The translations under genes were made by a program, and so were the position numbers. A stretch of DNA of 64,000 nucleotides from Chiloscyllium plagiosum (Eukaryota). The notes under the pieces are model-generated. The model searched no databases and had not been told where the DNA came from. It saw nothing but the letters and a program-made list of their open reading frames with translations. How positions within the stretch are numbered: position 1 is the stretch's first letter; each line of letters opens with the position of its first letter. This document shows, one piece after another, positions 1 through 64,000 of the stretch. The stretch lies in contig NC_057716.1 in the NCBI RefSeq assembly GCF_004010195.1, forward strand, positions 19,011,429-19,075,428, in the 5' to 3' direction.

Positions 1-613
1 TGTTTGTACAGGTCCCACTTTCCCCAGAATGCAGTCCAATTGTCCAAATATTTGAAGCCCTCCCTCCTACACCAGCCTTGCTGCCACGTGTTCAACTGCA
101 CTCTCTCCCTATTTTTTGCCTCACTGTCACGTGGCACCGGCAACAACCCAGAGATGATGATTCTGTCTGTCCTAGCTTTTAGCTTCCAGCCTAACTCCTT
201 GAGCTCTTGAATGACCTCCCCACCCCTCTTCCTACCTATGTCGTTGGTGCCAATGTGCACCACGACTTCTGGCTGCACACCCTCCCCCTTAAGGATTCTG
301 AAGACACGGTCTGAGACGTCTCGGACCCTAGCACCCGGGAGGCAACAAACCATCCGTGAGTCTCGCCCATGTCCACAGAACCGCCTGTCCGTCCCTCTAA
401 CGAGAGAGTCCCCTATAACTAGCGCTCTCCACACACCCACTCAAATACTAATCACTTACCTTCCTGCCCAGCTATGCGCTCCAACCTCACTTCCGCTGCT
501 CCCACTCAAATGACCGTTGGTGATTAAAGGGTGAGTATTTATACTCGCAGTTCTCCTTCCCGGCTGCCCCTCTGTTTGCCGTCACTTCCTCTGCTGCTCC
601 CGCTCTTTTTGTG
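1..613 (-). mobile_element. CR1-type LINE 5' portion: 5' UTR plus ORF1 SGNH/GDSL esterase domain, running off the window start
   Basis: The minus-strand frame from about 428 to 1 is open: RALVIGDSLVRGTDRRFCGHGRDSRMVCCLPGARVRDVSDRV...VVVHIGTNDIG...IIISGLLPVPR...YLDNWTAFWGKWDLYK. GDS(L) and HIGTND are esterase blocks typical of CR1 ORF1p. The GC-richer 430-613 segment resembles a 5' UTR. Confidence 0.85.
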
Positions 614-955
614 AACTTTAACTTTATGATTTATACTTTATGAATCATAACTTTATGATTTATACAGTTGGTAATTGTTAAGTGAGAAAGTGTAATTGCT
701 TCTTATGCCTTCACCTTTGTCCACCTGGCGTCTTTCTCCATTGGGTAAAAGGTTCTGCTGTGGAAGAGAGACAAATCCTCTCTGACCCTTTCTCCATCTT
801 GGCTTATGTGATTCTACCGTAATGAAAAGACATGCCGTTTGTGTCACATGCTCAGTAATGAAAGCCACGTATCACTTATTTTTTTTGTCATGCCAGCTTC
901 TAATTTTTAAAAGCTGCTGAGCCTTGAATATTGTGTTTTCTTTTGGTTTTTCTAG

Positions 956-1081
956 CTGCGAAATGTTGATTGGCAACTCTGAACTCTGGTTAGCTCCGGT
1001 GCTCCCAGAGCAAGTTTCAGGGACTTGAGATTATGTGCTTCGTTTGCTGGCTCTTACTCTATGGCTGCAACAGCCTCAAAA
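956..1081 (+). other. Candidate non-coding (5' UTR-like) exon containing a 21-aa uORF at 963-1028
   Basis: Strong polypyrimidine acceptor (gttttcttttggttttttctag) and only a weak donor (AAA|gtagga), in repeat-free sequence. Confidence 0.2.
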
Positions 1082-1254
1082 GTAGGACCACACAAAATGA
1101 TCCTTCACTTGATTTTTAAATTAATGTTGTTTCCATTTTTAAAATGTTCTTAAACTTTCTTTGTGAAAGTTGAGTCAGGTTGTGGAGAGAGTCTGTTTCA
1201 AAACACATCACTTGCTAATGAGACTGTCACATCTGTCATTTGCATCCATGCCAA

Positions 1255-1716
1255 GATTAGAGTGGTGCTGAAAATGCACAGCAGGTCAGGCAGCATCTGA
1301 GGAGCAGGAAAAACGATGTTTCGGGCAAAAGCCCTTCATCAGGAATGTGGGAAAGGGGGCTGAGAGATAAATAGGGAGATGAGGCCAGTGAGAAAAGGTA
1401 GCTGGGAAGGTGATAGCAAGATGCAGGTGTGGTGGGGTGATAGATTGGAGGGCATGATGGAGCAGATAGGTGGGAAGGAAGATGGACAGGTAGGACAATT
1501 CATGACGGCAGTGCTGGGTTGGATCTGAGATGAGGTAGTGGGAGGGGAAATGAGGAAACTGGTGAAATCGATGTCCCACCCCCACTCTCCTATCTATCTC
1601 TCATCCATTGCGTCCCCCCCACCCCCAAATCCCTGTCACGTTCCTGATGAAGGGATAGTCTATTTCCCAGCTTCTTTGATGCTGCCTGACCTTCTGTGCT
1701 TTTCCAGCACCAGACT
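1255..1716. mobile_element. Family B PLE-derived fold-back element (non-autonomous)
   Basis: The left arm gtggtgctg...cagcaggtcaggcagcatc...gcccttcatcagga is the reverse complement of the right arm tcctgatgaaggg...gatgctgcctgacc...ccagcacca. The purine-rich body matches the 3' end of the PLE at 54260-54525. Confidence 0.8.
1314..1345 (-). ncRNA. Minimal type-I hammerhead ribozyme motif (family B)
   Basis: Reverse complement reads TTC-CTGATGA-A-GGGC-TTTT-GCCC-GAAA-CATC-G, with intact core and helix II. Confidence 0.7.
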
Positions 1717-2297
1717 TTTCAACTATATTACTATGATAACCTTTAGCAATTGTCAAACACATTTTGTCTCAATTTCTGAGTCTTCCCACAAGTTAAAATA
1801 TTTCCATAGAATTGTACAACACTCTAGGAGGCCATTTTATTTTTCCTTTTGGCTGGAATGGATTTCTCCTTTCTCTGTTATAAAGTTCCCATTTGCCAAG
1901 ACTATTTTAACAAAGTTTAGTCTATAATTTTTGCAGCAAGTGACATGTTGTCTGCTGCAACTGCTGCTATTTGTAATAGTCAGGAGTTGGTACTCGAAAT
2001 GTTTGGTGAGAAGTTTGTACTTGCAGGTGTGTTATTTCCTAAAGAGTCAGTTTAAAAAGAGCCAAATCATTATACCTGTAGTGTGTTGCAGTTTTAACTT
2101 AATGACATCAATTTATGGCTGCTTTTTTAATGTGCCAGTGTTAAATCAGTTTGCTTTTGTGGCCTGTGCAATGTGGGTTAGGCAGGTGTAACATTTAGGG
2201 TTAAAAAAAGTGATGTTTCTTCTTGAGGAAATTACTTATTCAAAATGCACGGGGGTAACTGTTAGAGAAACTGAGTGACAATATTTTCTCATTGCAG

Positions 2298-2371
2298 AAA
2301 GGAATGTTGTTTTGTGGTAGATCCCTGCATTGACATTGGCGGAGGGGGGTGTGTGAAGAGCTACTATCCTG
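2298..2371 (+). other. Candidate 74-nt exon
   Basis: Acceptor ttttctcattgcag| and donor CTG|gtaaaa in non-repetitive sequence. No recognisable protein. Confidence 0.2.
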
Positions 2372-4060
2372 GTAAAAACATTATTACCCTGCACTTTCAT
2401 TTTTCAGTGGTATAATCTGGTGAAAAGTTGGAACTCTCCAATAATCTAAACTAAACATGTACAATAATGGTGCGCTAAAAGAAAAAGTTAGTTCAACCTT
2501 GATCTGTATGTTAAGAGTCAATGTTTTCAGTCCGTGATGGCAAAGGAAAACTGTGGGTGGAAGCACATCACAAGTACTATGTGTTTGAGTAGCAATCTGG
2601 GAATTGCTGCTGGTCCTCCTGACCATGAACAAGTCAGATTTTTGAATACTGCTGGAGCCAATCTGTTGAGTACAGGAACAGGAAGACTGTAGTAGGAACA
2701 ACACAAGCCCTGCAGGACAGCTGGATGACTGTGTATGCAGGAAATGGCCATAATTTTCTTCTAACTTCCGTGATATGAACAATAATTTAATTTGCTTGTC
2801 ACAGCCTGCCATTGGTGTTCAAAGTTCGTTTAAAGCTAGTACCCCAGTAAATTAATTTTCATTGCACCATGGGTGAGGTGTTAATGCATCAGACTATTTT
2901 CTGTCATCTGCTTTTGGTGAAAATTGATAAATGGGGACCACATTATGCTAACAATAGTTGAAGGAACTAGCAAAATGTGATGGCTGACTGAATTTTTTTC
3001 TTTGTTGCGGGAATGGAGCAGGTGTACAATACAGCGGGAGGATTCTCTCCTGTGCTATGGAAACAGTTTTTACTGACTATTGATGGCCCAAGCGAATCAT
3101 TTATGTTTAAAGTGGACTGTCATTGTTGTTCTTTGTTTCCCAGCCGGCCTCGTTACAAAAGGAAGGGGGATGCTCGTAAACAAAAGTTGTCTAAGTGTGG
3201 AGGAGTAATGACATTGATAAGTGTGCAAAAATAGAAAAACTGTTTACTACTCATGGCACCAAAAAAAATCCATTGGCGCATAAGATTGAAAAAGCAGTTT
3301 GGAATCATTGTTTCCTATTTGTGATGAGGCAGTTTACTCCTGATTGCATCTGGACCTGTTAAAGAAAATCTGGGTACAAAGCTTTTGGAGGCTTTTGTGG
3401 CACAGTGGTATTGTCTGCACCTCTGGGCCAGAAGACCTGGATTCACATCCTACCTGCTCCAGAGATGTGTCACAGTATGAAAACCAGATGCTGTAAATCA
3501 GAAACAAAAACAGAAGTTGCTGGAAAAGCTTAGCAGATCCGGCTGCATCTCTGAAGAGAAGTCAGAGTGAATGTTTTGGGTCTGGTGACCCTTCCTCAGA
3601 ACTGATGGTAGTTAGGAAAATGTTGGTTTATATGCAAAAGTAGGGTGGGGAGGAGGAGTAAGGAGTAAATGATAGGTGGGGATGGACCCCAAAGAGAGAG
3701 AAGAACAGTTGGACAGACAAAGGAGTGGATTGCGATCTGGCTAGGAGAGTGAATAGCAGTCAGTGGAGACTGAAGGTGTAACACCTCCCCATTTGCGTTC
3801 ACCTTCCTCATGTCCAAGGCTCCACACATACCTTCTAGATGAAGCAGCACTTTACCTGCACTCCACATAATCTAGTCAACTGCATTTGCTGCTCACATCT
3901 ATGTTGGGGAAACAAAGCATAGACTTAGTGACCACTTCGCAGAACATTTTAGGGCCTGAACCCTCCCATGTCTCAGCCTCCAACCCCACACACCAAGCCT
4001 TGTTATCACATAGTCTGCCATTACACACCACCTATTGTTAGTCACTGCCAGTCTCCATTT

Positions 4061-5950
4061 AATGATTTGGAGCTGCTGGTATTGGACTGGGGTGGACAAA
4101 GTTTAAAAATCACAACACTAGGTTATCATCCAACAGGTTTATTTGGAGGCACTAGCTTTCAAAGCGCTGCTGCTTCATCAGGTGGTTGTGGAGCAGAATC
4201 ATAAGACGCAGACTTTATAGCAACAGAATTGCAGTGTCATAAAATGTAATATTAAACAAATTTAAGTTTTTCATCTTTTAAATGATAATGTTAGTTTCAG
4301 TTCCTTCATAAGTAAATCCCAGAACTTTTTTAAAGTTACATTCTTAAGGTAGTTTTAACAGTGGGTGTCCTCTCAACTCAGATAATGCATTGAAGGTGTG
4401 AATTTAAAGTCTGTCTGTGTCTCAATGTTAAGTCAGACTGATTCTATTTCTAAAGTGGGTTTTACAGAATTTGACATGGATACATGCAGTTTTTGAACAA
4501 AATAAAATGTAATTCTGCAAGTACAAATTCATCCCGTGTGTGTGTGTGTGTGTGTGTGTATATATCTGTGAGAGTGTGTGTCTGTGCGAGACTAATGGGG
4601 TATAAGTCTGTGAGAGTGTGGATGTGAGTGTGGAGGGTGTATGTCTGAGCATATGAGAGATGATCTGCGTGAGTGTATGGGTTTGTAGGAGTGTGTGTGT
4701 GCGTGTGTGTGAGAGAGTGTATAGTGTAGTGGGGTCACCTATAGTGTGAAATGAACCCAAGGTCCTGGATGAGGCCATCCCCATGGGTATCGAACTTGGC
4801 GATCAACCTCTGCTCGGCCAGTTTGCGCTGCTGCCTGTCCTGAAGTCTGCCTTGGAAGATGGTAACCCGAAGGTCCGCGGCCGCATGTCCTGGACCACTG
4901 AAATGCTCTCCAACTGGGAGGGAACACTCCTGCCTGTTGATTGTTGTGCAGTGTCCATTCATCCGTTGCAGCAGCCTCTGTTCGGTCTCGCCAATGTACT
5001 ATGCCTCAGGGCATCCACGCCTGCAGCGTATGAGTTAGACCATATTGACCTGGTCACATGAGTACTTGCCATAAACATAGTGGGTGGTGTTTCCACATGT
5101 AATGGTGGTATTGAGGTCAAAACTCTGCCACATCTTGCAGCATCTGCCATGACAGCGTTGTATGGTGTTGTCTTGAAAGCTGGACAGTTTAGTGCAAACA
5201 ATAATCTGAGGTTTGTGGTTGTTTGGGTGACCATCCTCCAAGGTGGACTTCGGAACAGGTAACAATGCAAAGTGGTTGAGTAGCGGCTGATAGCCAAGTT
5301 CGGTACCAATGAGGAAGTCCTCAACTGGGACCTTGGGTTCATGTCACACTACAGGTGACCCCACTGCATTCCCCTCCACCCACACACTCTCTCATATGCT
5401 CACACATACTCTCCCACACGCACCCTCTCACAGACTTCTATCCCTTTAAACATACACACATACGCATACTCACACTCTCAGACACTCATACCCTCTTGCA
5501 CATGCACACAAGTTTGTGGGGTGAATTTATACTTGCAGAATTACATTTTACTTTGCTCAAAAACTTCACAAATCCATGTAAGATTCTGTAAATCCCCTTT
5601 TTAGTTTAGAATCAGTCTAAACATTGAGGCACAGACAGCCTCACACCTTCAATGCATTATCTGGGCCAACATGTACCTATTGTTAAGTTCACTTGAGAAT
5701 GTGACTTTAAGAAAGTTCTGGAATTTACATATGAAAAAACTGAAACTTACATGCCCATTCTAAAAGATGAGAGACTTAACAAACAATCCAGGTCTTTTTC
5801 AATGTATAATTTCAGTTACATCAGGCTATAAATTCTGTGTCCCACGATCTAAAACCCCACAGTCACCTGATGAAGGAGCAGTGCTCCGAAAGCTCGTGCT
5901 TCCAAATAAACCTGTTGGACTATAACCTGGTGATGTGATTTTTAACTTTG
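4061..5950. mobile_element. Family A Neptune-type PLE 3' fragment with long inverted arms
   Basis: Arms of about 4105-4865 and 5228-5945 are reverse complements, including (TG)n versus (CA)n tracts. The minus strand at 4735-5230 encodes a decayed Cys-rich linker plus GIY-YIG endonuclease (CHGRCCK...YSC...YIGETEQRLLQRMNGH...PVGEHFS...KLAEQRLIAKFDTHGDGL). Confidence 0.85.
5864..5898 (+). ncRNA. Minimal type-I hammerhead ribozyme motif (family A), core intact
   Basis: CAC-CTGATGA-A-GGAGC-AGT-GCTCC-GAAA-GCTC-GTG: helix I CAC/GTG, helix II GGAGC/GCTCC, AGCT palindrome in place of helix III, CUC cleavage triplet. A mirror copy lies at 4150-4184 (-). Confidence 0.75.
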
Positions 5951-7912
5951 AACACTTTCCTAGCTTGTATCAGTTCTGAGGAAGGGTTACTGGATCAGAA
6001 GCATTAAGTCTGATTTCTCTTCACGAATGCTGCCAGACCTGATGTGTCATAATATATCTGAACAAGTTGCTTAAAAATATCTACAAAGACTTTGGAAGCA
6101 TTTGGAAGAAATCTGCAATAACATTCATGCATTGTTTCTTAATGCAGTTGTGGAAGAAGTTTTGGCGCTGTTATTCAGGGGTGAGGATTAACACCTTTTT
6201 TTATCCTGCGTTGCAATTTGGCTTATATTTAAAAGGGTTTCTGTTGGATACGATGGCCTTTTTGTCTTCCAGAATAAATTTGTATCTGGTGATAGAAAAT
6301 ATTATAATTGTGTGTATTTAAAAATCTCATTTCCAGTCTTTGAAATGTAGTCCATGTTAGTGATGATACCATATATCTATCCAAAAAGGTTATTTGTGTT
6401 TTGCTTTCAATTCAGTAATTTCCAGTTTGCCAGCTGTATCTGAATCCTTTGCTTGTTACCTAAAAATAGCATCTGTGTCATTGTCTGTCTTTTGCTTCCT
6501 TACTCACTGGCTCCATTCATTCAGTAAGAGTGCTCATTGCTGAGATTGGTACTATTACTGCCATTGAATGGCAGTGTAAAATCCTGTTTGGAAGCCAAGT
6601 ATTCTGTCATTTCCTATGAGGCAGGACAGCATTGGGCTGTGTGGTCGTGATACCCACAGGAAGGGTGCGGTCTGTTAGGTCACTCATTCCTATTCAGGAG
6701 CTATTTTTTGAGTTTGAAATACAGTACAGTCTTTTTCAGTCAATTTCCATTCATCTAGTTGAGCCAGGAAACTCTCTAACCAAGTGGAAATATGTGACAA
6801 GTTGATTGGATGATGTGTCATTCAACCCCTTTCACCTTAACAATAGGAGTTATGACGTGGTTTCATCAAAATCAGACCAGAAATTCGACGTTTAGATCAG
6901 AAGCTTGAACAAATTTTTGTTTTTCTAACAAAAAAGGTTTGGACACACTATGTAAAAGGTATTGTATTTTAATCATGCTGTTTATACTTACTGGATATCT
7001 GTAAATTATATTAACGTATGTTAATCTCCTTCAGAATCTTAGCAAATCTGAATTTAAAGCCAAATATGATGTGTACATGGTTAAAACCTTGTCACGTTGT
7101 AATAATAACTAATTTACCAACAGCACGTTTGACCTGCATGTTAAAGTTGTCTTGAATCTCCCTGATGTCAATCTGTAAAATACACATTGAAAACAGCATT
7201 AAAAATATGATACTGAAAGTCTGGTACATAAAAGCAGAAACATGATTTTGTGTACAAATTCCCCGTGTATTGTATCATTGATGAATGTTGATCAGTTTTC
7301 TCCTGTCTTCTGAATACTTCAAAACTAGTGCTCTTCAACAACAGTCATTGAGTGATTTTCATTCAGAAACTGGAATCTTAGTTTATTTCCAAATGGATTC
7401 CTAGTAAGAGCTGTTGAGTGTCTTGTGTTTCATCTTGAATTATCTGTCATACCTGAGGGATTCTCTATTAGTACTTTGAGAAGTCTGCTGTTATTAGAAA
7501 TTACATTAAAACAATGCCTTTTGAGTACTTGTATCGTAAGTATAAATTTTGTAATAGTTAAGCAACTGGTTTTAAAATTTTGAGTTTGTTCTGTTTATTT
7601 GAAAGCTAGGCCATAGAGGACAGAAGTTGAGCCATTAGTCTTGATCATGAGACTTCTGCTTTTCTTTTGAAGATCAGATGCTTTGTGACATCTGATCATT
7701 CTTTTGCCGCCTGTCTTGGCTGAGCTCCAGTTTTTTTTCCCATTAAATACTGGGACTACAGAAGCCATTATGTTCCCTGCCACGAACTCCATATTGAATG
7801 ACACTGATTCCATCCCCATCCTGGCCATCGTTAGTTTCACTAGCCTGCATGCAGAATTAGTGTCCGATTTGACTACACACTCCACCATTTAAACACTGCC
7901 TGTGTCACCTTA

Positions 7913-7956
7913 TAACATTATACATGCCAGCCTGTGTAACATTATACATGCCAGCC
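7913..7956 (+). repeat. Local 20-bp tandem duplication
   Basis: taacattatacatgccagcc at 7913-7932 and again at 7937-7956. Confidence 0.85.
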
Positions 7957-8160
7957 CATCCTGCAGCTCAAACCACCTTCACTGCTTTGGTTTTTGTTTC
8001 TCCTAGTGTAACCAACTGAACCATTTTATACGTTATGAGCCCCTTTTTGGTTCAGAGGCTTACTCTAGTTATCAACAACTCCAGACTTCCAAGTTATTGT
8101 TTGCATACAACATATTTATTCAGCACTCCAAAAAAAAACTTGCACTTGATACAACATTAG

Positions 8161-8542
8161 AAATCGCACAACACCAGGTTATAGTCCAGCAGGTTTATTT
8201 GGAAACACTAGCTTTACGAGCGCTGCCCCTTCATCAGGTGGTTGTGAAGTATAATATCTTAAGACACAGAATTTATAGCAAAAGTTACAGCGTAATGTGA
8301 TAAATTATACAGAAAAAGACCTGGACAATCCAGGTCTTTTTCAACATATATAACTTCAGTTACATCATAAGATAAACTTTTGCTATAAATTCTTTCTTAA
8401 CTATCTTATACTTCACAATGACCTGATGCATGAGCAGCGCTCTGAAAGCTAGTGCTTCCAAATAAACCTGTTTGAACTATAACCTGGTGTTGTGCGATTT
8501 TTAACTTTGTACACACCAGTCCATTACCGGCCTCTCCAAATC
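8161..8542. mobile_element. Family A short fold-back element with degenerate hammerhead motifs in both arms
   Basis: aaatcgcacaacaccaggttatag... pairs with ...ctataacctggtgttgtgcgattt, followed by an unpaired tail of about 40 nt (aactttgtacacaccagtcc...ctccaaatc). Confidence 0.85.
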
Positions 8543-9857
8543 TTGATTATCATATACTCCATACTCTTGCATTCCAAGCATGCAAGGTTGCTTGGGCTTG
8601 TCTGCGGTCTAATTTGTTCTCTCCTTCAAGTCTCTAGATATTTGATTAGGCTACTTCATCCTGAGCTTAGTAGCATAACCTAGTGTCCACATGTGCAAGG
8701 TTACCAGAGCCTGTCCAAGGATCAGGATGGAGGGAGTGATCTACTTTCTCATTCTAATCTTCAGGTTGATCAGTTGACTCCATTCTGAGCTCGCTAGCTA
8801 TCATGTTGGAGCAGCTTATTACGCCCTGCTCAGTGTTTGCAACTCACATCAGCTCCAGATCAGTCAAACTTGCTTTTGAGAAGCTTAGTGATTGGCCAGT
8901 TTTCCCATGGCAGCCTAATCAAATTTTTTTTTGATCATTTCGCCAAGTTGCTGAGGTTGTGAATCACATTTTACAAAGATCTCAGATATCATCCATACGA
9001 TAATGTTGTTTGTTGGGTTTCTGTATAGTGTACTAGTGTTTTCAAGATGGTGTTAATAAATGATTTCCTGTGAACATTAATCTTGGCTGTCTTGGTCACG
9101 TCCCCTGGGTTTGAATGACTTCTTAAGCAGCATTTTTCTGGATTTGTCAATTTTGTTATCATTTAATTGTGCTCAAAACCCAGATACAGCTCAACAGGCC
9201 TATTTTAAATAAATTGTAGATAATTATCAGGGGGATGGGGTAGGGTGGAAGATGAAATTCAGCACACTGTAATGAGCTCTCAACCAGCAGCAACTGCTGC
9301 TTTGAAACAGTGGAAATTGGAGAAATATACATCTACTATTGTTAAGAGGATTCCTAATCTGTACTACATTTTCAGACATTCTAGCTTCTAGCACTGTGGG
9401 CTGTTTTTAGAACTCTGCAAAAGAAGAGATTTTTCTCCCCATGCATTTACTCACCAGCGGCGCCACCACCCTTTTTTATTTTGGGTGGATGGTTTCACTG
9501 CTGGGAAGAGAAGTAATTATCAGCATAAATAACATTAGTGGGCACATATAATCATTTATTCCTTCTCGAGCACCATTTTAAACATGTCAAAAGTCTTGTC
9601 GGAAGAAAGCAAGGCTTGGAAGAAATAGCCAGTCTGTCAACATTCAGAAAGAGGAACAATAGATTAAATATCAGAAGAATAGTTTTCAGTATCGATAATA
9701 TTTTATATTTATCCTGTTTGAAAGGAAAGTTGATGCCTTTTGAAGTATTGCATACTATTTGTTTATCAGTGATCAGATATTACAGGAATTCTGATTTTAG
9801 AAAATACAGCAGAAATTAGTTGTGTTATTATAGCAAAAATGGGAGCTCAATATTTTA

Positions 9858-9986
9858 AACATCTTTTGCTTAGCGAGTTCTGAGAAAATTTGTAGTTCAG
9901 CTTGAGGTTCTGGATGTCGGTTTGCTGCTGAGCTGGAAGGTTCATTTCCAACGTTTCGTTACCTTACTAGGTAACATCTTTTGCTT
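9858..9986 (-). mobile_element. Family C' PLE 3'-terminal fragment, truncated inside the hammerhead, with 14-bp TSD
   Basis: aacatcttttgctt at 9858-9871 and 9973-9986. The reverse complement reads (A)GATGTTACC-TAGTAA-GGTAAC-GAAA-CGTT, i.e. helix II and GAAA without CUGA. Confidence 0.7.
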
Positions 9987-11570
9987 CCTTACTGTTCCAG
10001 TGAGTAAGCTGTTGGATTTGATACAAGACCTCTATTTTTGAGATTTATTTAGTATTCTGTTACCTCTCAATTTCCTGTCGTTGTCCATAGGATTTTAACC
10101 AGCAGGAGTTTTAATGCTGCAATGAGCAGGTACTGTGCATATGTTTTATAATCTCATAATATTTTTCAAAATATTGAGCTAATTATCTACTGGTCCTACT
10201 TGTAAAGTCAAGTGATCGTTTTCTGTGTTCCATCATTATGTAGAAATTCTGTGCAGAAGGAGGCTGTCTGTGAGACAGCGACATGAATATTCCAGATGCC
10301 AGCCAGTAATGAAGTTATGATTTCTGTACTACTTGTGCTTTCTCTTTTCATTTTGGATTGTTAACTTTGGGATGGAATGGGGACTTTGAATTTTTATTTC
10401 TAGATTTATAAATTTTAAAAACTGTACTGGATAGCTTTTGACTCGATGGTCTGATTAATGTACCTTCCTGTGTGAATAACCAAGTGCAGTACTTGGCAAA
10501 TGAAGGAGTAAAAAGTGTCAGTGTAATTCATTGAGTCTTCTACTTAATTGAATAAACAGGAAATCCATAGAGTTATGCAATAAGCACTGTGACTAATGCT
10601 TGAATTAAAACATCATTCTGAGAGGTGATATTCTGGAATTTATTGATATTAATATCCGTGCTTCTCTGGAGTTTCTTCTCACTACTTCTGAGCTCAAAAT
10701 ATTCAGACTTGCATATTCTTCCTCCTCATCACATCCTCACCTTTATTTTGATCATTACTCATTTCACAATCTCTTGAATGTTGACTCATCTTTCCTGGCA
10801 CCTGGATTAGTACGAAATTCATCCCCACCCTTCCAGCTGACCAACCTTTTAAGTATTTATTTTCAAAATCACAGGCTTCGCCTAATTGCAACTTCCTTAT
10901 TGACCTTGTCTGCTATTTCCCAACTTGGTTAGGGCCCTCTATTATTAAAAGGCATTGACCTTTTCAAGGCTTCACAATATAAAAGGACATACATTCAAGT
11001 ATACACAGCTCTTGGGCTTTGAAAAACAATTTTAATATCTGCAGAACAGCCCTTGCTGACCAGATTAGCATTAGGAAAATTTTAGGGCCTTTAATTGTTT
11101 TGGGGGAAATAGTGATTTACACTAATTTTTGATGCTACTTATATAATTTTAAGAGAAATGTGCAAATGAGAAGGGGGCAACTCACTTGTAAGTGATGCAT
11201 TTTTATAGTTGCCTGAAAGATTTTGGAGAGAGGCTGTGTATTTGACAATTTTGAGTGACTATCTTTAAATTATTCTGAATTATTTCACTTCAATTTGTTT
11301 GTAAAGAAAGGAGTGTACAACTCATTTTTATCCTTTCTTCACCCTGTCCATCCATCCATCCAAGTAAATACTAAAATTTTAAAACTATTATAATTTCTTC
11401 ATCACTACCACACATTAATCTTTATCATCTGAAGTATAACCAACTCAGTGTTTTGAGATACTTCCAGCTGTTGACTTTGAGATTTGGCTATGTAAACCTC
11501 ATTGGCTCCACATTGAGGTAAAATCAGAAGTGTGTTCCATCTCTATGATTTGACTTAGTGGGGGGGGTGA

Positions 11571-11810
11571 CACAGGTAAAATATGAATGTGGTGCTGGAA
11601 AAGCACAGCCAGTGAGGCAGCATCCGAAGAGCAAGAGAATCGATGTTTCGGGCATAAGCCCTTCATGATGAAGGGCTTATGCCTGAAATGTTGAATTTTT
11701 TTTTCTCTCCTGCTCCTTGGATGCTGCCTGACCAGCTGTGCTTTTCCAGCACCACGCTCTCAATTCTAATCCCTAGCATCTGAAGTCCTCACTTTCTCCA
11801 CAGGTAAAAT
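11571..11810. mobile_element. Family B mini fold-back element with 12-bp TSD
   Basis: TSD cacaggtaaaat at 11571-11582 and 11799-11810. Palindrome centre gcccttcatgatgaagggc. Tail ...catctgaagtcctcactttctc. Confidence 0.85.
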
Positions 11811-12419
11811 GTGGACTTTTTCTCATTTCTTGGGAACCTGCTGTCAACGAAGGCGGACATGGATGACGAAATGCATTACTGCCTTAATGTGCCAACTCTG
11901 CCTTTGGTCAACTGAGGAAAAGATTATTTGAAGACCAACATTCCAATTCTGAGACTACAGTTATAATTTACTCTCTGGGCAGCAGTGACCCTATATGCTT
12001 CAGAGATTTAGAGAACGTAGAAGAGGCATCTCAAAACAATGTATCAGTACTACTAAGTGCCTTCACAAGATCCTCCAAATTCCGTGCCAAGAAAGGTGAT
12101 CCAACAGCAGCGTTTTCTCCTAAACAATTGTACCCAGTGTGGAGGCAGTAATCGTTCAAAATCAGCTCTGTTGGACAGGACATGTTCATTTGCCTAACAC
12201 TAGACTCCTGAAGCAGTTGTTCTGTTTAGAAGTCTGAGTCATGGCAGGAGATCTCCAGGAGCTCAACAAAAATTCTAAGAATATCCTCAAAGTATCCCTG
12301 AAGAGTTTAAATATTCTGTTGACTCATGGAAATCCCTGCTTGTAACCGATCAGAATAGAGAAAGCTCTTTCAGGAAGACATTGAACATCTTGAGAGGCTT
12401 TGTACAGGACACTTCAAGG

Positions 12420-12520
12420 GTCTCCTGCCCCTTTTGATACTGCTTGACCTGCTGTGCTTTTTTCCAGCTCCACATTTTACCAACTTTGAATTTCCAACAT
12501 CTGCAGTCCTCACCATCTCC
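12420..12520 (+). mobile_element. Family B PLE 3' terminus fragment
   Basis: tctcctgcccc...gacctgctgtgcttttttccagc...catctgcagtcctcac matches the other family B ends. Confidence 0.65.
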
Positions 12521-12789
12521 AAGGCTTTGTGCAGAACAGGCAGAGGCATTGGAGAGGCACAAACTTCTTCTAAATAGCCCATCTACCCAACTCTTGAAGC
12601 ACATACATGTTGCAAAATCTACAGATCATGTATTGGATTGATAACCATCTCAGAATCTGTCAAATGAGTGTCAGCACTTAAACTCAGTATGTCAAGATTG
12701 AGGATAAGGAGTGGCACACCAAGAAAGTGCTAATCTGTATTGCATTTAGAAAGCAGGAGATAGTTATGTGAAAAAGGCTAAATAAACAA

Positions 12790-13550
12790 TCTCCAGATGT
12801 CCCAAAGTACTTTGTAGTCTATTAAGTAATGGTTATTGTGTGGGAAAATACAGCAGCCAATTTGCACATTGCATTCTTCCACAAACAGGAATACAGTTAT
12901 AAGACCATAAAGAAATAGGAGTGGAAGTAAGGCTAGTCGGCCAATCAAGTCCACTCCACCATTCAATCATGGTTGATGGCCATTTCAATGCTGCTTACCC
13001 CATATCCCTTAATTCCTTGCGAAATTAAGAATTTATCAATCTCTGCCTTGAAAACATTTAATGTCCCGGTCTCCACTGTGCTCCATGGCAGTGAATTCCA
13101 CAAGCCCACCACACTCTGGCTGAAGAAATGTCTCCTCTGTTCTAAATTGATCCCCTCTAATTCTAAGGCTGTGCTCACGAGTCTTCGTATCCTCGCCTGA
13201 CGGAAACAATTTCCCAGTGTCCACCCTTTCTAAGCCATGCATTACCTTATAAGTTTCTATTAGATCTCCCCTCAATATTCTAAACTCTGAATACAAACCT
13301 AGGATCCTCAGCCGTTTGTCGTATTTTATGATCAGTACTCTGTTTCTGTGATCAAGGACTGACCAGAAAACTGGCGATAACTCCTCTGCTCTCTCTTGAC
13401 AGAGTGGCAAGAGATTTTTTTGTTTGCCTATTTGCAGAACAAACAGGGTCTTCATTAAATGTCATATCTGAAAGATGGCATCTACTGTCGTGCTATGTTC
13501 CTGGAGTCCGAGCATTCCAATGCAGGTGGAATTGGTGCCAACTGGTTCAT
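12790..13550 (-). mobile_element. Old DeuSINE (SacSINE1/AmnSINE1-like) relic split by a CR1 insertion
   Basis: gcagccaatttgcaca...ccacaaacag at 12850-12890, resuming at about 13320-13550 with Deu-like aatgtcatatctgaaagatggcatc. Similar relics lie at 43980-44170 and 45470-45720. Confidence 0.5.
12900..13320 (-). mobile_element. CR1/HER1-type LINE 3' end
   Basis: Translates to YDKRLRILGLYS..RGDLIETYKVMHGLERVD...RHFFSQSVVGLWNSLP..VE.GTLNVFK.EIDKFL, the CR1 ORF2 C-terminus, followed by the 3' UTR. Confidence 0.9.
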
Positions 13551-14984
13551 GGTTGAAAGGTTAGCCAGTGTTAGCAGGGTGGTGTTGAGGATGGCAATGT
13601 TTGATCCCTGATTTGACTGTAGAAGAGGCAAAATTGATTAAGTATTTTTGTTCCTCTTGACAGTTTGAGTTGAAGGTAAGTGATGTGTGAGAATGAGACT
13701 GAGTTTGACTTTGTCTTTGTTCCATACAGACAAATGCCTGCAGATGAAGTCCTGAACAGTAACCGTGAGTGAAGAAATTAGGCACTAACCAGACTCTGGA
13801 GCCCTTCTTTACAGAGGGCTGTCGGAAAACAAATGAGAGAAAAACTGCACTAAGATTTTTAACATTCCATGTACAGAATATTTATCCTTTTGCTTATAAT
13901 TAAGTGGTATTTCCTGTCTAAGCAGGAAGGAACCGAGTTAAGTTGATAAATTTAGCTGAAATGTAGTCACATTTGCTTTTTTTTTGTCACTCTTCTTTCC
14001 AACTTTCCTTAACCTTGGATCAACTTTTTGTTTGAGGTTCATATTTTATGAGAGACCTAATATTCTTGATAGTATTATATGCGTGATGCATTTTAGCAGT
14101 AGCATTGATTTGTGGTATAGCAGGCTCCATCTAAAGAAACAGATTAGATTGTAGTGGCATCAGAATGACGTCAATTTGTTTTATTGCTGCATGCTTTAGT
14201 TGGGGGTGCCCCCTGGTGCACTCCGCTTTCCTGTTATGCAATGCTCTGAAGAATACTGAAGACTAACTGATTCTGGCACTGAGTGTCATGGTAGTAATCA
14301 GTTTCATCTGTGGCTTTTGACTTAAACATTTCACTGATTCATTCAGCCAAATAGCTCTACAGTATAATGTGTTAAAATACCACTTGTGTATTGTGTTGTA
14401 TTAAAGAGTGGGGGATGGAATGAGAGGGTTACAATTCTGTTCATAAAATGATTGTCTTGATAAGTAAATCTTCTTAGATTCATGAATTTTTGTCTGAGCT
14501 AGACATAAGCTTTGAGTGAGAAAGAGTGTTCATTGTGTTTGAGCACTTGACCTGGCAAGTTGAAGTGTATGTGTTGGACAAGAACAGCATTAGACTTTGA
14601 GTCTTAATACATCCAGTGTTGAATGCAATATGTTGAAGACACGGTCTTTTCTTTACAATTTAAGTCTGAACCCTCAGGTGGAAGACTGGCATTGCCTTAA
14701 AATTAAAAAAAAATGGCTGCCCAGTTGCCGATAGTGTGAATTCAATCTTAAATGCATCTTAGTTTGATTCAAATTTGATTGTTACACCAAGCAGAATTGA
14801 TCAATACAACCAATAGCTGCCCTCCCCATTTTTCTGCTATATTATGGTGTTAAAACCTGCTACTTTAAGCTTCTTTGTGCACACAGTTGTTGGCTAGCTA
14901 AATGGCCAAACAGCTGAAATAGTTTCAGTATCACAATTTAAAGCTAAATGTGTTATAAATACAAAAGTTTTTTGTGATTGACAG

Positions 14985-15334
14985 TAGAATCTCTACAGTG
15001 TAGAAGCAGGCTATTTGACCCATCAAGTCCACACTGACCCTCTGAACAGTATTCCACCCAGACCTACTCTCCTGCCTTATCCCTGTAACCCTGTATTTCC
15101 CATGGCTAATCCACTTAGCCTGCATATCCCTGGACACTCAGGGTAATTTATCATAACCAATCCATCTAACACAAGCATCTTTGGACTGTGGGAGAAACCA
15201 GAGCACCCAGCGGAAATCCACGCAGAGATGGGGAGAATGTGCAAACTTCACACAGTCAGCTGAGGATGGAATTGAACCCGGGTTGCTGGTGCTGTGAGGT
15301 GGTAGTGCAAACCACTGAGCCACGATGCTACCCC
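14985..15334 (-). mobile_element. HE1-type V-SINE (full length, diverged)
   Basis: tRNA-like head with A/B boxes, V-domain (tgtgaagtttgcacattctccc...) and a LINE-derived 3' tail. Homologous to 63250-63571. Confidence 0.9.
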
Positions 15335-15929
15335 AGGTGGTGAGCAATTTCGCAGACCTAGGCAGATGCTGTACACTATTATTGTGAGCAATAGTAATGA
15401 GCCATTTAACGTGAACAGTTTTGCGCACTATTCTATTGTACTTGAGAACTGGAGTATAGTACAACAAGAATGTACTCTTCCACAAAGAAAGTGGACAGTT
15501 AACAATTCTCACATCTTGCCTCACCATTGCCTGTTTTCATATTATGGATGGTTTTGCTCACAGACTCTTATAGGCAACACTTTTGGAATTGTGGGTGCCT
15601 GTCCATAATCTCTCAAAATGCAACCCCATAAGGCAAGTTAGAAATCTAAAAACAAAAGAAGAAAAGGCTAAAGAATGGAACTTGACACTTAAAACGTTGA
15701 CCTCTTTTTTTTTTCACAGGTGCTGTCTGAGTTCCTAGGCATTTGCAGAAAATTTCTACTGTTGATTACAGTGCTCTGAATTAATTATTTGTCTGTAGTG
15801 CATTTTTTTAAAAAACTTGTTTAGGTTACAACAAATGGTAAAAAGTTGGTAAAGCAATATTCAAGTATTCCTTTTGTCTTCTATTTCTTACTCATTCCTT
15901 GTTCCCTAGGCTTACAAATTACTTTATAT

Positions 15930-16125
15930 CCTGATACAAATGCCCTAGTGTACAGAGCCATTGCTGTCGCTGCAGTGAGACCTGGATTGAGTATCCGTGA
16001 CAGGAGAGCACTAGAGAAATTCCACCAGCAACGCTTTTGTCACATTCTCCACATTGAATATTCGAACTTTCAACCAAGTGTTAGCACTCTAGCCATTCCT
16101 GCAAGTATTCAGGTAAATCTTTTAA
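15930..16125 (+). mobile_element. RTE-clade LINE fragment
   Basis: ALVYRAIAV...RRALEKFHQQRFCHILHI resembles the RTE ORF C-terminal LERFHQRCLR.IL.I motif. Confidence 0.6.
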
Positions 16126-16519
16126 AAATACACTCATGAGATGTTATTGCCAAATTCAGTCCCTAGTTGATCTTGAGAAGGTGGTGGTGGGATGTCTTCT
16201 TGAACCACTGCTGTTCATTTTGTGTGGTTAGATCTGCATGTCACTTGAGAGAGAGTTCCCAAATTTTGACCCAGTGACACTGAAGGAATGACATTATATT
16301 TCCCAGTCATGATAGTGAGTGGCTTGGAGGTAAACTTGCAACCGGTAATGTTTTCATGTATTTTCTGCCCTTGACAACCTAGATTGTAGTGGTTATTGGT
16401 TTGGAAAGTGCTGTGTATGTAGGTTTGATGAATTTTTGCCATGCTAGGTCCTTTACAATTCCTCTTGTGAGTGAATGTTTGTGCTGTGTGCCAAGCCAGT
16501 GGGCAAAGTCTGAAGTCTT

Positions 16520-16645
16520 CACTTGACGAAGGAGCAGCGCTGTGAAAACATTTGATTTCAAATAAACTTGTTGGATTATAACGCTGTGTTATGTGACTTC
16601 CTGACTCTGTTCACACCAGTCTAACACCAGCACCTCCACATCATG
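16520..16645 (+). mobile_element. Family A-like PLE terminus starting at a degenerate hammerhead
   Basis: cacttgacgaaggagcagcgctgtgaaa...aaataaacttgttggattataac...ccagtctaacaccagcacctccacatc. Confidence 0.7.
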
Positions 16646-17002
16646 GCAGTCCAGTGGATTGCATTGTCCTGGATGGTGTCAAGCTTTGAGTGTTTTTGGG
16701 GCTGCACTCATCCAGGCAAATGACTTTTCCATCACACTTCAGACTTGCACCTTGTAAATGATGGACAGACTTCAGGGAATCAGGAAATCCGTTACCTGCT
16801 TCAGGATTCCTACCTCTGACTTGCTGTTGTAGCCACACTATTTATGTTACGAACCTTGGTCAGTTTTTGAGTTGATTATGGGGAATTCAGTGGTGCCATT
16901 GAATGGCAAGGGCTCATGGTTAGGTTTTCTTGTGGCAGATGGTAATTTCCTGGTACTTATGTGGTGCAAATGTTTGCCACTTGTCAACCCAGGCCTGGAT
17001 AT

Positions 17003-17113
17003 TTGTATAAATGAAGAAGGGTTACACCAGAAACATCGACTTCAACACCACCTGATGTTGTCTGGCTTGCTGTGTTTTTCCAGCCTCCTGCCTGTCTACT
17101 CTTGTATAAATGA
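17003..17113 (+). mobile_element. Family E PLE terminus with 12-bp TSD, beginning inside the hammerhead core
   Basis: ttgtataaatga at 17003-17014 and 17102-17113. The insert starts (TGA)AGAAGGGTTACACCAGAAACATCGAC and matches the end of the PLE at 43651-43741. Confidence 0.75.
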
Positions 17114-17704
17114 TGCATTTTCACATGGACTGTTTAAGAATCTGATGAATTGCACAATATTCAGCACCATTCACAATCATCCATGATCATCCTCACTTCT
17201 AACCTTACGATGGAAGGTGGTCATTGGTGAAGCATCTAAAGATGGTTCGGGCCAAGAACTCTCCTCTACGGAACCCCTGCAGAGATGTCCTGCAAAAACA
17301 ACTGGATACTGTGTCCAGATGGCTGAAGAGCACCTTTCCCATGTCCTGTTTTGTGAACTCTCAAAAGACTAGGATTTCAGGAGAGGACAAACAGTACATG
17401 ACAAAGACTCTCTGATGTTCTCTTGATGGTCAACAGAATTTGTCAACGAACTGTGAGAAGCTTGCTCCTAGTTGTTCAGATTGACAATCTTTTCATCACG
17501 TGTCATCACATTTTCAGTCCAAATGCCTTAGAGGCAGGAAAGGAAGTGGTTCCTGTAGTCTGGATCTCACTCATGGGATATCCTGCCCTCCCTATCCAAA
17601 AATTGGCAAGATGAGAATTGGTTCAGTCATGTGAAGATTTACAGGAGGAACTTGTAACATAAGTAGGTTCTATTCCAATCAAGAACAAGCCAGTGACATT
17701 TCCA

Positions 17705-17846
17705 ACTTTTCTCAGTTCTGATGAATATCATTAAACAGAAAGTTAACTCTGTTTCTGTTTCTACCGATGCTGCCATGTCTGCTCAGTGTATCCAGCATTT
17801 TATTATTTTTATTTCTGGTTTCCATTGTCTACAATATTCTGCTTTT
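17705..17846 (+). mobile_element. Family D PLE terminus (old)
   Basis: cagttctgatgaa...gaaagttaactctgtttct...gatgctgcc...ccagcattttt. Similar relics lie at 15640-15760, 18410-18540 and 41570-41750. Confidence 0.55.
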
Positions 17847-19368
17847 CAAGTAAACTGGACTTAAATGTAACCCATTATTCTCCTTTTTACAGAGAGCCTT
17901 AGACAGCATTTTCACAGTACTTGTTTAAACATTTTAATGTCAAAAAATTAAATAGTATTTCACTTAAGCCAATATCCTTTAAAGTGCCAAGATACTTTTG
18001 GCATGGTTCTCTTAATTATTTTAATTGCTTCCAGCTTTATCACTAATTAGTGACAATCCATATTTCACATCAACTCAAAATATACTCTCCAGACACAAAC
18101 TTTAGTTTGGATGGACTTGCACAGCACTCAGTGCATGTGTGTATGCACTTCCATTTCAGTTTTGTGAACATTTGGTCACACATTTATGTTGCTACTTAAT
18201 AAAATTCTGGAATGTCCTTCCTAACATAACTGTTGTACCTATAATCCTAAACCAAGTAGACTGCAACTCACCAACCCCTTCTCAAGGGCAATTATAGATA
18301 TACAATAAATGCTGGTACAGCCAGCTGATGCCCATATCCCAATAATGAATTTTTAAAATGCAGAGGTTTAAGTGTTACAGGACTGAATAGCGGGATTTTA
18401 TTTCCATGTAAAATATTGCTGGTGCTGGAAATCTGATACAAAAGAAAATGTTGGAAAATGTTTTTTTTTCCTCTATAGACACTTGAACCAGAACCGAGTT
18501 AATATTTTCAAATTGGTGAATGTCAGAACTGGAAAAAGCGAGAGAAGTGCCAATGCAAAAACAGTGAAAGGAATGAGGTTAGAAATATCAAAAGAAAAGG
18601 TCTGCAGTCTGGAAGGCTTTGGTTATCACAATTGCCTTTCTTCTTTCTATCTATTGTAATTGTGAACACTTCCGGTAAATTGCTGATTAATCTTATGCAC
18701 ACTAAGGATAATAAGCCCAGTATCTCTTCCGTCTCACCACATAACTGAAATCCCTCATCATTGAGTCATTGTGGTAAATGTTAACTGCATCCTCTTCAAA
18801 ATCTTGACATCCATCCTGACATGTGGTGGCCTGAGCTATATTGTACTTGAACTGATATCTCACCAGTGGTGGGTTTTGGGCACTTGTTTTCCCTCACTGC
18901 ACTAATTAGGTGATTGAAAAATTTCTTTTTATCTGATTTCACATGCAGTCAAGGATTTCTAACTATCACCCATTCCATTTATGAGTGTGAGTTGTGTTTC
19001 CTTGTGAAGAAGTAGCCTATATAGGCTGCAGGCAATCAGTTGTGATGCTGTTCAATAAGCTTACATTTTCAGGTTGCCAGAAACGTAAATAATCAGTTTC
19101 AAGTTAGGAGCAATATATCAAACAAAGTGCTTTTGTTTCATTTGGCTTTGAAGGTATTGCTTACTATGTTAATACTTCTATCTATAAAAGATGGTAGAAA
19201 GCAAAAATTATAACATTTAAAATTGGATCGGTTAGCAATAAGGAACTATATAGGCAAAAGGGCAAGCAGATAGCTTCAATTTAAATCCTGTGAATCTGAT
19301 TGTAACTTCTTTGATTCCAACTATCCTTCATGCTCGATTTAGTCTCCTGTAATTTTCTTGCTTTGAGT

Positions 19369-19931
19369 AAAGCACAATATTCAAAGTTTGTGAGAAGATT
19401 TGTAGCTCGGGTGCTTGTTGCTGTGGTTCTGTTCGCCGAGCTGGAAGTTTTTGTTGCAAACGTTTCGTCCCCTGGCTGGGCGACATCATCAGTGCTTGGG
19501 AGCCTCCTGCGAAGCGCTTCTTTGATGTTTCCTCCGGTGTTTATAGTGGTCTGTCCCTGCCGCTTCCGGTTGTCAGTTTCAGCGAATTCATGTTGCTTGT
19601 TGTCTGCGTGTGTGTTCGACTGGGACAACACTACTATCATAGGGCAAGCCAGACAGAGAACAGCCAGGGAATTCCTAGAGGCATGGCATTCATCCACAAA
19701 CTCCATCAACAAACACATCGACCTGGACCCAATATACCAACCACTACAGCGGACAGCTGAAACTGACAACCAGAGGCGGCAGGGACAGACCACTATAAAC
19801 ACGGAGGAAACATCAAAGAAGCGCTTCGCAGGAGGCTCCCAAGCACTGATGATGTCGCCTAGCCAGGGGACGAAACGTTTGCAACAAAAACTTCCAGCTC
19901 GGCGAACAGAACCACAACAAAGCACAATATT
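19369..19931. mobile_element. Family C (Penelope/Poseidon-type) fold-back element, young, with 13-bp TSD
   Basis: TSD aaagcacaatatt at 19369-19381 and 19919-19931. Arms of about 165 bp are near-identical inverted copies. The loop encodes a GIY-YIG C-terminus, FDWDNTTIIGQARQRTAREFLEAWHSSTNSINKHIDLDPIYQPL. Confidence 0.9.
19843..19882 (+). ncRNA. Minimal type-I hammerhead ribozyme motif (family C), core intact
   Basis: GCA-CTGATGA-T-GTCGCC-TAGCCA-GGGGAC-GAAA-CGTT-TGC. An intact mirror copy lies at 19456-19495 (-). Confidence 0.75.
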
Positions 19932-20778
19932 TTTATCACTGAATTGAATTTAAAATTGACAGAAGAAATTTAGTAATACATTCAGGCCATTGACCAGGCA
20001 CTAACTTAAGTCGTAATTTGAAAAACTGAACCATCTCTATACGTTTTCCCAGTTGGCTAATATTGGTGTGTACTGTAAATGTTTCTAAAAACTTCATTGT
20101 ATGTAATGATTTGGTCACTCCCAAGTGGAATCTTGCATGGATATCACATAATTTCAGTTTGGTTGCTCAGTTGACCAGAAATAAATTGGAAGTAACTGAT
20201 ATGGTAGACAAAAGATTTCTAATATCAAAGTAGTTTCGAACCTTTTAAGTGTTTAATACCAACTTGGTTTTCTTGGCAAATTTGTTAAAGACATAAATCT
20301 AACCTTAGGAAAAAGTGATAGCTGAGCAATAGTTTTGGGTCAGCGATTGCAATTTCTCCATTATTTCTTTCCCTGTGATCAGTGCAATAGATTTACTTTC
20401 ATTCTTGAGGCAAGAAAATTATTTGCAGAATGAGCTATCTTTCTCATTTCCGATCCCAAATGTCTCATTCTTGTTGTTGAGTGAATATTGCTGCATTTGA
20501 AAATTCTACTACAGGCAGCTTTTGTAACTTTCCTTCCAAGTTTCCCAGAAAAAGTTTCCAAGAGATTTTGAAAAAGCCCTTTGAGAAATTTTGTATGAGC
20601 TATGATTTCACTCCTGTTTTACATTATGATGCTGTTTCTATGAACTCCTCAAGTGATCGAGTATTTTAAATTTAAAAATAGTTTAAATTTACAGTTTGGT
20701 GATTTTTTTTGTTATAGGTTTCCATTTAAGTTCTTCATTTCAGTTTTTCCCCCATTTTCCTCTTCCCTAGTCTTTCTA

Positions 20779-21148
20779 GGGATGCACGGCCAGCATCTAT
20801 AATCGATTTTCATTGACCCCGAGAAGGTGATGTTTCTTATATCATGATACAACCAAGTAGCTTTCTGTTCCACTTCAAAGGCCAGTGAAAAGTCAACCTT
20901 GTTGATGTGAGGACTGAAGTCAGGATAGGCCAGGATAGAGTTTTCTTTTCCTCATCGACACAAACGAACCAGTTGGTCGTGTTATGACAAACTTCATGGT
21001 CACTTTTGCTGAACCCACTATGTTGTTTCCACATTTTAAAAAAATCTTAACTCAGTTTCTGCTGTGATGGTGTATGAGTTCATGTACTCTGGGCTTAGTG
21101 GAGTCCTATAGTCTACTAATCCAGTCCCATCACTCTATTCTGTCGACT
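20779..21148 (-). mobile_element. Old tRNA-derived SINE (second family, CR1/L2-type tail)
   Basis: Reverse-complement similarity to 48632-48980 and to the LINE tail motif. Confidence 0.5.
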
Positions 21149-22017
21149 TCTCAAAGCACGCTTTTGAGAGGAGCTGTAGCCTCATTATATTTTCAGGAGA
21201 AAGAGCATTAAAATTTAGCATCTGAAGGAAAATAGTTTGGGAGGAATCTGGAAGCATTGACAGCAGAAGAACGCAATGTTATATGACTTACTGCCATCAA
21301 AGTGAGAATTAAAGCACCTTCATAACTCGACTCAAAAGAGTTGGCTGAACAGTTATCTACATACATTGTAAATGCATCTGGTATATATTGGCTCAGTCAT
21401 CTTAAATTCCAAACACCCCTGAATCTGTTTTGTTTTGCTGTTTTCCTACCTATATGCTGGTGTTGATTTTCTTGTTCACAACGTCAGTAATATCTTCAGT
21501 AAAACAACAGTATGTTATGAAACTCTCTGCTGTGTTGCCACTGAAGTACAGGATCTTCAGGTTTTCTATGTGACTATATTTCAGAAATTTTGGAATAATG
21601 CTGGTTTCAATTCCTAAAGTATAATGTGAGATAATCCTTGTCCTAATGAACCAATAGATAGGTACTCAACATGTTAGATACAAGCGTATGGCAGACGATT
21701 ATAGCATACCAAAGGTTTAGTTATGGATTTCAAGACTGGAGACATCCAGTCTGAGGATAACCACTTAAAAAAAAAATGAATGTTGATCTTTTTGGTTGAT
21801 TGAAAACTAGCTTGATAGGAACTTAACCTTTTGAACTATCCCATACAGCTGTGATTAAGAAGATCCAGATCCCAGGTGTGATGCCCAGTTTCTACTGACT
21901 TCAGCCACCTGTCTGAGACAACCATGATTGAAAGATGTAAAGTAACCAGACTTTTTGTATCTGAATATTAACGGTGTTGTTTCCTACTGGACAATACTTG
22001 TGTCAGTTTGGGTGCCA

Positions 22018-22681
22018 TGATGTGGAGGACCTGCTATTGGACTGGGGTGGACAAAGTTTAAAAATCACACAACACCAGGTTATAGTTCAACAGGTTTATT
22101 TGTAAGCACTAGCTTTCGGAGCACTGCTTCTTCATTGCTCCTAGCTGTGGAGTAGGACCATAGGACTCAGAATTTACCGCAAAAGATCACAGTGTCATGC
22201 ACCTGCAATTATATATTGAACAAACCTAGATTGCCGTTAAGTCTTTCATCTTTTAGAATGGGTTGCAGGTTTCGGTTCATTAATATGTAAATCCCAGAAC
22301 TTCTTTTAAGTCAAATTCACGAGATAGCTTAAGGTTTTAGAACAAAAAGGTGACATCTCAGCTCAGATGCATTGTCTGAGCTGAGATGTCACCATTTTTT
22401 GTATATAAAACCTTAAGTTATCTTGCTAATTAGATTTAAAAGAAGTTCCGGGATTTACATACTAATGAACCGAAACCTGCAACCCATTCTAAAAGATGAA
22501 AGACTTAACGGCAATCTAGGTTTGTTCAATACATCATTTCAGGTGCATGACATTGTCATCTTTTGCGATTAAATTGTGAGTCTTATGGTCCTGTTCCACA
22601 GCTACCTGATGAAGGAGCAGCGCTCCAAAAGCTAGTGTTTACAAATAAACCTGTTGGACTATAACCTGGTATTGTGATTTT
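22018..22681. mobile_element. Family A near-perfect ~620-bp palindrome plus a ~40-nt unpaired tail
   Basis: Arms 22061-~22365 and ~22375-22681 are reverse complements around the centre ctcagctcagatgcattgtctgagctgag. Hammerhead motif at 22603-22637 (GAAA changed to AAAA) with a degenerate mirror at about 22108-22140. Confidence 0.9.
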
Positions 22682-23871
22682 CATATCGGGTGAACAAGGA
22701 CTTGGCTCTGATTAGCAAGATTCAGCTAACTTCATAATATTCGCCATCTTGTTTATGCATGAAAAATCAGTTACACACGTGATACTCAAATAGCAACTAA
22801 CTTGTATTTAGTGCTATTAGATAAGTAAAAGTTTTGTATCATGAACTTTTTTGAAGCACACCGAAACCACTCAATACATCACTCTATGCCTGTTCAAGAG
22901 AGCAATTGACTTGGTACTTTCCCGGTCCTTTAGCAAAATAGAAACACCTTTCTAATCCTCTCAATTTAAAATCAATAACAATTTATTCTTTCTGTACTAT
23001 TTCCACCAGCACGTTATGTAGTCTAACATGTAAACATTCATCTTTTGCCTTTTTCTTTATTTCACAATGAACTTTTAAATGATTCCCTCTACTTAGCAAT
23101 GCAAATCAGTGGAAATAGTTTTTCCTGTACTTTATCAAATCTCCTCATAATTTTCAATCAGCTCTGTAAAGTCTTTTAACCTTGCCTGGAATCATGAAAA
23201 AGAGCTGTCTTTTTTTCTACTTTCTCTTCATAGCTAAAGTCTTTCATGACTGAACTTCCAAATAAGTTGTCGTCTTCTCCATGGCCTTGACACCTTTTGC
23301 AATTGCTGCCTCATTATTTATCATCAGTGACTGTGTCATAGCTTGAGTGGCATACCAGATCATATGCTATGTTTACCCTCTATTAAGACAATGGAGTGAA
23401 TGAAGTCAAATAGTCGATATGAAGACTTTACAATAAGAAAAGAAAACATGGAATTTGAAGGTGATATAAGAATCTGTAATTTATTTTCTTCTTCATTTCA
23501 ACTGTAGTTAAACTAGTGGTTTAAATTATTTGACTTGGCAAGAAACTTTTAAAGCTTGATGAATTGCATTGCCCAAAAGTCTTTTTAAATACTGTAATTG
23601 AGAATTACACTACTCAAACTCACTTAGGAAATTAATCATTTTATATTTAATTAAAATGAAATTAATAACTTCATCTGTTTTTATCGCCTGTCTGTGGAAG
23701 AGAACACCACAGTCCTTTTATAATACATACATATGTAAGAAATATAAACTGGCGTGAAGAAAATGACTGCAGTGCTGCATGGTGCTGACTGACTCTCGTA
23801 AGGTGAAATGTTGATCAAGCAGACTGCTTTTATCCTTTTTAATGGTGTTGAGCTTCCTTTTTGTTTTTCAG

Positions 23872-23927
23872 CAGTGCCTGTGCATGCGAGTGGACAGTAT
23901 TCCAATATATTCTTGACATGTACCATG
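23872..23927 (+). other. Candidate 56-nt exon (NAGNAG acceptor, ends in ATG)
   Basis: Acceptor cttcctttttgtttttcag|CAG and donor ATG|gtaaat, in repeat-free sequence. Confidence 0.25.
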
Positions 23928-25344
23928 GTAAATGCTTGAGTGTTTGGGTGGATCAGCTTTTCCACCACCTGCCAGGCAGAAGTAAAGAATATGTTGGAAT
24001 GAACACTTCTGAATTATTTACTGTGGACTAGCTTTGGTGAAGTCTGTCAAATTCACTTTGAGGTTGCCACTGTTTTTTCTACATCAGAATTTTTTAGTGC
24101 CAGTCGCTTTTCTGTAAAGAATCTTCATGGCATTGTTGTCACTTGCAGACTTGACTTCAGGAGTATTTATACAAAGTAAAGCTCTCTCTGCACATGGCTA
24201 TGAGGACATAATCAGAAACTTACCTCCGATAGGACAGACAATAGCTGTAAGTCCTCTTTCTGTTCATGATAAGCATCTACGTGTCAAATTATTGTGTTGA
24301 CATTATTTTTAAATACATTATTTGGGCCATCAACCAAGGCAGAAAATGAACTTGTTTGAATTGATTTTGCACGGTATGAATGAGGCTTGAGATTATACTT
24401 TGCTGTTCATTTGAAATCTGTGTTTGAATTCTCCCTGCATCTGCCAGTGGCCTGCTGGGGCCTTTTACTTAACTCTTTTGCTGCAAATTGAGGAAAGCAC
24501 CTTTCTGGGCATGAATCTGAATACGTGATACAGCTGCTTAATGAGGTACTGTTGTTCCGTGGTGAGCACTTAAGAGTAATGTTTCCCATCTCTGCTCGAA
24601 ATGCCTTGAATTTTGAGAGCATAGATAGATAGAGGAACAGAAAAAGATCAGATGCTTAAATATGAGAAATTGCTACCTGTATAATTGATAAGTGAGGTTT
24701 TGAATTATCTGATAATCTTGACTGTTCACTATTGATGAGTTGGAGCCATGGTTTTTCCAATTGGTAACTTATTGCATAGCAGAAGGTAGTGAAATGTCCT
24801 TACATCATCCCAGTCTGAGAAATAACTTTCTAACTTGCTTTGCATTTCTTTTAGAGGTCTGCAGGAGGATTGGAATTTTTTTTTGACGTGGGTAAACTAT
24901 ATTGATTTATACATGTCAACTTTGTGACACACTCTTCTTTTCCCCTCACATGTTGTCAATACCACTTTCAACTACTTCAAAGCATTGAATAATGCAAATG
25001 CTGGGTGATTTTTGGTGGCAATTCCCACCTAGAACATAGATTGATATTCAGTCCCTTTACAGCAGCAGGAATTAAGCGTCTGGATTACTGAGGAAGGGTG
25101 TGGATTTTGAGGCTGTGCTTTTTTTTGAGGACCTGAGTAAACAAACAGTGCCTGTACATTGCTGACCACCTGAATCATTGACATTTGCTATTTATCCTGA
25201 TTTAGCTTGCTGTTTGTTGAGATTCCATCAAGCTGTTTATGAATCCTTCCGCTGTTGTGGTTTGAAAATGGAAAAGCCAGCTAGTTTTATTTCAATATTT
25301 TGCACTCACTATCTTGATGCTGTTACAGGGATATGTCAATACAG

Positions 25345-25565
25345 GGCTGTGTGGAATGCTCTGCCCCAGAGGGCAGTGGAGGCCCAGTCTCTGGATTCAT
25401 TTAAGAAAGAGTTGGATAGAGCTCTCAAGGATAGTGGGATCAAGGGTTATGCAGATAAGGCAGGAACAGGATACTGATTAAGGATGATCAGCCATGATCA
25501 TATTGAATGGTGGTGCAAGCTCGAAGGGCAGAATGGCCTACTCCTGCACCTATTGTCTATTGTCT
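25345..25565 (+). mobile_element. CR1-type LINE extreme 3' end (young)
   Basis: VWNALPQRAVEAQSLDSFKKELDRALKDSGIKGY, then a 3' UTR and a short ctattgt tandem tail. Confidence 0.9.
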
Positions 25566-26645
25566 TTTGCAAATGTATTCCAAGTTAGGTGTATCGATGT
25601 AAAGGGATGGTTGCAAATTAGAATTGGACAGTGAGGCTCGCCTGCCTTTTGTCTCCTGGAATTGCAACCAAAGGCTCACATATAAACTGAAACAAATGTG
25701 AGCAAATGAAGTTGGGGGTTTGGTTACTTTAAACTTCTGTGTGCTATTTATCTATTTGACAGGGTATGATCATAGCATTGTCATGCCCTGAGCTGGATTG
25801 CCCACAGCTTTTGATTTGTTGTCCCAAAAGGGAACAGGAAAGTCCTAATCACAACATGATTTCAGCTTCTATTTCCTAATGTTAATTTTTGGGAGGGATG
25901 AGGGAGGAGACAATAAGCTGTTTATAAATCTTTCCAAGGAGCTACCATTTGCTTTTCCTAAATTAGCCATTAATCTGACAAGGATTCTAATGGATAGGTG
26001 CAAGCCAAAATATTAACCATCTCTTTGGGATGTTGACAAATTTGTTTTTATTTGAGACCTCCAGCATTCATTTTTTCAAATACATATCTCTGCTTGTTTT
26101 AATTGTTAGAAGGCTGAAAGCAAGGCAGGTACTTGATAGTGACCTTTGACTTATTATTGGGTGGGAATATGTGTTGACAAAGCAGTGTTCTCGGTATCCT
26201 GATCTCTTGTTCTCCTTCCTATAATGATGAGATTGATACAGCTTTGCAAGCCCATTATAGCTACAGCAGCTACCATACATTCTGAGAGACTACTGGCACT
26301 CTGGAGAATTCTAGCAGCAACTAAATAGAATGCATCTTGAAAGATTGTCTCTGATATTCTCACATCTACTGGAAATGTGCAGTGGTACCTTGGATTAATG
26401 TCGTCTCTTGTGTCTCTTCCTTTAATAAATTTTTAGGAGCATTCATATAATTTATTAATCATCAAAACTACTGAAGTCTTTGTTAATATGATCTTAATAG
26501 AAGTTTGATAATAAGTTTGCAGTTCAGACCGATCTGGTGATGTAATTTAGAAAGATAGATTGGGTTGCATTTTTCTAGGTGAATATAAGTTACTTTAGTT
26601 CTGGTGCTGTGTGGTGTAAACATTGAAATATAATTTTTCTGGCAG

Positions 26646-26747
26646 CGTTGTCAGCTAAAAGCACTTCTGCATGTTGTGAAAGTTATTTATTGAAGCACTT
26701 CAACTCTCAATGGTTTCTCAGCAGTTTTAATTTTCTCTTCCAATGCG
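26646..26747 (+). other. Candidate non-coding exon of the host gene
   Basis: Acceptor aatttttctggcag| and donor GCG|gtaatt inside a long repeat-free block (about 25.6-27.4 kb). No long ORF. Confidence 0.3.
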
Positions 26748-27459
26748 GTAATTCTCTTGAACTGCCTGCTAAGGTTTGATCCCTGTATTCAGCAGTTTGG
26801 TGAGATGTATCTGCTGCCTAACATTGGCTGCTGTCTTTCTTTGCAGTATGAAGTATTGATTAGCCATGTTAAATTGGATAGCATGTCTGCTTGCTGCAGC
26901 TCCTCCCTTCTGATAGAGTACATATCCTTAATCTTCTATGTATATTCAGTACTAAATTATGCATTGCTGGGTATATTGAACTCTTTAGGACATTTCTTGA
27001 ACTTGATGACTCAATTTCTTCCAGTATTTCTCACCCCAGATAACTCTGTACCATCAAGGTAATTTTATAGCCACATGCTCCTGTAGTTGCATAAACAGTT
27101 CTGCAGTCCTGTCTGGGCTTTCAGAGCAATTGGCACTGGCATTTTCTTAATTGTGAGACATAGTCTTTGACACCTGGAGCCGCAAAAAGAACAAATGTTC
27201 ACGTGTTGTATTTGTTGCCTCCATGACATGAAAAATATATTGCTGATGGGTAATTAATCACAGCTGCTGAATAGCTTAGAGCAGGAAATGTAGTTGCTTA
27301 TGCCTTCACATCAGTCTTCAAATGACCATTAATGACAGTGATAATGCCTCTGAAAGTCAGAGGTCTATTCTAGTTGCACTTCAATCCCACCTTGTCTCCT
27401 TTATATGCTGTGCCAGCTTAGAATAAATGCAGCATGCAGTGGCATTATCTGCAATTAGT

Positions 27460-27603
27460 CATAGAGATGTACGGCATGAAAACAGACTTTTTTCAGTCCA
27501 TCTCATTCATGCTGACCAGATATCCCAACCCAATCTAGTCCCACCTACAGCCTCCGCCCATATCTCTCCTAACCCTTCCTATTCATATACCCATCCAGAT
27601 GCC
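27460..27603 (-). mobile_element. HER1/CR1-type LINE 3' end; an upstream RT piece resumes at about 31850-31995 beyond the L1
   Basis: tcatagagatgtacggcatgaaaacagac tail, similar to 47020-47335. The reverse complement of 31900-31950 encodes the CR1 RT motif MDFSNAFDKVPH. Confidence 0.6.
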
Positions 27604-27605
27604 AT

Positions 27606-30600
27606 GTTTTTTGTAAATATATTGATTAGCAGGAAAAAAATGTTTGCCTTTAAAAAATATAAAGTTATTGAAAATATAACAAATGCCAGTATAATAAAGA
27701 AAAACGCAAATTACAATACAACTACTGTCTACTCACTACTAACCTACCCTAAATTACAAAACACAACCTAACACTGTGCAAAACACCACCAATAAATAAG
27801 TAAGTGACTAATAAAACAAAAAAACACTCAAAAACACAATATAGCAATGCTTGGCGCAAAGCTCCCTGTATTAACTCTGGAGATCCCCCCCCTCCCTGGC
27901 CCAGGGCTCCGCAAACCTAACAGTTATGGTTAAACAAACACCATAATTAAAATAAAAGACAGATCTGTGTCCAAATAATTCAAAAAGGGCTGCCATGTCT
28001 TATAAAAAGGTCTGTTGTGTAGTGCACCATATTTGTGAAAAAATCCAAGGGATTGTGCTCCATAATTAATTTCCGCCATCCCAGCAAGCCCAGTGGATTC
28101 TCAGACACCCAATTCATCAGAATATTCTTCCATGCACAATAAGTAAGAATATTGAGTAATTTCTTCCCATGCCTGTCTAAAGATAAATTTGGTAGACCTA
28201 TGAGGAGAAATATTAGGTCTACTTTTAACTTTGGTCCTCAATACCGTCCCTATCTCTCCTGCCACAGCACTCCAATAAACACTGAGCCTGTGACATGTCC
28301 AGAAGCAATGGGTAAGAGTACCTACACTTATTTTACATTTGGGGCACACTGAAGATGCCCGTTTTTAAACTTCGCCACATTGTCCAGTACCAGATGAACC
28401 CTATGCATAACTTCTAACTGCATAGCGCATGTCCTATTACAGATTGAGATCTTTTGCACATTCTCCCATATGTCCTCCCATGTTTCAGAAGAGATCTCCA
28501 CTTGGAGCTTTTGCTCCCAGACCTCACATAACCAGTTAATATCCTGCCACCCAGGAGGCGATAGAGGGCACTAACCAAGAGGGTGCTTGTGGAAGGTAGC
28601 AACAACCTCTCGGTATCAGGCTTATAGGGCTTGGTGAGAAGTGTCGTCATCTTCTGGATGAAATCCCTAACCTGAAAAAACCAGAAAAGGTCTCTGCTAG
28701 ACAACCCATATTTGCAGTTCTATTGCTCAAAAGACATAACCTCCCCGTCAAACAAGTCTCCCAAACTGGAGAGTCCTCTTGCTGCCCATAGTTTGAACCC
28801 TGAGTCCATCGTCCCTGGTCGGAACCTTGGCATACCATCTATGGGAGTAAGTGACGAAGTCTTGGATAAGCATCCCTCACTGACGCATTGTCCTCCATGC
28901 CTTGACCATACTAATTATCATGGGGTTCTGGTGGTGGTCCATAACTGTCCTCATCTTATCCGTGAACAACACATTACTAAGAGGACACTTTGCCTGGGAG
29001 GCCTTGATATCTGCCATATTGAGCCGGATTGTTACTTGCCCAATCGCGCGCACAGGCCAGCAGGGAACTTAATTGATACCTCCTGATGTCTGGGAAATCA
29101 ACTCCTCCCCATTCTTGAGGCAACGGCAATTTAGTAATTTTGATGAGGGGCCGTCATGATGCCAGACAAAGGAACCAAACCACCCCATAAGTGTCCGCAG
29201 CGTTGACCTGGGAAACATTATAGGGAGCATATGCATGGGATAAAGCAAATGAGGAAGGACATTAATCTTAATGAGGGCTATTCAGCCCAACTACGAAATT
29301 GGAAGAGCTTCCCATCTCTGAAGATCCCGCCTAATATTGTCAAGCAAGTGAGCAAAATTAGTCTGAAATAACCGATCAAACACAGGGGTAATAAAAATGC
29401 CTAGGTATCGGAACCCCACCTGTGACCACTTAAAAGGCTACCTTCAACCTCTGGCACTTCCTTGATGTTCCCCAAAGGCATAGCCTCCGATTTTGCAAAG
29501 TTGATCCTTATATCCTGAAAAAGCCCCAACTGAATTAATACGTTATATCAAATGGGGTACGGAGGTCATCTGGCCTTGATTTAAAAACAGAAGGACATCA
29601 TCCGCATACAGTGTACCCTCGATCCCACTTCCGGAATGGTTATGTGAACATTCTGACGAACGGCCTCTGCCAGCGGCTCTTATCACTAACGTAAACAACA
29701 ACGGTGAAAGGGGGCAGCCATGACGACTACCCCTGTCAATCCTGAAGTTCCCAGACTTCAGCCAGTTGGTGAAGACTGTGGTCAGAGGGTGGCAATATAA
29801 AACGTCCACCCAACAAGCAAAGACCCACCCAACCCAAACCGCTCTAAGACGTAAAAGAGATGAGGCCAATCCACCTGGTTAAATGCTTTCTCTGCATCTA
29901 AGGAAATCACCAACACCTGAATCTGACATACTTGGATCATATTCAGCAACTTTCTAATATTATTAAAAGACCTACGGCCATTTATAAAACCAATTTAATC
30001 CTCTTTAGCAACATGAGGCAACGCCTTTTCCAATCTCAGCACCAAGATCTTAGACAAAATCTTGAAATCTGAATTTAATAGAGAGATGGGCTTGTATGAG
30101 GCACGATCCTCAGGAACCTTCCCCTTCTTAAGAATTAAGGAAATATTAGCTTCTCTCAAAGATGGTGGTAAGCATATAGGAGTGATTTGTCAATCTCCAA
30201 CATCGGCCCTAACAGAATCCCTATAAACGCTTTCCCACTCTGAAGTTGCCGAGCTGCCTCCTGTATTTCCTGAACTGTCAAACGGGCATTAAGGAGAGAG
30301 GTCTGTTCCAAGGTTACTCCTGGAAGGTCCAGGTTCTTAAAAAAAAATCTCCATTTTAGCCATCCTGTCTTCGCAACCTTTAGATCGATACAATTAAGAG
30401 TAAAAACTCCAAAACGTCTCATTAATCCATTTGGCATTGTATGTAAGGACCCTGCGCTGTCTCTAATGGCAGTAATGGATTAGGAAGCACGCTTTTTCCT
30501 CATCAGATACGCTAAATATTTCCCTGGCCTGTCCCCATACTTGAACAGCCTTTGTCTCGCAAAAGCAAGTTCTTCCTTTTGCAGTTTGTGTAAGTATTGA

Positions 30601-31850
30601 ATTCGAGGCAGCCTAGAGGGCCGTGATCCACTGTAGCTTGGTCACCGAAGGCAGCGCAAAATGTGCCGACTCGGCAGCTTTCACCCGCGTTTCAAATAGA
30701 CGCTGCTGTTCCCCCTTCTGTTGTTTCCGGCTAGGAAACAACAGAAATAGCTAATCCCCTAGCAAAGGTCTCCCATAGCATAGACTGACTACTAGCCATG
30801 CCTGAGTTGATAGTCAAGAACCCCTGAAACTCCTTCAAAACATATTCCACAATTTGGAATCCTTAAGGAGAAAAGGATCCAGACGCCAGCGCCGCAAACC
30901 TAGCCCCTCACTCTTGGCCTTAATCTCCAAATATACCGCTGCGTGATCAGAGATAGCTATGTTCCCAGTTTTTCAACCCATGATCAAATGCAGAAGGATT
31001 GAGAGAGTCAGAAAAAGATTAATACCTATGTGACATTTATGTGGATTTGGAAAAAAAGGTGAAGTCTCTGCTGGGAAGGTGAAGACATCTCCAGATATCC
31101 ACCAGCCCCAACTCCTCGCATAAGTCAGTCACCTGCTTGGCCTGCGAAGACATAGTTGGGAGCCCACTAGGCATCCTGACCATGTCTGATCCAAAAGACA
31201 ATTAAAATCCCCCCCGCCCCCCTCAATAATAATGCAGCAGAGGACAATACACATTTAAAATACCATAGTCCTCCCCATGTATCAGGGCCTTAAGTATCAC
31301 AAACTGCCCTTGCTCATCTTTCACCTGCTCCAATAACGTGAACGGAAGATTTTTCTGCATAAGTACTGCAACTCCCCTACTTTTTAGTTGTAAAGGATGA
31401 AGCAAATTCCCGATCATAACCCCCGCTATTGTAGCTTCAGGTGTTCCCCAGCATCAAGATGGGTTTCCTGCAACAGAGCGATATCACCCTCTTAAGGTTA
31501 AAAAGCACTTTTTTCCTTTTAACAGGGGAATGACTTCCCTTGGTGTTCCGGCTGCACCATTTAACAAGATACTTAGCCATATCTCCTTTCAGAGACCCTT
31601 GAGCCCCCAGGAGGGAGAACCCTGCTTACAATGCACCAGGCACAAGTAAATAAAGACTCAAAAAGTTGCAGAATTGTGTATACGAAAACTACTCTACCAT
31701 AATTAAAAACAACTATTGCTATCAAAAAACAACAAAGAAAACCAACTACAAATGGAAGACTCATTCTCTCTCTCCTTTCCCCCCCAGCCGCCTCCCATAG
31801 GGAGCACTTACCCTACCCATCCCCTCCACGTTCTACCTCTGAGCCAGTTC
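27606..31850 (-). mobile_element. L1-clade LINE, 5'-truncated (no ORF1), with disrupted ORF2 at about 27931-31580
   Basis: APE endonuclease (DIALLQETHL, KSRGVAVL, DEQGQFVILK, ILNVYCP), RT (GSRHGCPLSPLLF, LYADDVLLFL), C-terminal CCHC knuckle (CPKC...TLTHCFWTC), long 3' UTR and short poly(A). Many frameshifts and stops. Confidence 0.9.
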
Positions 31851-32399
31851 TGTATCCAAATGGCTAGTTCTCCCTGTATTCCATGAGATCTAACCTTGCT
31901 AACCAGTTTCCCATGGGGAACCTTGTCAAACGCATTACTAAAGTCCATATACCTCTGCCCTCATCAATCCTCTTTATTACTTCTTCAAAAAAGTTCAAGT
32001 ATGGTTCCAGATACCAAAGTTGGGGAATGCCATTACTTTAAATAAACTGTTTGTTAAATCAAGACTTTGTGTAATAAGCTTGCCTACGATGACAGTAACA
32101 CCTTTTAGAAAAATCCCTATGAAACGCCAGGAAAACAAACCATTCAGGGCTTGTATCTTTGTTGCGGAAATGGCAGTCTGTCCCTTTTAGTTTCGAAGCC
32201 TCTTCAACAATCAAACCTATACCTGTGACCCTCTTCGCAGCCAGCATTGCCATGCATTGTGGATTTGCTTACACTGCTCTTGCCAATAGGTGTCATCAAC
32301 TGCACTTAATTTTCAACACTGTAAATGTGATGATTATCATTGCTTCTGGAGTAGTGTGTGGTTTTGGAAAAAGGAGTGAGGTCCAGTACTGCTTTTAAT

Positions 32400-33185
32400 A
32401 TGATGGGTGTTGGACTTGTGATTTCTGACTTAGCTTTTAGAGCACTGCTCCTTCGTCAGGTAGCTAATGGGGCAGGTACACATGACACAGAATTTATAGT
32501 AAAAGATCAAAGTGTCATACAACTGATGCGATGTATTAGACAAACTTGGATGGCTGTTAAATCTTTAATCACTTAGAATGGGGATGCAGATTTCAATTGA
32601 TCAATCTTTAAAGTTTCTTTCAAGTCACAGCCCTGAGATAGCTTCAGGTTTTATCAGGTGGATATAAAAAAAAAGTTACATCTCAGCTCAGACAGTGAGT
32701 GAGAGGTGTGAGGTTAGACTCTATCTGTATTCCAACCAGGAGTCAGACTGGTTTTGAGAATAGATTCTTACAGTGTGGAAATAGACCCTTCGGCCCAACA
32801 AGTCCACACCGACCCTCCGAAGAGTAACCCATCCAGGCCCATTTCCCTCTGACTAATGCACCTAACGCTATGGGCAATTTAACATGACCAATTCACCAGA
32901 CCCACACTTCTTTGGACTGGGAGGAAAGTAGGAATTTACTTAAAAGAAATTCTGGGATTTACATGTTAATCAGTCGAAATCTACAGCCCCATTCTAAGTG
33001 ACGGAAGACATAACAGCCTTCTAGCTTTGTCTAATATATCACGTCAGTTGTATGACACTTTGATCTTATAAATTCTTGTGTCCTGTGTACCTGCCCCACT
33101 AGCTATCTGATGAAGAGTGGCATTCTGAAAGCTTGTACTTTCAAATAAACCTGTTGGACTATAACCTGATGTTGTGTGATTTCTG
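32400..33185. mobile_element. Family A fold-back element with nested HE1 SINE fragment
   Basis: Left arm tagcttttagagcactgctccttcgtcaggtagct and right arm agctatctgatgaagagtggcattctgaaagct...aaataaacctgttggactataacctg. Degenerate flanking repeat ctg(c/t)ttttaatatg(a/g)tg. Confidence 0.8.
32757..32925 (-). mobile_element. HE1-type SINE 3' fragment
   Basis: tagattcttacagtgtggaaatagacccttcggcccaacaagtccacaccgaccctccgaag is the reverse complement of the HE1 tail. Confidence 0.85.
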
Positions 33186-33576
33186 TTTTTAATATGGTGC
33201 GGCCTTATGTGCTGGTTGGCTGGCAGAGACTAAAGATTTTAAAAGAGAGGAATGAAGGATGGAATAAAGTGGAGATTTTTGGAAAGTGCCAGAGGAAATA
33301 GAAGCAGAAACCAAAAGTGGTTTGGTGATCTAGCTGCATCCCTATTTTAGTCGGGGAAGTGGAAAGTATAACCACCTAGAGGCATCAGGTGAGGCAGGGT
33401 AGTGCCACTTGAGGGTCAACTTTCTGTCAAAACTATAATGCCAATACACTACCTCACAAGGTAAATGATGGAAAAGGTCTTTTGCATGTACATTCAGAAA
33501 ATAGGGAGAGGGGTAATGATGGACAGAGTAAATAGATATAGAAGAGGTTTTTAAGGTTAGGCCCTAGTAGACATAA

Positions 33577-33793
33577 TCTGTAAAAGGGTCGAAAAATGTG
33601 GCGCTGAAAAATCGCAGCAGGTCAGGCAGCATCCGAGAAGCAGGAGAGTCAACATTTTAGGCATGAAACACAAAATGGCAACTCTCCTGCTCCTCTGATA
33701 CTGCCTGACTTGCTGTGCTTTTCCAGTGCCGCGCTTTGCGACTCTGATACTCCACCATCTGCAGTCCTCACTTTCTCACGGTCTGTAAAAGGG
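33577..33793. mobile_element. Family B mini fold-back element with 12-bp TSD
   Basis: TSD tctgtaaaaggg at 33577-33588 and 33782-33793. The arms meet in the remnant of hammerhead helix II. Confidence 0.85.
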
Positions 33794-34808
33794 GCAGAGG
33801 GAGAAGTAATGGGCATTTAGGGTTGCAGTAAGTGCTTTCGTGAGCCCTTCGGAAAATACTTTGAGAGTACGCCATGAATGAAGGTCCAGAATCCCATAGA
33901 GTGGGCAACATTTGGGTGGGGCAAGGATATGAATGAAGGATGTGTGGTTTATAATTAGCCTTTGAGACATGGTCTGTATTCTGACTTGCATAATAAATTA
34001 TTTATATCTAATTTCAGAGCTGCAAACAATTCAGAACACAGAATAAGGTTTTTTTTGCATAGTTGGATAGACCTAATTATGGCAATATCAATTGTACTCC
34101 CTGTGTAATGGCTGACCCTAACTATCTGAAGTCTACATGTGTTAGTTGTTATTTATAGGTCCTGTTCGGGTTTGTTTAACTAATTGACAAGGGCAAAATA
34201 TTGCATGACAAATCAAATAATGTAAGCAAAATCTGAACTGCTTGACCTGGAAATTCTTCGCATACTTGACCTGGGAAATTGTTGTTAAATTCTAACCTGG
34301 GGACAAAAGTACTGATTTAAGGCCTTGGGTAAATGACTAAATGATGCAGATCGATCTGTGAAAAATTATTCCTACAAAAATTAAATAGAATAAATAATCA
34401 GCAGTTTGGAAAAATATACTGTTGACAGATTGAGAGGTAGATTTGAGATTCCAATAAGGTTAGTATGCAGGAAGAGGTTAGAAGATAATCCAATTGCACT
34501 TCAGTGGGTATCTTCAGGTGGTTTTATACTAATGCCTGCTGCCGGGAACTCTGTGTTATAAGACGTCTGTTGCTAGCATGGTTATTATCAAGAGGGGGAC
34601 CTCTCTTCGATGTCCGACATCCTGTCTTTTCCTGGATTCCAGCCGCAGCAGTAGATTGTATTCACCATCTATGTGTAACTTTGTGGTTAAGGTTAGGTTT
34701 CAGACCTATTCCCCACTTGACCATTATCATCTAGCTGGGGATCAACCATTTTTCAATTAAAAGTACAGGAGGGCATGTCAGGTGCAGAATCAAACATATG
34801 CCATAATT

Positions 34809-35175
34809 GGGAAAGTGAGGACTGCAGATGCTGGAGATCAGAGTTGCAAAGTGTGGCACTGGAAAAACACAGCCAGTCAGGCAGCACCCAAGGAGCAGGA
34901 GCGTTGCCGTTTCGGGTTTCATGCCTGAAACGTTGACATGGCAGCATCCGAGGAGCAGGAGAATCGATGTTTCGAGCATAAGCACTTCTTCAGGAATGAG
35001 GCTTGTGGGCCAAGGGGGCAGAGAGATAAATGGGAGGAGGGTTTGGCTGTGGTGGGAGGGGGGGGTGCAAATTAGCTGAGAATGCGATAGCTAGATGAAG
35101 GTGGGTGAAGGTGATAGGTCGGAGAGGAGGGTAGAGCAGATAGGTGGGAAGGAAGATGGACAGGTAAAGAGGTGT
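34809..35175 (-). mobile_element. Family B PLE 3' end with internal partial duplication
   Basis: ggcagca(c/t)cc(a/g)aggagcaggag occurs twice (about 34880 and 34940), separated by the micro-hairpin cgtttcgggtttcatgcctgaaacg. The hammerhead reverse complement lies at about 34963-34995. Confidence 0.75.
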
Positions 35176-36219
35176 GAGCCTTGTGAAATTACAGCACAGA
35201 ACTGCATATATCCCAAACAGCATAAGCAACATTCGAAACACAGAACTACATGCCACTACAACCAATGGATCAGATCTAAGCTCTACATCTTTGCTACATA
35301 CAGCTATGAATTGTGATGAGCAATTAAACGGGAGGAGGCTCAACAAATGTCCTCCTTGTGTGATGAGGGAACCAGCAGTGAAAAAGGAGAGTCTGAAGCG
35401 CTTCTGCCCATTTTCAACCAGAAGTACCATGTGGACCCATTGTGACACCTTACTAATATCCCCAGCAATTTTTAGCCAGTTCAATTCACTCCATGACACA
35501 TCAAGAAACGACTGGAGGTGCTGGATTCTGCAAAGGCTATGGGTCCTTAAAACATTCCAGTGATAGTACTTTAGGCTTTATGCTTCAAAACTAGTCGCTC
35601 CCCTGGCCAAGCTGCTATAGCTACAGTACTGGGCATCTACCTGAGAATGCAGAGAAATGCTAGGTAATACCCTACACACAGAAAGGAAGGATAAATCAAA
35701 CTTAGCCAATTACTGCCATATCTGTCTGCACTCTTCAGAAAAATAGTGAAGGATATTGTCAACAATGCTATCAAGTGGCACTTGCACACATCCGTCACTA
35801 ACTCAGTTTCGCTGTGGGTTCTGTCAAGATCACTTGGTTTCTGACCTAATGACAGCTTTGATTTAGAAATTGATAGAAGGACTGAACTCAAAAAATGAAG
35901 TGAGACGGAACTTGACTCTAAGGAGCCCTAGCAAAACCAAAGTTATTGGGCATTTAGGGGCATGTGGCTCTCCAGTAGTTGCAATCCTATTTAGCACATA
36001 GGAAGATTAGCAGTGGTTGTTGGAGGGCAGTCGTAAGTATCAAAGCATTGCTGAAGGAGTTCTTCAGAGTAATGACCATGGCCCAAATATCTTCAGCTGC
36101 TTCATCTGCCTCTTAGTCTTAGTGCAATCATCAGGAAACAACCCCTATGGTCAGCACGACTTGCAACTTGTCAGATAGCAAAGCATGTTTGTATGTGGGA
36201 AGTCCTGGACAATGTCCAG

Positions 36220-36472
36220 GCATTGGTTGCTAAATGGAGAAAGTGAGGTCTGCAGATGCTGGAGATCAGAGCTGAAAATGTGTTGCTGGAAAAGCGCAGC
36301 AGGTCAGGCAGCATCCAGGGAACAGGAGAATCGACGTTTCGGGCATAAGCCCTTCAGCCCTCATTCCTGAAGAAGGGCTTGTGCCCGAAACGTTGATTCT
36401 CCTGTTCCCTGGATGCTGCCTGACCTGCTGTGCTTTTCCAGCAACACATTTTCAGCATTGGCTGCTAAATGG
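36220..36472. mobile_element. Family B mini fold-back element, young, with 18-bp TSD
   Basis: TSD gcattgg(t/c)tgctaaatgg at 36220-36237 and 36455-36472. Arms of about 85 bp are near-perfect inverted copies. Confidence 0.9.
36364..36397 (+). ncRNA. Minimal type-I hammerhead ribozyme motif (family B), core intact
   Basis: TTC-CTGAAGA-A-GGGC-TTGT-GCCC-GAAA-CGTT-GA, with ACGT palindrome and GUU triplet. Confidence 0.72.
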
Positions 36473-36602
36473 CAAGTAACATAGTTCTTGCAAGTGACTA
36501 TCTCCGGAAAGAATTGGTCCAACCATCTGTTTTGACATTCCATCACTGAATAATCTATTACTAACATTGTGAGAGTTCCCTATGACCAACCACAAACAGA
36601 CT

Positions 36603-36715
36603 ATAGATAAACAGGAGGCTAGAAGATCACAACAAGCCTGGCAGCATCAGGAGGTGGAGAAGCCAATGTTTCAGGTGTCAACCCTTCTTCAGGGTTAATG
36701 CATTGACCTCTCCAA
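36603..36715 (-). mobile_element. Family E PLE terminus
   Basis: The reverse complement reads CCCTGAAGAAGGGTTGACACCTGAAACATTGGCTTCTCCACCTCCTGATGCTGCC, matching 17011-17100 and 43651-43741. Confidence 0.7.
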
Positions 36716-37029
36716 ACCATCCTGACTTAAAACTGTATTGCTGTTCCTTAGCTGTCAACGGTTTTACTCCTGAAACTTTCTCCCTAACAGCAGTGGGTGT
36801 ACCTACATCATTTTAACTTCAGTGGTTTGCAGGATGGTTCATGGTGAATAATGCTGGTCTAGCCACTGCCACCCACTTCTGTGATGGAACAAAAATAGGT
36901 ATGGCTCTTCCTTCTTCTGAGACCTGACAAGCTCAGTCATCCCTGTTCATATATTACACGAGGAGGTTTGCATTACCTATTATTTTTAAGAGTCAAAGCA
37001 ATTGAGACAAAATGTTTGAGACTCTGCTA

Positions 37030-37765
37030 CCAATGTCAGGAAATCCAAGGAAGTGGTCATTGACTTCAGGAAAAAGAGTAGATGACATACCCCTGTCTGT
37101 ATCAGTGGTGCTGAGGTGGAGATGATTTGAGATGTTCAAGTTCCTAAGAGGTGGATATCACCTACAATCTGTCTTAGTTCTTCCATGTTGATCCCACAGT
37201 CAAGAAAGCACACACATGCCTTACTTCCTCAGAAGGCTAAGGAAATTCAGCATGTCCACAATGACTCTTACCAATTTATATTGATGCACCATAGAAGCCA
37301 TCCTATCCGGATACATCACAGCTTGGTAATGCAATTGCTCTGCCCAAGACCACAAGAAAGTGAGTTGTGAACCCAGCCCAGTCCATCACAAACCAGCCTC
37401 CCTTCCATGGGCTCTGTCTGTACTTCCTGCTGCTTCAGGAAAGCAGCTAACGTAATCAAAGACACCTCCCATTCCAGTTATACTCTCTTCCATCCTCTTT
37501 CATCAGGTAGAAGATTCAAGAGTTTGAAAACATGTACCAACAGATTTAAGAACAGCTTCTTTTCTGCTGTTATCAGAATTTTGAATGGACCTCATGTATT
37601 AAAGTTGATCTTTCTCTACGTCTTATCTGTAGCTGTAACACTATATTCTATATTTTGTTCTATTTCCCTGATCTACTTACGTAAGGTTCTGTTTTGCCTG
37701 GATAGCATGGAAAACAGTACTTCTCACTGTATTTTTGGTACGTGACAATAATAAATCAAATCAAG
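37030..37765 (+). mobile_element. Rex1/Babar-clade LINE 3' part
   Basis: KSKEVVIDFRK..HTPVCISGAEVE, FLRRLRKF and TLFHPLSSGRRFKSLKTCTNRFKNSFF motifs, plus an aataaatcaaatcaa tail. Confidence 0.8.
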
Positions 37766-39294
37766 TCTACAGATGCTTTGATATGCAAATTAATTGACCA
37801 TTTTATTTATTGGGGGGGTCTGGCAGAAGTCTGCAAATTTAAACACATCTTCGAGCATATTTATGACTTTGAAGTGAGACTTTATAATTTGACATTCTCT
37901 CCCCCCAAGATATCTGTGCTGAACAAATATTTTAAGGTAGAGCAACACAGGGTTTCAGTTAAATATAAGCCTGGCTAATTTTCAAATCGTTACCCCTCAA
38001 ATGTCTTTTCTCAGCCTAAAAATTCCAAGGTGAAATTAAGATCTGCTGTCACTCCCTAGTGAGTACTGCAAGTGAAATTTTTTGACTCAGTACCACACAG
38101 GGTTTTACAGATTCTCAGGAAACTCCCTATACTGCTGCCAAATTCGCACTGCTAACACTCCAAAGAGTAAGACTGATATTTGATAGTCGTGTTGAATGCT
38201 ACAAATGAGAGGTAAAGGTCTGCTGCTTGATGCCTGGAATGAATGCAGATTTTATAAAAAGAAAACACTTGTTGGCATATCTAAAATAGGAACTACAAGC
38301 ATTGGTTGTACAGAAAGTCTGCCAGCATCAGCATGCAAAGAATCCGAAGATAGTTGTCCAACATTTTCACATGTTGCTGGTCCTGCACTATATATCTGCA
38401 GGATTTTCTGACATAACAATGAAATTATGCAATATGTGAACCATCATCGTACAGCTGATATTGTTCCAACCCATTTGTTCTCCTTTTAGATTTTCTTTAT
38501 TGTTTCTTTTCTTGACTGCTATAACCAAACACAAGTTTTGCTTGAGCAATTCTTTTCCCTCATTGGTGTGTTGAAATTGCCATAAATACTTTTTATTAGT
38601 TGTGTGTATTATTTAGTTGGCCAATTGGGTGTCTTCAGAGTATAAATGGGAGGATAGGGTCACAATCAAGGGATTATCAGAATATGGGATGTAAGTGATT
38701 CGGAAAGTTGAGTTAATTGCAGGATTTAAGTGGGAGTTAAATTGGTGCTTAGAAGAAAAAATATTATAGATTCCAGAGAATGAACAGGGATTGGAATCAG
38801 CTGTGATATGTAGCATGGAAAAATACTGTCATTCTTTATTGAAGCGTGAGTTCCATTGACTGTGACCAGGCATGTATTTAGAAATACATACTAGATTTTC
38901 ACAGATAATTAATGATCGTATGTGAATGGCTTTTTTGGAGATTTCAAATGATGTTTCTGAACATCTTTTTGTGGGAAGGGTGTAAAGGACGTGGTATGAT
39001 ATTTGCTGGAGTGTTAGCTAAGAAGGACAATTCGATTAGTTTTAGTTTATCCTTTTAAACTAAATTAACCCCTGATTGTAGGATTCAGTTTCTTGAATAA
39101 TTTTTTTGCATTTCTATCTCTACTTTACTTTATATGGAAATTTATTCAATGTTTGTTCCATATGAAGAACTTTCTGATAATGATCCTAAATTAGCAATTT
39201 GTGTCGAAATGTATCTCCATGTTTCAGGGTCTGACTTGACTTTACTATGTCTGTAACTAAATTATATTTGCAAAAATCACTTGTTAGAGAGATT

Positions 39295-40160
39295 GAGAGT
39301 CATACAATGTAGAAACTGACAATTTGGCCCACCATATCTATGCTGACCAATAAACACTAAAGTACACTAATCCCATTTACTTCCTCTTGGTCAATAGCCT
39401 ATCACATGCTTTCTTTCAAGACTGAACAACCTAGGTTTCTCCCTTCTCTACTGAAAATGAACTTTAAAACTTGTCCTTCTGTTTGTTAGGTGACCAGTGC
39501 TAGACAAAGTAACATGAGTGATAAAAGAACAATACTGCACAGGAAGAAACCCTTCAGCCCTCCAGGCCTGCGTCACAACATTTTGCCTATCCATACTAAA
39601 ATTGTTTTCACTTCCAGGATCTGTATCCCTCTGTTTCTTTCCTGTGCATGTATTTGTCCAGGTGCTACTTGAATGCTACTTTGCATCTGCTTCCACCGTC
39701 TCTCCTGGCAACACGTTCCAGGCACTCACTACCCTTTTTGTGCAAAACTTGCTTTGCACATTTATTTCAAACTTTTCCCCCTCACACCTTGATCTTGTGT
39801 TTCCTAGAAATTGACCCCTCAACCCTAGGGAAAAAGCCTCATACTTTCCACTTCTATTCGCAATCTTTTAAACTTCTATTAGGTCTCCCCTCAACCTCCT
39901 GCATTTCAGTGAAAACGGTCTATTTCACCTTTTTTTTTATTTTTCATAGCTAAACTTCCACCCTATCAGGCAACATCATGGTAAACCTTATCTGTATCCT
40001 CTCCAATGCAGCCACATCCTTCTAGTAGTGTGGTGACCAGACTTGTACACAATATTCCACGTGTGGCCTAACTAAAGTTTAATAAAGCAGCAGCATAACT
40101 TGTCTATCTTTATACTCAATGTCCCTTCCAATGAAGGCAAGCATGCCATAGGCTTTTTTT
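39295..40160 (-). mobile_element. CR1/HER1-type LINE 3' fragments (two pieces)
   Basis: Reverse complement of the CR1 C-terminus (..RGDLIEV.K.., VSAWNVLP) and WSPHY/RPHVEYCVQ motifs at 39900-40070. Confidence 0.75.
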
Positions 40161-41464
40161 TTGATCAATGATCTGATCAGATCATCAAGCAGTCTATTCA
40201 CCAAATCCTCTGATTCATACACTTTTAGATATATTATTCAGCATTCAGTTGATCATCTTCTAAATTGCTGCACTGCTCTAGGCCTTTTAAGCTTTGAGTC
40301 TACATTCTCAGGCTCAATATTGTATGGTTGATCTGTGTGAGTGCAGATTATATTTTTTAATATGTTATGAATATATACTAATAACTTTTACACATGTATA
40401 ATGTCCTGCTGACTGAGTTGGGAAAGAGTATCAGCAAGTGCATACTCTGCTGTGTCGACTCCATAGTTCATTTACTTGATGTTTTGGGGTTCCCTTATGA
40501 GGTGTGAATACTTCAGTGAGATTCAAAAGGATATATCATGATGCCAGTGAGTTAACACTTTTAGGAAAGGAGAATATTGTTCAGGAAAAGAAATTACAAA
40601 ACAATTTTAATCGTCAAAGCTAAGTCAGCCACACAATATTTAGCTTTGGTTATCTTACATGTGGTGTTAATGGTTTGATCTCTTTTGAAGATTTCTGGCA
40701 GCTACTCTATTTGAACCTAGTGCAAAGACATCTTCACCAAAAGAACATTATCTAAAATTATAGTTATGTTAAGATATTCAGTGCCATTGCTATAATGATC
40801 GGGCTGTTCATTTCACTGCCCACTTCTTTCTGTTCAAAAAACTTGCAGCATGGAATATCCTACTTGACTGCAGACCAGCTGATATCTGTACCAGTTGATC
40901 ATATAACACTGCCTTTGGGATCTTTTTATTTTTTGTTGTCAATTAAAAGGTTTAGATTTGATTTGATAACGTGCACACAGGCTGTGTGTCAGACTGCTTG
41001 GAGCACTGTTGGAATGTGTTTTGCCACAGTGTTGCTGTCCTAGAGCTATCATTATGCTGAAACATGTGGAAAAAAAAGTTTTACTGTTTTTTCCCAGTTA
41101 CTGGACTAAGATCCACAATAATTGCTTTATATGAAATTTCTCCCCATGTTTAAGTGGTGAGAACTGCTGTATCAGTTAATGTTTGCTTCTGAATTTACAA
41201 GGCTACCAAGCTAATTCATAAAAATTACACTCATGACACTTTCTAATAAGGGTTCTTTCTAATTAAGGTTCTAACAAAGTTTAGCTCAATACTAAATGTG
41301 CATTCAGTCAAAAGTGCTATCCTTTTGAATGAGCTGTTAAATCAATTTTGGTTGTTTTGTTCGTGTAGCATTATTTATTTTTTTAATAAGTGATTTTTTT
41401 TTTAAAAAGTGTCTTGGAGTTCTTCCTGCAAACTGCTTCATCAAATGGAAAATACCAGACCATG

Positions 41465-41554
41465 GGACTGGGTGGCTTACTCTTCGGAGGGTCGGTGTGG
41501 ACTTGTTGGGCCGAAGGGCCTGTTTTTACATTGTAGGGGAATCTAATCTAATCT
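41465..41554 (+). mobile_element. HE1-type SINE 3' fragment
   Basis: tcttcggagggtcggtgtggacttgttgggccgaagggcctgttt followed by (aatct)3. Confidence 0.85.
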
Positions 41555-41763
41555 GGTTGTCTCAATTCGGATGCAAGTACTGCCGGTGCTGGAAATCTGA
41601 AATAAAATCAGAAAATGCTACACTTTCTCATCAGGTCATGCAGCAGCTGTGGAGAGAAATCATCATCACAACTTTTGATGAAGTTTTGAAGTGTTAACTG
41701 TTTTTCTTTTCACTAGTTCCTGACTTCGAGCATCTCTAGCATTTTTTAATTTACATTTGGCCA

Positions 41764-42075
41764 TGATTAGATACCATACAGTGGGAAAACAGGCCCTTTG
41801 GCCAAACTAGTCCACATCGACCCTCCGAAGAGTAACCCACCAAGACCCATTCCCCATGTTTACCCCTGACTAATGCACCTAACTCGATGGGCACTTTAGC
41901 ATGACCAATGCACCTAACTGCACCTGTTTGGACTGTGGGAGGAAACTGGAGCACCCAGAGGAAACCCACGCAGACACTGAGAACGTGCAAACTTTACACA
42001 GACAGTCGCCGAAGGGTGGAATCGAACCAAGTCCCAGTGCAGTGAGGCAGCAGTGCTAACCACTGAGCCACCGTG
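41764..42075 (-). mobile_element. HE1-type V-SINE
   Basis: Head, V-domain and tail all present on the minus strand. Confidence 0.9.
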
Positions 42076-42346
42076 TTTGTAGGATCTTGTTGTGTAAGAA
42101 GATTTTAGCATTAACTTAGAACTACAGTGATGTTTGTTTTTTTTCCATTTAATTTGTATGGCATGTATGCCATGGTACATTCATTAATAGAACTGGCATG
42201 CATTTACATTGCAGTACATCAGCTGCGCAGTCCAGTACTACTACAGGGAGAAATGCTTGAATAGCTGCTGAGCATATTGTTTACATATTATTTTAAGAGT
42301 GACTTTTTGAAGAGAAAAATATCTTTTGGCTGGTAGTGTAATAGAA

Positions 42347-42556
42347 CGTGTCTGTGTGGGTTTCCTCATGGTGTTCTGGTTTCCTCCCATGGTCCAATGA
42401 TGTGCAGGTCAGGTGAATTGGCCATGCTAAATTGTCCATAATGTTAGGTGCATTTGGTAGGGAAGTGGGGCTGGGTGGGTTGCTGTTCCGAGGGTCGGTG
42501 TGTACTTGTTGGGCTGAAGGGCCTGTTTCCACACTATAGGGAATCTAATCAAATCT
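42347..42556 (+). mobile_element. HE1-type V-SINE, 5'-truncated
   Basis: V-domain 3' half, tail and aatct repeats. Confidence 0.85.
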
Positions 42557-42905
42557 ACTGCTGAAGTTAAATATTTGAATGAAATGCATATGCAAGAAGT
42601 GTTTCTTGGTTTCACTTCTTAATTTATTGAACAGAGTTATTCCGTCTTTTCCAATTGCCATTTCTCTTAGCATTTATTCCCTTAATTCCTGTGTGTGTAA
42701 AATGGCTTTCTTGCACTGAAGTATTTGTTATTACTTCAATATACTGCATCAATGGTTGTTGACGCACAAGGGATTTCAAAGGTAACAGGGTATAATTTTT
42801 GAAACAATGTGTTTACAAATGGAAACAGACCAGAAATTCAGTTGCGCTAGAGTGTGTTTAAAATTTAATGACTTTGTTTTCTTTTAAATATTCATTCACA
42901 TGAAG

Positions 42906-43921
42906 TTCATAGAATCATAGAATCCCTACAGTGTGGAAGCAGGCCATTCAGCCCATCGAATCCATACTGACCCTCTGAAGAGCATCCCACCCAGACCCAC
43001 CTCTCAACCCTAGCCCTGTAATCCTGCATTTCCCATACCTAATCCACCTAACCTATACATCCCTGGCCACTGGGTGATGCAAAAACCTGCCTGTACACCA
43101 ACCCCTCATCTTCATCCGGGACCCCAAACAATCCTTCCAAGTGAGACAGAGGTTCACCTGCCTCTCTTCTCTTCTAACCTCGTTTATTGTATCAAGTGCT
43201 CCCGATGTGGTCTTCTCTACACTGGGGAGACCAAACGTAAACTTAGGGAATGGCTTGCCAAGCACCTCAGCCCAGGGGCTGACCAAACCTCCCAGTCACC
43301 ACCCATTTTAATTTCCCCTTCCCACTCCCTTTCTGACATTACCATCCTTGGCCTCCTCCATTGCCACAACAAATCAAACTGCAAATTGGAGGAACAATAC
43401 CTCATCTTCTTCCTGAGCAACCAACAGCCCAGAGACTCAACGTTGAGTCCTCCAATTTCAAATAACCTCCCTTCCCATCCCCCAACTCCCTTCCCCAGCC
43501 CCTCTCCCTCCCTGTCACCAACCAGATTCATTCCTCCCATTGACTAACCAGGTCTTACTCTCTACCTCTGCCAGGTCTTCACCTATCCCCCATTCATCAC
43601 CCTGCCCCCACCACCCCCTTTATCTGCAGCTCCCCCTACATCCACCCCCAGTCCTGAAGAAGGATTACACCGGAAACACGACTGCTCCACCTCCTGATGG
43701 TGCCTGGCTTGCTTTGTTCTTCCAGCCTCTTGCCTGTCTACAAGGGGCAATTTAGCATGACCAATTTAACTAACCTGCACGTCTTTGGACTGTGGGAGGA
43801 AACCCATGCAGACATGAGGAGAATATGCAAATACCACACAGACAGTTAGCTGACGGTGGAATGGAACCCAGATCCCTACCGCTGTGAGGCAACAGTGCTA
43901 ATCACTGAACCACCATGCCCC
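42906..43921 (-). mobile_element. HE1-type V-SINE split by a PLE insertion
   Basis: The SINE tail is at 42906-43070 and the V-domain and head at 43741-43921. The two parts join colinearly (...ccctggccac | aaggggcaatttagc...). Confidence 0.85.
43071..43741 (+). mobile_element. Family E Neptune-type PLE 3' fragment (GIY-YIG + terminus with hammerhead motif at about 43651-43683)
   Basis: SSNLVYCIKCSRCGLLYTGETKRKLREWLAKHL...ILGLLHC..KLEEQYLIF, then GTC-CTGAAGA-A-GGATTACACCG-GAAA-CACGAC. Confidence 0.85.
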
Positions 43922-44163
43922 AATTAACCTGAGGCTGTGCTCACCCTTTCACTTGAATGTAAAACTTCATATCGTGCAAGGTCATGACCAGCTTTTATCC
44001 TTCAGTCAATACTACTAGATTTGGTTACTTATCCATCCCAATGCTGCTTTTGGGATCTTGCTGTGCCCAAATTTGCTGCGACATTACCCCACATGATAAT
44101 TTTGATTACTAGTGTAAAGTACTTATTTGGCTGTGGAATATTCTGAGGTTGGTGGATAGTGTG

Positions 44164-44455
44164 ACATAAAATCAAGCCAAAGTTTGTGAGAAGATTTGTA
44201 GCTCGGGTGCTCGTTGTTGTGGTTCTGTTCGCCGAGATGGGAATTTGTGTTGCAGATGTTTCGTTCCCTGTCTAGGTGACATCCTCAGTGCTTGGGAGCC
44301 TCCTGTGAAGCGCTTCTGTGCCAGGCGGAGGAAAGATCACAGAAGCGCTTCACAGGAGGCTCCCAAGCACTGAGGATGTCACCTAGACAGGGAACGAAAC
44401 GTCTGCAACACAAATTCCCAGCTCGGCGAACAGAACCACAACATAAAATCAAGCC
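44164..44455. mobile_element. Family C mini fold-back element, young, with 15-bp TSD
   Basis: TSD acataaaatcaagcc at 44164-44178 and 44441-44455. Arms of about 105 bp are nearly identical, with a loop of about 17 nt. Confidence 0.92.
44367..44406 (+). ncRNA. Minimal type-I hammerhead ribozyme motif (family C variant)
   Basis: GCA-CTGAGGA-T-GTCACC-TAGACA-GGGAAC-GAAA-CGTC-TGC with a GUC triplet. Mirror copy at 44252-44291 (-). Confidence 0.7.
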
Positions 44456-45782
44456 TTTTATTTGAAATATTTTTCTTGTTAAAGAAAACTTGATCACAGA
44501 GATTGTTCTGTAAGTCTGTTATGGGATGGCTGAGGGGCAGAAGTTGGGAAGGAAGTTGGAAATGGTCGTAGTTGCTCAACGCCGTGTATGTGACCAGTAC
44601 TTTACATCTATTTCCTCTTCTGCAGGAAGTAATCCAGATATGAGATGCCTCATGGAGTTTTTCAAAGCTTGCTTGATAACCTCTTGTCGCATTGCTCCTA
44701 ATGGCCACTACTATTTTAAAATCTGTAATGTTTGCAACGTCTGGTGTGCGATAATGTCGTTTTAAATTGATAATTATTCCTGAGGGGGTTCTGTACAAGA
44801 TTAATTAATTACTTGTATTCTAGACTGCTCTCATTACTGCACATACAGTATTGCACTGCTACTTCCTGTGCTGTTATAGGTTGGCTCATAAGATTATAGA
44901 AAGACAAGTACAGCAGAGATAAATTAACTCCATGTTTCTGTTTCAGAATACAATGTGAAAAACTATGCCCCTATTAAATTCAAGCATTTTAAACTATAGT
45001 TTGTGATAGTTTATAGAACCAGGACATGTAACTGTGGGAAAAATCCCAAGTGGTTCTTTTGTATCTTGGTAGCACTATGGCATTTGTGCATATGGGTCAT
45101 ATGAAGATGCAGACAGTTTACGTTCACTGTCTGTGCCACAGTGCTATCCTGACAAATTCATAAAGCTTCATAAGTGAAATATAAACAAAATTATCACTTG
45201 TTCTGTATTACAATTATTATTTCATAAGAATTTTCCTTCTCTCCCTCCCCCCACTTTTATCCCTGGACTCTTCTTTCCATCAGCGTTGCCAGCTGTTTCT
45301 TGGCTCAATGTGTAAGCTGAGATGTAATGTTAGCAGGGGATTTAACTGTGGTGATGTAATTTCGGCAAGTTTTGGGGCTCCTAGTTGAAGCAGATGTGAC
45401 TGGATAGGAATTAAAAGTAGGAATGTGATGGTTTAGCTCGAGCATGCTGCATTTCATTATGGAATAAAAGACTTCCATTTATCAACTTTAGTATATTGCA
45501 ACAAAACATGTCCATCAAATGAAGTATTCTTTTGAATCTTTTTATTATAATATAGAAATCATGCAAGCCAATTTGAATACTGCTTGCTTCTACAACCTAC
45601 AATGGGTGATGATGACCAGATAGCCTAGTAATGGTGTTGCTCTTACTGGCCAGAAGCTACCTGCTGCACTATGCAATAGTGTCATCAGATCTTTTACGGA
45701 TGTAAGCTATCTTCAAGTTGAGGGTGCAGCCACTGAACAATGACTGATCATTGTATTATTCTATTGCCACCATCTGAGCACA

Positions 45783-45892
45783 GGAGAAAGTGAGGACTGC
45801 AGATGCTAGAGAGTCGGAGTCAAAAAACATGGTGCAGGAAAGGCACATGCTGCCTGACCTGTGCTTGTCCAGCACCACACCTTTTGACACTA
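45783..45892. mobile_element. Family B minimal fold-back element (no hammerhead left)
   Basis: ggagaaagtgaggactgcagatgct...ggtgcaggaaaggcaca paired with tgtgcttgtccagcaccacaccttttgac. Confidence 0.7.
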
Positions 45893-47019
45893 ACTGCGCA
45901 CTGACTGAGCAATAAAGTTGGAGCGCTCTGATCTAAATGGCATGCACTTGCAAAGTATTTACCAACATCATTCCCTGAGGGCAAAGAATTTGAAGATGCA
46001 CAGGTTAAACTGGTAGTGTCTTTTCATTGGGTTGTTGGGGGCTAAACAGCATAAAAAGCAAAGATGTTGAAAACTATATTGTAAGGAGATCCAAATTGTT
46101 GTTTATGGTTGGAAAAAGTTTGCTTATTTTAGCCAGAAGGATATTAAATTCTATGAAGTACAATGAAATGTATATTTGATTTTGGTAAATTAATGTCTTT
46201 AAGCTTTATCTATCTTATTGCAAAAACAAAACAATTGTTTATATTTAGAATTGAATGGTAATGTGACATTGGCTATCACATGAATGTTCAACTTGTAAAC
46301 ACTGATTGTAGCTGCAGACTGTAGTTGTTAAATTTAGGGAAATATTCCTTACCTGAGAGTCTCTAATATTTACAGTGAGAAATTAAATGTGTGTTACTTT
46401 TGCTGAATCCACTAAACTCTGAAGGCATATAGTAATTTCTGTTCCTAAACGTATTCCGTTTTAATTCTAGAAGAAAGAATTGGAAATGTGACAAGATTTT
46501 ACACTGAATTAATTAAAATGCATAATCTTTTCTTTACATGCATTTAAAGATTTATGGTATAGTCATAATACCCAAGTTAAAGAGAGAAGAGATTCAAAGT
46601 TAATAAGGAACATGAAGTGTTTCTCTGCTATAAGTTTCAGCTTTAAGAAAGTGGAATTGAAGAAAATACAGTGATCAAATGTTGGGGTAGGACAAAGATG
46701 ACTAATCTTAAAATATATTTATTGTTTAATTTTTAAAAAAATAATTGTTACAAGGTACAATATTTTGGAAAATGGGAGTGTTTCTGGCTGAAATGTTTTA
46801 TCCCACATTCAAACAGATGTAATGTAAATTGTTTCGGAGATTTGAGCCAGTACTTTTGGATGGAGAAAGTCATTTGTCTCTGGGAGTAAAAGAATTCTTG
46901 GGATCTTTTGGCATGCTTTTTGAGAGTTAGCAGAAATCTGTTGGATAGTCATATTGAGCAGTCTCCTCTGAGGGATGTAGAGGGTGGAAAATTGAAACAG
47001 AATGTCATCACAGAATTAA

Positions 47020-47335
47020 GAGTCATCGAGATGTGCAGCACAAAAACAGAACCTCTCGTCGAACTTGTCCATGCCAGTTTGGTATCCTAAGCTAATCTAG
47101 CCCCAATCGAGATGCCTTTTAAATGTTGTAATTGTACCAGCCTCCACCACTTCCTCTGGCCACTCATTCCATACACCCACCATCCTCTGTGTGGAAAAAA
47201 AACTGCCCCTTAGGTCCCTTTTTAAATCTTTCTCCTCTCACCCTTAACCTATGTCTTCTCGTTCTGGATTCCCCTACCCCAGGGAAAATACCTTATCCAT
47301 TTTCCCTATCAATGCCCTTTATGATTTTATAAAAT
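47020..47335 (-). mobile_element. HER1/CR1-type LINE 3' end
   Basis: Reverse complement of KIIKGIDRENG..FPGVGESRTRRHRLRVRGERFK..FFPHRGWWVYG. Confidence 0.8.
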
Positions 47336-48631
47336 TTATTTAAGTTCTAATAATTGACACTATGAAGTAATGTTTTGACAAGGCCATGCTTAAGTTAAGC
47401 ACACAATCAAATGTTTATCTCCAAATTGGCATGCACCACAATACGGTTGCCCCTTCCATATGATTGCTATCTTCTGAAGTAAACTGCTTTAAATCTTTTT
47501 AAAGTGCATTTGTGGTATGCTGCTAGAAAGACCAGCATTTGTTGCCCATTCCTAACTGCCCTTGAGCATTGGTGGCGAACAATCATCCTTAACCAATATC
47601 ATCTGTGTGTAGGTATACCAATGGTACTGTTAAAAGGATGCCAATCAAACCATCATTGTCGTGGAAGGTCTTACTAAGTCAGATCTCACCTTGAGCCTTG
47701 TAGATCAGAGGGTATTTGGAGTCAGAAACAAGTTGTCCACCATGGAATTTACCTGCACTTGTAGGTATTGTATTTACGTGGTTGGTCTTAAAGAATCCCA
47801 ATAGTTAAAGTGTGTAGAAGAATGACAAACACCCAAAGATTAATTTGATTTTAACATTTGAAAACTGCATTAAAATCAAAACACCATACACAACATTCTG
47901 TTTGAAAAGAATTTGGTGCAGGAATTATTCATTTCAATGTGAGGCATGAGGCAGACTTATCCTTGACGATTCATATGATGGACTTGCTTGATCAGCTGAC
48001 CACCAAGTTGTACCTGCCCATCCTTACATGACCTAAATCACCAAATAGATCTACATACATTCTGCAAACCATTTTAAGTTTTTTGTTGGTTCACCTGAGG
48101 TTGCCCTTCTGTGCTATGTTTCAGTTTTGTATATTTGCACATTTAGTTTGAAGTTTGCAGTCTCTTAATCTTGAGTCTCTTAGGCTTAATTTGATTGTTG
48201 TGGTTTTTCCATCCATGACAAAATCTTGATGGGACAAAGAACAGCACAAAACCAGATCAATACTAATTTGCATTTCTATTATGTTTCTTGCATTTAGAAC
48301 TTTGATCAACGATGAGATTGGGAAATGTAGTTTTGGAAATAGTATTGAAAGGGAAGGAGCTGGCAAGGCATAGTTAAGTATTGCGGTTTAGTGGCTACAA
48401 AAGCATCCACTAAAGGTAAGGTAGTGGTGAGCAGTTTGCTCTGCTCAGATGAGTGGATGGAATTTGATGAGGAGCTTGCAAAGCCATAGAAGAAACTTGA
48501 AAAGCTTTTAATGTAAATCAATCTCTGAATGAAAGGATAATTTGGGGGCTTAAAAAATGTGGTTAATTGTATAAAATGTCAGCATTCATTTTGTCATTTC
48601 CTCCACTAAAACAGACTTGTTTTTAGGTTTG

Positions 48632-48980
48632 GAGAGGTTGTGGCGTAGTGATGATATCACCAGACCGGTAATCCAAAGTCCAGGCTAATGTTGTGGGGAC
48701 ATGGGCTCGAATCCCACCATGAGTGTTAGGTGAAATTTGAATTCAATCAAGAAAAAACTGGAATTAAAAATTCTAGTCGAGGATGACTGTGTACTCATTG
48801 TCGATTGTGTTAAATACCCTAATGGTTCACTAATGTTTTTTAGGTAAGAAATCTGCCATCCTTATCTGATCTTGCTCACATATGACTAGCCCAACAGCAA
48901 GGCAGTTGGTTCTTGACTGTCCTCTGAAATTGCCTAACGAGCCACTTAGTTCACGGGTGTTAACAATAAATGGGATGGCT
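48632..48980 (+). mobile_element. tRNA-derived SINE (second family)
   Basis: A-box tggcgtagtga, B-box gggctcgaatccc, body gaaatctgccatccttatc and an aataaatg tail. Confidence 0.7.
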
Positions 48981-49533
48981 GAATTATTTAGGTGAGCTGA
49001 ATGCAGTCTCCATTGATCTTTTGTGGCCTTGTAAAAGGACCGATATATCACATTTACTTTAACAAACGTGGGTACCTGCAAGTTCAAACTTCAGTTACTG
49101 GTTGACAGTTGGAATTTGTTGTCAGTTGACCTAAGTCTGCTGTAGAAGCCATCCATTTGTAAGCTGAAGCTTGCTACCACTACATTCCAAAGATTGGTTT
49201 TACCATTGTAGTAGATGGGAGTCAGGATTATAAAGCTTCTACCCCATTAAAATTCCACCTTCACACTGGTTCTGAGTCATCTCAGCAGTTAATAAGGAGT
49301 TGCAGTTTCCAGGATTTTCCTAAGCTTTACAGACGAGGTTAGCAATAGAACATCAGAACTACATTCTGTAACTCAGACTTTACCTTGAGTAATATCATGG
49401 AGTTCTGCCAGTTTATTAATATTTTGTATAAAAGGCAGTGATATTCTGCATATGCCTTTATATCTGATCTACAGTTTTTAAAAAATGCCAAATGGCAGCA
49501 TTAACAATGTAAATTCTTTGAGAAACATTATAA

Positions 49534-49990
49534 TGGATGTAGGTTTGCCCACTGAGCTGAGGTTCATTTCCAAACTTTTTTTTACCTTACTAGGTAGCAT
49601 CTTTGGTGGACCTGATGTGAAACAATGCTGAAAATTCCTGCTTTCTATTTATATGTTTGAGTGTCTTTGGATTGGTGATGTTATTTCCTGTGGTGAAGTC
49701 ACTTCCTGTCCTTTTTCTCAGGGGGTGGTAGATGGGGTCTAACTTGATGTGTTTGTTGATAGAGTTGCGGTTGGAATGCCATACTTCTAGGAATTTTCGT
49801 GCATGTCTTTGTTTGGCTTGTCCTAGGATGGATGTATTGTCTCAGTCGAAGTGGTGTCCTTCCTCATCCGTATGTAAGAATACTAGTGAGAGAGGGTCAT
49901 GTCTTTGTGGCTAGTTGGTGTTCATGTATCCTGGTGGCTAGTTTTCTGCCTGTTTATCCAATGTAGTGTTTGTTACACTTCTTGCATGGT
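49534..49990 (-). mobile_element. Family C' Penelope/Poseidon-type PLE 3' fragment
   Basis: The reverse complement encodes HFD*DNTSILGQAKQRHARKFLEVWHSNRNSINKHIKLDPIYHPL. The terminus matches 9880-9980. Confidence 0.8.
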
Positions 49991-51572
49991 ATTTTATAAA
50001 TACCGTTTTATAAATATAGTTTTTCCTCTTCTATCTTAGTGTCTTTGGTCTTCAGGAATTCTTGGGTGGAGTGGATGGATGCTGAAACTTGAACGGTCAT
50101 TGATGCCCACTTGTCATATTGTTTGAGTTAGCATCATTCATCATTTAAACCCTACAATGAACCTGAGTATAAAATCCATTCTAGTGGTCCATTAATGAAC
50201 CAATGAGTGATTCTATTCTTAACGATTAATCCGAAAGGAAGCACCATGGACAGATACTGCTTTGCCTGTTGGGGTGTTGTAAATGATTACATAATGCTAT
50301 TCCCAAATCAGTTCTGCATTCTTCCTCAACCAATTGTTCCAGAATCTGATAACTCATTTATTAATTTAGTGTGGGTGGGCTGTTCCTGTAAACTAGTTGC
50401 AAGCCACATTTGCCTACTGGAATACTTCTGATAGAACTTAACAGGAATAAGTCATTTGGCACTTCAACTCTGCTGTCTAAGTTCATGGTTGATTTGGTTA
50501 AGTCTTAACTTTTTTTTAGTCTGCCTCCTGTAACTTTTGCCTTCCTTGTCTATCAAAAATCCCTCTAACTCTGGCTGGAAGAAATTAAATGACCCATCCT
50601 CCATTACTTTCTGGAGAAGAGAATTCTAAAGACACTAAACCCTCAGGGTAAAATGTCTCCTTGCTTCTGACTTAAAGGCAACTCCTCTTATTTTTAAGTT
50701 GTGCCCCCGAGTTCGTCTTTATTACAAAAGGAAACATTCTCTCAGAATCTACCCTGTAAACTCCCCATAGAATCATATGTTTCATTAAGATCACTTCTTC
50801 TAATCTCCAATTGGCAAGGTGCCTTTCTTCATAAGATAAGACCTTCCTCCTAGGAATGAGTTGTGTGAAGCTTCTCTGAACGGTGTAATGCAATTTCCTT
50901 GCTTTCCAAGTAAGATTAATATTGTGCACAGTGTTCCAGATATGATCTCATTATGGCCCTGTACTGCTGCAGTTAAGTTTATGCATTATTTCATTCTATA
51001 CTCCTTGCAATAAATGTCAACAAAGTCAAAAAGTGTGGCGCTGGAAAAGCACAACTGGTCAGGCATCAGCCAAGGAACAGCCAAAAAGCATTAGTTCTTC
51101 ATCAGAAATGTGGGGGGTGGGGCTGGGTGAAAGGAATGTGATAAGTAGATGAAGGTAGGGGTTGATGGTGATAGGTTGGCGCGGAGAGTAGCCCCTCTTG
51201 AACAGTCCTGCCTGTCCATCTTCCTTCCCACCCATCTGCTCCACCCTCCACCTTCATCTTCCAGCGCCACATTTTTTGACTCTGATTTCCAACATCTGTA
51301 GTACTCACTTTTTCTCTTAGTTGATTATAACCTTACTGCAAAGCCTCTTCCAAGGATGCTCACCTTGAAGTGTACAAGGATCTCAGTGAGTCTGTCTCTC
51401 TCACTGCAACCCCCAGGTTGTCTCCTCTGCTCTGAAGCTTTTCAGACAAGTTCTGAAGCAGACCCGCTACTACAGCCACATCTCCTTCCTCAGCGCCTGC
51501 CTACGCAACTGACTGCTCCCACGTGGACTCCAAACTACATTCAGACCATCACAATTTGAACCTGACCAGGAC

Positions 51573-51751
51573 AGCCACTAGCTACAGGATAAAAACAATG
51601 ACTGCAGCTGCTGGAAACCAGATTCTGGATTAGTGGTGCTGGAAAAGCACAGCAGTTCAGGCAGCATCCAAGGAACAGGACCTGTTCCTCGGATGCTGCC
51701 TTACCTGCTGTGCTTTTCCAGAACCACTCTAATCCAGAAGCCACAAGCTAC
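51573..51751. mobile_element. Family B-related mini palindrome nested in the large PLE, 13-bp TSD (1 mismatch)
   Basis: agccac(t/a)agctac at 51573-51585 and 51739-51751. Arms tctggattagtggtgctggaaaagc...gaacagg and cctgttc...ccactctaatccaga with a 1-nt loop. Confidence 0.85.
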
Positions 51752-53135
51752 GGCAAATCCAAAGCCTACAGGAATGGTTCTCCCTCTGGATCCTCCACTC
51801 CATGCTTGCAGCCATGCGCCGCCACCTGCTTCCTCTGCAGTCAGCTCTGTCCAATTCAGAGCCAGATTTGCTAAGAACAGCACAGGTTCCTGAGAAGAAT
51901 CCACACTCTCAATAATTGCTTGTTGTCCAGCTTTTCAGACATCAAGGAACAGCTTTCATGTGCTTACCTCCAAACTCAGGATTCCTCGTTCATTCCAGGA
52001 CTTCCGCCACCATGGATGCTAACAAATGCACTGCTTCTGCCCCCTGACCCCCATGGTGTGCATCACTTCCTTTTGGTGACGTCACACACGATACCAAGAC
52101 CACACCCACTCCAGAGACGATCTCCGCACCCACTACCAACTCCAGCTCTACATCAGGTCCTAGCTCCCACCCTGCCATGTTTTTACTATCCCCCTCGCAA
52201 CCTTTCCCACACATCAGATGAATGATGACTCCTCAGGAAAAGCCATGCCTTCATCCCATCACACTACACTCCCAGATCAACGACTTAACATGCGTCGAGA
52301 CATTGAATTTTTCTTCTGCCACTTTTGCCTCTGCCTCTGTGTTTGCATTTTCCATTAGAACTCCCAGTCACCCTCCAAGGGTCCCTTCGCGCACCTCCAG
52401 CATACTCCATCCACTTAGACACCCCGTGCTAGTCTGTTACCCACCCTTGATCTCCAGCTCCAACTGCCATCATGACATTGACACCTCAACCTGTCCACCC
52501 TTCTCTTGCACTCCAACCTCTCACCTGCAGCCTACCACTCGCTCTGCTCCAACCCAACCTCACCATCAAACCAGTGGACAAGGGGCGGTTGTGCAGTGGT
52601 AGTTTGGCACACCGACCTGTACACAGCTGAAGCTAAGCACCAACTCACGGACAGCTCCTACTGTCCCCTTGACCACAACCTCTCCTTCCATTACCAAACC
52701 ATCTCCCAGGCCAGCCTCTACCTCTTCAACCTCAGGGGATCTCCCATCCACAGCCTCCAACCTCATAGTCTGGGAACCCTGCACCACCTGGTTCTAACTG
52801 TTACCCAGAATTCACTAACCTGACAGCCCTGTTCAACCCATCGTCTCCACCTGCTCTTTCTCCACCAAACTTATCTCCTCATACCATGACACTGGTCTGC
52901 CCCTCTTGGTCCAGGATCCCCGCATACATTTGGAACACCACCTACGCCTTCATCGTCATCATGGACATCCAGTCCCTGTACACGTCCATCTGCCATTACA
53001 GTGGCCTCCAAGCCCTTGAAGCTGGAACCAGTACCCTTCCACCGACACACACTCATTTGACTGGCTGAACTGCTCCTCATCCTCAACAATTGTGCCTCCG
53101 AATCCTCCCTCTTCCTTCAGACCAAAGGGGTAGCC

Positions 53136-53969
53136 ATGGGCACCCACATAGAGCCCAACTATGCCTGTCTCTTTGGATGCGTGGAACAGTCCATCTTCCA
53201 CAGTTACACTGGCACCATTCCCCACCTTTTCCTCCACTACACTGATGACTGTATTGATGCCATCTCATGCTCCCACGAGGAGGTTGAACAGTTTATCAAC
53301 TTCATGAACACCTTCCACCCTGACTTCCAATTCACCTGGACCATCTCGGACACCCATCCTCCCCACCCCCCGGATCTCTCCATCTCCATTCTGAGCGACC
53401 AACTCAACACTGACATCTACTGTAAACCCATTGACACCCCCAGCTACCTGGACTACACCTCGTCCCACCCTACCTCCTGTAAAAACGCTATCCCTCACTC
53501 TGAATTCCTCCATCTCTGCCGTATCTGCTCCCAGGAGGACCAATTCCACTCTAGAATATACCAGATGGCATCCTACTTCAAGGACCGCCACTCCCCTCAC
53601 ATGGTTAACAATACCCTCCAGTGCAATTCCTCCATTTCATGCATCTCCAAACAAGGACAGACCCCCCCTTGGTCTTCACCTTCCACCCACCAACCTCCCG
53701 GATGCAATGCATCATCCTCCACCATTTCCACCACCTATAGTTGGACCCCACTACCAGAGATATATTTCCCTCCCCTCCCCACTCCTTTCAGCATTCTACA
53801 GAGATCATTCCCTCCAGGACACACTCTCTCATTAAGTCTGCACCCTCCACTCCTGGCACCTTCCCATGCCACCACAAGAGGTGTAAAACATGCGTGCACA
53901 CCTCCGTCCAAGGCCCCAAAGGATCCTTCCACATCCAGCAGAGATTTTTCTGCACCTCCAACTATCTGA
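53136..53969 (+). pseudogene. Longest surviving frame of the PLE reverse transcriptase (palm/thumb)
   Basis: 277-aa ORF whose first ~160 aa are PLE RT; frameshifted afterwards. Confidence 0.8.
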
Positions 53970-56249
53970 TCTGCTGTGTCCGTTGCTCTTGATGTGGTCT
54001 CCTCTACGTTGGGGAGACAGGATGCCAGCTTGTGAAACGTTTCCGAGAACATCTGAGATACACGCACCAAACAACCCCACAGCCCTGTGGCTGATCACTT
54101 CACTCCAATTTTTCCTACCGCTCTGCCAAGAACATGCAAGTCCTGGGCCTTCTCCAGCGCCAAACCCTCACCACCTGACACCTAGATGAAGAACGTCTCG
54201 TCTTCCGCCTTGAGACCCTCCAACCACATGGAATCAATGTCAATTTCACCACTTTCCACATTTCTTTCCCCCCCCCAAGCTTATCAAAGATCCAACCCTC
54301 CAACTTGGTGCCGCCCTGTTGAACTGTCCTACCTGTCCATCTTCCTTCCCACCCTCCACCCTCCACTCCGATCTATCACCATCACCTCCCCCACCTTCAT
54401 TTACCTATCGCATTCCTAGCTACCTACCCCACCCCTCCCATTTATCTCTCAACCTCCTTGCCCTTCCCACCTCCAGATGCTGTCTGACCGGCTGTACTTT
54501 TCCAGCACAACACTTTTTGACTCTGAATAAATGGCAGCAGTCTACTTGACTTTCTAATCACCTGCTGTACCTGTAGACGAACGTTTTCTGACCCTTATTA
54601 GGATACCCAGATCTACCTGTAGTTCATATTCAACCTCTCCCCATCTAAATCTGGTAACTTTCCAATTTTCCTGTCAAAAGTGGAATATAACATGGGATGT
54701 GAACTTGTCGATCTGTAAAATATTTACTTACTGACTCAACTTCTCTGTATCCCTCTTGCAGACTCTTTGCTTCATTTTCGCAACTTGCTTTCTCACCCAT
54801 CTTGGTGCAGTTTGTAAATTTGGTTTGCCTATATTCATCCTGACCTCCAAATCATTAAAATGAGATGTAAATAGTTGAACCCTCAGCATAAACTCTTGTG
54901 ATACTAGAGTAGTTACATTTTACCAACCATTTGCCCTTATTCTTTAGTCTTGTTAACTAACCAGTCTTATCTATGCTAATATATTATGCTTTACACTATG
55001 AGCCTTTGTGTGGTAACCTTTAATGTCCCACCTTCTCGAATGTCTTCTGGAAATCCAAGAACACCACATCTGTATGTTCTCCTCCATCCACTTTGCTTGT
55101 TATGTCTTGAGTTTGATAAACACTATTTCTCTCACTGCTTGATCATGTTTTACTGCTAATTATCTGGCTTCAGCTTCTTTAATGATCGACTCCAGCAATT
55201 TTCCCCTCACATACTAGGCTGATTGGCCTCTAATTACTTGATTTTTGCATCCCTTAATTTCTGAATAATGGCATTTCATTTGCTATTTTCCAATCTGCTG
55301 AGACATCAAGACTATGGAAATTTGAAAGATCATAATGTCTCTACCATGTCTTCAGCTACTTCTCGAAAGTTTTGACTACAATGACATCCTAAATCAATGC
55401 AAAAAAAAAAGATTCCCTTTCATTAGCTCAAGGATGGCCTCAATAATGGAAGATGTGGAGAGTAAGAAATTTGCAAAAAAAAAATTCCAAACATAAATGC
55501 AACTTGAGAGAAGACTTTCACAGAAAGCTGATCTTGAACAGTAATCAATTGTTGAGGTTTCTTTGACCTTTTGAAATTTTCTTGCAACTTGAGTGTAATG
55601 GCGGGATCATTGATTCTTGTCTGAAGTGGATTGGTGAGTGCTGATCAGGTGCAGTTGACTTTAGTGGAACGTAATGTATTGTTCTTGTATGCCACATGGA
55701 AATGCTTCACTTCAGACTGTGAACTATCCTTTTCCGAAAGGATGACATGAAATCATCCAGTGAGTTGAATGTGACTTTAATTGAATTGATTTTTTTTTTG
55801 TTTGTCAAATAAAGGATAGATGGATTAGTTTTATTCACCCAAAGAGCACTGCGATCTTTCTTTGTATTCTGTTTTACATTAACCTTTGCTTCTGATTCCC
55901 CAAACCAGCAGGATAGAAAGTACTTAAAAAGTAAAGATCTAATGAGCACACTGGGAAAGATGAGGAGATAACAAATAAAATCTCTTCTAAACATGTAAAA
56001 ATGTTATCCCTTAACCAAAAGTCTTTAAAGAAAAAAATTGTTTTGTCGGTGCAATAGGGATTTGACTTGCATGCAAAGTACTTACTTAGTATCCATCTTC
56101 AGAACAGAGGCTGATTCTACCAATGTCAATAAACGAGGGAGGTATAGAGAAGGTTGGATGGAATAATAGTAAAGGGGGGCACTTAAATGGTTGGCAGCAA
56201 TCCAAGTAGAAAACCTACTGTTTTTGATGGGATGCATCTGAGAGCGCTG

Positions 56250-58125
56250 AGGAAAATAAGAGTGAAAATTGAAGATTCTAACTACAACTATCCAATCATC
56301 TTTGGATGTTGTTGTGCTGAAGGAGGACAGTGACAAAAGTTAAAATCCTGTTCACATAAAGAGAATAGGATGAACTTATTAACATTTTTGACCGTAAACT
56401 TGGGGGGATAAAGTGCCACTTGGGAAAGCCATGGGTTTATAAATGACAGTAATGCATATTTGTTAAGCACATAATATCTGACAAACTTGACAGAGGTCTT
56501 TGACGTAGCCAAGAGGGTTGATGAGAGTTGTGTGATTGATTTTCACTTGGATTTTCAAAAGGTGCTTGAAGTACAGTAAACCTTACGGAAAAATGAAACC
56601 TGTGAGATTAGGGGGACAGTGAGAAAATTGATTAAAAATCAGAAATGTGAGAGTTGCAGCATATTGTTCGAATGAAGGGAAGGATGTTACAGTGTGTCTC
56701 AGGAGGTAATATCATGGGCCACTGTTTTGTATGTATATTTATGGCCAAATCCAGGGGTCACATTTCAAGGGTGTGAGGATGTTGACCATTTAGGATGCAG
56801 ATCAGGAGAAATTTCTTAATTCAGAGTGCAGAGCCAGGGAATACTGTCATAGAAAGCAGTTGAAGCCAAAACATTGAATGTTAGATATAGCTCTGAGGGT
56901 TAAAGAGGTCAAAGGGTATGTGGGAATAAAGTATGGAGTTGGATGATCGGTCATTATCTCGTTGAATGGTGGAGCAGGTTCAAAAGGCTGAATGACCACC
57001 TGTTGTTTTCTGTTCCTGTGTTTGGCATGAACTTGGTTACACAGGACAACGTTTCAATGTTTGCAGATGTCTCGAAACCCTAAAAATATAATGAACACCT
57101 GAGGAGGATAATATAGCAGACTGAGTGCTGAGGCAAATGACAGATGCAATTTGCTGCATGGAAATGTGTAGCATTTTGGCAGAGCATAAAGGTGAAGAGG
57201 TTGTGTAAATGTTTTATGAATTGCTTCAGCAACTCCACAACCATCTTCCCAAGTGTGCCAGGAGTATGGCTCCAACCAGAGAGTTTGTCCCCAATATCCA
57301 CTGAATCAAGTTTTGCTTGTGCTCCTTGATGCCACACACATTACTTTGACTGGAAGAAGAAGTAAGCATGTTATCTACAATGATGAGTGATTTGCAGAGC
57401 TCTGAGATACATAGGGATCTGGATGTTCTGATTCATCAAAATTCAGTATGTGGGTGCAACAAGTAATTGAAAAAGCTAATGGAATGTGATCATTTATTGC
57501 AAAGGGAATTGAACACAATTGTACTTGCTGTCGATGCAATCAGAATTGGAGTGTGGTGTATAGTACTGGTGCCCTTATTTAAGGAAGGATCTATGTGCAT
57601 TGGAAATGGTTAGAGAAGCTTTACTCAACTAATAACTGAAGGATTGGTTGTCTTACTAGGAAAGGTTTCGCAGGCTAGGCTTGTTTTTGCTGGAGTAAAA
57701 GAGTACGGCATACTTTGATTGAAATACATACAATCCTGAGCGGGCTTGAAAGGGTTTGTGTGGAAAGGATATTTACCAGCGTTCACTGTTTCAAAATGAG
57801 GGGTGTCGATAGGGTAGACATGAATAAACCTTCCCCTCCATGGAGGGATCAGTGACAGAGGGGCATAGATTTAAGGTAAAGAGCAGAAGGTTTACAGAAG
57901 ATGTGGGGAAATCTTTTAGACCTGGAACTCACTGCCTGTATTGTTGTTCGAGACAGAAACCATCATAACATTTAAGAAGCGTTTGACTGGACACTTGTGA
58001 TGCCAAGATATACAAGACAATGGGCCAATACCTGGAAAATGGGATTAGAAGTTGGGTGCTTGTTTTTAACCAGAGAGGATGCAGTTGGCCAAAGGGTCTT
58101 TTTCTATGTAGTTGATCTCTGTATG
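56250..58125 (+). mobile_element. Cluster of decayed CR1 fragments (RT part plus nested 3' ends at about 56790-57020 and 57805-58125)
   Basis: LDFQKVL, WCPYLRKD and LIETYTILSGLE motifs; CR1 3' UTR-like gttgaatggtggagcaggttcaaaaggctgaatg. Confidence 0.65.
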
Positions 58126-59819
58126 TGGGACATCCAAAAGCCCTTTGTCGTCAGTGCATTTAACATGCAATCTCTGTTGTAACGCAGGAAAAATTTGAGC
58201 ACTGCAAAGTCCCTTAAATGCATTATAAAAATGCCCAGATAACTTGTTTTAGTGAGTTTAGTTGAGGGATACATATTTATGAGAACCAAGGGACAAGTTC
58301 CCAGTTCCTTTTCGAAATAGTTCTTTTGAATCTCGTTTGTACATCTGGAAAAAAAAACTGTTTAATGTCTCTTCCAAAAGTTGGCACCTCTTGCAGTAGT
58401 AACTCTCAAATAGCCAATGTTCCAGGAGAGAGAGCAAAGAAAGTGCTTCAAATACACTCTGTTGCATTTCAAGTAGAGCTTCATTGACCTTAATGACTGG
58501 AAGGAGTTTGCTTTCAACATTCAGAATGGTAACAACATTTTCGTCAAACTGCATTACACTTTGAGTCCCATTACTTGCAGTCAAGAGTCACAGCAGAAAA
58601 GGAAGCAAATTCTGCAGTCTGGATACCTGTACATCATGGGATGTTCTGTCCCATATTCCCAAAGATATGCAGGTTGAGAATCAGCCTGTCAAGTCACATG
58701 TAGTCCAGGATTGATTTTGAACTTCACATTTACTGGCAAAGTAACTCGTAAAATGTAACTGTCTGTAAATTGTTTTTAATCTTTCTCTTATTTTGTTGTC
58801 CAGTTGTTAAATTTTAATATTTAGCCTGTCTTTCCCTGAAATTGAATAAACATTAAAATCTTTGCCAGAGTGTAGACACAGTGATTCTCAATGAAACTGC
58901 CAGCTGTGTTCACTAAATAGATGCAGCTTTTTAAACAAACACTTCCAGTATAACATTCCTGGTGTTGAAATATAAAGATCTTCAATATATTTCTGCTTGA
59001 TTACAGCTGTTTGCTTTTGCCTGGTCGTAAAATTAGGAACCAAGGATAAAAATTAGGAACCAAAGATGGTTAAGCTGCATATAGTTTACATGGTTTTTTC
59101 AATAAATGAGAAATATGAAATGGTCTTGGAAATAAGGATACTATTTATATTTTTCAAGAAAATAAGCAAACCTAGATCACTACCATCTTATTTATATGGT
59201 TATCATATCTGTAATTATAAAAATAATGGAATGTTTTATAGGGAGCAAATATGAAGAATGCTGATAAGAAACTACTAATTGGGAACCAAAGAAGCTGTTT
59301 TAGATTTAGAAAAAAGGATTGAGAAGGAGAATAGCTCAACCTAACAAAACGGATGTTGAAGCCTCACAGTATGCGGTAGTGGCCTCAGGCTTGAGAAGGC
59401 TTTCAACAAAGTTCTGTATGGATAATTGTTAGACAAACTTAAGTCAGTGACTATCCCAGGTGAAGCTCAAGAGCTGAGTTAGGCTAGTTGAGAGAGAATA
59501 AGCTAGAGTATTGTTTGTCAGGGAGTCAGTTCAAGCTAGACATGAGAGATATACTAACTGATGGACAACCAGAAATTAGGACAGGCACATTTCTATTTAT
59601 AAAGGTACATTGACATAAAAATTGGTCAAATTCACAGATTTTATTAAAAGGTAAAGATTGAATAAAGAAAATGCAAGGATTAACATAAAAGAAATGGTGA
59701 TGCATGTAGTAATATTGAAGATGTAAGGGAGGGATGAGCAGCAATTGGCTCATTACTGATTATTTCAGTCACAAGAGGCGAACAATCAAAAAGCTAATCT
59801 ATTACTGAGTGAAAGAATC

Positions 59820-62220
59820 CAAAGAACTCTGCATGCTGGAAATCAGAAATTAAAATAGAAACTTCTGGAAAAACTCAGTAGGTCTGACAGTATCTGTGGA
59901 GAGAAAGCAGAGTTAACGCTTTCTGCCTAGTGATCTCCTTCAGAACTGCTTGTAGCTGGGAAAAGGTTGATATATATGCTGAAGATGGGGTGGGCGGAGG
60001 GGAAAGGAGTAAACAATAGATGGAGTTGGAGCTGAGAGAGAATGATCAACAGTTGGGTAGACCAAGGAATGGATAAAGTCAGCCTGGGAGAATCAACACC
60101 TTCTAATGGGGACATTTAATGGCTGATAATGGGTTGTTTGTGGTAATAGTCCATGTGCCAACATGGCTTTGTGTGTGGGATTTGGAGTAAGTTTATGGGA
60201 AGGTGCTGAAGCCCTAAAATTATTGAACTTGATATTGAGTCCTGAAGGCTGCAGGGCCTCCAAGAGGAAAATTAGACATTGTTCTTCCAGCTTGTGCTGA
60301 GCGTTGCTGGAGTATTTCAGCAAACCTGAGACGCAGATGTTCGCCACACACCATGTTATGTTGAACTGATAGGTAACAGGAAGCTCCGATTCATTTTTAT
60401 GGACAGAATTTAGGTGTTTTGCAAAGTGGCTGCTTAGTCTACGTTTCGTACCCCTCGTGTACAGCCAATCACATTGTAGCAGCGAATACAGTAGAGTAGA
60501 TTCAGTCAAATGCAGATCAATCACTGCTTCACCTGGAAGGTGCACCTGGAGTCTTAGGAGGGATGAAATAAACTGATAGGTGTTATGCCTACTGCAATTG
60601 TATGGCAAGGTATGGTGGGGCAGTGAAGTTGTGTTGGGAGTGGAGTGAACCTGGGTGTCCGAGAGCAAACAGTCCCTATGGAATGCTGGTGGCTTCTGGC
60701 TGGAGGTGGCAGAAATGGCAGCTTATGATCCTTTAATTGGTGATACTGGTGGGATAGTAAATGAGGGCCTGGGAAACTCTGCCACTATTGTGGGAGGAAA
60801 AAGAATGGGTGAAGTGTATGAGAGGGGTTGGACATAGTTGAAGGCTGTGGCAACCCTGGTGGTGGGGATTCCTTGGCTGAGGAAGAAGATGGATATTTTG
60901 CAGGGCCCCTTGTGAAAGCTGACAGATGCAACGGAGACTGGGAAGCTGGGAGAATGGAATAGAATCTTTACAGAAGGCAGGTTGTGAGGATGTATAGTCA
61001 AGACAACTGTGGGAGTTATTAGGTTTATAATAGGTGGCCAGTCTATCCCAGAAATGACAACAGATGTTGAGGAACGAAAGGGAGGAGTCAGGTGGACTAC
61101 CACCGGATGCATATTCCCCAACCATTCCTTGTTAGCATTCTGCTGGGACCATTTCCTCCTGGACACTTCTCCTCCACTCCAAATACCACCTCACACCCAC
61201 ACGGCATCTTCCCATGCAATTGCAGAAGGTATGACCATGCTCATTTACTTCATCCCTCCACACTATCCAAGGCTGCAAGTGCACCTTCCAGGTGCAGCAG
61301 CAATTTACCAGCACTCACTCAATCTAGGAGAAAGTGAGGACTGCAGATGCTGGAGATCAGAGTCGAAAGAGTGTGGCACTGGAAAAGCACAGATGGTGAG
61401 ACAGCATCCGAGGAGCAGGAGAGTCGACATTTCGAGCATAAGCTTTTCATCAAGAATCATTCTATGCTAATCTGGAATTGACTGGTCTACTCCTCAGATG
61501 CTACCTGACTGGCTGTGCTTTTCCAGCGCCACACTTTTTGACTCTTCACTCAATCTAGTCCATTTGTATTTGCTGCTTACAATGTGATTGGCTCTACGCT
61601 GGCGATACGAAATGCAGACTGGCCGACTGCTTTGCAGAACACCTATGTTCTGTCCACAAAAATGGCCCCGAGCTTCCTACTGTCTGTCACTTCAACATAC
61701 CACCCTGTTCTGTGGCCAACTTCACTGCAATGCTCCAGTAAAGCTCAGTGCAAGCTGGAAGAATAGCATCTCATTTTCTATTTGGAAACCCTGCAGCCTT
61801 CAAGTGTCCATATTGTGTTCAATAATTTTAGGACCTTAGGACCTGAGCACCTTCCCCAACCCTTACCCCAACCTCCACACATCAGACCTCGTCATCACAT
61901 GGGCTGCTACCACAACTATCCATTGTCGCCACTAATGGTCCCCATTCACAGCTATTAATTCTCCCAGGCTGATCTTTACCCATTCCTCTGTCTGCCTAAA
62001 TGTTGTTGTCTCTCTCCATCTCCACCTATTGTCTACTCCTTTCTCTTACCACATCTTGAGCATATTACCAACCTTTTCTTAGCTCCAATCAGTTCTGAAG
62101 AAGAGTTACTGGAACCGAAATGATTTCTCTGCTTTCTCTCTGCAGAAACTTCCAGACTTGCTGAGTTTATCTAGCATTTTCTGTTTTTATTTCATACCTT
62201 TAGCATTTGCCGTTCTTTGT
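59820..62220. mobile_element. Family D large fold-back PLE with GIY-YIG remnants in both arms
   Basis: The minus strand at 60093-61100 has the RT thumb (LDYTSSQPAFCKDSIPFSQL) and EN (LYTRGTKRRLSSHFAKHL..KLEEQCLIF). The plus strand at about 61100-61830 repeats the EN. The termini 59830-59960 and 62085-62215 are inverted and carry degenerate CTGAAGA..GAAA motifs. Confidence 0.8.
61315..61558. mobile_element. Family B mini fold-back element nested in the family D element, 13-bp TSD
   Basis: TSD tcactcaatctag at 61315-61327 and 61546-61558. Confidence 0.88.
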
Positions 62221-63249
62221 TTAACGTTAGGCTAGAGAATGACATTGCATTTCTGAATGACTCTCCACAGTTTGGTTACCAGTCTGCTGCTTGAATGCTG
62301 TATTTATTTCTGGTCACTGAAGCTTTAGTGAGATTCAAATCCTTGGAAGGGGTGTGGAGGAAGGCCATGTGTTTGGTCTCTTGATTCTTCAGTCTTGAGT
62401 CAAGGCCAGTGAAAGGAGGAAAGTGATAAAATGGGTAGATAAGGTACAAAATGAAATAGAAAGCATTGATTCTGAGCACTGTTTCAAGTTAATCCATGCC
62501 TGCAGGGCAAGGGGTGATGGATATGAACTGGGCAAAATCAAGTTCAGGACTCCCATCAGGAAATACTTTACATAAAGACTAATTACATACAATACCTTCA
62601 TGTAAGATAGTGAAGGCAAAAGCTATTCATCTGTTCACAAGGCCAGTTATTGCTGCGATGGTTTGATTCTAAGTGTTGTTACTGCGATGGGGATGTGAGT
62701 TTCCTAATCCTCACTTTCTCCTAATCTGTACATAATAAGACCATTCAAAAGCATGAGCTATCTTTGATTATTGAAAAAAAACTTGGTGAACGCTGCCAGA
62801 TGCAAATGGAGATGAGTTTTGAGCATTTTGCAGTAACAATCACAAATAAATCTTAGAAATTTTGCCATGAACAAATCTTTTGATGGTGTTGCACACAAGT
62901 TACTTGCCATGGTGATGGTAAATTTCATCTGTTATTAGTGTAGTTTATTATTGTTGATATTTGATTTTAAAAATATGTAGAATATATCCTCAGCCAGTCC
63001 CAGATGGGCATTTTGATGAACACTTGACCACTTGAGATACTGGACATGTACTGATTGATATCTGTGGAGCTTGAATAAAGACTTTGCAAAAGGAGAGAAA
63101 AAAAACTGCTTGTGAAAGTTCTTTGATTGTCTTCTTTGGAAGGCCAACCCTTTCTGACAGTTTACCCCCACCAAGCTGTTTTGCTAAAACTGACACGTAA
63201 AGCACTTTCCCTCAAAAAGACAATAAAGACCATACCCAAATGATACCGT

Positions 63250-63571
63250 GGGCGGCACGGTGGCACAGTGGTTAGCACTGCTGCCTCACAGCGCCAGAGA
63301 CCCGGGTTCAATTCCCGCCTCAGGCGACTGACTGTGTGGAGTTTGCACGTTCTCCCCGTGTCTGCGTGGGTTTCCTCCGGGTGCTCCGGTTTCCTCCCAC
63401 AGTCCAAAGATGTGCAGGTCAGCGGAATTGGCCATGCTAAATTGCCCGTAGTGTTAGGTAAAGGGTAAATGTAGGGGTATGGGTGGGTTGCGCTTCGGCG
63501 GGGCGGTGTGGACTTGTTGGGCCGAAGGGCCTGTTTCCACACTGTAAGTAATCTAATCTAATCTAATCTAA
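63250..63571 (+). mobile_element. HE1-type V-SINE, young full-length copy with (AATCT)n tail
   Basis: A-box tggcacagtgg, B-box gggttcaattccc, V-domain tgtggagtttgcacgttctccccgtgtctgcgtgggtttcctccgggtgctccggtttcctcccacagtccaaaga, CpGs retained, and an aatct x4 tail. Confidence 0.95.
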
Positions 63572-64000
63572 TATTCAGTCCTGAAAAAACTGACTAGGAT
63601 GAAAATGCCAGAATAAGTCTTGTGCAGTATATCTTTAAAGACTTAATGGTAGATACAAATTGTAGCAGTCAATATTAGATAATTTTGGTAATTTGTTGTA
63701 ACATGGCAACTGCTTAAAGTTGATTCTAATTACTTTTGTAAAACTTCGGGTAGCATGGAACCTCCTTTCTAACATATCTGGGGGGGGGGGGGGGGAATAA
63801 CACCTGATGTAATCACCTGAGGCTGGTTAATTGGAACTGAATGGTGCAGTAATGTGAAATCTCTATTGCCCCTTCCAAATTCTCTCAAATCTTTTTGTTA
63901 ATGGACATTTGAGTTTCTGCCAACTCATTAAGGTGCTCTAGTGTGAAATAAATCTATGCATCGCACGTGGGTGTAGATGTTACCCTACATCATCCTATAC

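Follow-up and report, generated by a model that had tools for sequence, protein, structure and literature searches.

The window analyzed here, a stretch of 64,000 nt from contig NC_057716.1 of Chiloscyllium plagiosum within which all positions are counted, contains numerous ends of Penelope-like elements (PLEs) that bear intact or decayed hammerhead motifs (Table 1). A strict descriptor, requiring the exact CUGANGA/GAAA/UH core, a helix II of at least 3 bp and a helix I of at least 2 bp, recovers six matches, against a mean of 0.05 and a maximum of 1 in 20 dinucleotide shuffles. The hammerhead architecture is present at the positions that a preliminary description had given for it, and far above chance. 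Five of the six also possess the ACGT/AGCT palindrome (C3 at 5867+, 19492-, 19846+, 33107+ and 36367+). That description had estimated roughly 20 intact or decayed copies, which is an undercount: profile searches give 42 PLE ends, only five of them combining exact core, palindrome and both helices. At a stricter profile cut-off there are 38 ends, 28 of which extend to the 5' edge of the ribozyme. Of its 12 cited examples, those at 5864, 19456, 19843 and 36364 pass every test, while the other eight are defective. An Rfam scan of the sequence returned 17 matches at E<=10, none of them to a hammerhead family, placing the motifs outside the canonical type-I hammerhead of Rfam, and single-strand folding of six copies gave z-scores of -0.1 to -1.4. 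Pfam searches of reading frames found no host exons in the window or in 40 kb on either side: there was no credible match among 135 unique window frames (one weak, E 0.0055), nor, over 80 kb of flanking sequence, among the longest 75 out of 213 unique frames. A homolog search with the frame at 58261-58587 found none.

Table 1. Hammerhead motifs, PLE ends and coding remnants in the window
Feature	Position	Strand	Remarks
Group A minimal hammerhead, intact	5864..5898	+	exact core, helix II 5 bp, helix I 3 bp, AGCT; predicted cut after 5895
Group C minimal hammerhead, intact	19843..19882	+	right arm of fold-back insertion 19382..19918
Group C minimal hammerhead, intact	19456..19495	-	left arm of fold-back insertion 19382..19918
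Group B minimal hammerhead, intact	36365..36396	+	helix I 2 bp; own antisense arm pairs with ribozyme in predicted read-through RNA fold
Group A hammerhead	33104..33137	+	exact core, palindrome; helix II altered
Group C hammerhead	44367..44406	+	exact core, palindrome; third pair of helix II is a C-A mismatch
Group C hammerhead	44252..44291	-	ACAT for ACGT (palindrome decayed); helix II mismatch
Group B hammerhead	1314..1346	-	ACAT for ACGT; terminates longer 3' UTR piece
D subgroup (B-related), dead	3568..3602	-	G12>A plus ACAT
Group A hammerhead	4150..4184	-	exact core; helix II broken
GIY-YIG remnant	4783..5160	-	E 4e-24; upstream of group A end at 4181
D subgroup end, decayed	5973..6046	+	profile
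Group A ends, head-to-head pair, both decayed	8161..8501	8161-8240 -, 8421-8501 +	profile
C' end	9905..9979	-	lacks CUGANGA strand (cited example 9945)
Group B fold-back insertion	11586..11798	.	TSD 15 bp (1 mismatch); both cores damaged
Group A end, decayed	16520..16599	+	profile
E subgroup end (B-related)	17012..17085	+	lacks C3-U4, 5' core strand missing (cited example 17011)
Group C fold-back insertion	19382..19918	.	ORF 3' remnant; TSD 13 bp
Group A ends, head-to-head pair, both decayed	22061..22678	22061-22135 -, 22603-22678 +	profile
Group A hammerhead fragment, decayed	32429..32462	-	profile
Group B fold-back insertion	33589..33781	.	TSD 12 bp; cores lost
Group B pieces, two, decayed	34859..34997	-	profile
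Group B fold-back insertion	36238..36454	.	TSD 18 bp (1 mismatch); left arm alone with tail
E subgroup end	36618..36694	-	exact core, ACAT for ACGT (cited example 36670)
GIY-YIG remnant	43167..43433	+	E 7e-18; Pfam GIY-YIG E 0.0015, below cut-off; upstream of E end at 43651
E subgroup end	43651..43727	+	lacks U16.1
Group C fold-back insertion	44179..44440	.	TSD 15 bp; left arm with tail
C' end (49531-49608, decayed), GIY-YIG remnant (49900-50007) upstream	49531..50007	-	E 2e-10
Group B end	51040..51108	-	internal deletion
Group B fold-back insertion	51586..51738	.	arms begin few bases 3' of cut site; TSD 13 bp (1 mismatch)
Longest PLE remnant	53061..54507	+	RT-side frame, GIY-YIG 53855-54256 (E 2e-34), 3' end with hammerhead deleted
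D subgroup end (59865-59934, decayed), GIY-YIG remnant upstream	59865..60590	-	profiles
Group B fold-back insertion, decayed	61328..61545	.	TSD 13 bp
GIY-YIG remnant (61565-61823), D subgroup end (62092-62172, decayed)	61565..62172	+	profiles

In the tandem copy L049 each pseudo-LTR contains one hammerhead, the two lying ~3.4 kb apart and flanking an RT and GIY-YIG frame. RVT_1 matches support the link to PLEs, and GIY-YIG profile matches occur upstream of A, D, E and C' ends. RT and GIY-YIG, the latter C-terminal, are found in one frame, every copy seen being broken or gapped, along with a partial tandem, a one-sided tail of 30-40 bp, an inverted 5'-truncated copy and a TSD, all traits of endonuclease-bearing (EN+) PLEs. 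As described in PMC8557442, PMC3846280 and PMC2377424, these elements likewise combine RT and C-terminal GIY-YIG with tandem pseudo-LTRs, TSDs, a ~35-nt tail at one end and head-to-head inversions, but most group B insertions here differ from them in being ORF-less and ending at the 5' edge of the ribozyme. The closest proteins come from Chiloscyllium, Stegostoma and Rhincodon, in agreement with the proposed shark lineage. On the + strand, a mirror copy of an ORF end precedes the group A hammerhead at 5867. The motifs share with the metazoan PLE hammerheads of Cervera and de la Pena 2014 (PMC4209133), in its accessible parts, the core, a single nucleotide between A9 and position 10.1, the G10.1-C11.1 pair and a palindromic 15.2-16.2 with no helix III. 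They also share the coexistence of several families per genome as mostly single dispersed motifs, and opposite-strand pairs 100-700 bp apart; the shark genome, a group B helix I of mostly 2 bp and the 5'-end wall described below set the present case apart. Their sequence marks them as minimal type-I hammerheads carried in pseudo-LTRs of endonuclease-bearing PLEs, and the initial assignment to PLE termini stands.

By profile, the motifs fall into three separate groups, namely A, B with D and E, and C with C', rather than the five unrelated families first proposed. Cross-scores reach about 68 bits for B-E and 21-27 bits for B-D or D-E, the A and C profiles score at most 6 bits against all others, and C' aligns with C at 75%. 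Group C may belong to Poseidon; its helix II had been written as GTCNCC/GGNNAC, a formula that masks an internal purine mismatch. The C-x4-C-x2-C linker of group B is tied to Neptune in PMC8557442, PMC3846280 and PMC2377424. The helices do covary across subfamilies with the core kept, as had been claimed. In a comparison of eight distinct subfamily types, with a shuffle control that ignores relatedness, helix II is paired at 31 of 32 positions versus 23.9 shuffled (reached by 2 of 5000 shuffles) and helix I at 17 of 24 versus 11.1 (9 of 5000). The extra base after position 9 and G10.1 are present in all 14 clusters, with G10.1 opposite C in 13 and U in one. Of 146 core-only matches, 79 keep the palindrome as ACGT or AGCT, and the CpG decay forms ACAT and ATGT account for 43 more. 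One subfamily has swapped C3-G8 for U3-A8. The U3-A8 pattern occurs 2,096 times versus 593 in the control, with most of the matches listed belonging to a single subfamily, and PMC4209133 reports the same variant in Schistosoma. This subfamily indicates that active elements are probably still under selection for the predicted catalytic fold.

A genome-wide descriptor search found 164,232 exact cores against 59 in controls, with about 125,000-145,000 structurally intact copies, confirming the very large genome-wide number anticipated from the window. The motif itself is already described in PLEs and what exceeds published counts is the copy number: for other animals, PMC4209133 gives ~2,000-9,000 motifs per genome under another descriptor. 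As to the term ribozyme load, the copy number it conveys holds and the activity it implies is overstated. After insertion, cores decay neutrally, like flanking sequence: the non-CpG core value is 0.041 versus a tail median of 0.041, with 0.14-0.29 at CpG sites, and 28 of 85 spanning copies remain intact. A same-strand partner is absent within a 10-kb stretch for 50 of 56 intact cores and lies at <=500 nt for two, whereas the copy's own antisense arm adjoins 19 of 49 cores, with a predicted ribozyme-antisense duplex. Because the cores decay like their flanks, same-strand partners are rare and antisense arms adjoin many, the load looks largely inert. Among poly(A) RNA reads (one run, ~2% of it), PLE copies do occur in either orientation, upholding one half of the suggestion that they lie inside pre-mRNAs whichever strand is transcribed, although the window itself shows no host exon. 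In the same ~2% of that run, 1,628 poly(A) reads over copies show no dip at the cut site and no accumulation of ends there, and reads run through it. The number of intact copies, their presence in RNA, the covariation as a sign that the fold matters to the elements and a palindromic helix III that could pair in trans might together speak for a large active load, which would cut host pre-mRNAs as dimers or with protein help and so shape the transcriptome. Against neutral decay, rare partners, common antisense arms and unbroken reads, and with metazoan minimal hammerheads being uncleaved as monomers and little cleaved as dimers in PMC4209133, we regard this as quite unlikely; dispersed copies probably seldom cut host transcripts.

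Most group B insertions are ORF-less stubs of ~90-140 bp that start just 5' of the ribozyme. Their 5' ends pile up into a wall at the A of TCATTCC, which precedes CUGA by 4 nt and the cut site by 32 nt: 107 of 165 ends fall at -45..-10, 13 at -9..+5, 38 further 5' and seven further 3'. A total of 11,040 group B copies start at the wall A versus 708 at the cut site, where neighbouring positions hold 395 and 537, so that cut-site starts are 1.3-1.8 times their neighbours in raw count. A sharp peak of copy starts at the cut site was looked for in group B and none was found, and copies starting there were rejected as an explanation on this ground. TSD-bounded stubs were found, one TSD-bounded copy starts at -1, and some cleaved template may contribute. 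Since ends pile up at an A 5' of the ribozyme and seldom at the cut site, the data suggest that group B stubs arose by run-off copying of a leader that was uncut and probably capped. Only in group B is the wall clear: group A clusters more weakly, with 15 of its 43 ends in the interval -40..-11, and in group C 10 of 14 copies extend far upstream. Set against the initiator consensus, the A of TCATTCC reads as initiator-like.

The base preceding the wall A is G in 9,763 cases versus A in 5,419, with genome frequencies of 0.29 for A and 0.21 for G. In L1, full-length copies of capped RNA are recognizable by an additional G (PMC11702581); the G excess before the wall A is suggestive of a cap, though not clean. 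In six of 30 G loci the G is supplied by the inverted arm, and in three of four TSD-bounded G loci it lies inside the TSD; by eye, among the matches listed, G precedes ~47 of 100 cut-site starts and ~27 of 100 starts at +6. The wall might mark not a transcription start but a preference of the endonuclease or of microhomology for ATT 5' of the core, or the point at which the folded ribozyme or a bound protein ends the cDNA. The anole PLE endonuclease prefers ATT (PMC11167929), G-AT is often common to the junction and the target or inverted arm, and the ends scatter over -40..-16 instead of occupying a single base. However, AT-containing sequence further 5' holds few ends, the longer arm ends at -23..-40 in 40 of 47 fold-backs, known PLE transcription starts lie within the pseudo-LTR, and a fold should stop RT 3' of the helices, not 5' of them. 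We consider an origin by joining or stalling unlikely. Within ~2% of one RNA run, moreover, unlike flanks meet at this wall A in 152 reads.

The fold-backs carry one tail in 37 of 47 cases and two tails in none, with 22 expected by independence. Their junctions vary between loci, which is at odds with the stubs being a non-autonomous SINE- or retrozyme-like family copied via ribozyme-cut or circular RNA. Such a family would account for the very many ORF-less units with TSDs, and the non-LTR retrozymes of bioRxiv 10.64898/2026.07.22.740005 are PLE-derived, ORF-less, equipped with type-I hammerheads and present in one chondrichthyan. Those retrozymes are tandem repeats with a hammerhead per unit, whereas here we see dispersed monomers or inverted pairs whose starts precede the cut site by 32 nt; this origin seems very improbable, and membership in the non-LTR retrozymes was rejected given the lack of tandem units and the rarity of same-strand partners.

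A parallel is PAc, a Poseidon element of Anolis, for which Frangieh et al. 2024 (PMC11167929) report that uncut RNA is the main template and that the hammerhead is cut only with protein. There, two internal RT starts define the tail and both target strands are cut and extended, matching what is proposed here, though in vitro and in another clade; run-off stubs starting at the hammerhead do not figure in the text consulted. Our literature searches turned up no account, among the texts examined, of Penelope hammerheads in sharks or elasmobranchs, nor of strong-stop, untemplated or twin-priming PLE stubs; shark counts or a 5' pile-up could already be contained in the supplements to PMC4209133 or to the preprint, or in Fig. 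S2 of PMC11167929.

We therefore favor, with a probability of roughly 0.7, the reading that minimal hammerheads of three PLE groups, likely selected in active elements, were spread as short by-products of insertion, and that these probably rarely cleave host RNA. The element transcript would start at the initiator-like A of TCATTCC, and RT would begin at either of two internal sites, which lie ~62 and ~97 nt beyond the cut site, by the published tail mechanism. It would run off at a 5' end that is uncut and probably capped, leaving a stub of 90-140 bp, which contains the hammerhead by construction. Priming from both target strands would yield fold-backs that are flanked by TSDs and tailed on a single arm. 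Dimer partners are lacking for dispersed monomers, while in fold-backs the ribozyme pairs with its antisense arm. We lean, by a narrower measure, to the fuller version in which about a million PLE ends and >100,000 intact hammerheads, >10 times published counts, arose because the transcript begins with the ribozyme, what was inserted being mostly strong-stop copies of the capped uncut leader, often twice per target from two RT start sites. If true, the PLE start site, twin priming and the holding-off of the ribozyme during copying would all be recorded in the stubs on a genome scale.

The role of the PLE hammerhead is an open question according to PMC8557442, and this genome supplies very many copies with which to address it. 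The copy ends say that the copied RNA would nearly always be uncut, and they predict the exact start base. In an annotated genome, a comparison of sense and antisense introns could show whether >100,000 latent ribozymes carry any host cost.

The preliminary description placed hammerhead motifs correctly in the window: a strict descriptor gives six matches, whereas 20 dinucleotide shuffles average 0.05; five of the six carry an ACGT or AGCT palindrome, and an Rfam search of the window returned no hammerhead-family match. Among its 12 examples, four passed all tests, the one at 44367 is borderline and seven are decayed or truncated. Profiles derived from copies located elsewhere in the genome detect 42 element ends in the window. 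The proposed five unrelated families reduce to three groups, because B, D and E share a downstream tail (profile cross-scores of 21-69 bits) and C' is a relative of C, with A and C standing apart from other families at cross-scores of at most 6 bits.

The identity of the motifs as minimal type-I hammerheads (min-HHRs) of Penelope-like elements (PLEs) is close to certain. The window elements match the PLE min-HHRs and PLE structures described in PMC4209133, PMC8557442 and PMC3846280. At one genomic locus, L049, a partial tandem comprises a hammerhead, a 35-nt tail, a frame with RT, Cys linker and GIY-YIG, and a second hammerhead ~3.4 kb from the first. Three related frames match RVT_1, and the named proteins nearest to the PLE frame come from Chiloscyllium, Mobula, Stegostoma and Rhincodon; within the window, a GIY-YIG profile built on 53 homologs of this frame has matches upstream of ends from A, D, E and C'. 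Eleven window loci that are fold-backs or pairs were checked for TSDs: seven have TSDs of 12-18 bp, the remaining four none or only 7 bp. Assembly gaps occur in most of the long PLE copies (loci L046-L055).

Features of the window, and one recurrent genomic structure
Feature	Position	Observation
PLE frame	53061-53966	86,794 first-look candidates genome-wide, 130 scored
Fold-back	51586-51738	no hammerhead in either arm, since each starts a few bases past (3' of) the predicted cut site
Fold-back	36238-36454	one long duplex in RNA fold prediction
Large group A fold-back	4107-5941	two ORF ends and 3' UTRs, whose (TG)n/(CA)n tract points outwards; no TSD found
Inverted arms in group A fold-back	22173-22572	176 nt
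Near-perfect hairpin inside these arms	22342-22402	sub-threshold Rfam miRNA matches
Second abundant short repeat family	14985-15197, 32769-32928, 41464-41945, 42347-42557, 42918-43079, 43745-43919, 63162-63565	not PLE-like; presumably a SINE
Broken frames	13036-13461, 25166-25477, 29543-30479	by eye similar to fragments of LINE reverse transcriptase; Pfam gave no match for the two searched
Perfect fold-backs	G000:C1:18547205-18547258 (shark genome) and similar pairs	recurrent; arms joined on shared AATT at initiator-like site

The motifs are real and unusual in number, as the preliminary description had anticipated. Exact cores with G10.1-C11.1 number 132,709 of ACGT type and 31,523 of AGCT type genome-wide, against 50 and 9 for reversed-pattern controls. 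A sample of large contigs, taken as 140 10-kb stretches at even spacing (1.35 Mb excluding N), contains 56 exact-core matches; helix II has at least 3 bp in 54 of them, and 49 additionally have 2 bp or more in helix I. The same sample holds 404 PLE ends (none in reversed DNA), 297 of which reach the ribozyme 5' edge; extrapolation from this large-contig sample gives ~1 million ends and 125,000-145,000 intact motifs. End density in the window is about twofold that of the sample (5.9 vs 2.9 per 10 kb). PMC4209133, using another descriptor, counts ~2,000 in Schistosoma, ~4,000 in coelacanth and ~9,000 in Xenopus.

That these numbers amount to a large load of active ribozymes is unlikely: 50 of 56 intact cores are alone on their strand within the 10-kb stretch sampled, and an antisense arm lies just upstream of 19 of 49 intact motifs. 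In PMC4209133 min-HHR monomers were inactive and dimers weak, and in PMC11167929 the anole PLE ribozyme required its protein. Pfam searches of 135 unique frames in the window and of the 75 longest of 213 in the flanking 80 kb revealed no credible host gene. On the L049 pseudo-LTR, 1,628 reads from one single-cell poly(A) run align in both orientations; depth is 322/437 ahead of the cut site and 327/534 beyond it, and no pile of molecule ends is listed there. Unlike flanks are joined at the initiator-like A in 152 reads, and also at the two 3' ends; such poly(A) reads mirror genomic junctions, and neither map a start site nor measure cleavage.

The 5' ends of group-B copies point to a likely run-off mechanism, in which short insertions would be copies of uncut, probably capped leader RNA. 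From 264 aligned copies we kept 165 sample copies without a junction gap and with tail identity of at least 85%; 107 begin at -45 to -10 from the cut site, 13 at -9 to +5, seven further 3' and 38 further 5'. The peak, at -33 to -31, is the A of TCATTCC (wall A), which fits the initiator consensus YYANWYY. TSDs of at least 10 bp bound 30 of 121 non-inverted copies, including ten plain stubs starting at -44 to -21 and one at -1. Counted genome-wide as starts immediately preceded by two non-element bases, there are 11,040 at wall A, against 708 at the cut site, 395 at -4 and 537 at +6; the patterns differ between sites, and wall-A and cut-site anchors are equally frequent in the sample (37 and 37). 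The base preceding ATTCC is G in 9,763 copies and A in 5,419, whereas A is the commoner of the two in the genome. In L1, copies of capped full-length RNA are marked by an extra G (PMC11702581). As a sign of a capped template the excess is only suggestive, because G derives from the inverted arm at 6/30 G loci, lies inside the TSD at 3/4 TSD-bounded G loci, and is frequent at cut-site starts (~47/100 among listed matches, by eye). Among 245 copies are 47 fold-backs, with the tail on one arm in 37 and on both in none, which fits a scheme where the two target strands are served by two internal RT start sites; two such sites, and use of both strands, are described for the anole PLE in PMC11167929. 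Since group A has a weaker 5'-end cluster (43 copies) and group C mostly longer copies (14), the run-off mechanism is supported mainly for group B.

Covariation of the helices around a kept core, claimed earlier, was borne out among 450 motifs collected by core alone, a pool that includes pattern-selected loci. Their 14 clusters of at least three copies represent eight distinct types, in which helix II is paired at 31/32 positions (23.9 shuffled; reached in 2/5000 shuffles) and helix I at 17/24 (11.1; 9/5000), under a control that ignores relatedness; pairs swap among G-C, A-U, U-A and C-G. The compensatory U3-A8 takes the place of C3-G8 in one subfamily (2,096 pattern matches against 593 for the control, with a single sequence accounting for most of the 100 listed). 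This subfamily (loci L246-L264, also L104:+4824 and L147:+7014) is B/D-related, with a helix II of 5 bp and a helix I of 4 bp; U3-A8 also occurs in a few group A copies, possibly a second origin. After insertion the core decays at the rate of its flank: divergence at non-CpG core positions is 0.041, equal to the tail median of 0.041, and 0.14-0.29 at CpG sites. Of 85 copies that span the core without gaps, 28 are intact, under a filter slightly biased towards conserved cores. The covarying helices and flank-like decay of the core together suggest that active elements, rather than the dispersed copies, are under selection.
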